Assembly (NCBI GenBank): GCA_008632985.1
Contig: QPGO01000089.1
Span: 1 to 64,000, forward strand
Direction of reading: 5' to 3'
Length of the DNA stretch: 64,000 bases
Source of the DNA: Psammoneis japonica
Taxonomy: Eukaryota
Part shown: positions 1-64,000 of the stretch, piece after piece
How positions within the stretch are numbered: position 1 is the stretch's first letter
How the letters are laid out: every line of letters begins with the position of its first letter
The notes under the pieces: model-generated
Told to the model about the DNA's origin: nothing
Databases searched by the model: none
The model's input: only the letters and a program-made list of their open reading frames with translations
Made by a program: the position numbers and the translations under genes

Positions 1-1743
1 CGGGTCCAAAAGGCAATCAACGTCATCATCGTCGTCGTCATGATCACGCAGGTGGCACATTTTTGTGAGAATGTGACCTGTTGAAATGTTGCCAAACTTT
101 TCTTTCGTGACTAGCTGAGAATGTTGATTGCCCTCGAAACCGCGCCCAAGGGCTTCCCATTCATCCAGGATGTGCAGGGAATCAGCGGCTTCCGGTGCAC
201 AATCCTCGTCTGAAACGTTGCCATCGGCGGGGTGTCCAGTGGCTTCAACATCCTGGTCCAACATGTCCTCAATCTGGCCATCGTTTGGCTGAGCGGGCAG
301 AATGGACGAATCGTGGTTTCCCCGGTTCGTTCTTCCTGCATCATTTCTTCACTTGTGTGGCAGCAGAATCAAGTTTCAAGAGAAAAGACACGTCTTTGTC
401 GGGCAAAATGTTGGCTCCAAAGTCAATGAAGAACAGGCTTTTTTCTGCGTTTTTGATTGCTTTTGCATCAAGGACATTTGCAGCACATTTGAGCAAGTCG
501 GTCATGTGCTGCACACACTTGTTGTGCGTGTCTGCTGCGTTGGTTGCTGTTGCGCCCACCTCAATGCACGAGATGTGCTCGCCACTGCCACTGTGTGACG
601 TCTTTGTCCCCACTGCTTGTGCGGTGAGGAGGCAGTTCTCCTTCAAATCCTTTGCGGCCGCCAGCAAATCAGCGGCAGAAAAATGCTTTTTGCGATCAAA
701 CCCCGTTTCCATGTGATTCCAAATGCCCTCTGCCGCTGTCCAACCCACGTCCTCCGATGCAATCTTGGTCAAAACCTCAAACACAGCAGAGAAGTAAAAT
801 TGCGCAAAATGTCCCCTGATTTTGTTGTGAGAACCAAGCCTTTTCATTCTTTTGTTGTTGTCCCTGTGCTTGCTTTCGGGTGCTTCGAATGGGGAAAAAT
901 CCGACAGCTGCTTTCGGACAATTCTCTGCCAAATTGTTTGTTGTTCTGTTTCCTCACCGACTTTGTCTTCAGGAGGAAAAAGAGCTGAACAACTTTCCAA
1001 ACGTTTGCAGTGCTTTCTGGCAAGGTTCAGGCAAACATTCAGAGCAGCAATCAGCTCGTCTGTGAAGTGAGGCTTGTCTGGAACGCAGTGACAGCCGACA
1101 TGGTGAAGACAGATGAAGATGTCGACTCCAGCATGAGCGGTCTTGACAATGCCCAATTGAATGTGGGGCAGGTCAGACAGAGGAACCTGCTTGGGAACCA
1201 AGCCCCTGACACGAACTGGCAAGTCTCCAGGCTCTCCATGAACAGCAAAACGCCCTTTGCTGTTGACCTTCAGCCTGTCTGTGAGGGAATTCAAATGCAA
1301 CTCTGCATGAACACCCTTGCAAACCACCTGCATGAACTTGGTGGCATCGACACTCGCGCCGTAGATGGAACCTGCGTGTTTGTGTAAAAAAATGATGTCG
1401 CCAGCTCTCAATTTTCTGCACGGAAACAGCTCCGTGACAGTGTCAATCTCCTCGTCCGCAGTGATTGTCCGATGCTCCGGCAGTTCGATTGGACCGCCTT
1501 GCAATCGTTTGCATTCTGCAACCATTTGTTCAAATGCGAGCCTCTTTGCCTCCTCATCATTTGAAGCATGTCATAGATCGTTGTCGAAACAAATTTTTCC
1601 ATGGTGGTGACATGTCACACTTTTGGATCATGGACATGACAAGATCGCAGCGGGTTGGTTTGTCCATCTTGAAACAGGAAACAGATGCGGGCACGCATCT
1701 GTTTGTCGAATGGGAAGGTCCGGCTTCTGGTTGGCCAAGTTGA
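1..1743 (-). pseudogene. Degenerate ORF of unknown function (core frame 341..1525), divergent from the large + strand ORF; probably transposon cargo
   Basis: 394-aa open frame with protein-like composition, very low Tyr and high Cys/His; no recognisable domain; outer limits approximate. Confidence 0.45.
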
Positions 1744-1979
1744 CATTAAAAAAAAAAGCAGTCAGCAGGGGGCCCGAAATCGATGCGATCCCACATCGAT
1801 GTGGTCTCAGGCGAAATTTTCATTGCATCGAATCGGAGAGGACATCAGTCACACAGCAAAGGAAACCAATGCGTCGCTCAACGGAAAAGTGATGACGCGC
1901 GCATTTGTCAATTAACGAATCAAATCACAGTTCACGCGGGTTGCGTCCATCACGCGGGAAAAAGGCAACAAACGCGAAC

Positions 1980-4900
1980 AAAACAACGAAAACGAAACAC
2001 AAAAAGAAGACACAACACCATGAACGTGCCGAGCTCGTCGCTCACAGCACAAGACGATCCCGGCGGCAACTGTCATTGTGCACCAACAGGCATAACTGTG
2101 AAAACTTGCTGCAGGGGGGAGGACGGTGCCGATTGGGTGTTTGTGGATGCCTTGCCTTGCAAGTTTAAAGAAAACGAGGAAAAAGGGGGCACTCACAACG
2201 AAGTCTGCGACTGGTGGAAGGAGGACAATTGCCATGGCATTCGTTTGCGGTTCAACAAGAAATGGGTGGCCAAGGGCAAAAATGCCAAACTGAAATGGTG
2301 AGCATGCGTTGATTCCCGGTTCCTGGTTCCATTGTTGAAGTTTGTGACCGTGCGTCACTGCACCCGGCATTGTAAAAGCATCTGTCCGACGTTGCGTGTT
2401 GCGCGAGATGGAGACGATGCCGTCTCCATTTCACACGGTCTGTCCGTCACCAAGTTTGTTTGGAAAAATTGACACGTGCCCGCACCGACCATGCACCGGC
2501 GTGAGGATGTCTGTCTGACACAGCGTGTTGTGCAAAATGGAGACGACGCCATCTCTGTTTCTCACCAGGGCGACAAGAGTCACTGAACGACAATTTGACC
2601 TTTTTTCCCTTGTGCAACCAACAGCAAACAGGCGTTGAGATTCCACGCAGCCGTCAGCGAGGACGACAGGGAAATGATGAAAGACCCAATCGGCGAAGAA
2701 CGTGCAATTGGAAATTTGGTGGGAACCTTGATGTTGCGAGAGATGGGCAGTCCTGGGTGTGTGGCAGCAGCCCACAACAAAATCACACCGATTGATGAAG
2801 AATTGACAGTGGAGCAGGTGCACACCATTTTCAGGGTCATTTGTGGCAAAGTGATCGTGAAGGACGCAACAGTGCCAAAGAATCCGATGGGGGATGTGAG
2901 ATCAGATGACGAGTGCTTCAAGAAATTGGAGCCACCGTCATGTCCCCTGTCGAAAGGTGTCCCCTGCAAACTGAAGGAATTCACCAACAAAGATTGGGAA
3001 AAACTGATGAACAAACGAAAGAACAACAGAGAAAAGGGGGCAGACATGGGAGATCACTTTGACAGGGTCAACGCAAACGTCAGTCCGGTGGTCATCTCTC
3101 TGTTCGCGGGGGTGACTTGTGCAAGAAACCGCGATGTTGCAGCCATGTGTCCTCTCAGTCAACCAGATGTCAACCAAAGGCATGCCAACAACGAAAAGAT
3201 CTACAACCCAGATTACAACCCGCTGGCGCCAGTCTCCGACAAGAACCGTGTGGGGACTTTGCAGAGTGCGCATGGGCTTTCCAGCAAATCATTCAACATT
3301 GTGCCGCACACAGTGACGCCCCACGTGGTCACACACGAAAATGCAAAATTTGGAAAGGTGCTTCCGGCATGTGAGCTCTGCCGTGATTGCAGCAAACCAA
3401 GTTCGAGCAATGCCAGCGCATCCTTTGTCACCAAGGAATGCGCACTCGGGCTGTTTGCATTGCTCACACACGCCAAGATGGAGGGCGACAATGCGGACAC
3501 AAGGGTGCAATTGATGAATGTGAAAGACAACTGGAACAGTCGGCAGAAGGGACTTTTCCTGACATGCACACTTCATGTGCTTTTGGATCAACAATGCAAT
3601 TCTTTGAGGAAGATGGCAAATTTTGAATCCTTGCACAAAAGATTGCAAAACATCTTGTGCCAAACTTTTGTCATTCAAAACGCAAATTTCGCCCCTTTCG
3701 TGCACCACAAGAACAAGACGACATGCAACAAATCTGTTCTCATGTTGGAGCGCAAGCTGATGTTGCAAGCAATTGCAGCCATTCGGAACTCCTTCCTTGA
3801 TGGACAGTGCCGAGTGTTGGGCGTTGACCTGGCGCTGATGCAGATGTTTCCCCCAAGGCAATTCAGTGAGTTGTTGGGGAAAAAATTGAATTGTGAAGAA
3901 CAAGCACTCATGGACAGGATGTCAAAGAGAGCACCATTGGCGATGTTGTCTCCGTGCGTTGAAGAAAACTCCAAACCGCACATCAAGCATGAATTGTTTG
4001 GGGAAAGAAGTTTGTTCCTTTGCAAAAGATGCAGCGAGGTCATCCAAGCCGACACCACATCGGGTTCAAGGCAAAGCTTTGGGGACGTTTCAATCAGTTT
4101 GCTCGACGACGCGCAACTGAGCACGCACAAATGGATGTTGGGTGAGCTGCGATGCAGGAAGGTGGTCGCAGACGAGGAGGCGATGCAGCCGAAGGAGAAA
4201 GGCAGTGACGGCGTCAAGCACATCGAAGCGCACGAAAAACTTGGGAAAATGGTGCTCAAGCATCTGTTCACTTCCGATTGCGAATCTGTAAAGGCCGTGG
4301 TTCAAAAGGCAAGGGAGGACACCAACAGGAACCTCGGGCTGGGTGGTGATGTCGACGAAGCAGGAAAGTTCGCCGATGCAATGACCCAAACCTCACGTGA
4401 AAGGAAATGTCCCGGGTTGCACAACAGCACAAAGCCGACGAGAGAAAGGGCCGGCATTTCCGGACTGATGATGTTGTTCACGAATTTTTTTTTGACAGCC
4501 AGTCCGCTGAAATGTTGAAACAAGTCATTGGAAGATCCTGCCAATCTGAACCCACCCTGCTGGAGGGATTGCGATTTTCGTTTGCGACGGAATTGGGAGA
4601 AGGAGAAGATGGAAAAGTCCTTCGCGACTGCACAGTGCTGAACAATTTGGCTGAAAACGTGCAGGGAGAGGTGATGGGCCTGTCAACGGAGTTCCTGAAG
4701 GCGGAAACCACTGACAATGATGGACACACGGTGAGACAATTCCTTGCTTTGGGATCCCACCATGATTTCATTCTCAAGAAACGGTGCTTGACATTTGCTC
4801 AATCACTCCTTTCCCGCAACATTGCAGGGAACGAAAAGGGGCAAATTACATTCGGTGAGTGTCAGAGCAACAGAAACACATGACAAGTGAAAACCGCGAA

Positions 4901-7760
4901 TTGTTTGGTCGTGTGCCTGATGACTAAATTTTTTTTCTTTTCTTTTTGAAGGGAATTTTTGCAAATCTCAACGAAACCGATGTTTCCAAGAGCAGTTTGC
5001 CCAAAGCCGCACTGTGTGTCTTTGATGTTTGCATCAAAACACAGGTCATCCTTGGTTTGACGATGACAAAAATGGTGCAGTGCAGAAAAGGGAGGTGGGC
5101 CGACAAAAACCTGCATCCAAAGATGCTGGCCGGTGCCGGAAAGGCAACAATGGAGGCATTTTGTCACTTCGGAGATGTGATCCCCGTCAACAAATGTTGG
5201 TTGGATGCTGGTGCAGAAAATCACAAAACGTTTCTTTTTGAGGCAATGCTTCCCGAAGAAACGTCTGGTCTCGACGATGACGAACAGGAGGCATTGAGCG
5301 AGGAGCCCTTTCATGAATTGATGTTTCGCGATGACACAAACTGTCCAGAGAAAGTCACAAACATGCCTCAGATGGTTGCGTTCATTTGCAAATGGTTGAC
5401 AAAGAAGAAGAGCCTCAAGCTGCTCTCTCTGATCAAACACCTGGAAGAGCCAGGGAACATTGTGGCCAATGAGGCAAACCAGAAAACAGTCTCCACCGAA
5501 GACTTTGTTCCCAAATTTGAAATCGATCCAGTCGAGAAGGGCAGCGGTGAGTGTGACTGAGAAATCGATGCCACGTCGTCTCTGTGTCGCACGGTCTGTC
5601 CTTGTTGGCTTTGATTCTGCGGAATCGACACGGGCATTGTGCCGATTTGGTGTTGTCTGTCTGTGCATCGGATTGTTTGCAGGATCGGAACACCAATGTG
5701 TCTGTTTTGCGGTCCCCGTCCAACCTGTTTGGTGATTGTTTCCACGCAGGAAATGCAAAGCATGCCAAGTTAACCTTGAAGGAATTGATTGAGGAGATTT
5801 GCATGGCAGGCATGAGCGATGTGTACGATGTGGCAGTTTCAGACGAAGTCGAGCTCAACCACCAAAGGCTGAAGAAATGGTTGGAAGAACCAAACAAGAG
5901 ACTCATTGAGGTGGTGGGGAAATCGAAACAGAGCAAGAAAAGGAAACGGGACGATGAGGACGAGCCCGACGAAGAAACTGCTGCAAAACCTGCCGCGAAA
6001 AGAAAATGCAAGAGAATGAAGTGGAGCAAGAATTCCGAGATGCACAAGTCCGTCAGTGGCGCATTGGACAACACCCTGGACACAGACGACAGCCGACAGG
6101 AGGCTTTCGTGAAGTTGCAACAAGAGTGCGTTAGGACCTGTCAAACACAGGCAGCTCTTGGAACAGCCACCTGCCACCTGCAAAGCAACTCTAATCTGAC
6201 AGCGAAGGATGTGAAGGAACAGATTCACTTCAGAGGATTGAACAGCAAAGACAAGGAGGACACTTTTGCACCTGAAGAGCAGGAATCGGAGCAGACATTC
6301 AGAGTCACCTGCAAAAACTACGAAGATGCGATGAACCGAACGCGTGGCACATCTCCAAGGGTTGTCAACTGCCGGAATTTCCAAGCTCTTTTTGATGAAG
6401 ACACAGAGACAAAGAAACGATTTGAGCACGAGTGCGACTTGATTCACAAGAACTTCAGCAAGGCAATGCCATGGGCGTGCAACAACACAATGCGCAATGG
6501 ATTCAAGAAGGAAAGACTGGAGGACAAGGACAAAATGAGAAAGACGATTTTGGAAGACAGAATGAAGGAAGAGAGCGAGAAAAGGAAGGCGAAAAAGAAA
6601 AAAAAGCAGGCAAAGAAGGACGAAGCGGCGCAAGCAGAGGTCACAGCGGAGGGACAACAAGGGGGAGACGACGATGAAGGGATGATGGACACCACCTTGG
6701 CAGACCTGCGGCACCAAGATGGGAGCACACAACAAGTGGGCGACGATGCAGCCGGCAAGCCCACAGTGGAACATGACAAGGAAGCGGATGAGGAAGAGGA
6801 GAAGGAGGAGGAGGCACCAGAGCAGAAGGATGAGGAGGAATCAAGCGACAACAACGACAATGATGACGATGACAAAGATGGAGATCACACCCCAGACAAA
6901 GACGGAGATGGCACAAACCCTCAAGATGAAGAAGAAAAGAAAGATCGTTCAGATGAGGGGGGCGATGGAGGCACTGGCCAGTCGCCAGATGACAAAGCGA
7001 CTTCTGACAGAGACGGAATGTCAGAGGAGAACGACCATCAACAGGGGGGGCAAGGAAATGACAAAGCAGATGAAGAGGAACCGTCTGCTGCAAACCCTGA
7101 GCAACAGGTGGAAGAGGACGAACAAAACATGGATTTTGCTGGGAGTGACGCAGATTCGAAAGACGAACCCCTTGCAAGCGGGAGCAACAGCGACAGCAGT
7201 TGCCCCGTCCTGAATCAAATCAACCAAGAGCCACGTTCCGCTGCAAGGAAAAGACAGCGGAGAAGGGATCTGGTCTCCTCATCCTCTGAATCATCCTCTG
7301 AATCAGAGATTGACGCAGCAGATGATGACGACCCTTCAAGTGCTGTGGCTGCTGCCAAAGTTTCAGCCAAGATGAAAACCCCGTCAACAGTGTCTGAACC
7401 ACCAAACAAGCATGGGAGCAAAAGAGTTTTTTTGGAGAACTCCGGATCGTGAGACAAAAACAGATGCAAAGAAACGCAGGGCAAAGGCGCTGGCCGAAAT
7501 GGAGGAAAGAAAGGAACAGGCAAGGAGGAAGAGAATTGAGGCAGACAAGAAAAGGGGGGGGAAGGCGGCTGCGAGAGCGACGGCAATGGAGGCAAAGAGA
7601 AAGGAAATGGAAAAAATGAAGAACGCCAGCAAGCCAAAGAAGGACACGCCGCCGACAGGAAGAATGACGGCAGAACAACCCCCACCCATCCAAACGAATT
7701 CGTCAAAGAAAAAAAAACGTGCAACTGCCCACGGAACAAAAAACAACAAAAATGAAGTTT
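1980..7760 (+). pseudogene. Large fragmented ORF of unknown function with acidic and Lys-rich C-terminal region (copy A)
   Basis: Consecutive + frames 2635..4518, 4407..4883, 4946..5560, 5584..7452, 7412..7963; several breaks are absent in the duplicate copy, implying one ancestral gene. Confidence 0.6.
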
Positions 7761-8165
7761 GGGCAGTTGGGCACATGCATCGACCACGAAAATGTGTGCG
7801 GGGAGCATCGCAGTCTCAAAATTGCTGCATTGCTGTGAATCCCGCAACATTCATTGTCCACTTTTTGTCCCCCAGGTTTGTGGCGATTTTAGCATTCAGT
7901 TGCTTGTTTTGGGTGTTGCTTGCAGTCACGCTGTTGGTCACAACATGTGAAAACGATGCTTGACTGATTCGATGTGTGCAACGACTTGTCCTGAGTTCGA
8001 CTGTGGATGAGAAATAGACACGGGTGCGTGTCGATTTGGCATGGTCTGTCCTTCAACCGTGGCCACTTGGCATCGATCAGGTGGGGTCTGTCATTCCACC
8101 AGAAGCGTTTCCTGCCACCTCATGACCCAAACCCAAACCCTTCCATCCCAAATGCACCACATGTG
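2491..8165 (+). repeat. 5.7-kb tandem duplication, unit A
   Basis: atgcaccggcgtgaggatgtctgtc at 2491 recurs at 8166; colinear near-identity over the whole unit. Confidence 0.95.
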
Positions 8166-11100
8166 ATGCACCGGCGTGAGGATGTCTGTCTGACACAGCG
8201 TGTTGTGCAAAATGGAGACGACGCCGTCTCTGTTTCTCACCAGGGCGACAAGAGTTGCCAAACGACATTTTGACCTTTTTTCCCTTGTGTGACCAACAGC
8301 AAACATGCGTTGAGATTCCACGCAGCCGTCAGCGAGGATGACAGGGAAATGATGAAAGACCCAATCGGCGAAGAATGTGCAATTGCAAACTTGGTGGGAA
8401 CCTTGATGTTGTGAGAGATGGGCAGTCCTGGGTGTGTGGCAGCAGCCCACAACAAAATCACACCGATTGATGAAGAATTGACAGTGGAGCAGGTGCACAC
8501 CATTTTCAGGGTCATTTGTGGCAAAGTGATCGTGAAGGACGCAACAGTGCCAAAGAATCCGATGGGGGATGTGAGATCAGATGACGAGTGCTTCAAGAAA
8601 TTGGAGCCACCGTCATGTCCCCTGTCGAAAGGTGTCCCCTACAAACTGAAGGAATTCACCAACGAAGATTGGGAAAAACTGATGAACAAACAAAAGAACA
8701 ACAGAGAAAAGGGGGCAGACATGGGAGATTGCTTCGACAGGGTCAACGCAAATGTCAGTCCGGTGGTCATCTCTCTGTTCGCGGGGGTGACTTGTGCAAG
8801 AAACCGCGATGTTGCAGCCATGTGTCCTCTCAGTCAACCAGATGTCAACCAAAGGCATGCCAACAACGAAAAGATCTACAACCCAGATTACAACCTGCTG
8901 GCACCAGTCTCCGACAAGAACCGTGTGGGGACTTTGCAGAGTGCGCATGGGCTTTCCAGCAAATCATCCAACATTGTGCCGCACACAGTGACGCCCTGCG
9001 CGGTCACACATGAAACTGCAAAATTTGGAAAGGTGCTTCCGGCTCATGAGCTCTGCCGTGATTGCAGCGAACCAAGTTCGAGCAATGCCGGCGCATCCTT
9101 TGTCACCGAGGAATGCGCACTCGGGCTGTTTGCATTGCTCACACACGCCAAGATGGAGGGCGACAATGCAGACACAAGGGTGCAATTGATGAATGTGAAA
9201 GACAACTGGAACAGTCGGCAGAAGGGACTTTTCCTGACATGCACACTTCATGTGCTTTTGGATCAACAATGCAATTCTTTGAGGAAGATGGCAAATTTTG
9301 AATCCTTGCACAAAAGATTGCGAAACATCTTGTGCCGAACTTTTGTCATTCAAAACGCAAATTTCGCCCCTTTCACACACTGCAAGAACAAGACGACACG
9401 CAACAAATCTGTTCTCATGTTGGAACGCAAGCTGATGTCACAAGCAATTGCAGCCATTCGGAACTCCTTCCTCAATGGACAGTGCCGAGTGTTGGGCGTT
9501 AACCTGGCACTGATGCAGATGTTTCCCCCAAGGCAATTCAGTGAGTTGTTGGGGAAAAAATTGAATTGTGAAGAACAAGCACTCATGGACAGGATGTCGA
9601 AGAGAGCGCCATTGGCGATGTTGTCTCCGTGCGTTGAAGAAAACTCCAAACCGCACATCAAGCATGAATTGTTTGGGGAAAGAAGTTTGTTCCTTTGCAA
9701 AAGATGCAGCGAGGTCATCCAAGCCGACACCACATCGGGTTCAAGGCGAAGCTTTGAGGACGTTTCAATCAGTTTGCTCGACGACGCACAACTGAACACG
9801 CACAAATGGATGTTGGGTGAGCTGCGATGCAGGAAGGTGGTCGCAGACGAGGAGGCGATGCAACCGAAGGAGAAAGGCAGTGACGGCGTCAAGCACATCG
9901 AAGCGCACGAAAAACTTGGGAAAATGGTGCTCAAGCATCTGCTCACTTCCGATTGCGAATCTGCAAAGGCCGTGGTTCAAAAGGCAAGGGAGGACACCAA
10001 CAGGAACCTCGGGCTGGGTGGTGATGTCGACGAAGCAGGAAAGTTTGCCAATGCAATGACCCAAACCTCACGTGAAAGGAAATGTCCCGGGTTGTGCAAC
10101 AGCACAAAGCCGACGAGAGAAAGGGCCGGCATTGCCGGACCAATGATGTTGTTCACGAATTTTGTTTTTGACAGCCAGTCCGCTGAAATGCTGAAACAAG
10201 TCATTAGAAGATCCTGCCAATCTGAACCCACCCTGCTGGAGGGATTGCGATTTTCGTTTGCGACAGAATTGGGAGAAGGAGAAGACGAGTGCTGAACAAT
10301 TTGGCTGAAAACGTGCAGGGAGAGGTGATGGGCCTGTCAACGGAGTTCCTGAAGGCGGAAACCGCTGACAATGATGGACACATGGTGAGACAATTCCTTG
10401 CTTTGGGATCCCACCATGATTTCATTCTCAAGAAACGGTGCTTGACATTTGCTCAATCACTCCTTTCCTGCAACATTGCAGGGAACGAAAAGGGGCAAAT
10501 TGTGTTCGGTGAGTGTCAGAGCAACGGAAACACATGACAAGTGAAAACCGCGAATTGTTTGGTTGTGTGCCTGATGACCAAATTTTTTTTCTTTTCTTTT
10601 TGAAGGGAATTTTTGCAAATCTCAATGAAACCAATGTTTCCAAGAGCGGTTTGCCCAAAGCCGCACTGTGTGTCTTTGATGTTTGCATCAAAACACAGGT
10701 CATCCTTGGTTTGACGATGACAAAAATGGTGCAGTGCGGAAAAGGGAGGTGGACCGACAAAAACCTGCATCCAAAGATGCTGGCCGGTGCCGGAAAGGCA
10801 ACAATGGAGGCATTTTGTCACTTCGGAGATGTGATCCCCGTCAACAAATGTTGGTTGGATGCTGGTGTAGAAAATCACAAAACGTTTCTTTTCGAGGCAA
10901 TGCTTCCCGAAGAAACGTCTGGTCTCGACGATGACGAACAGGAGGCATTGAGCGAGGAGCCCTTTCATGAATTGATGTTTTGCGATGACACAAACTGTCC
11001 AGAGAAAGTCACAAACATGCCTCAGATGGTTGCGTTCATTTGTGAATGGTTGACAAAGAAGAAGAGCCTCAAACTGCTCTCTCTGATCGAACACCTGGAA

Positions 11101-13810
11101 GAGCCAGGGAACATTGTGGCCAACGAGGCAAACCAGAAAACAGTCTCCACCAAAGACTTTGTTCCCAAATTTGAAATCGATCCAGTCGAGAAGGGCAGCG
11201 GTGAGTGTGACCGAGAAATCGACACCACGTCGTCTCTGTGTCGCACGGTCTGTCCTCGTTGGCTTCGATTCTGCGGAATCGACACGCCATTGCACCGATT
11301 TGGTGTTGTCTGTCTGTGCATCGGATTGTTTGCAGGATCGTAACACCAATGTGTCTATTTTGCGGTCCCCGTCTAACCTGTTTGGTGATTGTTTCCACGC
11401 AGGAAATGCAAAGCATGCCAAGTTAACCTTGAAGGAATTGATTGAGGAGATTTGCATGGCAGGCATGAGCGATGTGTGCGATGTGGCAGTTTCAGACGGA
11501 GTCGAGCTCAACCACCAAAGGCTGAAGAAATGGTTGGAAGAACCAAACAAGAGACTCATTGAGGTGGTGGGGAAATCGAAACAGAGCAAGAAAAGGAAAC
11601 GGGATGATGAGGATGAGCCCGATGAAGAAACTGCTGCAAAACCTGCCGCGAAAAGAAAACGCAAGAGAATGAAGTGGAGCAAGAATTCCGAGATGTGCAA
11701 GTCCGTCAGTGGTGCATTGGACAACACCCTGGACGCAGACGACAGCCGACAGGAGGCTTTCGTGAAGTTGCAACAAGAGTGCGTTGGGACCTGTCAAACA
11801 CAGGCGGCTCTTGGAACAGCTGTCTGCTGCCTGCAAAGCAACTCTAATCTGACAGTGAAGGATGTGAAGGAACAGATTCACTTCAGAGGATTGAACAGCA
11901 AAGACGAGGAGGACACTTTTGCACCTGAAGAGCAGGATCGGAGCAGACATTCGGAGTCACCTGTGAAAACTACGAAGATGCGATGAACCGAACGCGTGGC
12001 ACATCCCAAGGGTTGTCAACTGCCGGAATTTCCAAGCTCTTTTTGATGAAGACACAGAGACAAAGAAACGATTTGAGCACGAGCGCGACTTGATTCACAA
12101 GAACTTCAGCAAGGCAATGCCATGGGCGTGCGACAACACAATGCGCAATGGATTCAAGAAGGAAAGACTGGAGAACGAGGACAAAATGAGAAAGACGATT
12201 TTGGAAGACAGAATGAAGGAAGAGAGCAAGAAAAGGAAGGCGAAAAAGAAAAAAAAGCAGGCAAAGAAGGACGAAGCGGCGCAAGCAGAGGTCACAGCGG
12301 AGGGGCAACAAGGGGGAGACGACGACGAAGGGATGATGGACACCACCTTGGCAGACCTGCGGCGCCAAGATGGGAGCACACAACAAGTGGGCGACGATGC
12401 AGCCGGCAAGCCCACAGTGGAACATGACAAGGAAGCGGATGAGGAAGAGGAGAAGGAGGAGGAGGCACCAGAGCAGAAGGATGAGGAGGAATCAAGCGAC
12501 AACAACGACAATGATGACGATGACAAAGATGGAGATCACACCCCAGACAAAGACGGAGATGGCACAAACCCTCAAGATGAAGAAGAAAAGAAAGATCGTT
12601 CAGATGAGGGGGGCGATGGAGGCACCGGCCAGTCGCCAGATGACAAAGCGACTTCTGACAGAGACGGAATGTCAGAGGAGAACGACCATCAACAGGGGGG
12701 GCAAGGAAATGACAAAGCAGATGAAGAGGAACCGTCTGCTGCAAACCCTGAGCAACAGGTGGAAGAGGATGAACAAAACATGGATTTTGCTGGGAGCGAT
12801 GCAGATTCGAACAATGAACCCCTTGCAAGCGGGAGTGACAGCGACAGCAGTTGCCCCGTCCTGAATCGAATCAACCAAGAGCCACGTTCCACTGCAAGGA
12901 AAAGACAGCAGAGAAGGGATCTGGTCTCCTCATCCTCTGAATCATCCTCTGAATCGGAGATTGACGCAGCAGATGATGACGACCCTTCAAGTGCTGTGGC
13001 TGCTGCCAAAGTTTCAGCCAAGATGAAAACCCCGTCAAAAGTGTCTGAACCACAAACAAGCATGTGAGCAAAAGAGTTTTTCGGAGAACTCCGGATCGTG
13101 AGACAAAAACAGACGCAAAGAAATGCAGGGCAAAGGCGCTGGCCGAAATGGAGGAAAGAAAGGAACAGGCAAGGAGGAAGAGAATTGAGGCAGACAAGAA
13201 AAGGGGGGGGAAGGCGGCTGCGAGAGCAACGGCAATGGAGGCAAAGAGAAAGGAAATGGAAAAAATGAAGAACGCCAGCAAGCCAAAGAAGGACACGCCG
13301 CCGACAGGAAGAATGACGGCAGAACAACCCCCACCCATCCAAACGAATTCGTCAAAGAAAAAAAAACGTGCAACTGCCCGCGGAACAAAAAACAACAAAA
13401 ATGAAGTTTGGGCAGTTGGGCACATGCATCGACCACAAAAATGTGTGCGGGGAGCATCGCAGTCTCAAAATTGCTGCACTGCTGTGAATCCCGCAACGTT
13501 CATTGTCCACTTTTTGTTTTTAGGTTTGTGGCAATTTTAGCATTCAGTTGCTTGTTTTGGGTGTTGCTTGTAGTCATGCTGTTGGTCACAACATGTGAAA
13601 ACGATGCTTGACTGATTCGATGTGTGCAATGACTTGTCCTGAGTTTGACTGTGGATGAGAAATAGATGCGGGTGCGCATCGATTTGGCATGGTCTGTCCT
13701 TCAACCGTGGCCACTTGGCATCGATCAGGTGGGGTCTGTCATTCAACCGGAAGCGTTTCCTGCCACCTCACAACCCAAACACAAACCCTCCCATCCCAAA
13801 TGCACCACAC
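8166..13810 (+). repeat. 5.7-kb tandem duplication, unit B (pseudogene copy B)
   Basis: ORFs 8418..10295, 10513..11343, 11114..11986, 12090..13067 match those of unit A; ends at cccaaatgcaccacac, joined to copia gag. Confidence 0.95.
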
Positions 13811-14613
13811 ACAATGGTCGCACTGCCTTCTTTGCACTCAAGAGGCAGGCGGAAGGATCGGCTGCTGCCACCACCCAAAAAAACTGTGCCTGTGCACAGA
13901 TTGCTGCCGCAAAGTGCGCTGGATGGGGTTGTTCCACTTTCGACCAGCACGCTCAATGCCACCAGAAAGCTCACAACGACTTGCCCAAGCTTGATGAGCC
14001 GGCAGCCAAGACCAAGAAGGTCTCTGACTTTCTCAAGGGTGTCTCCGACCCTGGGTTGGAGACTGGCAAGAGTGCAGCAGATGGAGACCCAACAAAGCCA
14101 GTGGATTTCAAAGCATGCCAGCAGCGTGTGAAGACTCTGGCAGAAAATGCTGAGAACCGCAACGCTGATGCTTGCGGAATTGCACCCGTCCAACGCCGCA
14201 ACAACTGGTGCAGAAACCCTGGACGCAAGCACCAACCAAAAAAGGACAAGCCCAGGATCAGGGCAGGCCACTGTCCCGTTGAAGAGTGGAGTGCTCTTGA
14301 TGGTCCTGAGCAAGAGCAAGTCAAGAAGCTCTGTGAGGCCAAAAAAGCCAAGAAGAAATGCAAAGCAGCAGCTGCATCTTCAGAGGCTGAGTCGGTTGAT
14401 GTCAAAACTTGCGCTGTCAAAAAGGCGGCTGTTGCCAAGCCTGAACCCAAACCTGCTGATGAACAAAAGGACTCCAAAGAGTCGGGCAAACCTGCTGCCA
14501 ACGCAGGCAAGCAGCTCAGATGCAGCGCCCACAAGAAACCTCAGAAAGAGGCATGAACAGCTGCGCCAGCACCAAAAGGCACAGAGCCGACTGTTGCTGA
14601 ACCTGCTGGCACT

Positions 14614-15164
14614 GTGCATTTGTCTGGGCAATTCTCAAAGGATGTGTGTGTCTCTTTGTCATCTGCTGGACATTCAGATGGTGAAGCAACCAATGACTTG
14701 GACTCGCGTGCTGATGCGTGTGCTGTTGGGTCCAATTTTGCAATGCACTCTGACATCGACCGCACTGTCATGGTGCACCCTTGCTCCGAAGAGCGCACGC
14801 CAATGAAAAACATTCCCGTTTGCACGGCTGCTGCTGTGTGGGTTGATCCAACTGATGGACAACCACACCTGCTGTCAGTCCATGAGGCCATGTGTTTTGG
14901 GGACAGGATGGCTGACACTCTGCTGTGCCCCAACCAACTGCAAGCAAATGGACTGACTGCCCATGACACCCCTCGCCAGTTTGACTCTAACAGCACACAC
15001 TCTGTTGCTTTCCCTGACTCGAAGATCAGGGTGCCGTTGCACATGCGAGGTGTTGCTTCAGTTTTTGACTCACACAAGCCGACAAAGGAGGATCTGGAGA
15101 ACCTTCCCCAGCTGGAACTCACATCACCCCTGAGATGGGAGCCTTCTGCTGATGCCATGGCGCA
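14614..15164 (+). pseudogene. Copia aspartic protease region
   Basis: LDSRADACAVGSN resembles the LDSHADT motif; TLLCPNQLQANG, PLHMRGV and ELTSPLRWEP are typical of this copia group. Confidence 0.8.
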
Positions 15165-17878
15165 CTGAATGCAAACCAAAACGCGGCTCCCACAAAAAGA
15201 AAAAAGAAGTCATGACACGAGGACAACCAATTGGCTGCCTTTGCATTCATGGCAATGATTGATTCTCGCGCAATTCCATGCATTCCTTGTGGCCACAATT
15301 CTGCCTTTGTTTCACAGCTGCACCCTCTGTGTGTTTTCCGCACGCGCTCCTTTGTCGACATGCCATTGTTCCATGATCAATGACAATCTCATGCAGTGGA
15401 AAACGAATTGCACCCAGCTCTCTTGGCTCAATTGCTTGACGTTCTTTTTGACATTTTTTGTTCTCACTTGCAAAGTTTCCACACAGGTTTCAGTGCAAAT
15501 TCTGTGTGTTCTGCAAGTCGTTTCAGATGAACGACTCGTCAAACTGCCGATTGCTCTCTCTCCATGCCTCTCAAGTGTCAACGACCCCCCTTCTCTCTGC
15601 TGTCCATTCAAGTTTCCTGTGTCATGTGGCGAACATCTTCCTGTCATTGTTCCTTTCAGAAGTTTGAAGAAGAGACCAGCTCAGTGTGCGTTGGCCAACC
15701 TTCCGCGTGCCGACAAGTCCACACAAGTTTCAGCACAAGTTCTGCATGTCAAGGAAACATTTTCAAATGGCCGATCTCCCAATCTCTCAACTGCTCTCTG
15801 TCCACACCTGCCAAGCTCCAAAGACCCCTCCTCTGCCTGCTGTCCTTTTAAGTTCTCTGCTTTGTGCAGCAAACACCCTTCCATCTTTGCTGCTTCCAGA
15901 AGTGTGAACTCGAGATCAACTCGGCTTGATTTGGATCTTTGCCTGTTGCCAATGCTTCCTGCCAAGTTCCTGTGCAAGACTCAGCACAAGTTCTGCGTGT
16001 CATGAAAACATTTTCTGATGGCCTGTTTTCCGATCATCCGACGGCTCTCCATCTGCACCTGCCAAGCTCCAATGACCCCCCTTTCCTCAGTGCCTTTTTA
16101 AGTTCTTTGCTTGGTGTGGTGAACTCCCTTTTGTTGTTGCTGCCACCAGAAGTTTGACTTTGAGACCAACTTGGTGGTTGGTGATGTTTTGGTCCCTGTT
16201 TGTGAAATTTGCAGTGTTTGCTCTGTTTCAGATCCCTCCTCACTTTGGAGTGTTCCAGCACGGCTTGCTTCAGTGGAATGACAAGATCCAGCCAGAAGCA
16301 AAGAGCCACTCCATTGCTGTGGTTTCAAGTGCTTTGAAGGTGCCAAATCAATTTGCTGTTGCTGCCACAATTCTGCCTTTGTTTCACGGCCATGCCCTCT
16401 ACGTGGTTTTCTGTGCAAGCTCTGGTGCAGATGTCACCTTTTTCTGATGGTGCAATGACGGCTCTCACCTGCCTGTTCAGACGTGCTCCTTTGTCAACAT
16501 GCCATTGTTCTGTGATCATTGACAATCTTGTGCAGTGGAGACCGAATTGCACCCAGCTCTCTTGGCTCAATCGCTCGACGTTTTTCTTGGTGTTTTTTGT
16601 TCTCGCGTGCAAAGTTTCCACACAGGTCTCAGCGCAAATTCTGCGTGTTCTGCAAGTCATTTCAGACGGACGACTCGTCAAACTGCCGATTGCTCTCTCT
16701 CCATGCCTCTCAAGCATCAACGACCCCCCTTCTCTCTGCTGTCTGTTCAAGTTTCCTGTGTTGTGTGGCGAACATCTTCCTGTCGTTGTTCCTTTCAGAA
16801 GTTTGAAGAAGAGACCAATTCAGTGTGCATTGGCCAATCTTCCGCATGCCGACAAGTCCACACAAGTTTGTGCAAGTTCTGCGTGTCAAGGAAATGTTTT
16901 CAAACGGCCGATCTCCCAATCACTCGACTGCTCTCCATCCACACCTGCCAAGCTCCAAAGACCCCCCCTCCACCTGCTGTCCTTTCAAGTTCTCTGCTTC
17001 ATGCAGCGAACACCCTTCCATCTTTGCTGCTTCCAGAAGTGTGAATTCGAGATCAACTCGGCTTGATTTGGCTTTTTGCCTTTTTGCCGATGCTTCCTGC
17101 CAAGTTCCTGTGCGAGACTCAGCACAAGTTCTGCATGTCATGAAAACATTTTCTGACGGCCTGTTGTCTGATCATCCAACGGCTCTCCATCCATGCCTGC
17201 CAAGCTCCAGCGACTCCCCCTTTCCTCAGTGCCTTTTTGAGTTCTTTGCTCCATGTCATGAACTCCTTTTTGTTGTTGCTGCTGCCAGAGGTTTGATTTT
17301 GAGACCAACTCGGTGGCTGGTGATGTTTTGGTCCCTGTTCATGAAATTTACGGTGTTTGCTCTGTTTCAGATCCCTTCTCACTTTGGAGTGTTCCAACAT
17401 GGCTTGCTTCAGTGGAATGATCAGATCCAGTCAGAAGCAAAGAGCCACTCCATTGCTGTGGTTTCAAGTGCTTTGAAGGTGCCAAATCAATTTGCCATTG
17501 CTGTCTGCGACACTGCTCCCAGCTGTTCCCGGCGGGCATCATCATTTGTTGGTGACGCCCATCTTGGCTGGTTGCAATGCATTCCTGCCGCACACATGTG
17601 TGCTGGGGGTGTGGGTCAGCTTGTTGCCGGAGTTGCAGGGTGGAAGTGCAGCAGCACTTCAAACACAGAATTTTGGTTTTGTTTTTAATTTGCTGTTGCT
17701 GTCTGTGACACCACTCCCAACTGTTCCTGGCGGGCATCATCATTTGTTGGCGACACCCATCTTGGCCATTCGCAATGCATTCCTGCCACGCTGTTGGTGT
17801 GCTGGGGGTGTGGGTTGGCTTGTTGCCGGAGTTGCAGGGTGGAAGTGCAGCAGCACTTTAAATGCAGAATTTTGGTTT
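15165..17878. mobile_element. 2.7-kb unclassified insertion with 15-bp target-site duplication and internal tandem duplications
   Basis: tgatgccatggcgca at 15150-15164 and 17879-17893; copia frame reads through when removed; internal ~1.1-kb and ~190-bp duplications. Confidence 0.8.
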
Positions 17879-18109
17879 TGATGCCATGGCGCAAAAGGAG
17901 GAAGTGCACGCATGTGCCAGTGAGTGCCAAGGGTCAGTGAAGTCTGACGGACAGGCAATGATGATGAACGCGACCAGGTGTGTCACTTCAATTCATTCAC
18001 ACCAAACATCTCATCATGACGAGAACGCCATTGTGGACACTGATGACGACAATTCTCTGCATCGCCACCTGGTTGCTCAGGCGAGCGCATCTCCCACAAC
18101 AACATTGAG

Positions 18110-18505
18110 GACGCGCTCCAGCTCTGGGTGGGACCTTGCACTGCTGAGCTGTGACATGTTTGTTTTTTGTCATCCGTCGCATGTTTCACGCACACATTTC
18201 TGCATGCTCTGTCACAAAAAATTGTTCCACACCGCCTGTTTTGCGAAGCCAAAGGCTTTCTGTTGTCTGCATTCATGTTGACAAAAACACTCTGGGTGTG
18301 TTCTTCAATGTCTGAAGAACACACCCAGGCATGCTGCAAAGCACGTGCTTCAAGTGTGGAGGAGGAGATGCGTTTGCAAAATTGCCTCTTTTTCTGTTGG
18401 CAATCATTCACATGTTCATTGCCCAATGATTTTGCTGCAGAGCTCGCACACAGAATTCTGTGGGCCCAATGTCACAAAAAGTCCCACCTGGGGCTGGAAC
18501 CCGTC
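18110..18505. mobile_element. MITE, family 1 (396 bp), fully TpA-depleted
   Basis: TIRs gacgcgctccag...ctggaacccgtc; TSD TGAG on both sides; no TpA seen. Confidence 0.9.
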
Positions 18506-18509
18506 TGAG

Positions 18510-21500
18510 GGAGACGGGCTGCATGACCGGTGCAACCCAGACATCCACCTGGATTGTGCCAAGCGGAAATGGGTGCATGCGCTGTTGACCTCAAGTCATG
18601 CATCAACCATCACACCCAAGATGCTCTCCAAGAGGTGGAACATTGGTTTGACGGCCACCAAGAACACCCTCAGAGTGACGACCCAGGCAGGGGTCCGCAA
18701 TGTCTGCATGCCATCCGAGCGGAAAGTCTGGAAGAAAGCCCCGTGGCTTGAGTTCCCTGCTGTCAAGAGACACCTCTGCTCTGACCAGATGTTTTCGAAG
18801 GTCAGGTCAATGCATGGCAAGATGGGAGGAAGCGCACCTGCCAACAAAAGAGGGCATGACAAGCTCCATCCTTGGAAGAGAAACAGGACCACCTGAATGC
18901 CATCATGTCATTTGTGCATGACGTTGGCATTCCGCAAGTCCTTGTGTTGGATGGCGCGCCGGAAATGGCAGAAGGCCAGACCAAGGAGATTTGCAAGGAA
19001 TGCAGGATGCACCAGGAGGTGTCCACCCCGCACAGCCCCTGGCAGAACCTGGCCAAGGCATCCATCCATGAGTTGAAGAAGAGAGTCCGAGTGACTCTGT
19101 GCCGGACTGGCGCTCACAGGCGACTTTGGTCCCGCAGTGCCAAATGGACATGTGATGTCCAACACATGATTGCGACTGCCAGCACATCGGACATGGGAGG
19201 ATGAGTCCCAGAAGAAGAGGTGACAGGTTCAACACCTGACATTTTGTCACTCTCTCTCTTTGATTGGTGTCAACCTGTCTGCTGTCACATGCCTGTGGCA
19301 GAGTTCCCACACAAGAAGAAGTGCGTCGGCCATTGGCTTGGAGCAGCCGACAACTGCAACTGCGCTGGCGACATGGCATTTGTCATCCTTCGCAAATCAG
19401 GCAGACCCATCATTCGGAAAGATGTGTGGGCCATGCCGGAGGATGACCTTAAAACTCTGGCGATCAAAACGGATCTTGCGTCAGTCAATCAGGCCTTGAT
19501 CGAATGACTTGACATCCCAGAACAGGGTGCCAATGCTGACTTCCCTGAACTCCCTGATGACTTCATGGACGAATGGGGCAATGCTGTCGAACCCATGGAA
19601 CCCGACGCTTCCAAACCAGAAACTGATGAGCACACCCCGGAGGGGCCAGATGAACACCTCACAGCTCAAGTCATGTCACCACGTGGAGGCAAGCTGACTC
19701 ATGCTGGGGTCATTGCATGCAAATGAGATGATGACGGGGTTCCCATTGGTGCTGGGAATGACAACCCTGTCCCAGACTCGAGGACACACGATGTGGAGTT
19801 TCCTGATGGATCCACTGATTCCTGTGCCACTGACGCAATTGCAAAGAACCTGTTCACTCAGATGGACTCTGAAGGGGATGACTGCCAGATCATGAAGGAG
19901 ACAGTCGATCACCAATGTGATGCCCGTGCCACAATGGCTGATGACAGGTGCATGACAACTGAGACTGGCAGGCACGCTCCTGGGAGGATGACTGCAGGCT
20001 GGGACCTGCAAGTCAAATGGAAGGACGGGACTGCATCCTGGGTTCCCCTCAAGGATTTGAAGGAATCTGACCCAGTCGAGGTTGCTGAGTGTGCTGCAGC
20101 AAACAAGGCAGCTGGTGAACCATCTTTTAACTGGTGGGTCCGAGACGTCTTGCGTCACAGGTCAAGGATCCTGAAGAAAGTCAAGCCGCGTTGCTGGAAA
20201 CGCACGCACAAGTTCAGAGTTGAGCTCCCAAAATCCGTTGAGGAAGCTGTGGAGACAGACAACAGAGTGGGGGCTGACTTTTGGTTCAAGGCCATTGAGA
20301 AGGAAATGCGCAACGTCATGCATGTGTTTGAATTCTGTGATGATGACACTGCACCAGTCGGGCACAATCACATTGATTGTCACATGATCTTTGACATCAA
20401 GAGCACCCTCCAACGCAAAGCAAGGTTTGTGGCCGGAGGCCATCAAACCGATCCACCCAAGGAATTGACTTGTTCCAGTGTGGCATCACATGACAGCGCT
20501 GGGACAGCATTCACTGCAGCAGCTCTGAATGACCTGGAGGTCCTGAGTGCTGACGTTCAGAGTGCCCACTTGAATGCACACACTGAGGAGAAGTGTTGCA
20601 CTGCTGCTGGCCTGGAATTTGGGAAGCACAATGAAGGAAGGCCGGCAATTGTTGTCTGAGCCTTGTGTGGTCTCAAGTCTTCAGGTGCGAGATTCAGGGA
20701 ACACATGGCAGCCACCTTGCATGACACTGGGTTTGAGTCTTGCAAGGCTGACCCAGATGTCTGGATGTGAGCTGCGGTCAAGCCAGGTGGCTTCAAGCAC
20801 TGGGAACATGTGCTTGTGTGCATGGATGACTTGTTGTGCATCTCCCATGAACCTCAGAAGGTCGTGGATCATGTGAGCTCCAGGCACGGGCTCAAGGACG
20901 GAAGTGTCTGCGAGCCGGAAGAGTGCTTGGGCGCCCAGATCAGAAAGTGCCAGTTGTCTGACTTGGATGGCAAGACGCGCTGGGCCATGTCCTCTGACCT
21001 TTGTGTCAAAAGGGCATTGGCCAATGTTGAGTTGGAGCTCAAGAAAACTGGCGGGCCTTCCGACAAAGGCGTTGACGCCCTTGAGCTCAGGGCATGGGCC
21101 TGAGCTGGATGGCTCACCTGAGTTGAGTGCCAAAATGGCCAACTGCTGCCAAGGCCTTGTTGGTGTGCTGCGATGGACAGTTGAGCTGAGGCGAGTGGAC
21201 ATTTTTGTCGCTTCCTCACTCATGTCCTCCTGCTTGGCAGCACCACGAGTTCAACACCTGGGCGAGGTGCTCCATGTCTTTGCATGCTTGAAGGCTTGCT
21301 CCAAGTCTGCGCCAGTGTTCGACGACGCTGAGCCGGTCTTTGACGAGAGTCGTTTTGCCAAGTGCAACTGGGGAGAACATTGTCCTGGTGTGGCTGAACC
21401 AATTCCGCCGAACATGCCAGAAGCACGTGGGAACAGCATGACTGCTGCTTGCTTTGTTGGCGCTGATCATGCCGGATGCTGTGTGACGTGCAGGCCCCAC

Positions 21501-21900
21501 ACTGGGATCCTGACATTCAACAATGAGCTCCCACAAGGTGTTGCTCTGAGCGGCAGAATGCCATGGAATCATCCACTTTTGGGTCGGAGTTCATGGCAAT
21601 GAAGACTGCAGTGGAGCAAATTGAAGCCTTGCGTTGCAAGCTTCGGATGCTGGGAATCCCCATGGATGGAGCCACTGATGTCATCTGCGACAATGAAGCT
21701 GTCTTCAAGAACTCAACTGAGCCGGAGTCTGCTTTGAAGAAGAAGCACAGTGCAGTTGCCTGTCACAGGACTCGTGAGGCACAAGCCACTGGAACAGCGC
21801 ACATTGCTTGGAAAGACGGGTGCACAAATTTGACGGACGTGCCAACCAAGTTTGTTGCCTGGGCTGAAGCTCCGGGAAATTGCAAGCCATGTCCTGTGGC
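18510..21900 (+). pseudogene. pol: Copia pol: integrase, reverse transcriptase, RNase H (frameshifts and stops)
   Basis: LSKRWNIGL, VGIPQVLVLDGAPE, PHSPWQNLA, QVKWKDGTASWVPLKDLKES, CHMIFDIK, KARFVAGGH, ADPDVW, LRCKLRMLGIP. Confidence 0.9.
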
Positions 21901-22052
21901 AAGTCCCAAATGGGGACAAACAGAATGGGTTTGCCGTGCATGCGCGGCTTTGCTCATCCCCAAATGAAAATGATGCCCTGGAGCAGGGCAGCATCAGGTT
22001 GCACTTGTCTGTCAATCTGGCCCAAGTGGAGCCAGCATCAGCTCAAGGGGGC

Positions 22053-22236
22053 TGAACAAATGCTGGCACACTGTCACGAATGCTGGCAATTCGCACACCA
22101 TTGGCAATTGGTCCACTGTCACTCATTTGGTGGTCCCAGCAGTGTGACATCTCACAACTGTGGAACCTGCTGATGCTGTCCAACACTCTGTCTTGCCTCA
22201 CACCCAATTCTTGGCTGTCATGGCAGCGTTTGTTCA
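22053..22236 (+). repeat. Truncated copia 3' LTR
   Basis: Starts TG after purine tract; matches 28814-28997; interrupted by satellite. Confidence 0.8.
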
Positions 22237-23530
22237 ATCGCAAAGGCCAAAAAATCACAAAGGGCACAAAATGGCCAAGGGTGCAAAATCACAAAGGGTG
22301 CAAAATCACAAAGGGTGCAAAATCACAAAGGGCACAAAATCACAAAGGGCGCAAAATGGCCAAGGGCACAAAATCACAAAGGGTGCAAAACGGCAGCAAA
22401 GGGTGCAAAATCACAAAGGGTGCAAAATGGCAGCAAAGGGTGCAAAATCACAAAGGGCGCAAAATGGCGGCAAAGGGTGCAAAATCACAGAGGGTGCAAA
22501 ATCACAAAGGGTGCAAAATCACAAAGGGAGCAAAATGGCCAAGGGCGCAAAATCACAAAGGGTGCAAAATCACAAAGGGTGCAAAGTGGCGGCAAAGGAC
22601 GCAAAATCACAAAGGGTGCAAAATCGCAAAGGGTGCAAAATCACAAAGGGAGCAAAATGGCCAAGGGCACCAAAACACAAAGGGTGCAAAATGGCAGCAA
22701 AGGGTGCAAGATGGCGGCAAAGGGCGCAAAATGGCGGCAAATGGTGCAAAATCACAAAGTGCGCAAAATGGCCAAGGGTGCAAAATCACAAAGGGTGCAA
22801 AATGACGGCAAAGGGCTCAAAATCTCAAAGGGTGCAAAATGGCCAAGGGTGCAAAATCACAAAGGGTGCAAAATCACAAAGGGTGCAAAAAGGCGGCAAA
22901 GGGTGCAAAATCACAAAGGGTGCAAAATGGCGGCCAAGGGCGCAAAATCACAAAGGGCGCAAAATGGCAGCAAAGGGCGCAAAATGGCCAAGGGCGCAAA
23001 GTTGCAAAGGGCTCAAAATCACAGAGGGTGCAAAATGGCCAAGGGTGCAAAATCACAAAGGGCGCAAAATCACAAAGGGCGGAAAATGGCGGCAAAGGGC
23101 TCAAAATCACAAAGGGTGCAAAATGGCCAAGGGTGCAAAATCACAAAGGGTGCAAAATCACAAAGGGCACAAAATGGCGGCAAAGGGTGCAAAATCACAA
23201 AGGGTTCAAAATGGCCAAGGGCACAAATTCACAAAGGGCGCAAAATGGCAGCAAAGGGCACAAAATCACAAAGGGCACAAAATGGCGGCAAAGGGCGCAA
23301 AATCACAAAGGGCGCAAAATGGCCGAGGGCACAAAATCACAAAGGGTGCAAAATCACAAAGGGTGCAAAATGGCAGCAAAGGGCGCAAATTCTCAAAGGG
23401 TGCAAAATGGCAGCAAAGGGTGCAAAATCACAAAGGGTGCAAAATGGCCAAGGGCACAAAGTCACAAAGGGCTCAAAATCACAAAGGGTGCAAAATGGCC
23501 AAGGGTGCAAAATCACAAAGGGTGCAAAAT
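22237..23530 (+). repeat. Satellite of 17/17/20-bp monomers (GGGTGCAAAA + TCACAAA / TGGCCAA / TGGCGGCAAA)
   Basis: Tandem array directly visible; runs into the assembly gap. Confidence 0.97.
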
Positions 23531-23699
23531 NNNNNNNNNNNNNNNNNNNNNNNNNNNNNNNNNNNNNNNNNNNNNNNNNNNNNNNNNNNNNNNNNNNNNN
23601 NNNNNNNNNNNNNNNNNNNNNNNNNNNNNNNNNNNNNNNNNNNNNNNNNNNNNNNNNNNNNNNNNNNNNNNNNNNNNNNNNNNNNNNNNNNNNNNNNNN
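23531..23699. other. Assembly gap (N run)
   Basis: Run of n; satellite changes orientation across it. Confidence 0.99.
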
Positions 23700-23995
23700 A
23701 TTTTGCACCCTTTGTGATTTTGCACCCTTTGCCTCCATTTTGGGCCCTTTGTGATTTTGCACCCTTTGTGATTTTGCACCCTTGGCCACTTTGCAACCTT
23801 TGTGATTTTGCACCCTTTGCGATTTTGCACCCTTGGCCATTTTGCACCCTCTGTGATTTTGAGCCCTTTGCAACTTTGCGCCCTTGGCCATTTTGCGCCC
23901 TTTGTGATTTTGCACCCTTTGCTGCCATTTTGCACCCTTTGCTGCCATTTTGCACCCTTTGTGATTTTGCACCCTTTGCCGCCATTTTGTGCCCC
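23700..23995 (-). repeat. Same satellite, inverted orientation
   Basis: ttttgcaccctttgtga monomers. Confidence 0.95.
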
Positions 23996-25185
23996 AACGT
24001 GATGCGCTGCGATTTCGGTGACAAAAAATGCACCGCGGAGGTCTTGTGCACGGTCGTCGATCAGTTTTTTGAGATTGTCTTCCTTTAGAAACCGGAAACA
24101 AGGCTTGCCGGAAACGGGGTCATTCGAGTTGTCACCGGCAACAATCGTGTGGACAAATTCCACCATGGCTTTGATGTTGCGGCGAAGATTCACACGGTGC
24201 TCTTCTTGTTGAACTGTCTCTCCAGGCACTTTGGAGAAACAGAGAGCTTCATCCAAATTTCGATGACAAAGGTGGCACTGACCTTTCAGCGAGCGGGATT
24301 TCTTCAAGGACCAACCAAACGTCAGGGTGTCCAAGAGTTTTCCTGACGACAATGTTGGTGTGGATGACTTCCGCGACATGTGGAATTCGACACAACTTTG
24401 GCTTGTGGCAAAGGAAGGGAAGAGTGAGAAATTGTGGAGAGGGAGTCCATTTCATCGATTCCAAAAACTGCTTTTTGGACGCATGCGCTGAAACTGTGCT
24501 TTTGAGCTTGGGACCAAACAACTCCATTCCAAAACCATTGGCAAAACATTCCATGTCATCAAAATCATGTTCATCAGGAAATTGGAAGGAAGGATTGGGG
24601 TCAACCTCATCGTGAGACGGGGTGAAGTCGTTGACCGCCATGGCAAGAGGTCAGTTGTGATTCGCGCAGAAAGTGCGTGGATGACAACAGTGCATGCTCA
24701 GGTGGAAAGCAGTTTGGGGAGAGGATGCACTGTTGTGAATTGCGCGGACAATTGCGCGTGCAGAATGAGCACCCGAAGCAGGGCAGCACAGAAAATCCGG
24801 GAGGTGCTGGAAAAATGACACTGGAAATGTGCGCGGGGGAGACTGGAGCACACCGAACAGCAGAGGATGTGCCAGTCAACACGGTGGGGTGTGCATGATG
24901 TGGAGACATTAAAAACCAAAATCAAAGATGTCAGCTCAATGCAAATGTGATGTTAAGATCAAATGGAAATTTGTGAAATCCAAAGAAAACAAAAATCAAA
25001 CTGAGTTGTCAAGAATTGCCAAACACAAACAAATGACAAATGTCGGCACAAAACGGATTTAATGAGTTCAGTGTGTTGTTTCAATTTAAGCACGAAAATG
25101 ACAATTGAAGGTGCAACAAAATCAACCACAATTGGTGACATTCGTGCACAGAAAATTGAAAACCACTGTGTTGCTGCCTCTGATG
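23996..25185 (-). repeat. Inverted diverged copy of 54243-55452 (upstream region and N-terminal part of an unknown ORF)
   Basis: Matching translations MAVNDFTPSHDEVDP / MAVNNFTPSHDDVDP and KMPGETVQQEEHR...FFVTEIA. Confidence 0.9.
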
Positions 25186-25372
25186 TAGAATCGCGCTGTG
25201 ACAAAAAATGTCAAAAGTTGTTGGATGGATCGCTCAACAAGTGCACCGTAAAATGACACAAAATGTCAAAAAAATCATGCAGAAATCTGTGTGTGCGGCA
25301 TGCAATGTGATTCAAAAAACTGTCGATGTCACAGCTCAGCAGTGCGAGGTCCCACCTGGACCTGAAACTCGC
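25184..25372. mobile_element. Half copy of MITE family 1
   Basis: Matches about 43636-43824 including one degenerate TIR (gaggtcccacctggacctgaaac). Confidence 0.85.
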
Positions 25373-27678
25373 CAAAATCACAAAGGGCGCAAAATGGCGT
25401 CAAAGGGCACAAAATCACAAAGGGCGTAAAATGGTGGCAAAGGGCGCAAAATTGCAAAGGGTGCAAAATCACAAAGGGAGCAAAGTGGCCAAGGGCGCAA
25501 AATCACAAAGGGTGCAAAATGGCAGCAAAGGGTGCAAAATCACAAAGGGCACAAAATGGTGGAAAAGGGTGCAAAATCACAAAGGGCGCAAAATGGCCAA
25601 GGGTGCAAAATCACAAAAGGTGCAAAATCACAAAGGGCGGAAAATGGCGGCAAAGGGCGCAAAATCACAAAGGGTGCAAAATGGCCAAGGGCACAAAATC
25701 ACAAAGGGTGCAAAATCACAAAGGTGCAAAATGGCGGCAAAGGGTGCAAAATCACAAAGGGTGCAAAATGGCCAAGGGCGCAAAGTCGCAAAGGGCTCAA
25801 AATCACAAAGGGTGCAAAATGGCCAAGGGTGCAAAATCACAAAGGGTGCAAAATCACAAAGGGTGCAAAATGGCGGAAAAGGGTGCAAAATCACAAAGGG
25901 TGCAAAATGGCGGCAAAGGGCGCAAAATCACAAAGGGCGCAAAATGGCAGCAAAGGGCGCAAAATCACAAAGGGCGCAAAATGGCGGCAAAGGGTGCAAA
26001 ATCACAAAGGGCGCAAAATCGCAATGGGCGCAAAATCACAAAGGGAGCAAAATGGCCAAGGGCGCAAAATCACAAAGGGTGCAAAATCACAAAGGGCGCA
26101 AAGTGGCGGCAAAGGGCACAAAATCACAAAGGGTGCAAAATCGCAAAGGGTGCAAAATCACAAAGGGAGCAAAATGGCCAAGGGCACCAAAACACAAAGG
26201 GTGCAAAATGGCAGCAAAGGGTGCAAGATGGCGGCAAAGGGCGCAAAATGGCGGCAAATGGTGCAAAATCACAAAGTGCGCAAAATGGCCAAGGGTGCAA
26301 AATCACAAAGGGTGCAAAATGACGGCAAAGGGCTCAAAATCACAAAGGGTGCAAAATCACAAAGGGTGCAAAATCACCAAGGGTGCAAAATGGCGGCAAA
26401 GGGTGCAAAATCACAAAGGGCGCAAAATGGCGGCCAAGGGCGCAAAATCACAAAGGGCGCAAAATGGCAGCAAAGGGCGCAAAATCACAAAGGGCGCAAA
26501 ATGGCGGCAAAGGGTGCAAAATCACAAAGGGCGCAAAATCGCAATGGGTGCAAAATCACAAAGGGAGCAAAATGGCCAAGGGCGCAAAATCACAAAGGGT
26601 GCAAAATCACAAAGGGTGCAAAGTGGCGGCAAAGGGCGCAAAATCACAAAGGGTGCAAAATCGCAAAGGGTGCAAAATCACAAAGGGAGCAAAATGGCCA
26701 AGGGCACCAAAACACAAAGGGTGCAAAATGGCAGCAAAGGGTGCAAGATGGCGGCAAAGGGCGCAAAATGGCGGCAAATGGTGCAAAATCACAAAGTGCG
26801 CAAAATGGCCAAGGGTGCAAAATCACAAAGGGTGCAAAATGACGGCAAAGGGCTCAAAATCACAAAGGGTGCAAAATGGCCAAGGGTGCAAAATCACAAA
26901 GGGTGCAAAATCACAAAGGGTGCAAAAAGGCGGCAAAGGGTGCAAAATCACAAAGGGTGCAAAATGGCGGCCAAGGGCGCAAAATCACAAAGGGCGCAAA
27001 ATGGCAGCAAAGGGCGCAAAATCACAAAGGGCGCAAAATGGCGGCAAAGGGTGCAAAATCACAAAGGGCGCAAAATCGCAATGGGTGCAAAATCACAAAG
27101 GGAGCAAAATGGCCAAGGGCGCAAAATCACAAAGGGTGCAAAATCACAAAGGGTTCAAAGTGGCGGCAAAGGGCGCAACATCACAAAGGGCGCAACATCA
27201 CAAAGGGTGCAAAGTGGCGGCAAAGGGTGCAAAATCACAAAGGGTGCAAAATCGCAAAGGGCGCAAAATCACAAAGGGAGCAAAATGTCCCAGGGCGCAA
27301 AATCACAAAGGGGGCAAAATTGCAAAGGGTGCAAAATGGCAGCAAAGGGTGCAAAATCACAAAGGGCGCAAAATCGCAAAGTGCGCAAAATGGCCAAGGG
27401 CGAAAATCGCAATGGGCGCAAAATCACAAAGGGCAGAAAATGGTGGCAAAGGGCGCAAAATCACAAAGGGTGCAAAATGGCCAAGGGCACAAAATCACAA
27501 AGGGTGCAAAGTGGCGGCAAAGGGCGCAAAATCACAAAGGGTGCAAAGTGGCGGCAAAGGGCGCAAAATCACAAATGGTGCAAAATGGCGGCAAAGGGCG
27601 CAAAATCACAAATGGTGCAAAATGGCGGCAAAGGGCGCAAAATCACAAAGGGTGCAAAATGGCCAAGGGCGCAAAGTC
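25373..27678 (+). repeat. Satellite array with ~520-bp higher-order repeat
   Basis: Same monomers; variant marker agggcaccaaaacacaaa at 26181 and 26701 (also ~22664). Confidence 0.95.
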
Positions 27679-27745
27679 GCTGGCCTTCCTTCGTTGTGCT
27701 TCCCAAATTCCAGGCCAGCAGCAGTGCAACACTTCTCCTCAGTGG
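27679..27745 (-). other. ~65-bp inverted fragment of the copia RT (20581-20646)
   Basis: Reverse complement of cactgaggagaagtgttgcactgctgctggcctggaatttgggaagcac...; translates TEEKCCTAAGLEFGKHNEGRPA. Confidence 0.9.
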
Positions 27746-27880
27746 CCATTTTGCGCCCTTGGCCATTTTGCTCCCTTTGTGATTTTGTGCCCTTGGCCAT
27801 TTTGCTCCCTTTGTGAATTTGCGCCCTTGGCCATTTTGCACCCTTTGTGATTTTGCACCCTTTGCCGCCATTTCGCACCC
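27746..27880 (-). repeat. Short inverted satellite block
   Basis: ccattttgcgcccttgg monomers. Confidence 0.9.
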
Positions 27881-28576
27881 TCAGGCAGCGGGGGCAAAGA
27901 GAAAGGAAAAAGAAAAAATGAAAAAAACGCCAGAAAGCCAAAGAAGGACACGCCGACGACAGGAAGAGTGGTGGCGGCGCAACCGCCACCCACCCCAACG
28001 AATTTGGCAAAGAAAAAAAGATGCACAACTGGCCGCGGAACAAAAAACAACAAAAATGAAGTTTGGGCAGTTGGGCACATGCATCGACCACAAAAATGTT
28101 TCTGTGGAGCACGGCAGTCTCGAAATGGCTGCACTGCTGTGAACCCCACAACATTCATTGTCCACTTTTTGTTTTTGGGTTTGTGGTGATTTCAGCATTC
28201 AGTTGCTTGTTTTGGGTGTTGCTTCCAGTCACGCTGTTGGTCACAACATGTGAAAACGATGCTTGACTGATTCGATTTGTGAAACGACATGTCCTGAGCT
28301 AGACTGTGGATGCGAGTTGGATGCGGGCACGCGCCCATTCTGCATGGTCTGTCTGTTGACAGGAGCAAAATTGCACCAACAGCTTTGGCAAATGCACATC
28401 CTGAGTTCGGCTGTGGATGAGAAACAGACATGGGTGCGCATCCATTTTTGCATGGTCTGTCCTTCAACCATGGCCACTTGGCATCGATCAGGTGGGGTCT
28501 GTCATTCAACCGGAAGCGTTTTGTGCCACCTCATGACCCAAACCCAAACCCTCCCATCCCAAATGCACCACATGTG
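27881..28576 (+). repeat. Third, more diverged copy of the right end of the 5.7-kb unit
   Basis: Matches ~7570-8165 and ends in the same ...tgcaccacatgtg. Confidence 0.9.
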
Positions 28577-28813
28577 ATGGCAGCAAAGGGCACAAAATGG
28601 CCAAGGGCGCAAAATCACAAAGGGCGCAAAATGGCGGCAAAGTGTGCAAAATCACAAAGGGTGTAAAATCGCAAAGGGCACAAAATGACCAAGGGCACAA
28701 AATGACCAAGTGCACAAAATGGTGGCAAAGGGTGCAAAATCGCAAAGGGCACAATGTGGCAGCAAAGGGTGCAAAATCACAAAGGGTGCAAAATCGCAAA
28801 GGGTGCAAAATCA
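28577..28813 (+). repeat. Satellite block
   Basis: Same monomers, more degenerate. Confidence 0.9.
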
Positions 28814-31558
28814 TGAACAAATGCTGGCATGCTGTCACAAACATGGGCAGTTCATGTGCTGTTGGCGATTGGTCCACTGTCGCTTGTTTGGTGGTCCCAG
28901 CAGCGCAACATCTCACAGCTCTAGAACCTGTTGATGCTGTCCAACACTCTGTCTTGTCCTGTGCCCAGTTCTTGGCTGTCATGGTGGCATTTGTTCACTT
29001 TGTCAGAGCCAGTGCACTGTGATGTTCATCGTCTGGAACGGGCATCGCAAACAGCACAACGGCATGTTGTGATCAATCGATTTTTGTGGCAAGAGCCATG
29101 TTGGTCCCATGGTTGCTCGTGCAATCGCTGAGTCTTTTGCACATGCCAACATCCATGGATGTGAGTGGCACACTCTTGGAGACCAGAGCTGTGATCCGTT
29201 GGACATGACGTCAGTGGACGGAATGTTTGATCACGTGGATGGAACATGTTGGCTAAGACATGCAAACATTTGTGATGAAGACAACACAATGATTTGTGTG
29301 CTGAGGTCTGTCAATTGACTGTGTGCGTTTGTTTGACCAAAGTGCGCTGTCAAATGGTTTGGACACACTGCACATGTGGGTGCATGTCTGTTGGAAATTG
29401 TTGCTCAGGAGTGACACCACCTGCTCACGGTGTTGCCAAGCAGAAACCACCAAATCTTTTCTCACTTTTCTCCACTCACACAAGTGGATGCTCATGCATT
29501 GAAATGCAAGCGACTGCCAAAACACGGTGGCTGCTGCCGCGGCCTTTGCCGCTTGTCTTGTGCACTGTGGATGCAATGTGCAGACACGCACCTGCACAGC
29601 CGGTCAAGGTTTTGCTGCTGTTCAGGACTTGGAACAGGCCCCTTTGGCAGAGATTGCTGCTGTGACTGAGGGCATTGTGAAAAGCGTGGATGCCACCGCC
29701 AACCCTCAAGTCCACTTCCCACACCTGGTGAATCGCAAGTTCAAGGCACTGCGCACATGGATTGACTGCCACAGAGCCCGAAACCAACAGCTGACTGCTG
29801 CTCTCTTTGCTGGTGACGTCATTGGGACATGGATGGCACGTCTCACAGAACTGGAACAATTCAAGTCAGCGGACTTGGATGATGTGTCAGCTGCCAAGAC
29901 GGCCGTGGAACTCAAGAATCTGCATGGCTGGCCTGCCTTCCAAGAGTTGCTGGAGAGTGAGCCATGCCATCACTGCAGCGCCATTGCTGGCACACCCCTT
30001 GTCTGCCTGGCTGGGGAGCATGAAGACGCCACTGCCAAAATGTTGGCTGCCACCTGCTCTGCCATTGACGAAGACCTCATTGCCACCACTCGACTTGCAG
30101 GAGCTCAGCACACACAGGACAGGCAATGCCTGTGTGATCTCTTGAAGAAGCCAGTGACAGGGGGGGCCGGGTGGGCTTTTGTCAAACCTTCCAATCACAG
30201 CCACAATGGTCGCACTGCCTTCTTTGCGCTCAAGATGCAGGCGGAAGGATCGGCTGCTGCCACCACCCAAAAAAACTGTGCCTGTGCACAGATTGCTGCC
30301 GCAAAGTGCACTGGATGGGGTTGTTTCACTTTCGACCAGCACGCTCAACGCCATCAGAAAGCTCACAACGACTTGTCCAAGCTTGATGAGCCGGCAGCCA
30401 AGACCAAGAAGGTCTCTGACTTTCTCAAGGGTGTCTCTGACCCTGGGTTGGAGACTGGCAAGAGTGCAGTGGATGGAGACCCAACAAAGCCAGTGGATTT
30501 CGAAGCATGCCAGCAGCGTGTGAAGACTCTGGCAGAAAATGCTGAGAACCGCAATGCTGATGCTGGCGGAATTGCATCCGTCCAACATCGCAACAACTGG
30601 CGCAGAAACCCTGGATGCAAGCACCAACCAAAAAAGGACAAGCCCAGGATCAGGGCAGGCCACCGTCCCATTGAAGAGTGGAGTGCTCTTGATGGTCCTG
30701 AGCAAGAGCAAGTCAAGAAGCTCTGTGAGGCCAAAAAAGCCAAGAAGAAATGCAAAGCAGCAGCTGCATCTTCAGAGGCTGAGTCGGTTGATGTCGAAAC
30801 TTACTCTGTTAAAAAGGTGGCTGTCGCCGAGCCTGAACCCAAACCTGCTGATGAACAAAAGGGCTCCGAAGAGTCGGGCAAACCTGCTGCCAACGAAGGC
30901 AAGCAGTTCAGACGCAGCGCCCACAAGAAACCTCAGAAAGAGGCATGAACAGTTGCGCCAGCACCAAAAAGCACAGAGCCGACTGTTGCTGAACCTGCTG
31001 GCACTGTGCATTTGTCTGGGCAATTCTCAAAGGATGTGTGTGTCTCTTTGTCATCTGCTGGACATTCAGATGGTTGAGCAACCAATGACTTGGACTCGCA
31101 TGCTGATGCGTGTGCTGTTGGGTCCAACTTTGCAATGCACTCTGACATCGACCGCACTGTCATGGTGCACCCTTGCTCCCAAGAGCATGCACCAATGAAA
31201 AACATTCCCATTTGCACGGCTGCTGCTGTGCAGGTTGATCCAACTGATGGACAACCACACCTGCTGTCAGTCCATGAGGCCATGTTTTTTGGGGACAGGA
31301 TGACTGACAATCTGCTGTGCCCCAACCAACTGCGAGCAAATGGACTGACTGCCCACGACACCCCTTGCCAGTTTGATTCTAACAGCGCACACTCTGTTGC
31401 TTTCCCTGGCTTGAAGATTGGGATGCCGTTGCACATGCGAGGTGTTGCTTCAGCTTTTGACTCACACAAGCCGACAAAGGAGGATCTGGAGAACCTTCCC
31501 CGGCTGGAACTCACATCACCCCTCAGATGGGAGCCTTCTGCTGATGCCATGGCGTGCT
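28814..31558 (+). mobile_element. Ty1/copia copy 2: 5' LTR, gag and protease
   Basis: LTR start tgaacaaatgctgg shared with 22053; gag 29527..30948; protease LDSHADAC. Confidence 0.88.
29527..30948 (+). pseudogene. gag: Copia gag-like ORF (473 aa, hypermutated)
   Basis: Lies between LTR and protease; NGRTAFFALKMQAEG and KKVSDFLKGVSDP motifs; only one Tyr seen. Confidence 0.78.
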
Positions 31559-32390
31559 GAATGCAAACCAAAACGCGGCTCCCACAAAAAGAAAAAAGAA
31601 GTCATGACATGAGGACAACCAATTGGCTGCCTTTGCATTGTTGGCAATGATCGATTCTCGTGCGATTCCATGCATTCCTTGTGGCCACAATTCTGCCTTT
31701 GTTTCACAGCTGCACCCTCTGCGTGTTTTTCCACACGCGCTCCTTTGTCGACATGCCATTGTTCCATGATCAGCGACAATCTCATGCAGTGGAAAACGAA
31801 TTGCACCCAGCTCTCTTGGCTCAATTGCTTGACGTTCTTCTTGACATTTTTTGTTCTCACTTGCAAAGTTTCCACACAGGTCTCAGTGCAAATTCTGTGT
31901 GTTCTGCAAGTCATTTCAGATGAAGGACTCGTCAAACTGCCGATTGCTCTCTCTCCATGCCTCTCAAGTGTCAACGACCCCCCTTCTCTCTGTTGTCCAT
32001 TCAAGTTTCCTGTGTCATGTGGCAAACATCTTCCTGTCATTGTTCCTTTCAGAAGTTTGAAGAAGAGACCAGCTCAGTGTGCGTTGGCCAATTTTCCTTG
32101 TGCAAACAAGTCCACACAAGTTTTGGCACAAGTTCTGTGCGTCAAGGAAACATTTTCAAATGGCCGATCTCCCAATCTCTCAACTGCTCTCTGTCCACAC
32201 CTGCCAAGCTCCAAAGACCCCTCCTCTGCCTGCTGTCCTTTTAAGTTCTCTGCTTTGTGCAGCAAACACCCTTCCATCTTTGCTGCTTCCAGAAGTGTGA
32301 ATTCGAGATCAACTTGGCTTGATTTGGAACTTTGCCTGTTTGCCAATGCTTCCTGCCAAGTTCCTGTGCAAGACTCAGCACAAGTTCTGC
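31559..32390. mobile_element. Left part of second copy of the 15-bp-TSD insertion
   Basis: Same junction (gccatggcg..ctgaatgcaaacc) and sequence as 15165-15995; continues at 38924. Confidence 0.88.
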
Positions 32391-32822
32391 TGCCCCACGC
32401 ATGTGCCAGGCGCTGAAAAAGAAGATGTGTTGCGACTTTGTCGTTGTGAAAATTGTGAGCTAGTTTAGAGCAGAGAAAATGGGATCGTGCGAATGGGGAA
32501 TCTTGCCAAATCCCCATTCGTTCGCACTTGGATCGCATCAAATCGATCGTGCGTTCGCATTGTGGATCGTGTGAATCAAGCCATCACGCGCCATGCACGA
32601 GTGATGTCATCGTGTGGAATCACGCTGCCATCGTGGGCCAGACGACGGGCCAGTGTGCTTCACACGGATGCTCTCCCAGCATCCTTCTGGAATTGCCCAA
32701 GACCCAGAGCCACGCCCTCCTGTGGTCGTGCTTCCCAGGTGCGTGTTAACAACACTGCGTTGCCATGCACGAGAGGCTCATGCACGGTCTCGCCGTGTTG
32801 TCCAGCAGCGAGGCATGCTGCA
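32391..32822 (-). repeat. Gypsy 3' LTR
   Basis: Direct repeat of 38488-38919 and 40871-41302. Confidence 0.95.
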
Positions 32823-32861
32823 CACTCCCCCGTGATCAGGGCCGTCAAGTGACAGGATGTC

Positions 32862-35465
32862 TCACTGGTGATGGGGTGCAATCTGCCGTAGATTGCACGC
32901 ATCTGTCAGTGCTCTGTTCTGGACACGCAACGTGCCGTTGTCACACACACGGACAACTCTGGCGGGTCCTGCACAGCTGTCAGAACTGCATTTAGAGGAT
33001 TGTTCCTGTTTGACAAGCGCCAATTGCCCCATGGCACATTGATGCTCCTTGCGTTTCTGATTTTCACGCTTGTTGTTCAAGTGGATGAGCTTCTGCTTTC
33101 TGGCTTCTGTGTGCTTCCACTCAGCACGATGGGCAATGGATGAAACCGCATCGCGTCCGAAGACCAATTGCATGGGACTTGCACGCGTGGTCGCATGTGC
33201 CGCAGCTCTGATGGCGAAGGCTGCTGCGGAGAGGATGCCACTCCATGGGTCATCTTCGTCCAGCTCCACATCCTGCACTGAAAAGGAGCGCACCATGTTG
33301 CCAAGTGTCTGGCGCACACGTTCCACTGTGGCATTCGCCTGTGGATTCCGTTTGCTCATGGGTTTCTTCAAAATCCCATGGTCATTTTTAATCATCTGGC
33401 TAAATTCTGCCACAAATTCTGTCCCACGGTCATAAACCACCTGGGTTGGCCACGGATGTCTGCACAGCCAAGTTTGTTCTACGACGTTTGCTGCGACGTC
33501 TGTGCGTTTCATAGACACTTCTTCATTCTCGAACCACCCGGTTGCTGGGTCAATCATTGTGACTGCCCACAATTGCAAAGTGTCTTTTCTGCGTCTTTGA
33601 ATTTTACATGGCCCCATCACATCTGTGCATGGGGTCTCCCATGGAATTGTCTCTGCGACCTTTTCTGGCAGCTTCCCACAACGCTGCGTTCGGCGTTTTG
33701 TCTTCTGGCATCGATTGCACTCAACGCACGTAGAATGCACCGTAGACCTCATGCCAGGCCAACAGAAGTGCTGGGCAATGGATGTTTCCACACGTGTCTC
33801 ACCTGGATGACACAGTGTCTCGTGGTGCCATTCAGTTAGCGGAACCTGCAATGACTGTGGCACTGCGATTTTGTCTTTATGACAGATTGACTGTCGTGAT
33901 GACCCTCCCCCACGATGCGTGCGAATGGAGCAGTCGGACGAGTCCTCAGCTCTTGAGAGTGGGCGCTTGTCCTGTTGTTGTGCTTTTTGAATGCGTTTGA
34001 AGCCAATGGGCAGAGACATCTCATCTTGTGCGTCTGCATTAAAAGCTTCATGCAAAGGACGACTCGATGGAGTGTCTTTTACATTCGGATTGGCCTTGGA
34101 AGGCAAGCTGGGTGCTGGTCGAAGGCGACTGAGAGCGTCAGCGACTGGGTTGTGGGTGCCCTTGACATGGCACAATTCGGGACCGCATTCTTCGCATGCC
34201 AACCGCCAGCGCACAACGCGCTCGGTGTTGAATGCTTTGCACGTAAGATTTTTATGATCAGCACACATGATTGTGCAATGACCAAGGAGAGTCGTTCGAA
34301 ATTCTTTCAACGTCTCCACAATGGCGAGCAATTCTCTCTCCATTGTTGCGCAATTTAATTGCGCACTGTTGAGCTTTCTGCTGTAAAAGGCGACAGGTTT
34401 GTTGTCTTGGGACACAACTGCTCCCAATTGACATTTAGAGGCATCGGCACGCATCTCAAAGGGTTTGTTAAAATCAGGATGTGACAACAAAACATCATCC
34501 GATGTCACCCGTTTGACGGTTTCGAACACCTCGTCTTCAACGGACGTCCACTCCCACTTGACAGTCTCGCTTGCGAGTTGTGCCAGCGGAGCCAAGACTT
34601 CAGAACATCTGATCCACGTGTCGTGGCAGCAGTTCACCACACCAACAAATGAGTGGAGGTCGCGTTCATTGGTTGGGGCCACGATTCGCTCAATGGCGTC
34701 GACTTCATTGGGTGTTGGTCGCATTCCGTCTCTGTTGACCAGACAACCCAAGCACTCTAATTGGGTTTGACAGAAGTGAGATTTAGCTGCATTGACTTTT
34801 AGTCCTGCTTTCTGGACCCTCAATGAAACTTCTTCAAGTTTGTTGAGGTGATCTTCACAGGTGCCTTTCGTCACAACGAGAAGGTCATCTAAGTGCGTTC
34901 GAACGAACGACAGATCTTCAAATGAGCCTGACATGCGTTCTTGGAAAATGTCTGGCGAGTTGCACAATCCCATGGGCAATGCCTGCATCTCACACTTGCC
35001 CCACGGGAAGATGAGCGTGCAGAGCTTCTTGCCATCAGCATCCAATCGGATGTGACAACAGCCCACATTTAAATCCAATGATGTTGCCCACATGAAGCCT
35101 TTGAGCTTGAGCAGCACATCTTGGATGTGAGGAATCGGATGAGGCAATCGCTTGATCCATTCACTCAGCTCTCTGAAATCATTGACAAAGCGTGCCGTTA
35201 AATCTTTCTTCGGTGTGACAAATGATGGAGCTGCCCATTGGGATCGGTTGACGTGTTTGAGAACACCAACACGTGCCAGGCGTTCTACTTCTTTGCGCAG
35301 CGCAGCTTTGCACGCACGAGGTGCTTTGTGCAGACGAGCGTGGTGTGGTTCTGCACCCTCCTTGAGTTGGATGTGGCAGGGTTCTCCCTTCCATTCTCCT
35401 GATGTCCCATCAAATGAGGACTCATGGCGTTTCAATGGTGCCAAAAGGTTGTTTTGTTGAACCAT
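32862..35465 (-). pseudogene. pol: Gypsy pol (RT, RNase H, integrase); 867 open codons but motifs altered
   Basis: SLDLNVGCCHI (LDLxMGYYHI), RTHLDDLL (YLDD), ADASKCQLGAV, ERELLAIVE, DHKNL, HPGETR, IDPATGWFE, YDRGTEF, NPQANATVER. Confidence 0.95.
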
Positions 35466-35746
35466 AGAAAGTCACACTGCCCCTCGCGTCATGTCCTCGA
35501 GGCAGGCCGGCGCGCACCCAGCATCCAAAATGCACGAAATCCGGTCGGTTTCCGAAGATGAGGCTTCTGGATCTTGAAGATAGAAGGAGGTTTCTACCGC
35601 AGCATCTGCATGCCTCATTGGTGCTTCTCCATTGACCAATGGCCACTCTGTCATCTGTTCAGAGAAGACAATGTCAATGCCTTGTGTCTCCAGAATGTCA
35701 CGTCCAACAATCACATCGCACTTGCCCAACTTTCCGTTGTGCACGT

Positions 35747-37063
35747 GATGTGTTTTCATCCCAGGTGAGAAACGCGCATGCGGAGGTGAGACGTTTCGTC
35801 TGTCCCTTTTCCGTCGCCGTGCTTTTTGTGCGAGCAAATCTGACTGGACTTTCCCCCGATTTTTTGTTTCTTCTTTCCACAGACATGTTTATTTTGAAAA
35901 GCCAGCCGTTGTTCTCATTGGTTGAAGGGTGCGCACAAGAAAAGCGCTGTCTCGAAAGCGGCATTTTTTGGAGTGAAGCTGACAGCCATCTGCTCGTTGT
36001 TGTCATTCTGGTGCATTTGAGAGACTGTTCTGCTGTTTCTTTCACCGAATCTGACTGCTTTGAAAGAATGTGCGCATTGTTCATTGCACAAAGAGCTCAC
36101 ACCAAAAAAGAACGGCGTTCTAACTCCATCACTTGCATGAGAAAAATCGGGGGAACTGACTTCGCACGTGATTTTTTTGCGCGATCGGCCATTTCAAAGA
36201 TCGACTGATTTGTCGACCTGTGTGGGACACTTGAGTGAACAAAACAATGGGATTGAAATGGCAGCGTCAAAGTTCAATGTGTGCCCAGTCATTGTGTGAT
36301 TTGACATGCCCAAGCAGAGTTAAAGATGAAATGTTGACAAAATTTCACCGCTCAAAATGACTGGTTCTATCTTAGAATAAAATGAAATGGCTGCAACACT
36401 GAGATGTCGCTGATGGCATTGTTCCACTTTACAACAATGAAACTGTCACACTTGCATCTGAGATTCTTTGTCCTCACACACCCTTAAAACCGAACACATG
36501 ACGATTCTCTTGTCGGCAGCGAAATCTGATGTTGTCGCACGACCCAAAAGCGTCGTCCATGACGACTCAAAGTGCGGACGACACATTGTGAGAATCACAG
36601 CAACGTGTCATAGAAACATTCTTCGTTGTCAGCATCCGGTGTCAAGCAGATGGAGCAGCGCGTTGATGAGAATCCTGCTTCGCAAGCTGAGGAAGAGAGA
36701 AAGAGGCATCAAAAATGTCATGAGTCAAAAGGCCATCCACGAGGCACAACAAAAAACAAAGATCAAATTTTCAACCACATCATCGTGTTGAGCGTTGTCT
36801 CATTGACCTGTCTCGGCATTCTCACCTTCTCAGTCACAACATCCGTTGGTGTGAGAATGGACGAGTTCATGGCGACGGCATGGTGCCATTTTCGGTTTGC
36901 GCGAATTGTGGTTTGTGGTTTGAGACATGGAAAAACATGTTTTTGCTGTCATGGAGCTCGTTTTTTACTAAGATTTTTGGTGCTGAATGTACGTCTCATG
37001 TAGAAACACGTAGAAAACCTCGTGATGTGTCCAAAAGTTTCTCACCTGGGATGAAAACACATC
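35747..37063. mobile_element. Non-autonomous TIR element, family 2 (1317 bp), inserted in gypsy protease
   Basis: Perfect TIR gatgtgttttcatcccaggtgagaaac; TSD ACGT; empty site visible in the second gypsy copy near 39430. Confidence 0.92.
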
Positions 37064-37292
37064 ACGTGGACAGCATGTTTAAGTTCTGCAGTTTCGGATA
37101 ATTCTGGTGACCGAAATTTAACGGCACAGTCGTCAGACGCACTGAACGAGCCTGCCACCGTAGTCCAGTTTGTCTCAGCCGTTGAATGGCTTCGCAGACG
37201 TTCACAGCATCGACTGTCAAGTAGAGCACTGCTGGCGCCACCATCTGGCAGTGCCTCAATGGTTTGAGTCTTGCCCTTGCCATGTTTGGCAT

Positions 37293-38429
37293 TCACAGCA
37301 TTGGAGCAAGATGAGTCTTTTTAACTCGTTTGCGGGATTGGCCTACAACACGTGTACGATGGCAATTCAGTTGTTCATTGGTGCATTCATCTGATGTGTC
37401 AAAACCACCTGCATCGTGTCGGCAAGTGTCCGAGTCTTCGGAATCACTCAAGTTGAGGTCGCGGAAGTGATTGAGCTCCTCCTCGCGTGCCTTGCGCTTT
37501 TTCTGAGCATTGGCAAAGAACTCCTCGACCTTCGATCCGATGAGAGCATCAACATCTTCCTCATTCCGAGGTTTTGCATTGGGCTTGCTGCCTCCGTTGT
37601 TGGAATGTCCAGTCTTGACACATTTCAAGTGGGTGTTCGGTTGGGTCGTGATCAATGACTCAAAATTGTCCGTTCTACGTCCCCGCTTACATGGGACCCT
37701 AGCATGTTGGTCGCGGTTACCTTCGGCAAGCTCAACCTGCTCGGCGCGCTCGCAGAACTGCACAAATTCAGCGACAGCATGCGCCAACGGGTCAAAATTC
37801 TGCAGCATCATGAACTTCTGCCATGCGTTCGGCACACCGCACTCGAACACATCGCACAGTTCATCTTCAGGCAATGGCGCCAGTGCTTCTCCATCCTCCG
37901 TCACGGGTGGAAACTGAGAGATGTGGCCGTTAATTTCAACAGCCCTCGCGACGCAGTCACGAGTGGAAACCTCTGTGGGCTTGCGCATGAAGCGCCTCAG
38001 ATGGCGCTTCTGCAATGGTGCCGCCCCATGTGGGAAGATGCTTTCCTTTGGCTTTGCGACGCATGCTGCGCACGCAGCATTGGTTTGGGATGCCTGCTTG
38101 TCAGCGGCATTGTTGAATGACGTCAGAGCATCGCCCTGCAGTGGGTCACGCATGAGGGCAAATTTCGCTGGCCCGGTCGTGATGTTTTGTCCTTCGTGCA
38201 CGCGATCCACGTTGCATGGAAAGATTGGGAGTGTCTCGCATGCAGCCGCAGAAAGGCACGGAATGCCCATCTCATGCGTTGGACTGTCTGGATCAGTGGG
38301 GTTGTTACGCAGCTTGAATGTCTGGTGCTCGCCCTGCTGCAACTCTTTCTTCTCCGGCCGTGCGAACGGAATCGGTGGCTCAACCCGCTTCTTCATGGTC
38401 GTTTTGAGATTTGTCGGTCCCACCAACAT
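37293..38429 (-). pseudogene. gag: Gypsy gag-like ORF
   Basis: Follows 5' LTR; QKRHLRRFMRKP and GVPNAWQ motifs; followed by protease ALPDGGASS. Confidence 0.8.
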
Positions 38430-38487
38430 TTCGTAGTTTCGTTTCTGTAGATTTCACCTCGCACAATGTGCGGGAGTGACATCACTG

Positions 38488-38919
38488 TGCCCTGTGCATG
38501 CACCAGGTGCTGAAAAAGAAGATGTGTTGCGACTTTGTCGTTGTGAAAATTGTGAGCTAGTTTAGAGCAGAGAAAATGGGATCGTGCGAATGGGGAATCT
38601 TGCCAAATCCCTGTTCGTTCGCATTTGGATCGCATTAAATTGATCGTGCGTTCACATTGTGGATCGTGCGAATCAAGCCATCACGCGCCATGCACGAGTG
38701 ATGTCATCGTGTGGAATCACGCCACCATCGTGGGCCAGATGACGGGCCAGTGTGCTTCACACGGATGCTCTCTTAGCATCCTTCTGGAATTGCCTGAGAC
38801 TTAGAGCCACGCCCTCCTGTGGTCGTGCTTCCCAGGTGCGTGTTGACAATGCTGCATTGCCACGTGCAAGAGGCTCATGCATGGTCTCGCCGTGTTGTCC
38901 AGCAGCAAGGCATGCTGCA
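38488..38919 (-). repeat. Gypsy 5' LTR
   Basis: 432 bp; followed on minus strand by PBS-like tg(g/a)tgtcactccc. Confidence 0.95.
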
Positions 38920-38923
38920 CTGC

Positions 38924-39360
38924 GTGTCATGAAAACATTTTCTGATGGCCTGTTTTCCAATCATCCGACGGCTCTCCATCTGCACCTGCCAAGCTCCAAT
39001 GACCCCCCCCCCTTTCCTCAGTGCCTTTTTAAGTTCTTTGCTCTGTGCGGTGAACTCCTTTTTGTTGTTGCTGCCACCAGAAGTTTGGTTTTGAGACCAA
39101 CTCGGAGGTTGGTGATGTTTTGGTCCCTGTTTGTGAAATGTGCGGTGTTTGCTCTGTTTCAGATCCCTTCTCACTTTGGAATGTTCCAGCATGGCTTGCT
39201 TCAGTGGAATGATCAGATCCAGCCAGAAGCAAAGAGCCATTCCATTGCTGTGGTTTCAAGTGCTTTGAAGGTTCCAAATCAATTTGCTGTTGCTGTCTGT
39301 GACACCACTCCCAACAGTTCCCGGCGGGCATCATCATTTGTTGGTGACGCCCATCTTGGC
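38924..39360. mobile_element. Right part of second copy of the 15-bp-TSD insertion (truncated)
   Basis: Continues gtgtcatgaaaacatttt exactly where 32390 stopped. Confidence 0.88.
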
Positions 39361-39362
39361 CT

Positions 39363-41302
39363 TGTCAATGCCTTGTGTCTCCAGAATGTCACGTCCAACA
39401 ATCACATCGCACTTGCCCAACTTTCCGTTGTGTGCGTGGACGGCATGTTTAAGTTCTGCAGTTTCGGACAATTCTGGCAACCGAAATTTAACGGCACAGT
39501 CGTCAGACATGCTGAACGAGCCTGCTGCCGCAGCCCAGTTTGTCTCAGCCGTTGAATGGCTTCACAGACGTTTGCAGTGTCGACTGTCGAGCAGAGCGCT
39601 GCTGGCGCCACTGTCTGGCAGTGCCTTGATGGTTTGAGTCTTGCCCTTGCCATGTTCAGCATTCACAGCTGTGAACAAGATTGGAGCAAGATGAGTCTTT
39701 TTAACTCGTTTGCGGGATTGGCCTGCAACACGTGTGCGATGGTAATTCAGTTGTTCATTTGTGCATTCATCCAGTGCATTGAAACTGCCTGCATCATGTT
39801 GGCAAGTGTCCGAGTCTTCGGAATCACTCAAGTTGAGGTCGCGGAAGTGATTGAGCTCCTCCTCACGTGCCTTGCGCTTTTTCTGAGCGTTGGCAAAGAA
39901 CTCCTCGACCTTCGATCCGATGAGAGCATTGATGTCTTCCTCATTCCGAGGTTTTGCATTGGGCTTGCTGCCTCCATTGTTGGAATGTCCAGTCTTGACA
40001 CGTTTCACGTGGGTGTTCGGTTGGGTCGTGATCAACGACTCAGAATTGTCCGTTCCATGTCCCCGCTTGTGTGGGACCCTAGCATGTTGGTCGCGGTTAC
40101 CTTCGGCAAGCTCGACCTGCTCGGCGCGCTTGCAGAACTGTGCAAATTCGGCGACAGCATGCGCCAACGGGTCAAAATTCTGTAGCGTCATGAACTTCTG
40201 CCATGCGTTTGGCACACCGCACTCAAACATGTCGCACAGTTCGTCATTGGGTGATGGTGCCAGTGCTTCTCCATCCTCTGTCACGGGTGGAAACTGAGAG
40301 ATGTGGCCGTTAATTTCAACAGCCCTCGCGATGCAGTCACGAGCAGAAACCTCTGCGGGCTTGCGCATGAAGCGCCTCAGATGATGCTTCTGCAATGGTG
40401 CCGCCCTGTGTGGGAAGATGCTTTCCTTTAGCTTCGCGACGCATGCTGCGTACGCAGCATTGGTTTGAGATGCCTGCTTGTCAGCGGCATTGTTAAATGA
40501 CGTCAGAGCATCGCCCTGTGGCAGGTCACGCATGAGGGCAAATTTCGCTGGCCCGGTCGTGATGTTTTGTCCTTCGTGCACGCGATCCACGTTGCGCAGA
40601 AAGATTGGGAGTGTCTCGCATGTAGCCGTAGAAAGGTGCGGAATGCCCATCTTGTGCATTGGACCATCCGGATCAGCAGGGTTGTTGTGTGGCTTGAACG
40701 TCTGGTGCTCGCCCTGCTGCAGCTCTTTCTTCTCCGGCCGTGCAAACGGAATCGGCGGCTTGATCCGCTTCTTCATGGTCGTTTTAAGATTTGTCGGTCC
40801 TGCCAACATTTCGTAGTTTCATTTCTGCAGATTTCGTTACCTCGCACAACATGCGGGAGTGACACCACTGTGCCCCATGCATGCACCAGGCGCTGAAAAA
40901 GAAGATGTGTTACGACTTTGTCGTTGTGAAAATTTTGAGCCAGTTTAGAGTAGAGAAAATGGGATCGTGCGAATGGGGAATCTTGCCAAATCCCCATTCG
41001 TTTGCATTTGGATCGCATTAAATCGATTGTGCGTTCGCATTGTGGATCGTGCGAATCAAGCCATCACGCACCATGCACGAGTGATGTCATCGTGTGGAAT
41101 CACGCTGCCATCGTGGGCCAGACGACGGGCCAGTGTGCTTCACACGGATGCTCTCTTAGCATCCTTCTGGAATTGCCTGAGACTTAGAGCCACGCCCTCC
41201 TGTGGTCGTGCTTCCCAGGCACATGTTAACAACACTGCGTTGCCACGTGCAAGAGGCTTGTGCACGGTCTCACCGTGTTGTCCAGCAGCGAGGCATGCTG
41301 CA
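39363..41302 (-). mobile_element. Truncated second gypsy copy (5' LTR 40871-41302, gag, protease)
   Basis: ORF 39562..40809 matches 37293..38429 plus ALPDSGASS; lacks the TIR insertion. Confidence 0.92.
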
Positions 41303-42269
41303 CGGTTGCAACTGCATCACATGCTCAATCCCAAAAAAGAGTTGGCAGGCCTTCAATTTCCACACTTCAGCGGCACAAGAAACAGACAATCAACTTCAAC
41401 CAGGAGTTCACGAAGATCGCAGCATGTCCACTGCAATGCTCAAGAACATCCAAAGTTCCCAAAGAAAGCCGCTGACAATTTGGCCGTGGCTCTGCTTGCT
41501 GTGAAACATGCACAGCAGGAGATTTGTGAAGAGAGTGAGCGGCGCAACACATGCAATCACAATGGGGGCAGCGGCATCAACAAATGTGGATTGGCGACAA
41601 CAGCGCTTGTTTCAATGCAGGCAACACTTGAAATTGTGTGAAAACCCTGCAGAGAAGCCAACAGCCAGCCATGCTTTTCAAGTTTTGATGGGAAGTTGCA
41701 GCCCGTTTGCACTCTGCTGCTTGCAGGCTCTCCATGCTGACCTGCTGCAGCTGGCAGCAGGAAGAAACGAAACATCAGAGGCCATCAAGAGCACCAATCC
41801 TTTGGCCCAAAGCATTCCAAGAGATGTCTGTGGCCCACAGAACTGTTTTGAAACACAGGGAGAGGCAACACACCTTCCTCGAGCACCTTGGAGTTGATGT
41901 CCTTGACCACATTGGCAAGAACCCATCTTGTGCACAAAGTCAAAGGTGTGATGCAACAAGAAGCAGGGTGTGCTGGGCTTGATGCACTTGTCTCCCACCA
42001 CCCAAGCAAACAACCCATGTCATCTGCACACAACTCTGCCTTTGATGCAGCTGGCATTTGCTTTCAAAGTGGCTGTGCAGAAATGTGCAACATGGGTGAG
42101 ACTCATTGCCAAGTTTGAGCCCACTGCAGCAAGAGAGGGAGACCCTTGCAAGTCAGAACTTTGGAGGTCTCAACACCTGTCCACCCCCTGAGCTGTGGGG
42201 CAACAACAAAGTTCAGAGTGCCAGTGATTTGTCTTTGTGCATCATGGATCAGACCCAAGCATTTGACAT

Positions 42270-42807
42270 GGATCAAGTGATTGGCAGAGGCTGCAAACAT
42301 GCAGCAGATGAGCCTGGCAATGCTCCGCTGTTGTTCTCAAAGTGTTCCTTTGGTTGTTCCAAGGGAGCACTTCAATGCCCCAAGCCCTCAAGGGAGCACT
42401 TCAATGCCCCAAGCCCTCAGTTGTTTGGTTGGTTGGTTGCACCAGGGCCTTCTTTTGCTTTGGATTCAGCAGCTTCAGGTCTCACTCTGGAGCGGGTTGA
42501 GTGACTGGCGACAGCAACTGCACCAGACAAGCCCTTGCAGCAACACTCCGCCGCCATTTTCAAAGTGTTCCCTGGGGCCCACCAGAGTCCCTCAATGCCC
42601 TCAGCCTGCTTTTGTTGTTTTTTTGGCTGCATCAGTGTGTCTTTTCACTCTGGAGTCAGAAGCTTGAGCTCTCACTCTGTCATGGATCAAGTGGTTGGTG
42701 GCTGTGACTGCACCAGGTCCAGACGAGCCTTGCAATGCTCCGCTGCTGTTCTCAAAGTGTTCCCTGGGGTCCGCAAAAGACCTCCAATGCCCTCAGTTTG
42801 CAGTTGT
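42270..42807. repeat. Degenerate ~190-bp tandem repeat
   Basis: Recurring gccttgcaatgctccgc...ctcaaagtgttcc...caatgccctcag. Confidence 0.75.
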
Positions 42808-43434
42808 TGACAGAACACAGAAGGGCAAAGAGGATGATGAGGTGAAAGAGTCCCCAAGCACTGGGGCTGTGATGACATGAGTGCTGGCAGAGCAGAGGCA
42901 AGAGGCACATCTCAGAGAGATCTGCTCGACTGTCCAAATGGTCTGGCCATCATCCATGTGCAGCCTGTCCATCCTAAAACAGACATGCTGACACCCTCCC
43001 ATGATCTGCAATGTCCAAAGATGGAAGACAATGCAGGTCAAACAAAAAATGGGGATGATGCAAACAGAGAGACCACAGGACACAACAAGTGTCCAAGCCC
43101 GGTGTGCAACAAACAAGGGGGCAATGTGCAGCAGGAAAGGCTGCCATGGAAAAAAATGTCAACGGCTGTGTCCCATTGTGCATCAAGCATGGTGGGCATG
43201 GAGCACCCATCCCAGAGCCTTGGCAAGGCCATCACTGGGGTTGACAATGCCAGGGACATGTCAAGCAACAATCTTGCCCACCTCCTCCTTCCACTCTTGG
43301 ATTGCAGAGAACTGGACATGACACATTGCGAGTGCTTGGCAGGAATGGAGCAGTTGATGATCTTGATTGCTGCTGGTTTGTTGCCAACATGCATCAAGGG
43401 GGCAGGCTTCATCTGGGAGAAACCCAACTCATGA

Positions 43435-43824
43435 GACGGGTTCCAGTCCTAGGTGGGACTCCGTGTGACATTGGGCCCGTAGAATTCTACGTGCGAGCTC
43501 CGTAGTACGAGAATTTAATTGATGGATATGTTTATCTTCAACATCAAATAAACGGCCAAGTTTGTGGTACAATTATGCCTCTTGCCACTCGACTTTTTTG
43601 CAAATGCGCCTGCCCTACGCGATTCTTAAGACATTATAGAATCGCGCTGTAACAAAAAATGTCAAAAGTTGTTGGACGGATCGCTCAATTAGTGTACCGT
43701 AAAATGACAAAAAATATCGAAAAAATCACGTAGAAATCTACGTGCGCGACATACGACGTGATTCAAAAAACTATCGATGTCACAGTTCAGCAGTGCGAGG
43801 TCCCACCTAGACCTGGAACGCGTC
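43435..43824. mobile_element. MITE family 1, young copy with normal TpA content (390 bp)
   Basis: TIRs gacgggttccagtcctaggtgggac / gtcccacctagacctggaacgcgtc; perfect TSD ATGA; about 25 TpA. Confidence 0.95.
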
Positions 43825-44299
43825 ATGAAGAACATGGCAGAGACAAAGGACATGTTTGGCAGCAGTGCCAGCAGCACAGAACGTAGAGTCTGCATCAAAG
43901 AAACAAGCACGCAACTGTGGAAAATTGTTGAAAACCACGCGGCAGTCCATCAATGACAGGTTGCCTTGAGCAGGGCAGGAATCTGCTGGTCCAGCAGCTT
44001 TGTGGTCAAATGCTGGATGACTCTTGTGTGTGATCTGTTTGAGAGCCTTGCATCCATGATTGCCACAGCAGGAGGCAACACTCCGATGACGCTTGTGCTG
44101 TTCTTGGGAAACCCATCCGCCTTGGACAAAATCTTGTGAAGAGAACTCTGGGCTTCTTTGCAGTGGACATCTCGCACTGAGGCAAGACATTGTCCTTGCC
44201 ATTTCTGATTGTGAAACCCTTCTCACCACCTTGATCCTTGGCGAAACACCACAAAGGATGAACTGAGCAGCCAGAGTTGAAAGAGTGGTTTTGGAAGTT

Positions 44300-44695
44300 G
44301 ACGCGTTCCAGACGCAGGTGGGAATCCGTGTGACATTGGGCCCGCAGACTTCTACGTGCGAGCTCCGTAGTAAAATTATACGGCAATTAAAATGTCAATG
44401 ATCGCCAACTGAAAATGAGGCAATTTTGCGAACGCACAAACTCGCACATGATTGAAGTGCATCATTTTTTACTTAGCCAGTTACATTCTTCAGACATTGA
44501 AGAATGTAACTGGCGCATTTTTGTTTCTATAAATTTGTCACATAAAACGTCTGGGGCTTCGCAAAACAGCGAGTCTGGACAACATTTTTTAAATATCACA
44601 CGTAGAAATCTACGTACGAAACATACGACGGATGATAAAAATTATTGTTGTCACACGTCAGTGCTGCGAGCTCCCACCTAGGGCTGGAACGCGTC
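44300..44695. mobile_element. MITE family 1, other subfamily, young copy (396 bp)
   Basis: TIRs gacgcgttccag...ctggaacgcgtc; perfect TSD AGTT; TpA-rich. Confidence 0.95.
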
Positions 44696-46009
44696 AGTTT
44701 TGACACCATGCCCGCATCCCAGCAAGAGAATCATCATGACATGCAGGAGGTTCCCTGGACAACATCTTCTGATCAGGAGTCAAGCTCATTGCAAAAAGCA
44801 CCCCATCATTGAGGATGATGTGGTCTGAGGCATTGACACAATGACAGAAGCCATGGCCACAATGGACGAGTGATCTCTTCAGGGCAGCTGTGCCATGTTC
44901 TTTGTGGTCACAGCATTCTCGTGCATCAGCGAGCAGTGTGTTGGAGTTGAAGAGGCAGTTTGGTGTCATGGATGATGCAGTGCTCCCTGATGTTTTGAGA
45001 GCAGCAGTGAAAGGCAGAGCATGGCTTGATGCAAACTCACTGAGAGCTGCCGCTGAGTCATTCACACCAGCTGTTGCAGTGCCTGCACCAGTCAAGGATG
45101 AGGGTTTGGGCAGCTCCTTCTGCTGGCAGGGCTTGGGAGAAAACTCTTTCCAAATGTCACATCTGGATCAACACGGATGTGTTGTGCAGGTGTGACAATG
45201 AATGAAGTCTGATCATGACTCTGAAGGTTCATTGTGTTGATGGATGACAGAGCTGTGGATGTCAAACAAATTGCATGAGGCCTGTCGGGGTCTGCGACAT
45301 GGAGTGGAGCTTGGTCCACAATCATTTTAATGGATTGCATGTCTGCAGGGTCCACTGTGCAAGGTGGAAATGCTTGGTCGACAAGGCAATCTCAGGGCAA
45401 GTCCACAATGTTTGTCTTGGGTCCAGCATGCTCTGGATTGTCAAAGAACGGGTCCAGATCAAATGTTGAATCTGCACAGATCATGTTCAGGCATGCACAG
45501 AGATTTGGCGTCATTGCACGTGCTTGGGGTTCACAATGGATCTCTGCAACAGATGCAGGAGTGGCCTTTGCAAGGTTGGGAGACACCATGGTTTTACTTG
45601 GTGAAAACATTTTTGGTCACGCACACGCAGAAATCTGGTGTGTTTCTACGGTCATGAAAAATGCTGGGAAAGCACAAAAAAAATGTTTCGGGAACAAAGA
45701 CGAGGCTTCCTTGATCGGCTCACAAAGCAAGAAATGAAAAGAAACAGAGAGCATGGCACAGAGTTCTGTGGCACAGCGTGAGGCCATGACTTGACAGAAT
45801 GCCAAAGGTCAATGATGACAGAGGCATGAAAGACTCCCTGAGCACTGGGGCTGTGACAACACGAGCACCAGCAGATGAAGGGTGAGAGGCCGAACTGAGA
45901 GAGATCTGCTCATTCACCCAAATGGCCTGGTCTCATTGTCTGCACACAGTCTGTCCATTGCAGGACAGACAGGCTGACAGGATGCAGGACATCAGCTGTG
46001 GACAGCAGA

Positions 46010-46300
46010 TCATGGACGGTGGATGGAGGGTGGGGTGTGGCAGATGGTGGGTGGATCATGCTGGATGGCAGATGGTGGACAAATGGTGGAGGATGGTTGA
46101 TGATTGCTGGTGGATGGCAGCCAGGGGCTGGTGGATGAAGGGTTCTTCTGAGTGCCAGGTGGTGTGTGGTGGATGCTGGGTGCTGGACATGATCTTGTGG
46201 AGCACGCTTGGTGGCAGATGATGCTGATTGCTGGATGGCTGATGGCGGGTGGCAGATGGGAGAGTGGCTGGTGCAGGAACAGGGACATGCTGGGTGAGGG
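46010..46300. repeat. GGATGG/GGTGG-rich low-complexity tract
   Basis: Degenerate short repeats with strong G skew. Confidence 0.6.
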
Positions 46301-46469
46301 ATCTCAGAACCCTTGTCTGCAGTGGAAGTGCTGTGTGTGGCCTGACACCCCTGTCAACACTGCCAGTGGAGAAAGATTGGCCAGCTCTCTTTTGGCTCAC
46401 ATTTTGATGGGAGCAATGTGCAGTGCTTGCAGAGTGGCAAAAAGCAGCTGATCTGGCTTCTTGGCCCAG

Positions 46470-46916
46470 CGCAGCATGCGTGCAGACAAAAGGTTGTTTT
46501 TGTCATGCCCTTTGTGACATTTAAAGGCTGCAACACGTCGCCGTGACACATTGACTCTCATCAGCAGCTGCACGTTGCACTCCTCCCCATGTGTCGCGCG
46601 TCCATGCGGCTCTTTGCTGACGTGCACTGACACTGCACGGTTTTGGCAGAACAGTGTGGGTGCGTGCGAAGGAACATGCACAACTGCACAGAGTTTTGCG
46701 CGTTCGACAGTGATCAACGTTGCTGCAGACAACTCCCACTCAGGGTTTCGAACCCCTGGCCTCCTGCCCAATGGTTGCGATGAACCACTCCGCTGTGAAT
46801 TCATGATGCAGCGTGCATGCAGACAAAAGGTTGTTTTTGTCACACCCTTTGCGACATTTAAAGGCTGCAACACGTCGCCGTGATACATTGACTCTCATTG
46901 GCAGCTGCACATTGCA
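46470..46916 (-). mobile_element. TRIM-like miniature LTR element with internal tRNA-like (A/B box) sequence
   Basis: 110-bp direct repeats 46470-46579 and 46807-46916; PPT ggggaggag on minus; flanks CCAG/CCAA; internal agcggagtggtt and ggttcgaaacc on minus. Confidence 0.7.
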
Positions 46917-47859
46917 CCAATTTCATCCCTCTTTTTTGTCTCTGACATGCCCTGAAGTCTGAGGGAAGGTTTGGCAACAACAAATCTCACACCCATTCTG
47001 AAATGATGTGCTGCTTCATTTGGGAGTGCCGCTTGTTGAAGCCAAGCCACTTTTGATTCAAGGAATGCATCATTTCCTCTTGGCTCCTGCTTGCCTGGCT
47101 TGGCTCAACTTCCTCCCATGCCAAGGCCAGTTCCTCAAACAACATTGTGCCCTTTTGCAACAACGCATTTGTTCTCTTTCAGCAACACACAGCTGCTCTA
47201 GAGAGAGGGCCAGTGCCACAAAAAAAAGAAAAGCCAGTCCCAAATCTCAGGCTCAAGCTCATAAGATCATCCAACTTCACCTTGACAGCATTGTGCTTTC
47301 ATTGCAGTTCTGCAGACAAAGCATGGATCACAATCTGACTGGCGCTGCTTTGTTTCTGGCTGCAGACATGCCACAACATTGGCGACGTTGTGCAATTCTC
47401 AAGGAACAAGATGTGATCTTGCACATGCAATGTCAGACAAGCACGTCTTTTGGTCTCACAAGTCTTGCATGGATCTCCTTGGATGAGAGAGTGGCAGGTG
47501 GCATTGCAGTGATGGGGCCAACCCTTGCTTGCAACAGCATGTGTTTGAAAGCATGCCATCCACCGCACTTTTCAAGAAGGAGCTCATCCAATGGCAAGCC
47601 CATTTACAAAGGAGGAAGTGACTCCACAAACGCCAATGTGTGTGGCATGTCCTCAAAGCTGCACTGCCAGATTTCCAGCTGGACAACCCAGTTTTTGTTC
47701 AAGTCCATGGGTGAAAGCCAGAGAAAAAGACATCCCAAGCAGCAGAAAGCCTCAGCCCATGAAAGAGAGGTTGAGTTGGAAAGGCCAAAAAATTGTCTTT
47801 CAGCAGCAGGAATTCTTTTGATCATTCAACGTGGCATGAAGTCACCTGTTTCTGTGCTG

Positions 47860-48700
47860 ATTTTTGCAGCAGATGGGCCTTGCAATTCTCTGCCTCTGTT
47901 CTCAAAGTGCTCCTTTTGTTCAAAGAGAGACCTTCAATGCCCTCAGTTTGCAGTTGTTGGGTTGTTTGGTTCCTTCAGGATCCTCTTTCACTTTAGATTC
48001 AGCAGCTTCAGGTCTCACTCTAGAGAGTGGGTTGATTGACTGCTGGGTGGAGCTGCGCCAGATGTTCCTTGCAACACTCCACCACCATTCTCAAAGTGTT
48101 CTCTGGGGCTCACCAGAGACCAATGCCCTCAGCCTGCTTTTGTTGTTTTTTTGGTTGCATCAGTGTGTCCTTTCACTCTTGAGTCAGGAGCATCAGCTCT
48201 CACTCTGGCACGGATCAAGTGGTCAGTGGCTGCAACTGCACCAGATGAGCCTTTCAATGCTCCACCACTTTTTTCAAAGTGCTCCTTTTGTTCCAAGGGA
48301 GCACTGCAATGCCCTCAGTTTGCAGTTGTTGGGTTGTTTGGTTGCGTTGTCAGTGTGTCCCTTTGCTCTGGAGCAAGGAGCTTCAGCTTTCACTCTGGCA
48401 TGGGTGACTTGGTTGGCAGCTGCAGCTGCACCAGATGAGCCTTGCAATGCTCCGCCACTGTTCTCAAAGTGTTCTTGGTTCCTCAAGAGACCTTCAATGA
48501 ACGCATCCTGCAGCTGTTGGGTTTTTAGATTGAGTCAGTGTGTCCTTTCACTCTGGAGGCAGGAGCTTCAGCTCTCACCACTCTGGCATGGATCAAGTGA
48601 TTGGAGGCTGCAAATGCAGCAGACAAGCCTTGCAATGTGCTGCTGCTGTTCTCAAAGTGTTCCCTTGGGTTCACAGGAGACCTTCAATGCCCTCAGTCTG
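47860..48700. repeat. Degenerate ~190-bp tandem repeat, same family as 42270-42807
   Basis: tcaaagtg anchors near 47901, 48091, 48274, 48463, 48652. Confidence 0.8.
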
Positions 48701-49618
48701 CATGCTGATGCAAGAAAAAAAACAGGAGGTGGCATCTGTGCCAGCAATTCGACTCTTCCTGGGGCTGAATGTTGACAAGCTGACTGTTGCTGTGGACTTT
48801 GTTCTGGGTGCTGCGTGAGCTGTGGTTGCCACAAGCCACAAACAGGATGTGATCTAAGAAGGAATCTAGAACCTCAAGGGGGGCTGGAGGCAGAAGGAGA
48901 ACAGTTGCTTCTGTCAGAACAGAACAAACATGCATCACATCTCAAATTGTGCTGCCGTTCAACAAATGCTGTTGCCTGCAGCATCCAGTCTTCTTTCTTC
49001 TTTTGCACCCCCCCCCCCCCCCCCCCCCCCGCCAAATGAGAGTCTCAATGGCATGCCCAGCTCTCTCATTGCTCCCACGCTTCATGGCTTGACTCCAGTG
49101 CTTGGAGCCACAGTCACATGGTTGACTTTGTCTGCCATGTTTTCATGCTTGGCATCCATGATGGGTGCTGCCAGAGGTGCAGAACTCATTTTGCTTGCAG
49201 GGACAGTGTGGCTTGGCTTTGCCGTGCCTGGCCACATCAATGAAACATGCCCAAGCCAAATCCAGGGTGACCCAGACAACCACCACAGCCACCCATCATG
49301 ATGAAAAAATTCAATTGCAAGCATTGAAGGAAAGAACAGCTTCATTGACGCTGAGACACTCCTCCTCAACCTGTGAACAAAAATGCAAAAAATCAGATTG
49401 TGGTGGCTTGTGGCACCCATCAACATGAAAATCCCAGCATCATGTCTTGGAAGTTCTGAACATGGAAAGCAGGCTCTGAACAAACACCAGACTGAGTCCT
49501 GACATGATGCTGCAGTTCGTCCATGTTGCGGGGCTGAGAACGCTGCTTCTTTGAGTCAACAGTGATCAACCAGTGGGTGGCAGCAGACATTGTCTGCCCC
49601 CCCCAGAGAAATGTCCAT

Positions 49619-49872
49619 GGTTGAGAAAAGACACAGTGCAAGCTGCGGGCTTTTGTTCTTGTCCCCTAAAACAACCAGGGGGTTGTCAAATTGTGAGTGG
49701 TTGAGAAAAGAAACAGCGCAAGCTGTGGGCTTTTCAGGGTCATCAAATTGCCACACAGCACAAGCTGCAGGCTTTTGTTTTTGTCCCCCAAAACAACGAG
49801 GGTTGTCAAATTGTGAGTGGTTGAGAAAAGAAACAGCACAAGCTGTGGGCTTTTCAGGGTTGTCAAATTGCC
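49619..49872. repeat. ~120-bp tandem repeat with internal subrepeats
   Basis: 49681-49740 nearly identical to 49801-49860. Confidence 0.85.
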
Positions 49873-50599
49873 AGCGGAGTTCACAAACTTGCAAACATGT
49901 TGTTTGCTGAAGTGTGGGTTTGTCATTTGTGACACAGAACTTTGTTGAAACAGAGTTTGTTTTTGGAAAGTTTCTCATCTCCAAGCATGCTGCTGTCCAC
50001 ATGTTCAATGGCACAAACCACCAAATGTCTCCATGAGCCATTTGAAATGGCTTGTGATTTCCATGAGCTGTTTTCCAAAAAGCTGAGCTCACTTTGATGA
50101 ATTGCCTCTTCTTCTCTGCATTGCTGATGTCACACATTGGGCAAAATGTGAGTCCAGCATGGGCCAGAGTGAACCAAGAGCATGTTTTGCCAAGTGCACA
50201 TCTTTCTGTGGAGAGCTTGGAGGAATGGGCCCAGCAGCTTGGCTGCTTGCTTGTCAACCAATTGACAAGAACAACGGAGCAATCTCCAGAGGCAAACTTT
50301 GACTGCCACTGCACAAAAATTCAGCTGCTGTTGGCAAAATGGAGCCCCATCCTTCAAGTGCAAACAGCACCACAACAAGCACAACAACATCATGGAGAGC
50401 AACATTCATGGATCTGCATGCCAGTGTTTCCAGGTGAGTTCAAAGAGGCTGAACAACATTGATGTGATTCATCCACACCTGGGCTGAACTTGGGGCTTCT
50501 CTCATTGCTTGTTGCCATGCCATTTTGCAACAATTTGACACATCCCATGTTCTTTTTTTCTTTGAAATGAGGTCTTGCAGTGTTTTGTGCATCTCACAC

Positions 50600-50700
50600 T
50601 TCTGCCTTGGCCATTTTGTGCCCTTGTTGTTGGCCATTTTACCCCCTTGGTGATTTTGTGCCTTCAGCAATTTTGTGCCCTTGACCCTCACAAAATCATT
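50600..50700 (-). repeat. Degenerate satellite remnant
   Basis: ccttggccattttgtgccc monomers. Confidence 0.7.
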
Positions 50701-52035
50701 GATGAAGGGAGCGCCCACTGACATTGCTGCACCCTCAGTGGGGGGCATGGGACAAACCCTGGCAGCTTTGTCAGAACAGCCTTCAAACAGCAAAGAATGA
50801 CCAGCTGCACCCCATGCAAGCACAAGGGGGCCATGGGATGAACCCTGGCAGCATGCTGAGCATTTTGAATGTCGCCCCCCCATGAGGGGCAGGATTGCAA
50901 ATGCATGAGCAGAAAAAGGCGGTTCTTGAGATGGAGACTTCCCCTCCACACTCTTGACTGCATTCTGACACTGCTTCTTTGACAGACAAGAGTGGTGGAA
51001 ACCCCTTCTTGCCTTTGACCTGCCTGATTGGGATGAGAACAGCAACCCATTGCAGTGGTGCAGATGTGTCACTCGCTTTGCAAAATGAAACAATGACAGC
51101 ACCAAGTGCAAAAAAATTGTCAACAAAATTTGTCGTGACATTCCAGCTGAACAAAATGAAAATTTTAGAGAGCAAACAAACTGGCGCGCGTTGAACAGAA
51201 CATTGGCACAATCAGAGCCGCAGGTGGAAATCTTTGCAGCCATTGAAAAACAGCCTTAACATGGGGAAAAAGAGGTGGCAAATGAAACAAAAAAGACAGC
51301 ATCTGCCAAAAAAAGCAGGTGAATTTGTGCGGGGCACTGCCAGTGAAGAGAACACATGGGAAGGAGGCCCGCTGGGAGAAGTTGGGAGAGTGTGTCTGTT
51401 TCACTCAGAAGAAAAAGACAAATTTGGTCAAGAAAACATCAATTGGATTTGATTGTGCTGCAGGAGTCATGCAAAGTGGTGTGGAAACAATGCAATTTTG
51501 TTGCACCAAATGAGGGTCAGCCCACATTTGAGGAACAGAAACCCAACAGACCAGTGCAAAACCCACATGGAGCCCACCTCTGATGTCACTGAGTGCTTGT
51601 GTGCATCAGGGGCAAGGAGCAGAGATGTGAGATGCCAGATTTGTTTTCTTTTTGGCTGTGCTGCAGCCCGCACAAAGTGCCCCCCTGTCGTCATTGATGG
51701 CGCAGTCTGTGCAAAATGCTGTGGTCCTCGTCATGTTGCTCAATTTCCCACGAGGTTGAAAAAAGCAGGCCACCATGATTGCCAAAAGCTGCGGCCATTT
51801 TGGCTGTGATTTGGCTTGCACTTTGTCAATGTGATCATGACCATGCAATGTCAATGTTGAACAAAGCACAAAATGTTCATTTTTTGTGCAAAAAGGAGGG
51901 GCGTCTGTGTTTTGCTGTTGCTCAAGCAACTTTGCATTTTCTTGCTGCTCTTTCCACATTGCTGCTGCCTGCACTGCTGTTGCTGATGCACCTCTGCTTG
52001 TTGTTTTTTTTTAACATGCAAAGTGCCCGATCCGC

Positions 52036-52430
52036 GACGTGCTCCAGCTCCAGGTGGGACCTCGTGCAGCTGCGCTGTGACATCAACAGTTTTTTGGATC
52101 ACGTCGCATGCGCGCACATTTCTGCGTGTTGTGTTCTGTGAAATTGTTTCATGCTCCCTGTTTTTGCAAAGCCAAAGGGCTTTCTGTTTTCAACAGTTGT
52201 GAGAGTCGAAAGTGTGCTGGGTGTGTTCTTCAATGTCTGTGGAGCACACCTGGACAAACCATTGTTGGTGCACTTCAAGTGTGAAGGAGGAGATGCGTTC
52301 GTAAAATTGCCTCTTTTTCTGTTGGCGATCATTCACATTTTCATTGCAGGTCAAATTTGCTGCAGAGCTTGCGCACAGAATTCCATGGGCCCAATGTCAC
52401 ACGGAGTCCCGCCCAGGACTGGAACCCGTC
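52036..52430. mobile_element. MITE family 1 copy (395 bp), TpA-depleted
   Basis: TIRs gacgtgctccag...ctggaacccgtc; flanks CCGC/CTGC. Confidence 0.9.
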
Positions 52431-52625
52431 CTGCCGACAACGAGCACAAACCAAGACCAGCACAATTTGCAGAGTGCACAGCCATGCGGCAAAGTGCTGC
52501 TCATCAGCATTGGCTCCAACATGCCATGCATTTGTGTCTTTTCCATGATGGAGTTTGGGTTTGTTTCTTTTGTCCATCTGGTGCCATTTAAAAAGGAGTG
52601 CCGTGCGCCAAGGTTTTTTGCCAGC

Positions 52626-53635
52626 GATGTGTTTTCAACCCAGGTGGGTCACTTGGGGACAATGCACGAGGTTTTCTGCACATTTCTGCACGACACGCAC
52701 TTTTTGCACCACAATCGTGCGCAATTTTTGAGCTCCCAGATGATGCCATCTTTTTTTCATGCCTCATCCACAAGGTCAATGCAACGATGTGGTTGAAGTT
52801 TTGATTTTTGCTGTTTGTTGTGTCTTGTGGATGGCCTTTTTCCTCATGATGTTTTTTGTGCCAATTTTTCTCATCCTCAGATTGTGATGTGGCATTCTTC
52901 GACATGCAAGGCTCTGTTGACTTGATGCTTCATGCACGCAACAACGTGTGTCTTTGTGATGCATCAGTGTGATTTTTGTGATGCATTGAACGCACTTCAA
53001 GTCAGTGTGGATGATGCTTTTGGGTCACACGCAAACATCAAACATTGGCGCCGACAAAAGAATGACTCTTCATTCAGTTTTAAGGGTGCACGGTGATGAA
53101 GAAGCCACTGGACAAGTCCAATGGGTGCAATGTTGTAAAGCAGAACAAAAAAAGGGACGTCTGTGTGTTGCATCCATTTTGCTTTGTTCCAAGGCAGAAC
53201 CAGTCAATTGCACATGGAAATGCTGTCTACATTGTTTCATTGTTGCCGCTGCTTCTGCTCATCAAATGACCCAATTGCTCCACATTCATCAAACTTTGTT
53301 GCTGCTGGCATGCAGCTGACTCAAGACTCCCACACAGGTCAACAAATCAGTCGATCTTTGAAACAGCAGATTGTGCAAAAATGCACACATGAAGTCACCA
53401 AAAAGTTAATTTCAAACGAGCTTTCTCTTTTTGTCCACACCCTCCAACGAACAAAGAAGGCGGCCGGTCATTGAAAATGAGCAGATCTGATGAAAGAACA
53501 AGCAAAAAATCAGGGGAAAGTGTGAGCTCGGATGAGAATTTTTTCTCGCACAAAAAGCACGGTGACGGAAAACAGACAGACACAATGTCACACCCTCGTG
53601 TGCGCGCAACCCACCTGGGATGATGAAAACACATC
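52626..53635. mobile_element. Non-autonomous TIR element family 2 (1010 bp), inverted relative to 35747-37063
   Basis: Termini gatgtgttttca...gaaaacacatc; TSD CAGC; internal similarity to the 35747 element. Confidence 0.88.
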
Positions 53636-53675
53636 CAGCACAGCAGCACTTTCAAATGATTGGAGAGAGGAGAAT

Positions 53676-54032
53676 GACGGGTTCCAGTCCCAGGTGAGAC
53701 TTTTTGTGACATTTGCCCCGCAGAATTCTGCGTGCGAGCTCTGCAGCTCATGCTCTGGTCAATGAACACATTTGTCTTTGACACAAAATGAACGGCCAAG
53801 TTTGCAGCACATGTGTCTCTGTTTGCACTCGAAGTTTTGGACAGCGTGCCTGCCCTGCGCCATTCTTGGGACACTCGAGAATGGCGCAGAAGAAAAAATG
53901 TTAAAAGTTGTTGAATGGATCGCCTGACAATGTGCTGTAAAATGACACAAAATTTTGCCAAAATCACGTGTAAATGTGCATGTGCGACATGCGACGCGAT
54001 TCAAAAAACTGTGACAAGACCTGGAGCGCGTC
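53676..54032. mobile_element. MITE family 1 copy with small deletion near right TIR
   Basis: gacgggttccagtcccaggtg...ctggagcgcgtc; flanks GAAT/AAAC. Confidence 0.88.
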
Positions 54033-54529
54033 AAACGCTGCTGCTGCAAGAACGCACACACTTTAGAGGCAAGTGGTGCTGGAAGCAGCATGTTGGAAAT
54101 GAGACCTGAGTCAAGTGCACTTGGAGCGCCAGCTTTCTTCTCAGCTTTCTTCTTGATTGTTCTCGGCCCAGCTGATGGGAGACCCTGCCACGTGTTGTTT
54201 TTTTTCTGTGCCACACAGCACTTTTCTTTTTTGCTTCTCTTTCATCAGAGGCGGCAACACAGTGGCTTTCAATTTTCTACATGCAAATGTTGCCAATCAC
54301 AGTTGATTTTGTTGCACCTTTGATTGTCATTTTTGCATTTAAATTGAAGCAACACACTGAACTCATTAAATCCGTTTTATGCCAACATTTGTCATCCATT
54401 TGTGTTTGATCATTCTCAACAATTTAATTCGATTTTCGCTTTTGTTGGATTTTGTAAATTTCCATTTGATCTTAATGTCACATTTGCATTGAACTGACAT
54501 CTTTGATTTTGGTTTTTAATGTCTCCACA

Positions 54530-57500
54530 TCATGCACACCCCACCGTGTTGACTGGCATGTCCTCTGCTGTTTGGCACGCTCCAGTCTCCCCCACGCACA
54601 TTTCCAGCATCATTTTTCCAGCACCTCCCGGAATTTCTGTGCTGCCCTGCTTCGGGTGCTCATTCCATGTGCACAATTGTCTGTGCAATTCACAACAGTG
54701 CATCCTCTCCCCAAACTGCTTTCCACCTGAGCATGCACTGTTGTCATCCACGCACTTTCTACGCAAATCACAACTGACCTCTTGCCATGGCAGTCAACAA
54801 CTTCACCCCGTCTCACGACGATGTCGACCCTGATCCTTCCTTCCAATTTCCTGATGAATGTGATTTTGATGATGTGGAATGTTTTGCCAATGGTTTTGGA
54901 ATGGAGTTGTTTGGTCCCAAGCTCAAAAGCACAATTTCAACGCGTGCATCCAAAAAGCAGTTTTTGGAATTGACGAAATGGACTCCCTCTCTGCAATTTC
55001 TCGCTCTTCCCTTCCTTTGCCACAAGCCAAAGTTGCGTTGAATTCCGTGTGTCGCGGAAGTCATCCACACCAACAATGTCATCAGGAAAACTCTTGGATG
55101 CCCTGACGTTTGGTCTTGCATCAAGGCTCGTGGTTGGTCCCTGAAGAAATCCCGCTCGCTGAAAGGTCAATGCTGCCTTCGTCATCAAAATTTGGGCAAA
55201 GCTCTCCATTTCTCCAAAATGCCTGGAGAGACAGTTCAACAAGAAGAGCACCGCATGAATCTTCACCGCAACATCAAAGCCATGGCAGAACTTGTCTGTG
55301 CAATTGTTGCTGGTGACGACCCAAATGATCCCGTTTCCGGCAAGCCTTGTTTCCGGTTTCTAAAGGAAGACAATCTCAAAAAACTGATCGACGACCGTGC
55401 ACAAGACCTCCACGGTGCATTTTTTGTCACCGAAATCGCAACGCATCACGTTCAGCACAAACAAAATGACTTCGACTGCTGGTTCATGCAGATTTTTCGT
55501 CATGTCCAATTGCAAAAGGAGTGGCGCCTGTTTGTCAACAGCTTTCTTGTGCCATGCGATTCTAACGACCCGGGCTCTCAGGCGGATGATGTCAAGGAAC
55601 ACCTCACTCCGGACCAAATCGGCAACATGAAGAACAAAGTGACAATGGCTGGTGATTCCCTTGCCCGTCGGGAGGCGTGCAAAGAAAAAATAAATTCCAT
55701 GTTGAACCACGAATTTGGGAAGCGCTGTCCTGAGGAACAACCTGGCACATGACCCAAGTGCAGCAAGTTGCGCACAATCCAATGACAACAAACGAGAGCA
55801 TCAATCCAAAACCAAACGCAAAATTGGGAGGACCCACAAAGACGGCACCTGTTTGTGTGACGGTGCGTGCCCCCCCCCTCCTTGTTGCCGCATGTTTCTT
55901 GTGCATCCGTCTTCTCACACATCCATGTTTTGTCCTGTTGTTCACATTCGCTGCACAAGAGCCTTCCTTGACCATCCCCAACAAGAAGCCAAAGACTGCA
56001 TCACGCTCCACCAAGGCACGTCCTCCTTCATCTGCCGACCTGCCGTCGTCACGGGAGGCAAACCGCACTCTCACCGCCGACCTTCCCACTTTGTCGGAAA
56101 CCATGGATTCCCACAAACCTTCCTCTTCACTGGAAGGTCCTCCCACCCAGCTGCCAGCCTCTCCGCCAGTTCGCACCATGAAAGGCCCGGTTGTGTTGTC
56201 TCCCCCACTGGACCCCAATGACATGTCGTGGTTGGACAAGTCTACACTCCGACAGAGCTTTGACCCATCCAAGTGTCGATCTGTCACCTCAGACAAAGTT
56301 GCTGCTCATGTGTCACGCCTTCACATCATTGACAAGGCAACTGACATGGAGCATGTGCTTCACCATTCTGCGGCCGACTTTTACCTTGCCGACAACCTCA
56401 GGGAAAACTGGCACATCTTTTCAAACAAAACCCCCATCAGCGACCCAACTGCCACATCTCGTGTGAGAGCCGAGTGTCCTCCTGACCTCGATCACTGCTC
56501 AGATGAACTCTCTGTTGCCCGTCATGCAAACTCTCTTTACAAAGGGCACTTTGGTTGCCTTCGTGTGTGCATTCCTGCCCTTTTGCTTTTCATTTTGTTG
56601 AAGGGAGAGTCTGATTTCAAATGTGACGGATCACTGGCAGTTGACAAGGAAGACAGACGAAGGATCAAGATTGGCTGTGCTGGTTGGTCATGTCATCCAA
56701 AGGAGCCTGGCTCTGCAAAATCAGCCAAACCCAAGGCCACACACGGTCTTCATGTTTTTGATCCTGACAAAAACTTCGACGTGAAAGAGTCTTCCAAAAT
56801 CAAGGCCATGGTCGCTGACATTCTTGACTTGACTCAGCTTTGCGAAAACGACGTCGAGCTTCGGAAGCTTCGCAACCCCCCACCGTTCAACTGGTCGCTT
56901 CGGTGCGAAGAGCATTCGAAAATGTTTTGTGATGAAATGGGTTGTCCACATTTCCGTCGTGAGGACATCACCCTGCAGGGATCATGCACATCCCGTGGTC
57001 AATGTTGTGAAGGACACCGCGACATAAAAAAACTGCACCTGGCTTTTGATGTCGGAAGACAGCCGCTGGTTGTTTCTTTGTCATGGGTGCCTTTGGCGAT
57101 GTGTGGTCCTTCAAGGCAGTCACCAACAGCAGAAGCCCCATCGGTCAATGCTGCGATGACAAGTGCAACATGAACCCGATGTTGACTCGGATGCACCACA
57201 ACCAAGCTCAGCTTGACTTTGTGCTTGAAGACATGGATCTCCAACACGATGGTCCCACCCATCCTGACTCTGTCCCAACCACACGCACATTAAAAAAACT
57301 CTCGCTGGATGACAGCCGGCCATGGAACAATGTTGTCATCAGCGGAGGCGGTGTCACGGGAGATGCGTTCCAGGTCCAGGTGTGACCTCGCACTGCTGAA
57401 CTGTGACATTGACAGTTTTTTGAATCTCGTCGTATGTCGCGAACGCAGAATTCTACGTGATTTTTTGACATTTTGTGTCATTTTACGGTGCGCTCATTGA

Positions 57501-59201
57501 GCGATCCATCCAAAAACTTTTGACATTTTTTGTCACAGCGCGATTCTACAATGTCTTAAGAATCACGCAGGGCAGGTGCATTTGCAAAAATGTCGAGTGG
57601 CAAGAGGCACAATTGCACCACAAACTTGGCAGTTTATTTGATGTTGAAGACAAACACATCCATCAATTAAATTCTTGTGCCACGGAGCTCGCACGCAGAA
57701 TTCTGCGGGCCCAATGTCACACGGAGTCCCACCCAGGGCTGGAACGCATCGGGGAATCCCCTGTGTGTGCATGGATCAGCTTGAGTTCCCAACATTCCCT
57801 GTGAGGGACTTTCACCTGTCCACCCCAAGCACAGCTCTGTTCCATTTCAAGAACATTGTGCACAGATCGGGGCCAGATCCGAAGCGAGTGATGCGGTTGG
57901 CCATTCATGCTGGTCATCCGACAGGGCATCACCGACTCCACTGTGTCAGTGACAAGCACCTGCCTGAGCTGTGTTGCCAAGGCGTCAACTCATTTCTACA
58001 ATTCGCCGATCACTTGATGAATGAGTTTGGCGTTTTGTTCGGTGATCCACAGGTGGGCAGGATTGGCCCAACCAATTTGACCTACGACAAGTTCGCCAAG
58101 GTTTTCATTGACGACAGGTGCATTGGCACCGCTGATGACCCAGTCGACGTGATGGTCGACGAAATCCATGCAGTGCTGCTTTGGCTCAATGATGGCATCA
58201 CCACCAATGAGTTCTGCCCCAATTTAATGGAACAATGCTGCAAGGCTGCCTGCGATGTTTGGGCACACAGGGGAGCAGATTTTAGCAAGATTTGTCTCAT
58301 CTTGGTGCTGCATTGTCTCGCTCTATCCAGTGTTGTGGTGAAGGACCACCTGCGTCTGAACAACATGGTGTGTCCTGCATTCAATTCTGGAGCGGCCGCT
58401 CAACTGGCCCACATTGACCCAGACGAACGACCGCTCATGCACCAACGCATGTCATCGGAGACCGGGACTGAGGAGCATGGTTGGAACGGTGCAGAGCACA
58501 AACTCTGTGAGAACTCGGACAATCGCTGCACGTGCATGTTCGATTGCATGTTCCGCGGTCCATGTTCCGGACAAGATCTCTTCACATTTTCTCCATCAGG
58601 CAAGCAATTGCGCAAACCCTGTGGATCAGTGGATTGTCAAATTGTGGAGTGCACTGACTCAGACCCTCACCTTTATGACCAAAAAGATGCAACGGTTCAA
58701 GGTGGAATTGTGGCTGACCTTGGCGATGAATCCTTGTTGCGTGATGGAGTGGCTGCTGACAATGAATTAAACTCATTGTCTGGATCATCCGACCAGGATG
58801 AATCCTTGCCGGAAGAATCCTCCGACGATGAAGACAGTGCGGGATTAATTTCTTGTGCATCGGACAACAACGAATCATTGGCACTTGACGGAGTTGTGGC
58901 AGACAACGAACTTGGCTCCTTGCATGATGAGTCCTCCGACAACGAAGAATGTGCGGGATCATTTTCTGGCGCATCGGACAAGAACGAATCATTGACTCTG
59001 CACGGAGTTGTGGCAGACAACGAACTTGGTGACAGTGTTTCGGAATGCAGCGCCCCTGTTGTTGCTCTCGAGGATGAGGAGAGTTCTGTCGATGCCACCG
59101 ACGACCGTGCGAATCCACCTGACCTTTCACAAAATCCCGCTGTGAATGTGGATGAACACATGGCGGCAACTTTAGCGCAAGTCTCGCACCTTCTCCTTTG
59201 A
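54530..59201 (+). pseudogene. Large fragmented ORF(s) of unknown function, convergent with the Plavaka transposase, interrupted by a MITE
   Basis: Frames 54787..55041, 55192..55752, 55749..57173, 57675..59201; acidic C-terminal repeats (DGVVADNEL x3). Confidence 0.55.
57362..57750. mobile_element. MITE family 1 copy (389 bp), partially converted, inverted relative to 43435
   Basis: TIRs gatgcgttccag...ctggaacgcatc; flanks GGGA/GGGG; 7 TpA left. Confidence 0.93.
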
Positions 59202-59234
59202 GACTTGAGTGTGAATTGCTGTTGTGGCTGATGT

Positions 59235-60015
59235 GTGGCTCTTTCTGCCCTGCTTTTTGACAATGCACAGTCGCGACCGCAGCGCCAAAATCCTGTGGCT
59301 GTGCATGTCCAGGCCTGCAAATGCCGGACAGCTGTCCTTCGACGAGCTTTGTTCCAACTGTGGGGTGCAGGCCGTGGCCAACACTCAGCATTGAAGAGAC
59401 AAGGCCAGGTGTCAAGTTGCGGAAAACCTGTGCACGAACGCCAGCATTGAGGCATGCACCGTCTCTCTGCAGGACGGAAGTGCCATGCACCACCTCAATT
59501 GCAACATTTCTGCAAAGGATTTTGTGTCTCGAGTGAAGTCACAATTCGGCGGTGAAATTGATTTTAAGAACAGTGGATTCATCCAGATTTGCATGGACTG
59601 TTGCTGGATGCAACGCGGCGAGTGGAACATGACGTCTTTCGGCAATCGCTTCTTCCGTGAAAACCCAAAAGAGATGATGCCATCCTTGTTGCATCCCAAG
59701 TTTGAAAGGTGTCGCATCATGGTCCCACACAACCTGTGGTTCCTCTCCCAAGTCGTGTGCAACTTGGAGCATGTAGAAGAATGCGCGCTGACTCAATTGA
59801 TGACTCACGAAACGGCATTGGAGGAAATTACGACACACCAAACGTCACTCGAAATCGCAGAACAAGACAGGGGGGATTGGCTGGGAAAACCATCCGACCA
59901 GGAAGCCAGGCATTCAGGAGTCACGGAACAGGAAATTTGGGAAACACTTCTGGAAACAGAAAGGGACAAGGTCTTAGACTTCATGAGAGAAGCTGAGAGT
60001 TGCAAATCCGAGTGA
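59235..60015 (+). pseudogene. Unknown ORF remnant next to transposase 3' end
   Basis: Protein-like frames 59321..59536 and 59485..60015; no domain recognised. Confidence 0.35.
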
Positions 60016-60035
60016 TCCATGGAAGTTTTTTTCTT

Positions 60036-63000
60036 TCAAAAGAAGCGTGCCAAATTGGCAGACCCACCTCGACCCGTGGCCCTGGTGGTTTCTGGACCCG
60101 CACATTGACGAACAAAGCTGACTCCTTCTGTTCTTGTGGCCTTGTCAACTGCATGAATCAGGTGAGTGCTGATGGTTGTGTTGTCTGTTTCCGAAATTGC
60201 GCATGTTTCAACAATGGCGTGCTCCAACACTGTTTCGAAATGCAAAGCACTGTTTGCAGTTGCCAATCATCAAACGTGCCCATCAACCGCTGTTGTGAAA
60301 CTTGGCCGCCCATGTTTTTCTCCTGTCTTGAACTGCCCAAACGCACTTTGTCTTCTCGTGTGACTCTGTGATTCCCGGTTGTTCCTCTTGCACCTGCAAT
60401 TTTTCACCGACCGCCTTGATTGGAGCCAAGTGCAGTTTTGGAGCATGCACGGCTTTTTTGCATGTGGACAACTCTTGGTTTTTTACTTGATCCAATTGCC
60501 ATCAACTGACAAGGTCGGTGTGTTGCATGCGTTCCACCATGGTGCGCTTGTCCGCCTGGCAAGTGCAAGGATGCACAACTGCAAATGACTCACCATCACT
60601 CATTCTTTGAAAGAAAGAATGAAGTCGTGAAGGGAAGAACGAATCGCCGCACCGAGTTCCAAAGTTTGCATTTGCCCAGTCATGAATGGCACCTTCACTG
60701 TTGCAGCCTGGGTGCACGCGGTGAGTGTCGATGCCATTTTTGTCACAAATTTGAGGAGAACAGGGTGCACCTGACAATGCTTTTGTTTTCCCTTCCACAG
60801 GAACGAAACAGCCTTGTTCGAAGCAATGCACTTCAACATGTACGAGGAACCACCAAGACGGTGATTGGCCGCATCGCCCGCCGCACGCATTTTGCGATCA
60901 GACTTCTTTGTTGTCCATGGATTGGCGGAGATGGCTCGGTGAACCATCATTTGGTCTTCCATGCGAGACGCAACCTGACCCAGGAAGACGTCAAAGCTCC
61001 GCTGTTGAGCCGTGGCGGCTGGCAATTTGAAAAAATCCTTCAACAGTGGTTCGCCAAGACCAGCATCGAAATTCATGGCATGACGGCAGAAGAACAGGAA
61101 AGTGGGCAAATGGATCAATTCATGGAGTTTTTGCAGCTTCCAACCAGCACCCTTGTGCCGTGGGGAGAAATGGACCACACGAGCGACAAGCAAATGAATT
61201 TTCTTCGCAATCTTTTGAATGTCGTTTCTGTCTGAAGGAGGGTCACCCAGCTTGTGCCATGCATGGAATGCAAGCATGTCTTTGAGCAGCTTTGCATGCT
61301 GGCAAACGCTGCATCTAATTGGGATTCTCTTTTTGTTGGCTCTCTTGCGCTTGTCCTCTCCTTCGTTGTCTGATTTGTTGTCGTTGTTTTCAACAGAACT
61401 GTCAGTGTCGCATTCGTTGGCTGCCGCGTCTTCTCCATCGTCTGGGTCAACTGCTGCCTGGCAATCATCCTCCAGATCGCATTCTTGTGGCATGTAGATT
61501 CTGTCCATTCTGAATTTTGGGACGCGGCGACCCAAGGGAAGTGATGGTTCCTCCGCGTCTTCTTTGCTGAAGCAGGACGCGCAGACCTCGCGACCCTCCT
61601 TTGCAAGCAACAGAAGGTAAAAGACAAAGGCCATCCCCGCCCAGTGATGAGAATTTAAGAAGGTGAGTGAAGTGGCCCCACCTTTGAAATTGGTGCACAG
61701 AAAGGAGGGGCTGCACATGGATCGGTGATTCCTGAACATCTTTTCTGCCAGCCCGTCTACCTCCTTTCTCACATTTGCAGTCATGCTGTCCACAAACACA
61801 CGGATCTCCCTTTTCAGAGTGCCATTTTCATGCAGGTGCATCATGTCGCTGGCCGTGGAAAGAGTTGCTCCAAATGGTTGCTCGCCAAAGTCTGCACACA
61901 GCAAGCTGTTGGTTGGAACATTGTGTTGCTTCATGTGGTGCAGTTCTTCCCTCCAGTGACTCCGCTCCTTGTCTTCAAGACTTTCATCATTGGCCATGCA
62001 CTGACCTCGCAGCAAGTTGCCAGCACGCACCAGCTCGCATTCCTTCCAAGGGTCGTCAAGGTCATTGCATCCTGTCATGCAAAAACGGGAGCAGCGTTGG
62101 TGACAATTCTTCGCCGCACCTGCCCACAAGGCAGTCTCCGCTCTTTGCATCTCCATTGATTGGGATTGTGGTTGGAATTGCATGAAGGTGACGGATCTCG
62201 TCGCCTCGTCGCACATGACATTTGAAGCCACCCAGCTCCATTGCGTTGAGCAAAGGCTGAAGCATGGTTTTCAAAACCTTGTGGTGCTCACAAAGACTTT
62301 GCCCCTTTTCCGACTTGCGTGCATTGGACTGCTGTTTTGCTGCGGAAGAAGACATTTTTTCAAGGTCGGGAGTGCATCCAAGAACTCTCCACTTGGCTTT
62401 GTCGTGCCACTGTTTGAAGGCAACATGCGCGGAGGTCACTGTCACGGGTTCTCCGCAAGAAGATCCCATCGAAGCTGTCTGTCCCGTCTTGTCTGCACAA
62501 ACTGTCAAACATTCCAAGAACTGTTTTAGTGGATCCTTGACTCTAGCCGAATGCGTGCTCCTGCACCACTCTCGGCCAAGACGCATTTGTCATCCAAGCC
62601 CTTGGCAACGCACATGCCAAAAGGATTGTGTGTGTCCGCAAGATTGCTTTTGTCAGCCCACGTGCAAGTGTCAAGCATGTGTGATTCCCGCACCTCTTGG
62701 AAGTTCCATCTTGGAACCATTGCAGTTTTCTCTCCCGTTCGCCGCTTGGAGTTTCCAGGTTGACCGGTGTCATCTCTCGTTCAGGTCCGGGGAACGATTT
62801 GGAAAGAGTTTCCATCAGTGCATTGCGACGAGGCATTTTGGTCCCGAGCTTGAATGTGATGCCGCAATGTCTTTCGACAAATCCCACAATGTCGTCGCAC
62901 AGGTGGAGCGGCGCTCTGCAGTCATCTGTCAGCTTGCTCAACTCCACACAGGCCCCGTTTGGGTTGCTCAATGACGACAAGCTGGCAAAGGCTGCCTCGG

Positions 63001-63720
63001 CGGGGTGTTGGCAGATGTTGCCCAATTGGCTGTCATCCAACAGAGAGGAAATGTTCCCTTGGGACGCTTGCGTGTCATCCGCTGCATTGCTGTCTGGAAC
63101 ATCAATGGTGACGTCCGGTGGCGCGGTGAAAGAGTTTGCTTCTGTGTCGCTGCTTTCGTCTGAAAGCATCTCCAGTGACATGAAGTGACTGTCGTCCGGG
63201 CCACAAATGGAGGAGAGAGGGGATGTGTTGTCTTCAAATGCAGGTGACCATGGAGCGTCAGAAGGTGGTTCGGACGAACGGGTGGAACCAGCCATGCGGG
63301 CATTGGAAATGGAGGCCCCTCGTCTCGATCATCTCAATCCATGTGTGGAGGTGTCGTTGGATGACGAGGAAGAATCGAGTCCCGAGAAGCCATTGAATGC
63401 AATTTGCATTCCCAGAGTTGCTCCGCCTTCCAACCACTTTGACACAAGCATCGGGCAACAAGTTGGGTCCCGTGCACCTTGTGACGCCAAGTTGGACATT
63501 CGCGAGCGACAGAGAGACATTGTGGATTGCGATTTAAGTGACCGAGCATGCGCTGGAAGGAGCGATGGCAACAGGGACAGGTGGTTGCTTCTTTGCCCTT
63601 GTTTTTGGACTGAGGAAGTTCCATTTTGGTGTTTTGGTGGAAAGAAACAGCAAAGGATCGGCGAGAACATTGTGTCAATGGTTGCGGCTGAGGTTTGGTC
63701 GTGTGGACGGTGTGTGTTGT
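60036..63720 (-). pseudogene. Plavaka-type DNA transposase, frameshifted, with N-terminal Zn-finger-like motif
   Basis: TVCADKT (YxDKT), WRVLGCTPDL (LGYIP), HHKVLKTMLQPL, INGDAKSGDCLVGR, WKLQKLHELIHL, NFDAGLGE..KDFFKLPA; CPCCHRSF...HL upstream; recognised from motifs only, no HMM run. Confidence 0.75.
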
Positions 63721-64000
63721 GAGGGTTGGCGGGAAACAAGACACGAAATTGGCGCGAAAATGGTGATCATTGATTTTTTTGCATTGATGAATGCTTTTGC
63801 AGTTGCCTGTCAAAAGAATGCGTTGGGACAATTGAACACTTTCGTGTTGTGTGACAAATGAGAATGCAAAAATTGCCAACGGAAAGGGAAGAGCAAGTTA
63901 GAACACAGTCTTTGGAACATTTTGTGATCACCACTCACTGTCAATTCTTTAACTTGCGCGCGCAGTGAAAAGGCACGCGTTGTTCCACGTCCGTCAGTTC

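Follow-up and report, generated by a model that had tools for sequence, protein, structure and literature searches.

The closest described counterpart of the pattern analysed here comes from Bigelowiella natans, in which integrated viral DNA was reported to undergo A→G/T→C hypermutation at TpA only, with a proposed role in defence (Mettrop et al., bioRxiv 10.64898/2026.01.13.699255). Across two viral insertions, 230 of 231 mutations were A→G or T→C, all of these on TpA, and the preprint describes TpA-poor coding sequences as enriched in RT and DDE domains, names an ADAT2-like candidate, and reports that in amphioxus and trypanosomes ADAT2 acts on DNA (Mettrop et al., bioRxiv 10.64898/2026.01.13.699255). 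The first-pass annotation of the present locus, which knew of no described system of this kind, is superseded on that point.

Two other systems share part of the pattern. RIP in ascomycete fungi is likewise a transition hypermutation that acts on both strands, inactivates repeated mobile elements where they sit and is recognisable by a dinucleotide signature. In contrast, RIP changes C to T mostly at CpA, makes TpA and lowers GC, whereas here TpA is destroyed, CpA and TpG are made and GC rises. APOBEC3 also drives hypermutation of mobile DNA by deamination in a dinucleotide context; however, it converts C to U in the minus-strand cDNA while reverse transcription is under way, and the resulting changes are strand-asymmetric (G→A), confined to retroelements and common to both LTRs, none of which is true of the present locus.

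The window (the whole stretch analysed, 64,000 nt) contains 282 TA sites against approximately 3,960 expected (observed/expected, O/E, 0.07), while the lowest count across 200 mononucleotide shuffles was 3,819. TpA O/E is at most 0.40 in all 64 of the 1-kb bins (median 0.048), and TG and CA are in roughly 1.6-fold excess (O/E 1.64 and 1.55, respectively), with CG at 0.61, AA at 1.35 and AG at 0.88; CpG O/E ranges from 0.15 to 0.98 among the bins examined. In terms of mass balance, the TA+CG deficit is 5,232 and the TG+CA surplus 4,733. Because TAA (255) and TAG (142) are scarce on the two strands relative to TGA (2,792), the window holds 39 ORFs of at least 250 aa; the process thus deletes TAA and TAG stops as well as converting Tyr codons to Cys and His, and false ORFs abound. 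The first-pass annotation, made from the letters alone, had recognized the near-absence of TpA. Its count by eye of about two TA sites in the copia stretch agrees with the exact count, all of its motif positions are correct (HLDD 34884-34895(-), VGCCHI 35049-35066(-), CMDD 20819-20830(+), CADKT 62485-62499(-)), and its 867-codon gypsy pol frame with about two Tyr was confirmed, with two Tyr codons.

Table 1. Features of the 64,000-nt window and the basis of each assignment
Feature	Coordinates	Strand	Basis
Repeat block, TpA almost gone, TpG/CpA raised	1..64000	.	Dinucleotide O/E, 1-kb bins, mass balance
Two tandem 5.7-kb units, each with a decayed ORF of unnamed family	2491..13809	+	96.4% identity
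Heavily decayed element, probably Ty1/copia	18510..22236	+	2 TA in 3,727 bp; CpG O/E 0.44; xMDD motif is CMDD
17-bp satellite arrays flanking assembly gap (N 23531-23699)	22236..27680	.	1 TA in 3.6 kb
Full-length Ty3/gypsy LTR retrotransposon, partly mutated	32391..38920	-	Pfam domains, LTR pair; TpA O/E 0.17, CpG O/E 0.87
Gypsy 3' LTR	32391..32823	-	92.6% identity to 38488-38920
Gypsy pol ORF, open 867 codons, conserved Tyr replaced	32862..35465	-	Pfam and homologue alignment
Gypsy 5' LTR	38488..38920	-	LTR pair comparison
Second, partial copy of gypsy 3' part with LTR	39435..41303	-	91% identity to 37065-38920
Mosaic, in part old relics at unique depth (TpA O/E 0.01, CpG 0.20), in part very high-copy younger element 43009-45009 (TpA O/E 0.35)	41277..46495	.	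k-mer depth, X1 contigs
Frameshifted DNA transposon, large transposase without Pfam model	60298..63316	-	tblastn with intact 950-1,300-aa ORFs, metagenome contigs L001-L011

The direction of the change can be read from the gypsy pol ORF (Pfam domains RVT_1, RNase H, Integrase_H2C2 and rve), since outgroup proteins hold Tyr where the window has Cys or His. Only 1 of 27 conserved Tyr residues is kept (16 Cys, 8 His, 1 Trp and 1 Ala), in contrast to 396 of 506 other conserved columns (Fisher p 1e-15). For instance, the consensus of 60 homologues has MGYYHI and Y-I-D-D at the sites that read VGCCHI and HLDD in the window. Against the same 60 homologues, Tyr content is 0.2% vs. 3.8%, Cys 4.4% vs. 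1.2%, and His 4.2% vs. 2.4%; each of the 120 homologues listed has 3.0-4.9% Tyr. Replacements of Ile by Val, Thr or Met, of Thr by Ala, and of Leu by Ser or Pro are also consistent with TA→TG/CA. Enrichment of A→G at TpA over other contexts, whose absence had been named beforehand as refuting the idea, was found in the same ORF: T precedes the codon in 17 of the 23 A→G replacements at first positions, vs. 33 of 115 controls (p 8e-5), and of the 101 A-first codons that were retained just 4 come after a T.

The DNA transposon is affected in the same way, as the first-pass annotation had proposed, although its label 'Plavaka' drew no Pfam match. The transposase keeps 2 of 16 conserved Tyr (6 Cys, 4 His and 4 other), reads CADKT where seven outgroup transposases have Y[VIL]DKTGK, and has a TpA O/E of 0.05 vs. 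0.50-0.66 in 14 relatives. Tyr→Cys and Tyr→His, which on a single strand correspond to A→G and T→C, both occur in gypsy pol and in the transposase, again as had been claimed, and their ratio of 22:12 is not significantly uneven (p 0.12). One A:T pair of a TA step is changed to G:C, yielding TG or CA about equally on either strand.

The LTRs of the gypsy element date the change relative to insertion. An LTR pair should be identical at integration, and therefore its TA-type differences post-date integration. These comprise 7 TG/CA doublets (0.7 expected from CpG) and 4 TA/TG or TA/CA differences, beside 11 CG/TG or CG/CA and 3 others. With a third copy as outgroup, TTAG→CCAG is seen twice in the 3' LTR. 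The partial copy differs from the full element by 38 TG/CA doublets, 21 TA/TG or TA/CA and 46 CpG-type differences, and at 9 of the 40 variants listed, of 316, TA is still present in other genomic copies while the window reads TG or CA. From the LTR pair, the TpA change came after integration and acted on DNA, on both strands. At insertion, TpA is estimated to have made up 2.9-4.3% of LTR dinucleotides and 3.6-5.5% of those in the 3' part, compared with approximately 1% now, so that the source elements would have carried near-normal TpA. In two contigs of sequencing run X1, 32388 runs into 38923 and the element is missing, as at an apparent empty site.

Around 80% of TpA has been removed from this fairly young element and around 99% from old relics. 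The tandem 5.7-kb units, in which TpA was already low at duplication (approximately 0.7-1.1% of dinucleotides), continued losing TpA afterward and differ by 24 TG/CA doublets, 13 TA singles and 83 CpG singles. Their ORF at 2599-4515 has seven distant homologues (best E 6e-15), and Tyr is 0.3-0.5% in the tandem-unit ORFs vs. 2.3-2.9% in the homologues. For the element at 18510-22236, the copia label given by the first-pass annotation stands as to domain order (rve, E 0.003, then RVT_2, E 0.017) and the CMDD motif, but not as a firm assignment, both matches being sub-threshold; Ty1/copia is the probable identity. In the 41277-46495 mosaic, 3,252 bp of pooled unique-depth relics hold 2 TA (TG O/E 1.79, CA 1.88), and TpA O/E increases with k-mer depth (Spearman 0.66, p 7e-5, 30 bins). 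We read this as an age gradient, in which young high-copy parts retain more TpA than old ones and the pieces at single-copy depth would be old relics.

TpA loss runs beside ordinary CpG→TpG/CpA decay. Deamination of 5mC at CpG adds to the TG/CA pool as well, and in three of four older repeat pairs examined CG/TG or CG/CA differences are more frequent than any other kind, but this deamination is unable to remove TpA and is slower. Estimated from repeat pairs, TpA loss proceeds at ~7-8 times the CpG decay per site and ~350-475 times the background, ratios that are rough lower bounds because susceptible sites are saturated, and that assume equal TG and CA outcomes and homogeneous sites, whereas discordant doublets far exceed the single-site prediction and indicate heterogeneity. 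As to the 3' neighbor of the changed A, the order is TAC/TAT > TAG > TAA, with all 21 informative sites in agreement, in repeat pairs that are unpolarised and in which perhaps a third of old-pair TA singles are new TAs by our estimate. Among survivors, TTAA is best kept (O/E 0.28), down to 0.01 for ATAT/ATAC.

These features resemble those of B. natans, where the preprint reports transitions only, TpA only, TpG or CpA by strand, long-term TpA loss with CpA+TpG gain, and over-representation of TE-type domains (RT, DDE) among TpA-poor sequences (Mettrop et al., bioRxiv 10.64898/2026.01.13.699255). The rate excess there, ~1,000-fold, is of the same order as the lower bound found here, and when the preprint's thresholds are applied, 64 of 64 1-kb bins pass that for TpA (≤0.43) and 46 of 64 pass both. 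In B. natans, living lines served to measure the rate, at two single-copy and mildly depleted viral insertions (NCLDV insert Rho 0.45), while the window offers an end state, seen from sequence over 64 kb that comprise LTR elements, a DNA transposon and repeats of no assigned class. Relative to the preprint, it adds the LTR-pair argument for post-integration action, the rate relative to CpG decay, and the 3'-neighbor order. It is likely that the window reflects an enzymatic, RIP-like, post-integration TpA hypermutation targeted to inserted or silenced DNA, as in B. natans, and we infer a process of the same kind as in its mutation-accumulation lines. The DNA-level, two-strand process envisaged by the first-pass annotation is borne out; besides LTR retroelements, it strikes a DNA transposon and DNA of no assigned class.

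The agent is, at best guess, a TadA/ADAT2-like DNA adenine deaminase. Such an enzyme would convert adenine to hypoxanthine in 5'-TA-3' of DNA, inosine would pair as G at the next replication to give A:T→G:C, and the process would serve to inactivate mobile DNA in the manner of RIP. TadA and ADAT2-ADAT3 have A-to-I chemistry and a natural substrate with U/T 5' and C 3' of the target A, which the TAC preference of the window resembles; in a review table, the context is 5'-ACG following U33 for TadA/ADAT2 and 5'-UAG for ADAR, and TadA has been evolved to accept DNA (adenine base editors). To our knowledge, a natural TadA/ADAT-type enzyme with the role of mutating mobile DNA has been shown in no organism. 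The window itself holds no candidate for the responsible deaminase gene.

On the other hand, the same targeted process could act through thymine, the T of TpA being oxidised or otherwise modified (5-hydroxymethyluracil made by a TET/JBP-type enzyme is an example) and then mispaired or misrepaired to C. Since TpA is palindromic, a T→C change in one strand is an A→G change in the other and the two routes look alike, and the double TTA→CCA in one LTR is readable as two adjacent T hits. Nevertheless, this chemistry is unlikely: no sequence feature favors it, the context order being equally writable as 5'-R-T-A, the TAC/TAT preference is like the U-A-C context of TadA, and adenine deamination is favored in the preprint (Mettrop et al., bioRxiv 10.64898/2026.01.13.699255).

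Targeting itself is opposed by a genome-wide mutational bias or compositional trait, in which the whole genome loses TpA and repeats show the neutral equilibrium. Every bin is depleted, including the pieces at single-copy k-mer depth (TpA O/E 0.01), which are the most depleted of all, as such a bias would also produce. A Pfam profile search of ORFs found no recognisable host gene for comparison in the 64 kb, nor is any stretch of it certain to be unique neutral DNA, and repeat targeting is therefore inferred. Yet the gypsy family had ~3-5.5% TpA at insertion, even in the non-coding LTR, which is hardly sustainable at a several-hundred-fold rate; young high-copy parts are richer in TpA than old ones; and in B. 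natans the process is local, with 6.0% TpA in the remaining genome (Mettrop et al., bioRxiv 10.64898/2026.01.13.699255). A genome-wide bias is accordingly judged unlikely, and a process aimed at inserted or silenced DNA is preferred.

A sequencing or assembly artefact, for instance miscalling of a modified base in long-read basecalling, is very improbable. While the platforms of the assembly and of run X1 are not on record, Logan contigs of X1, a run that is perhaps the source data of the assembly and so not independent of the sample, are identical to the window over eight pieces (0 differences, depth 26-36). Paralogous copies show fixed but differing outcomes at the same sites (TG in one, CA or TA in another), as mutation gives and systematic miscalling would not, and the sized N gap belongs to a scaffolded assembly rather than to long reads alone. 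Error-prone Pol eta repair (WA→WG) in heterochromatin, a candidate of the first-pass annotation, predicts A→G at TA, symmetric between strands over time. It has equally little to recommend it, for ApA is enriched instead of depleted, and ApA→ApG is found at only 4 of 61 conserved Lys/Asn codons (K→R 2, N→S 2) vs. the loss of 26 of 27 Tyr. Least probable of all is ADAR-like A-to-I editing of retrotransposon RNA ahead of reverse transcription: U is the preferred 5' neighbor of the A that ADARs edit and retroelements are affected, but the coding strand shows both A→G and T→C, the DNA transposon is equally hit, C/T rather than G is preferred on the 3' side, and pre-integration editing cannot produce LTRs of one element that differ at TA-derived sites. 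The earlier rejection of RIP, 5mC decay and RNA editing holds on direction, strandedness, the DNA element and the LTR pair.

The 17-bp satellite arrays say little on the process because their unit may have been TA-free from the start. The gap that they flank is a sized run of N (23531-23699), typical of scaffolded assemblies, unlike those built from long reads alone.

The mutational process seen in the window is genuine and extreme, and its one previous report is a preprint on Bigelowiella natans (Mettrop et al., bioRxiv 10.64898/2026.01.13.699255). TpA occurs 282 times, against about 3,960 expected from base composition (observed/expected ratio, O/E, of 0.07), while the lowest count among 200 mononucleotide shuffles of the window was 3,819. 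All 64 1-kb bins have a TpA O/E of 0.40 or less (median 0.048), and six bins are free of TA. TpG (O/E 1.64; 6,395 TG) and CpA (O/E 1.55; 6,282 CA) are in excess, CpG stands at 0.61, and the summed deficit of TA and CG (5,232) nearly equals the summed surplus of TG and CA (4,733), as expected if TA and CG had been converted to TG or CA. Differences between copies are almost exclusively transitions. Because TAA and TAG contain TpA, TGA far outnumbers them (2,792 TGA, 255 TAA and 142 TAG on both strands), and the scarcity of these two stops explains the excess of long open reading frames (ORFs): 39 of at least 250 aa in all frames, most of them with neither a family nor a homologue. For instance, a homologue search with ORF 5557-7449 was without result, and we count it among the false ORFs. 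Scans of the window for tRNAs and Rfam families gave 0 matches, and no recognizable host gene was found in it.

Coordinates of the features discussed, with TpA content of the gypsy copies as percent of dinucleotides
Feature	Position	Strand	Description	TpA at split (estimate)	TpA now
Tandem 5.7-kb units	2491-8161 and 8166-13809		Head-to-tail duplication, 96.4% identity		
5.7-kb unit ORF	2599-4515				
2.2-kb direct repeat	13810-15996 and 30202-32390		95.6% identity		
Probable copia relic	18510-22236				
17-bp satellite arrays	22236-23530, 23700-23979, 25373-27675, 27748-27866				
Complete gypsy element	32391-38920	-	433-bp LTRs, 92.6% identical		
Gypsy LTR pair	32391-32823 and 38488-38920			2.9-4.3	0.93
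Gypsy pol	32862-35465	-	RVT_1, RNase H and integrase domains		
Gypsy 3' part versus second copy	second copy 39435-41303 (partial)			3.6-5.5	1.16
Very high-copy element	43009-45009				
Region of lowest CpG	47000-52000		Tandem repeats of 190 bp and 120 bp		
Frameshifted DNA transposon, large transposase	60298-63316	-	Intact relatives (ORFs 950-1,300 aa) on metagenome contigs		

The first-pass annotation had proposed, from the sequence alone, that repeats here are hypermutated from TpA to TpG or CpA in a "reverse RIP". Its observations are confirmed: the copia relic, where about two TA had been estimated, holds exactly 2, the four motifs that it described as having lost a tyrosine were all found in place, and gypsy pol is an ORF of 867 codons with 2 Tyr codons. 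The interpretation offered there has partial support; the claim of novelty has been overtaken by the preprint. As to authenticity, a separate sequencing run (run X1, Logan contigs, 140.7 Mb in total) contains 48% of the words sampled from 32001-42000 and covers 41277-46495 with eight exact pieces at a depth of 26-36 and 0 differences. The sequence is reproduced by these k-mer contigs, although the run may be the assembly's own sample and so is not independent of the organism. Paralogous copies that carry fixed, differing outcomes at one site favor mutation over a systematic miscall.

The direction of change is recorded most clearly in conserved tyrosines. Gypsy pol was aligned with the first 60 of 120 listed homologues, a conserved Tyr column being one with Tyr in at least 70% of them. 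Just one of 27 such residues is kept (Cys 16, His 8, Trp 1, Ala 1), as compared with 396 of 506 at other conserved columns (Fisher p = 1e-15), and Tyr makes up 0.2% of the protein versus 3.0-4.9% in each of the 120 listed homologues. In the DNA transposon, where conserved columns were those with Tyr in at least 5 of 7 outgroups, 2 of 16 are kept (Cys 6, His 4). Losses thus became Cys or His in 24/26 cases in gypsy and 10/14 in the transposon. Since TAY to TGY (Cys) and TAY to CAY (His) are both read on the coding strand, either strand must be hit; with Cys and His pooled at 22:12, the departure from evenness is not significant (p = 0.12). The other common replacements in gypsy pol (Ile to Val, Thr or Met; Thr to Ala; Leu to Ser or Pro; Met to Val) are likewise predicted by a change of TA to TG or CA.

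A-to-G change is enriched at TpA over other contexts, the point on which the first-pass annotation had staked its reading: where a codon's first A has become G at conserved columns, T precedes it in 17/23 cases, against 33/115 control codons (p = 8e-5), and only 4/101 retained A-first codons have a preceding T. The wider context is not random either. Surviving TA sites are found at an O/E of 0.28 in TTAA and of about 0.01 in ATAT and ATAC/GTAT. Where copies differ at a TA, the palindrome allows a direct comparison of its two As by their 3' neighbor, and the changed A had the "better" neighbor, in the order C or T > G > A, in 21/21 informative sites (p = 1e-6); the copy pairs are unpolarized, so that some single TAs in old pairs may be new. 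Tyr codons in which the opposite-strand A is followed by A gave 4 Cys and 0 His, in weak agreement with this order. The chemistry is most likely adenine deamination by a TadA/ADAT2-type enzyme; a modification directed at thymine instead would leave an identical trace. For adenine deamination, the T-A-C/T preference fits a TadA/ADAT2-type enzyme better than the U-A-G context of ADAR. Early adenine base editors have a YAC preference.

Error-prone synthesis by Pol eta, which changes WA to WG, would also strike ApA. However, ApA is undepleted in the window (O/E 1.35, with AG at 0.88) and replacements of the ApA-to-ApG kind are rare at conserved Lys/Asn columns (4/61), which, together with the T-preceded A-to-G changes, indicates a process specific for TpA rather than for WA. 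ADAR-type editing of retroelement RNA would be expected to produce A-to-G changes confined to the transcribed strand and to retroelements, and identical in both LTRs. On the other hand, T-to-C changes also lie on the coding strand, a DNA transposon is affected, and the LTRs of the gypsy element differ at TA-derived sites.

These LTRs place the process after integration. They differ by 7 TG/CA doublets (TG in one copy, CA in the other), 4 TA/TG or TA/CA, 11 CG/TG or CG/CA and 3 other sites; CpG decay predicts just 0.7 doublets, and a third LTR copy, used as an outgroup, gives TA as the common state at several of the differing sites. As the LTRs of one element should be identical at integration, editing of RNA or cDNA beforehand cannot produce such differences. 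Of the 316 variant rows in which other genomic copies differ from the window, 40 were listed: in 9 of these TA stands where the window has TG or CA, in 16 the window's TG or CA is CpG elsewhere, and 6 make up three TG/CA doublets. Two contigs of run X1 connect 32388 directly to 38923 with the gypsy element absent, a junction that resembles an empty site within a different copy of the repeat around it. The best match of gypsy pol in a large protein database is at most 58% identical, although depth implies about 300-900 copies. At two separate places in the LTR at 32391-32823, TTAG has become CCAG (TAA to TGG on the opposite strand), so that the T adjoining TpA has also changed; TTAG is kept in 38488-38920 and 40860-41310. 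This may reflect a neighboring second hit, two cases being too few to interpret.

Retroelements are not the sole targets, as the DNA transposon is depleted too, with a TpA O/E of 0.05 versus 0.50-0.66 in 14 related metagenome contigs. With this ordinary TpA, the 14 relatives were rejected as further cases of hypermutation and served as outgroups. The window's CADKT aligns opposite the conserved Y[VIL]DKTGK of outgroup transposases. The YxDKTGK motif is real, and the first-pass label "Plavaka" stays tentative; a fungal origin, which that label would suggest, has no support. Pfam (E ≤ 0.01) assigned no family to the window ORFs of the element or to three intact relatives (1,051-1,294 aa), and the family has few relatives in a large protein database (4 matches). 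Some intact metagenome copies (L006, L011) carry two more large ORFs on the opposite strand. Another relative, L013 (whole contig, 2,079 bp), shows CpG decay alone with TpA loss absent (CpG O/E 0.25, TG 1.70, TpA 0.52).

The tandem 5.7-kb units are an unclassified element or gene family. Their ORF matches 7 distant homologues, each about 470-750 aa long (best E-value 6e-15), for none of which Pfam gave a family at the cut-off, and its Tyr content is 0.3-0.5% versus 2.3-2.9% in five of the 7. The copia relic is a tentative assignment, made from its xMDD motif and from sub-threshold rve and RVT_2 matches in copia order.

Fungal RIP, with C to T at CpA, an excess of TpA and low (CpA+TpG), is the opposite of what the window holds, and a Rhizoctonia paper (PMC7884421) deals with RIP indices of the ordinary kind. 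A full-text literature search found a single description of the present signature, that of B. natans, so that the first-pass statement that no such system had been described is superseded by that preprint, whose own proposal agrees with the "reverse RIP" idea (Mettrop et al., bioRxiv 10.64898/2026.01.13.699255). In the mutation-accumulation lines described there, two integrated viral regions have a mutation rate of about 6e-7 per site and generation, approximately 1,000 times that found elsewhere in the genome; of 231 changes, 230 are A to G or T to C, each of these on TpA, and hypermutation is restricted to some lines. It further describes 324 coding sequences nearly without TpA, enriched in RT and DDE domains, and 124 clusters of 1-kb windows poor in TpA and rich in CpA+TpG, and proposes an ADAT2-like deaminase as the enzyme, without mentioning any cluster as large as the present window (Mettrop et al., bioRxiv 10.64898/2026.01.13.699255). 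By the thresholds given there, 64/64 bins of our window pass for TpA and 46/64 pass both. The P. japonica window shares with the B. natans type the almost exclusive A-to-G/T-to-C change, its location at TpA and not at other A contexts, and both the TpG and CpA outcomes. The near-normal TpA of the gypsy element at insertion, along with the B. natans precedent, suggests that the process may be confined to repeats.

To this precedent the window adds evidence of action after integration, a reach that extends to every element class examined, a rate estimated against CpG decay and a candidate sequence preference of the enzyme. Natural rewriting of A:T to G:C that is aimed at a single dinucleotide and at selected genomic regions is known from one 2026 preprint only. 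The window represents its end state: entire families of retrotransposons and DNA transposons no longer function, the codons for Tyr are erased along with two of the three stops, and GC is raised. Action on both strands after integration and the 3'-neighbor preference are handles for the enzyme hunt, and a natural DNA adenine deaminase would be of interest for both genome defense and base editing. It is conceivable, though we hold it rather unlikely, that a second lineage, independent of B. natans, relies on a dedicated DNA adenine deaminase system, targeted to chromatin, as its main means of inactivating mobile or repeated DNA of every class, which would mirror RIP and operate alongside cytosine methylation; the TAC/TAT > TAG > TAA fingerprint would then point to a TadA/ADAT2-derived enzyme, which might add to C-to-T change at CpG. 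In practical terms, TpA-erased regions yield long false ORFs, as in this window, and proteins with low scores in domain searches, and annotation pipelines and RIP indices will misinterpret them.

Per-copy losses in three pairs (LTRs, gypsy 3' parts and tandem units) are about 0.77-0.79 for TpA and 0.16-0.19 for CpG, with a background change of 0.003-0.0045 per site. The rate of TpA loss is accordingly about 7-8 times that of CpG and about 350-475 times that of other sites; both ratios, derived from the copy pairs, are rough lower bounds under a model of equal TG/CA outcomes and homogeneous sites. Discordant doublets exceed what the single differences would give, which implies that some sites are fast and saturated and others slower. 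The similar TpA loss of the three pairs looks like saturation of the fast sites, with refractory ones such as TTAA lagging behind, and a burst at insertion and steady decay are not separable on these figures.

TpA O/E climbs with k-mer depth (30 bins; Spearman 0.66, p = 7e-5): TpA and CpG O/E are 0.01 and 0.20 in pieces of unique depth, 0.17 and 0.87 in gypsy, and 0.35 and 0.62 in the very high-copy element. The two ratios are correlated across the window (Spearman 0.43, p = 3e-4), and we read this as two decay processes that have acted side by side on this DNA and have affected young copies least. CpG O/E is as low as 0.15 in bins, and four copy pairs have 11, 46, 83 and 39 single CpG differences; this loss of CpG, accompanied by CG/TG and CG/CA differences from copy to copy, is the signature that CpG methylation decay would leave. 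Of all parts of the window, the region of lowest CpG (O/E 0.16, TpA 0.04) probably has the greatest age or the most methylation. The 2.2-kb direct repeat, with a CpG loss per copy of 0.32, above that of the other pairs, flanks 14 kb containing the copia relic and satellite arrays, and may represent either a segmental duplication or the two LTRs of a large nested element. The satellite has a 17-bp unit close to CAAAATCACAAAGGGTG, with units differing mainly at one CG/TG/CA position; its arrays, short inverted ones among them, flank an assembly gap (N 23531-23699) on both sides, and it reaches a summed run-X1 depth of about 28,000 over 27001-27667.

Follow-up and report, generated by a model that had tools for sequence, protein, structure and literature searches.

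Conversion of TpA to TpG and CpA in mobile, duplicated and single-copy DNA of a 64-kb stretch of Psammoneis japonica

Introduction

The window analyzed here, a stretch of 64,000 nucleotides from contig QPGO01000089.1 of Psammoneis japonica, contains 282 TpA sites, corresponding to an observed/expected ratio of 0.07, and has a CpG ratio of 0.61. Neither a recognizable host gene nor a deaminase gene is found within these 64 kb. A few short MITE copies nevertheless carry TpA inside DNA that has almost none, which raises the question of whether TpA was lost around them or gained within them, and by which process. A sequence-only reading of this DNA had proposed that TpA is converted to TG or CA after insertion and that the changes accumulate with time.

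Results

MITE copies at graded stages of conversion

Seven members of the family lie in the window, instead of the four first listed; copies C, D and E are added here:

43435..43824, forward strand: MITE copy A, near-unconverted, 390 bp, TIR of about 25 bp, TSD ATGA/ATGA
44300..44695, forward strand: MITE copy E, sister subfamily, near-unconverted, TSD AGTT/AGTT
57362..57750, reverse strand: MITE copy B, partly converted, 91% identity to A, 7 TpA
25186..25371, forward strand: MITE copy C, 3' half only, 88% identity to A, 2 TpA
53676..54010, forward strand: MITE copy D, old, 75% identity to A, 3 TpA
52036..52430, reverse strand: MITE copy F, E subfamily, end state, 1 TpA
18110..18505, reverse strand: MITE copy G, E subfamily, end state, 0 TpA, TSD CTCA/CTCA still intact

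Copies E, F and G form a sister subfamily that has only its termini in common with A, the core being different. Copy A, whose TSD is perfect as described in the sequence-only reading, contains 25 TpA compared to 30.3 expected from base content (observed/expected 0.83), and copy E contains 22 (0.70). The boundaries are sharp, with 0 and 1 TpA per 400 bp in the flanks of A and 0 and 0 in those of E. The two islands noted earlier exist, E being the second, but their TpA content is normal and not rich. The two copies that had been called end states hold 1 and 0 TpA, as counted before. Per ancestral site, TA is retained at 20/21 in A, 6/21 in B, 2/18 in D and 1/9 in C, and in the other subfamily at 16/17 in E, 1/17 in F and 0/17 in G. 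Conversion is thus cumulative across the copies, and the proposal that it follows insertion is supported.

Alignment of A with B gives 36 substitutions and one gap column. We reproduced exactly the earlier counts of 25 TpA in A, 7 in B, 17 sites changed to TG or CA and one altered by transversion, and the alignment contains each of the four examples given earlier (cctagg/cctggg, ccgtag/ccgcag, gatatgtttat/gatgtgtttgt and ggtaca/ggtgca). All 7 TpA of B are common to A. The 17 converted sites became TG (14) or CA (3) and none differs in the opposite direction (sign test, 1.5e-5); the chance that at least 18 of the 36 substitutions fall on the 50 TpA bases of 390 is 8e-8. There are also 8 CpG-type transitions, with CG in A at 7 and in B at 1, together with 9 other transversions and 1 other transition. 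The remark that other differences are fewer thus holds for each class, though not in total (19 versus 17).

A retrotransposon at an intermediate stage

32391..38919, reverse strand: complete Ty3/gypsy LTR retrotransposon, intermediate stage, TpA observed/expected 0.17
32391-32823 and 38488-38919: its LTRs, with TG..CA ends
32387-32390 and 38920-38923: its TSD, CTGC
32862..35471, reverse strand: pol reading frame (RT, RNase H, integrase)
13810..16364, forward strand: empty-site paralogue, pairing with 30202-32390 plus 38920-39295, TpA observed/expected 0.02
39435..41303, forward strand: partial second copy of the retroelement, 91% identity to 37065-38920

The TSD, together with the empty site near 15996 in the paralogue, indicates that the element at 32391-38919 arrived in one insertion event. 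Its two LTRs differ at 7 dinucleotides as TG versus CA and at 4 as TA versus TG/CA, with 11 CpG-type single sites, 3 other transitions and no transversion. Between the partial second copy and 37065-38920, TG is opposed to CA at 38 sites and TA to TG/CA at 21, and there are 4 transversions.

TA is the ancestral state

Four independent tests confirm that TA is ancestral and TG/CA derived, so that the direction given in the sequence-only reading was right. First, an external polarity was obtained by aligning 60 homologous Ty3/gypsy pol proteins and retaining the columns with Tyr in at least 60% of them. At these 31 columns the pol of the window has Cys at 19, His at 8, Tyr at 1 and other residues at 3, while control columns with conserved H, C, W or F are kept at 55/62; the YxDD motif reads HLDD. 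Second, the LTRs, identical at insertion, now differ as TG versus CA at 7 sites. Third, at those positions of the reliably aligned termini where A or E retain TA, the MITE copies are divided between TG and CA. Fourth, the window was compared with other copies in the genome: of the 40 differences with the best support, 13 have TG/CA in the window and TA elsewhere, with no transition in the opposite direction. The scenario that had been named as refuting, with TG/CA as the original state and TpA-bearing copies produced by RIP, fails in all four.

Duplicated and single-copy DNA

2491..13809, forward strand: tandem duplication, 5.67 kb, 96.4% identity
23996..25185, forward strand: repeat element with an inverted copy at 54243-55452, 88% identity
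44766..51891, no strand assigned: span holding 8 single-copy pieces, 5434 bp in total, word depth about 20-34

The tandem duplication was already poor in TpA when it formed (estimated observed/expected 0.17) and loss is continuing. Its units oppose TG to CA at 24 sites, and a further 13 are TA singles. The inverted repeat pair shows 24 and 5, respectively. No repeat pair lacks double differences of the TG-versus-CA type (38, 24, 24, 16, 12, 8, 7 and 7), compared to 0.5-6 per pair predicted from CpG decay alone. In the 1.87-kb pair, 11 TpA are retained in both copies versus about 3 expected under a one-rate model, which indicates that rates differ between sites.

The single-copy pieces are the oldest state in the window, with 10 TpA versus 353 expected (0.028) and CpG ratios of 0.05-0.31. 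From a public read run we obtained 8 single-copy contigs of 337-1067 bp at a word depth of about 20-34, and they show 0 differences to the window; the reads agree with it exactly at a depth of about 32x. Strand-dependent misreading would break contigs at each site, so these exact matches argue that the loss of TpA is real.

The target and its rate

The change hits A in the context 5'-T-A-Y-3', which is equivalent to hitting T in 5'-R-T-A-3' of the opposite strand. At sites with TAY on one strand and TAR on the opposite one, the TAY strand took 28 of 30 informative events (p 9e-7). How often a target A is converted depends on the base at +1 (32/49 before C, 8/15 before T, 10/43 before G and 12/77 before A; chi-square p 3e-8). 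By contrast, no requirement for G at +2 appears in TAC contexts (TACG 14/24, TACA 12/17, TACT 5/5). Surviving TpA are enriched for A at +1 (230/470), and TTAA is the commonest survivor (65/235 sites). Since the flanking base sets whether TG or CA results, independent copies often convert alike.

Based on 3-33 background differences per pair, TpA is converted at about 100-140 times the rate of background substitution and at about 7-8 times that of CpG decay. The observed/expected series goes from 0.7-0.8 in new MITEs to 0.17 in the LTR element, 0.02-0.04 in old duplications and 0.03 in single-copy DNA. At insertion, MITEs and LTRs stood at about 0.7-0.9, which implies mobile lineages without long exposure.

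Discussion

Our results show that DNA of this region undergoes, after its arrival, a heritable, DNA-level and context-specific transition of TpA to TpG/CpA whose end product is TpA-free, TG/CA-rich DNA. Lost in the process are Tyr codons of the retrotransposon pol and, in the MITE, those terminal and subterminal palindromes that contain TA. What the present analysis adds is the T-A-Y rule and a calibration against the decay of CpG.

The same TpA hypermutation has already been described in a 2026 preprint on Bigelowiella natans, which lowers the novelty of our observation: there, integrated NCLDV and virophage DNA changes from TpA to TpG/CpA (Mettrop et al., bioRxiv 10.64898/2026.01.13.699255). 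According to the preprint, two viral inserts acquired 231 de novo mutations, of which 230 were A to G or T to C, all of the latter on TpA, and its low-TpA subset comprises 324 predicted CDS with a mean TpA frequency of 0.0018, enriched in RT and DDE. Both systems thus convert TpA to TpG/CpA almost exclusively, on DNA after integration, leaving TpA-depleted tracts enriched in CpA and TpG; TE-type domains (RT, DDE) are enriched in the TpA-depleted CDS described there, and single-copy inserts are affected, so that duplication is unnecessary. They differ in that our evidence is historical, from copies of different age, whereas the preprint reports mutation-accumulation lines. Its clusters are defined from at least 3 kb and an NCLDV insert stands at 0.45, whereas here the affected DNA extends across 64 kb at 0.07 and includes single-copy sequence and duplications as well as an LTR retrotransposon and a MITE family; "trinucleotide", "MITE" and "retrotransposon" are absent from its main text. 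Our long-term ratio of about 100-140 compares with about 1.6e4 per TpA base, which we calculated from numbers given there (211 mutations, 6169 TpA, 3132 generations, baseline 3.46e-10).

Taken as a whole, the process is probably TpA hypermutation by an adenine-deaminating enzyme, acting as a genome defence against inserted or silent DNA as in B. natans. The agent would deaminate adenine in DNA, and the resulting inosine would then be read as G. Its neighbour preference seems closer to that of bacterial TadA (U-A-C) than to that of ADAR or amphioxus ADAT2. The TadA/ADAT family and TadA-derived adenine base editors likewise turn A into I read as G, and the best context here is T-A-C. However, bacterial TadA edits A in U-A-C-G (PMC10027721) and naturally works on RNA loops, and the lack of a +2 G requirement here counts against the reading. 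Neither an enzyme nor inosine nor a de novo event is seen in this sequence, which counts against it as well. So does the context: amphioxus ADAT2, which the preprint cites as a precedent for DNA editing, favours adenine in GAA (PMC10354150), and fungal ADAT-type editing is described with A or G at +1, in contrast to TAY.

The activity may be aimed at inserted or silent DNA, but the window offers no recognizable host gene for comparison and its single-copy DNA is as depleted as its repeats, which counts against targeting. It is unlikely, though to be taken seriously, that a genome-wide, untargeted bias at T-A-Y, for example missing repair of deaminated adenine, drives all neutral DNA to a TpA-free state without any defence, only newly arrived or selected sequence retaining TpA. 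The depletion of single-copy DNA, the low ratio of the entire 64 kb and the short, by eye almost TA-free flanks of other genomic repeat copies fit such a bias. However, long uniform exposure predicts depleted neutral sites in the non-coding MITEs A and E and in the LTRs, which arrived at about 0.7-0.9, unless these families entered very recently. Moreover, a bias of about 100-fold would strain Tyr, Ile, Leu and Val codons, and in the preprint the B. natans signature is limited to particular regions and lines.

Because TpA is self-complementary, T to C at R-T-A and A to G at T-A-Y look alike in sequence, an ambiguity that counts against naming adenine as the modified base. We nonetheless hold it quite improbable that the thymine of R-T-A is modified instead, for example by JBP/TET-like oxidation to 5-hydroxymethyl- or 5-formyluracil mispairing with G. 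Thymine hydroxylation in TpA contexts is known from dinoflagellates and kinetoplastids, and 5-formyluracil favours A:T to G:C changes. On the other hand, our analysis of this sequence gave no sign of such bases, and the strong preference for C or T 3' of A resembles the U-A-C of TadA-type deaminases. The preprint authors prefer adenine deamination, likewise without direct proof.

Three further explanations fare worse. Systematic miscalls can arise from modified bases, and a depletion this extreme might suggest a sequencing, base-calling or assembly artefact in which a modified base at TpA is read as C or G; the exact contigs, the TpA-normal elements with exact TIR boundaries inside TpA-free DNA of the same contig and the graded stages among copies of one assembly make this very improbable, and the islands stand as the argument against artefact for which they were first cited.

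RIP of ascomycete fungi resembles the process in making heritable transitions on mobile DNA in a dinucleotide context, which inactivate TEs and leave a dinucleotide signature. Its chemistry and outcome are opposite, RIP being C to T, mostly CpA to TpA, which enriches TpA, and requiring duplicated sequence and a sexual cycle, whereas here TpA is erased and single-copy DNA is affected. A RIP-like gain of TpA in A and E can be given practically no credence: the A/B pair by itself gives no direction, but the Tyr columns and the LTR pair refute it, and the window is nearly devoid of TpA instead of enriched. CpG decay through 5-methylcytosine deamination also yields TG/CA from a self-complementary YpR and runs in parallel in the window, but it is slower, starts at CG and not TA, and cannot account for the change of pol Tyr to Cys or His.

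ADAR prefers a 3' G, whereas in the window C or T is favoured at +1. It is hardly conceivable that RNA intermediates were edited ahead of reverse transcription and the changes then fixed in new copies of retroelements. This is contradicted by the differences between two LTRs of one insertion, which pre-integration RNA editing cannot yield, and by the effect on single-copy DNA, on segmental duplications and on MITEs, which are DNA elements, even if A-to-G change with a 5' U preference is ADAR-like according to the preprint Discussion.

If the reading as adenine deamination directed at inserted or silent DNA is true, Psammoneis japonica would have a rare kind of genome defence, previously reported in only one alga.

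Composition and gene content of the window

The window has a GC content of about 0.50 over its 64 kb and contains a single run of N (23531-23699). We counted 282 TpA sites, an observed/expected (obs/exp) ratio of 0.07 for the 64 kb, with TG at 1.64, CA at 1.55 and CG at 0.61; TpA depletion and CpA/TpG enrichment, the long-term signature of hypermutation of the Bigelowiella natans type, are thus both present. The number of TpA per 500 bp is 0-3 across most of the window and intermediate (3-10) over 33.5-41.5 kb, and two sharp peaks at 43.5-45 kb correspond to A and E, two short elements with terminal inverted repeats (TIRs).

TAA and TAG, two of the three stop codons, include TA. All six frames of the window therefore appear open, with 219 stop-to-stop ORFs of at least 110 amino acids in which tyrosine accounts for 0.09% of residues. 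Gene finders would be misled by such TpA-free DNA and would over-call genes. A Pfam scan covered 200 of these 219 ORFs, the other 19 lying in the satellite region 22,000-28,200. Its sole match was the pol of a Ty3/gypsy element (32862-35471, minus strand), and no host gene was found among the 200. Searches of the window for RNA genes gave no match in Rfam and none in a tRNA scan.

Other repeats were noted as follows, word depths being those of a public sequencing run.

Satellites and other repeats of the window
22236-23530, 23700-23979, 25373-27675 and 27748-27866: extensive arrays of a satellite with a 17-bp unit (CAAAATCACAAAGGGTG), blocks in both orientations; the unit occurs as GGGTG, GGGCG and GGGCA variants, apparently through CpG decay
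23531-23699: N gap between two blocks of the 17-bp satellite
23497-23733: "99% palindrome" (I23), mostly a product of the N run
47865-48702: tandem repeat of 4.5 units of 190 bp with 72% matches, its units joined in several alternative ways by contigs of the public run
42264-42809: block related to the 190-bp repeat, 5.5 kb upstream
46570-46907: a further repeat of very high copy number, with a word depth of about 79,500 (unique DNA, about 32); at 9 places, mostly T-A-C, the window has TG/CA and other genomic copies TA

MITE copies with different numbers of TpA

With A as query, blastn recovered seven copies in the window. A to D form one family, and E, F and G a sister subfamily which has only the termini in common with it.

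Copies of the short TIR element (TSD, target site duplication)
A, 43435-43824: 390 bp, 25 TpA, perfect TSD ATGA
B, 57362-57750, minus strand: 91% identity to A, 7 TpA, TSD match 3/4
C, 25186-25371: 3' half, 88% identity to A
D, 53676-54010: 75% identity to A
E, 44300-44695: sister subfamily, 396 bp, 22 TpA, perfect TSD AGTT
F, 52036-52430, minus strand: sister subfamily, 1 TpA, TSD match 3/4
G, 18110-18505, minus strand: sister subfamily, 0 TpA, perfect TSD CTCA

The elements are 390-396 bp long. Their TIRs measure about 25 bp, and in A the first 25 positions match at 22. ORFs overlapping A and E gave zero Pfam matches. In the public run, the word depth of the elements, summed over contigs, amounts to 20,000-110,000, compared to about 32 for unique DNA, which suggests that the A and E families have thousands of genomic copies. 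By length, non-coding nature, TIR, TSD and copy number, MITE is a fair name for them. A pattern scan of metagenome contigs returned 0 further copies. We also observed in A a perfect subterminal palindrome, GTAGAATTCTAC, at 43479-43490 and a second one, GTAGAAATCTAC, with one mismatch at 43730-43741. They are in direct orientation, each followed by GTGCG, and are candidate transposase-binding sites.

According to the sequence-only reading, 17 of the 25 TpA of A had changed to TG or CA in B, which keeps 7, and one had changed by transversion. Our alignment returned exactly these numbers: all 7 TpA of B are common to A, and 14 sites changed to TG, 3 to CA and 0 in the reverse direction, among 36 substitutions. 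The rest comprises 8 CpG-type changes, 9 other transversions and 1 other transition, so that the statement that other differences are fewer is right class by class and wrong in total (19 vs 17). TpA sites changed 18 times, 17 times by a transition that leads away from TA. Both the concentration of substitutions on TpA bases (P = 8e-8) and the 17:0 asymmetry (P = 1.5e-5) are significant. F and G, described as end states, indeed have 1 and 0 TpA.

The flanks of A contain 0 and 1 TpA per 400 bp, those of E 0 and 0, and the 475 bp separating the two elements 1 TpA. The TpA-rich islands had been taken to argue against a sequencing artefact, and their exact TIR boundaries inside TpA-free DNA, on one contig, bear this out. 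Eight single-copy contigs of the public run (337-1067 bp, word depth about 20-34) show 0 differences from the window. If a modified base had been misread, strand-dependent CA/TG calls would break contigs at every site. Because the contigs match the window unbroken and TpA-normal elements abut TpA-free DNA on one contig, an artefact is excluded.

Direction of mutation

Comparison of a single pair gives no polarity by itself. We therefore aligned pol with 60 homologues (50-58% identity, the best 60 of 120 listed, among 1349 proteins with E <= 1e-10) and considered the 31 columns in which at least 60% of the 60 have tyrosine. At these columns pol has Cys at 19, His at 8, Tyr at 1 and another residue at 3, whereas control columns are mostly kept (His 9/11, Cys 8/10, Trp 16/17, Phe 22/24; Fisher p 1e-16). 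The catalytic YxDD motif reads HLDD. A working element requires TAY at these positions; therefore, the change went from TA to TG or CA. Two further related pol loci (49-51% identity) are too distant for use.

The element that carries pol is a complete insertion. It has LTR ends, a TSD and the Pfam domain order RVT_1, RT_RNaseH with RT_RNaseH_2, Integrase_H2C2 and rve (RT - RNase H - integrase), and is thus a Ty3/gypsy retrotransposon. Its paralogous empty site, at about 15996, is supplied by a dispersed duplication.

LTR element and repeat pairs
32391-38919, minus strand: complete Ty3/gypsy insertion, LTRs of 433 bp with TG..CA ends, TSD CTGC
13810-15996 vs 30202-32390: dispersed duplication, 2.2 kb, 95.6% identity, containing the empty site
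37065-38920 vs 39435-41303: 38 TG-vs-CA sites
2491-13809: 5.67-kb tandem duplication, 96.4% identity, 24 TG-vs-CA sites
23996-25185 vs 54243-55452: 24 TG-vs-CA sites
Older pairs: 16, 12, 8 and 7 TG-vs-CA sites

The two LTRs, which began as identical copies when the element inserted, have since diverged at 7 TG-vs-CA, 4 TA-vs-TG/CA and 11 CpG-type sites and by 3 other transitions, with 0 transversions. A TG-vs-CA double difference arises because an ancestral TA or CG was converted independently in each copy, and CpG retention predicts only 0.7 such LTR sites from CG, against 7 observed. In the LTR triple, the third copy has only TG and CA at 9 TG-vs-CA sites, with 0 cases of a third state, a pattern uninformative for polarity. 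The TG-vs-CA class is dominant in every repeat pair, and direct TA-vs-CG sites number 0 in any of them. These spectra were counted on self-hits of at least 200 bp; hits below 85% identity (20 of 30) and all those inside 22,000-27,950 were omitted, and the pair 23996-25185 / 54243-55452 was added separately. The duplicated units (2491-13809 and 13810-15996/30202-32390) gave no Pfam match.

Among the MITE copies, we scored split states in the reliably aligned termini where A and/or E keep TA. The TIR motif CCTAGG has become TG in B and F and CA in D, E and G, and at the TA sites of A, B and D show opposite states at 5 and the same state at 7. Finally, we compared the window with other genomic copies from the public run and kept the 40 differences with the best support. 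In 13 of the 40 the window has TG/CA and the other copies TA, with 0 reverse transitions; CpG-type differences were 11 vs 5.

The proposed direction, TA to TG/CA, is thus borne out by the Tyr columns, the LTR pair, the MITE splits and the other genomic copies. The opposite scenario, in which TG/CA would be ancestral and A and E would have gained TpA by a RIP-like change of CpA/TpG, fails on these four independent lines and is ruled out.

The target motif is T-A-Y

Taking TA as ancestral, we scored 184 target adenines in the 10 self-hits that reach 85% identity, after removal of coordinate duplicates, each TpA being counted on both strands.

Converted target adenines by the base at +1
C: 32/49
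T: 8/15
G: 10/43
A: 12/77

The +1 base has a strong effect on conversion (chi-square p 3e-8), and where T-A-Y on one strand faces T-A-R on the other, 28 of 30 events are on the T-A-Y strand (p 9e-7). Among the scored adenines no +2 preference was seen, and the -2 preference is weak. In old DNA, 230 of 470 surviving targets have A at +1, and TTAA accounts for 65 of 235 surviving TpA sites, while the +1 base in A and E is near-even across the four bases (p 1e-8 for the difference from survivors).

This rule explains the excess of TG over CA in B (14:3), the frequent conversion of independent copies to the same state and the change of GTAGAATTCTAC of A to GCAGAATTCTGC in old MITE copies, where symmetry is kept and sequence altered. 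It also explains the ratio of Cys to His at Tyr codons (19:8), since TAY always gives a good target on the top strand. The bias of B had suggested strand-coordinated bursts. Runs tests gave no significant result in any pair (largest |z| 1.66), and no long strand-coordinated runs of TG/CA orientation were seen in repeat pairs; we dropped the idea because the T-A-Y rule accounts for the TG bias.

TpA is lost before CpG across graded copies

Ancestral TA and CpG kept in the MITE copies
A: TA 20/21, CpG 23/25
E: TA 16/17, CpG 17/21
B: TA 6/21, CpG 17/24
D: TA 2/18, CpG 13/22
C: TA 1/9, CpG 7/15
F: TA 1/17, CpG 13/20
G: TA 0/17, CpG 9/21

Obs/exp ratios of segments
LTR element: TpA 0.17, CpG 0.87
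Tandem duplication: TpA 0.04, CpG 0.75
Empty-site paralogue: TpA 0.02, CpG 0.44
Single-copy pieces (44766-51891), oldest DNA: TpA 0.028, CpG 0.05-0.31

Across the MITE copies, CpG retention drops more slowly than TA retention. Because copies and segments are graded in this way, we distinguish two clocks, TpA before CpG, both ending in TG/CA. The low CpG of the single-copy pieces suggests that their region is CpG-methylated, in parallel with the TpA process.

A simple model was fitted to the three youngest independent pairs, with as inputs the sites kept in both copies, converted in one or in opposite states. It gives a TpA loss per copy of 0.78-0.79 and a per-base TpA rate about 7-8 times the CpG rate and about 100-140 times background, the latter being a historical estimate. 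TpA obs/exp was about 0.7-0.9 when the LTR element arrived and already about 0.17 when the tandem duplication took place. More TpA are retained in both copies than one rate predicts; hence, the conversion rate varies between sites, which the T-A-Y rule explains in part. Intermediate states are found in B, in the LTR element and among genomic copies, where TA fractions per site range over 5-76% (public-run depths). Judged by these states and by the seven MITE copies of the window, conversion may be a continuum rather than an all-or-none event.

Discussion

Textbook examples of hosts that mutate invaders are fungal RIP and editing by animal APOBEC or ADAR. Fungal RIP changes C to T, mainly in CpA, which raises TpA, and acts on duplicated sequence only. 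The window shows the opposite direction (TpA obs/exp 0.07), and its single-copy pieces (word depth about 20-34) are depleted too (0.028).

Our data demonstrate a change of T-A-Y to T-G-Y (R-T-A to R-C-A on the other strand) which occurs at the DNA level, after insertion, and is cumulative. The observation made by the sequence-only reading is confirmed. Its interpretation, conversion that follows insertion and accumulates, is supported by the LTR pair, the empty site and the graded MITE copies, which indicate that the transposons of the window were mutated after insertion.

The process is not new in kind, since TpA hypermutation has been described in B. natans: it is already in print, first in a 2026 preprint on two viral inserts of this protist (Mettrop et al., bioRxiv 10.64898/2026.01.13.699255). 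In mutation-accumulation lines, the preprint reports 231 of 302 nuclear mutations in integrated NCLDV and virophage, 230 of these 231 being A to G or T to C and all on TpA, in some lines only, at a de novo rate about 1000-fold over baseline. It further describes 124 clusters, each of at least 3 kb, in which TpA is depleted and CpA+TpG enriched, as well as a subset of 324 predicted CDS with low TpA and an enrichment in RT and DDE domains, and proposes an ADAT2-like deaminase. The near-exclusive A to G/T to C change at TpA was found here in A vs B, the LTR pair and the Tyr columns of pol. The words "trinucleotide", "MITE" and "retrotransposon" do not occur in the main text of the preprint. In the full-text literature, we found no report of TpA to TG/CA hypermutation beyond this preprint, the other reports being of fungal RIP.

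In the likeliest mechanism, adenine in DNA would be deaminated enzymatically to inosine, which is read as G, and the process would be directed to inserted or silent DNA. The live rival to such targeting is a genome-wide TpA bias. MITE and LTR copies carry near-normal TpA on arrival, which speaks against this bias and suggests mobile lineages without long-term exposure; the bias is still live because no host gene was found in the window (Pfam, 200/219 ORFs) and conversion of its single-copy DNA is complete, the depletion matching that of the repeats. As for the chemistry, oxidation of thymine on the opposite strand may act instead of adenine deamination, as it gives the same sequence outcome.

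Among adenine deaminases, the closest neighbour preference to T-A-Y is that of bacterial TadA, described as editing U-A-C-G (PMC10027721). T at -1 and the order C>T>G>A at +1 agree; the G preference at +2 is absent from the window. Amphioxus ADAT2 is described as preferring GAA on DNA (PMC10354150) and fungal editing as preferring A or G at +1, unlike the C or T found here. We tentatively consider, as a possible but somewhat doubtful reading, that a TadA-like DNA adenine deaminase acting on T-A-Y, distinct from ADAR and from the ADAT2 put forward for B. natans, could provide a heritable anti-transposon defence that is not confined to two viral inserts, renders whole TE-rich domains of tens of kb TpA-free and immobilises MITEs through loss of their TA-containing terminal palindromes.

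The window gives independent support, from sequence alone, for a TpA-directed process that acts on transposons after insertion. New here are a dated series of transposon copies as an internal clock (LTR pairs, empty site, MITE series), the proof of post-insertion action from LTRs and empty site, rates calibrated on CpG decay and background, the 64-kb end state (obs/exp 0.07) of TpA-free DNA with TTAA survivors, and the T-A-Y trinucleotide rule, which limits the choice of candidate enzymes and from which the end state of a given site can be predicted. If the deaminase reading is true and the source is not B. natans, the system would be more widespread than one published species.
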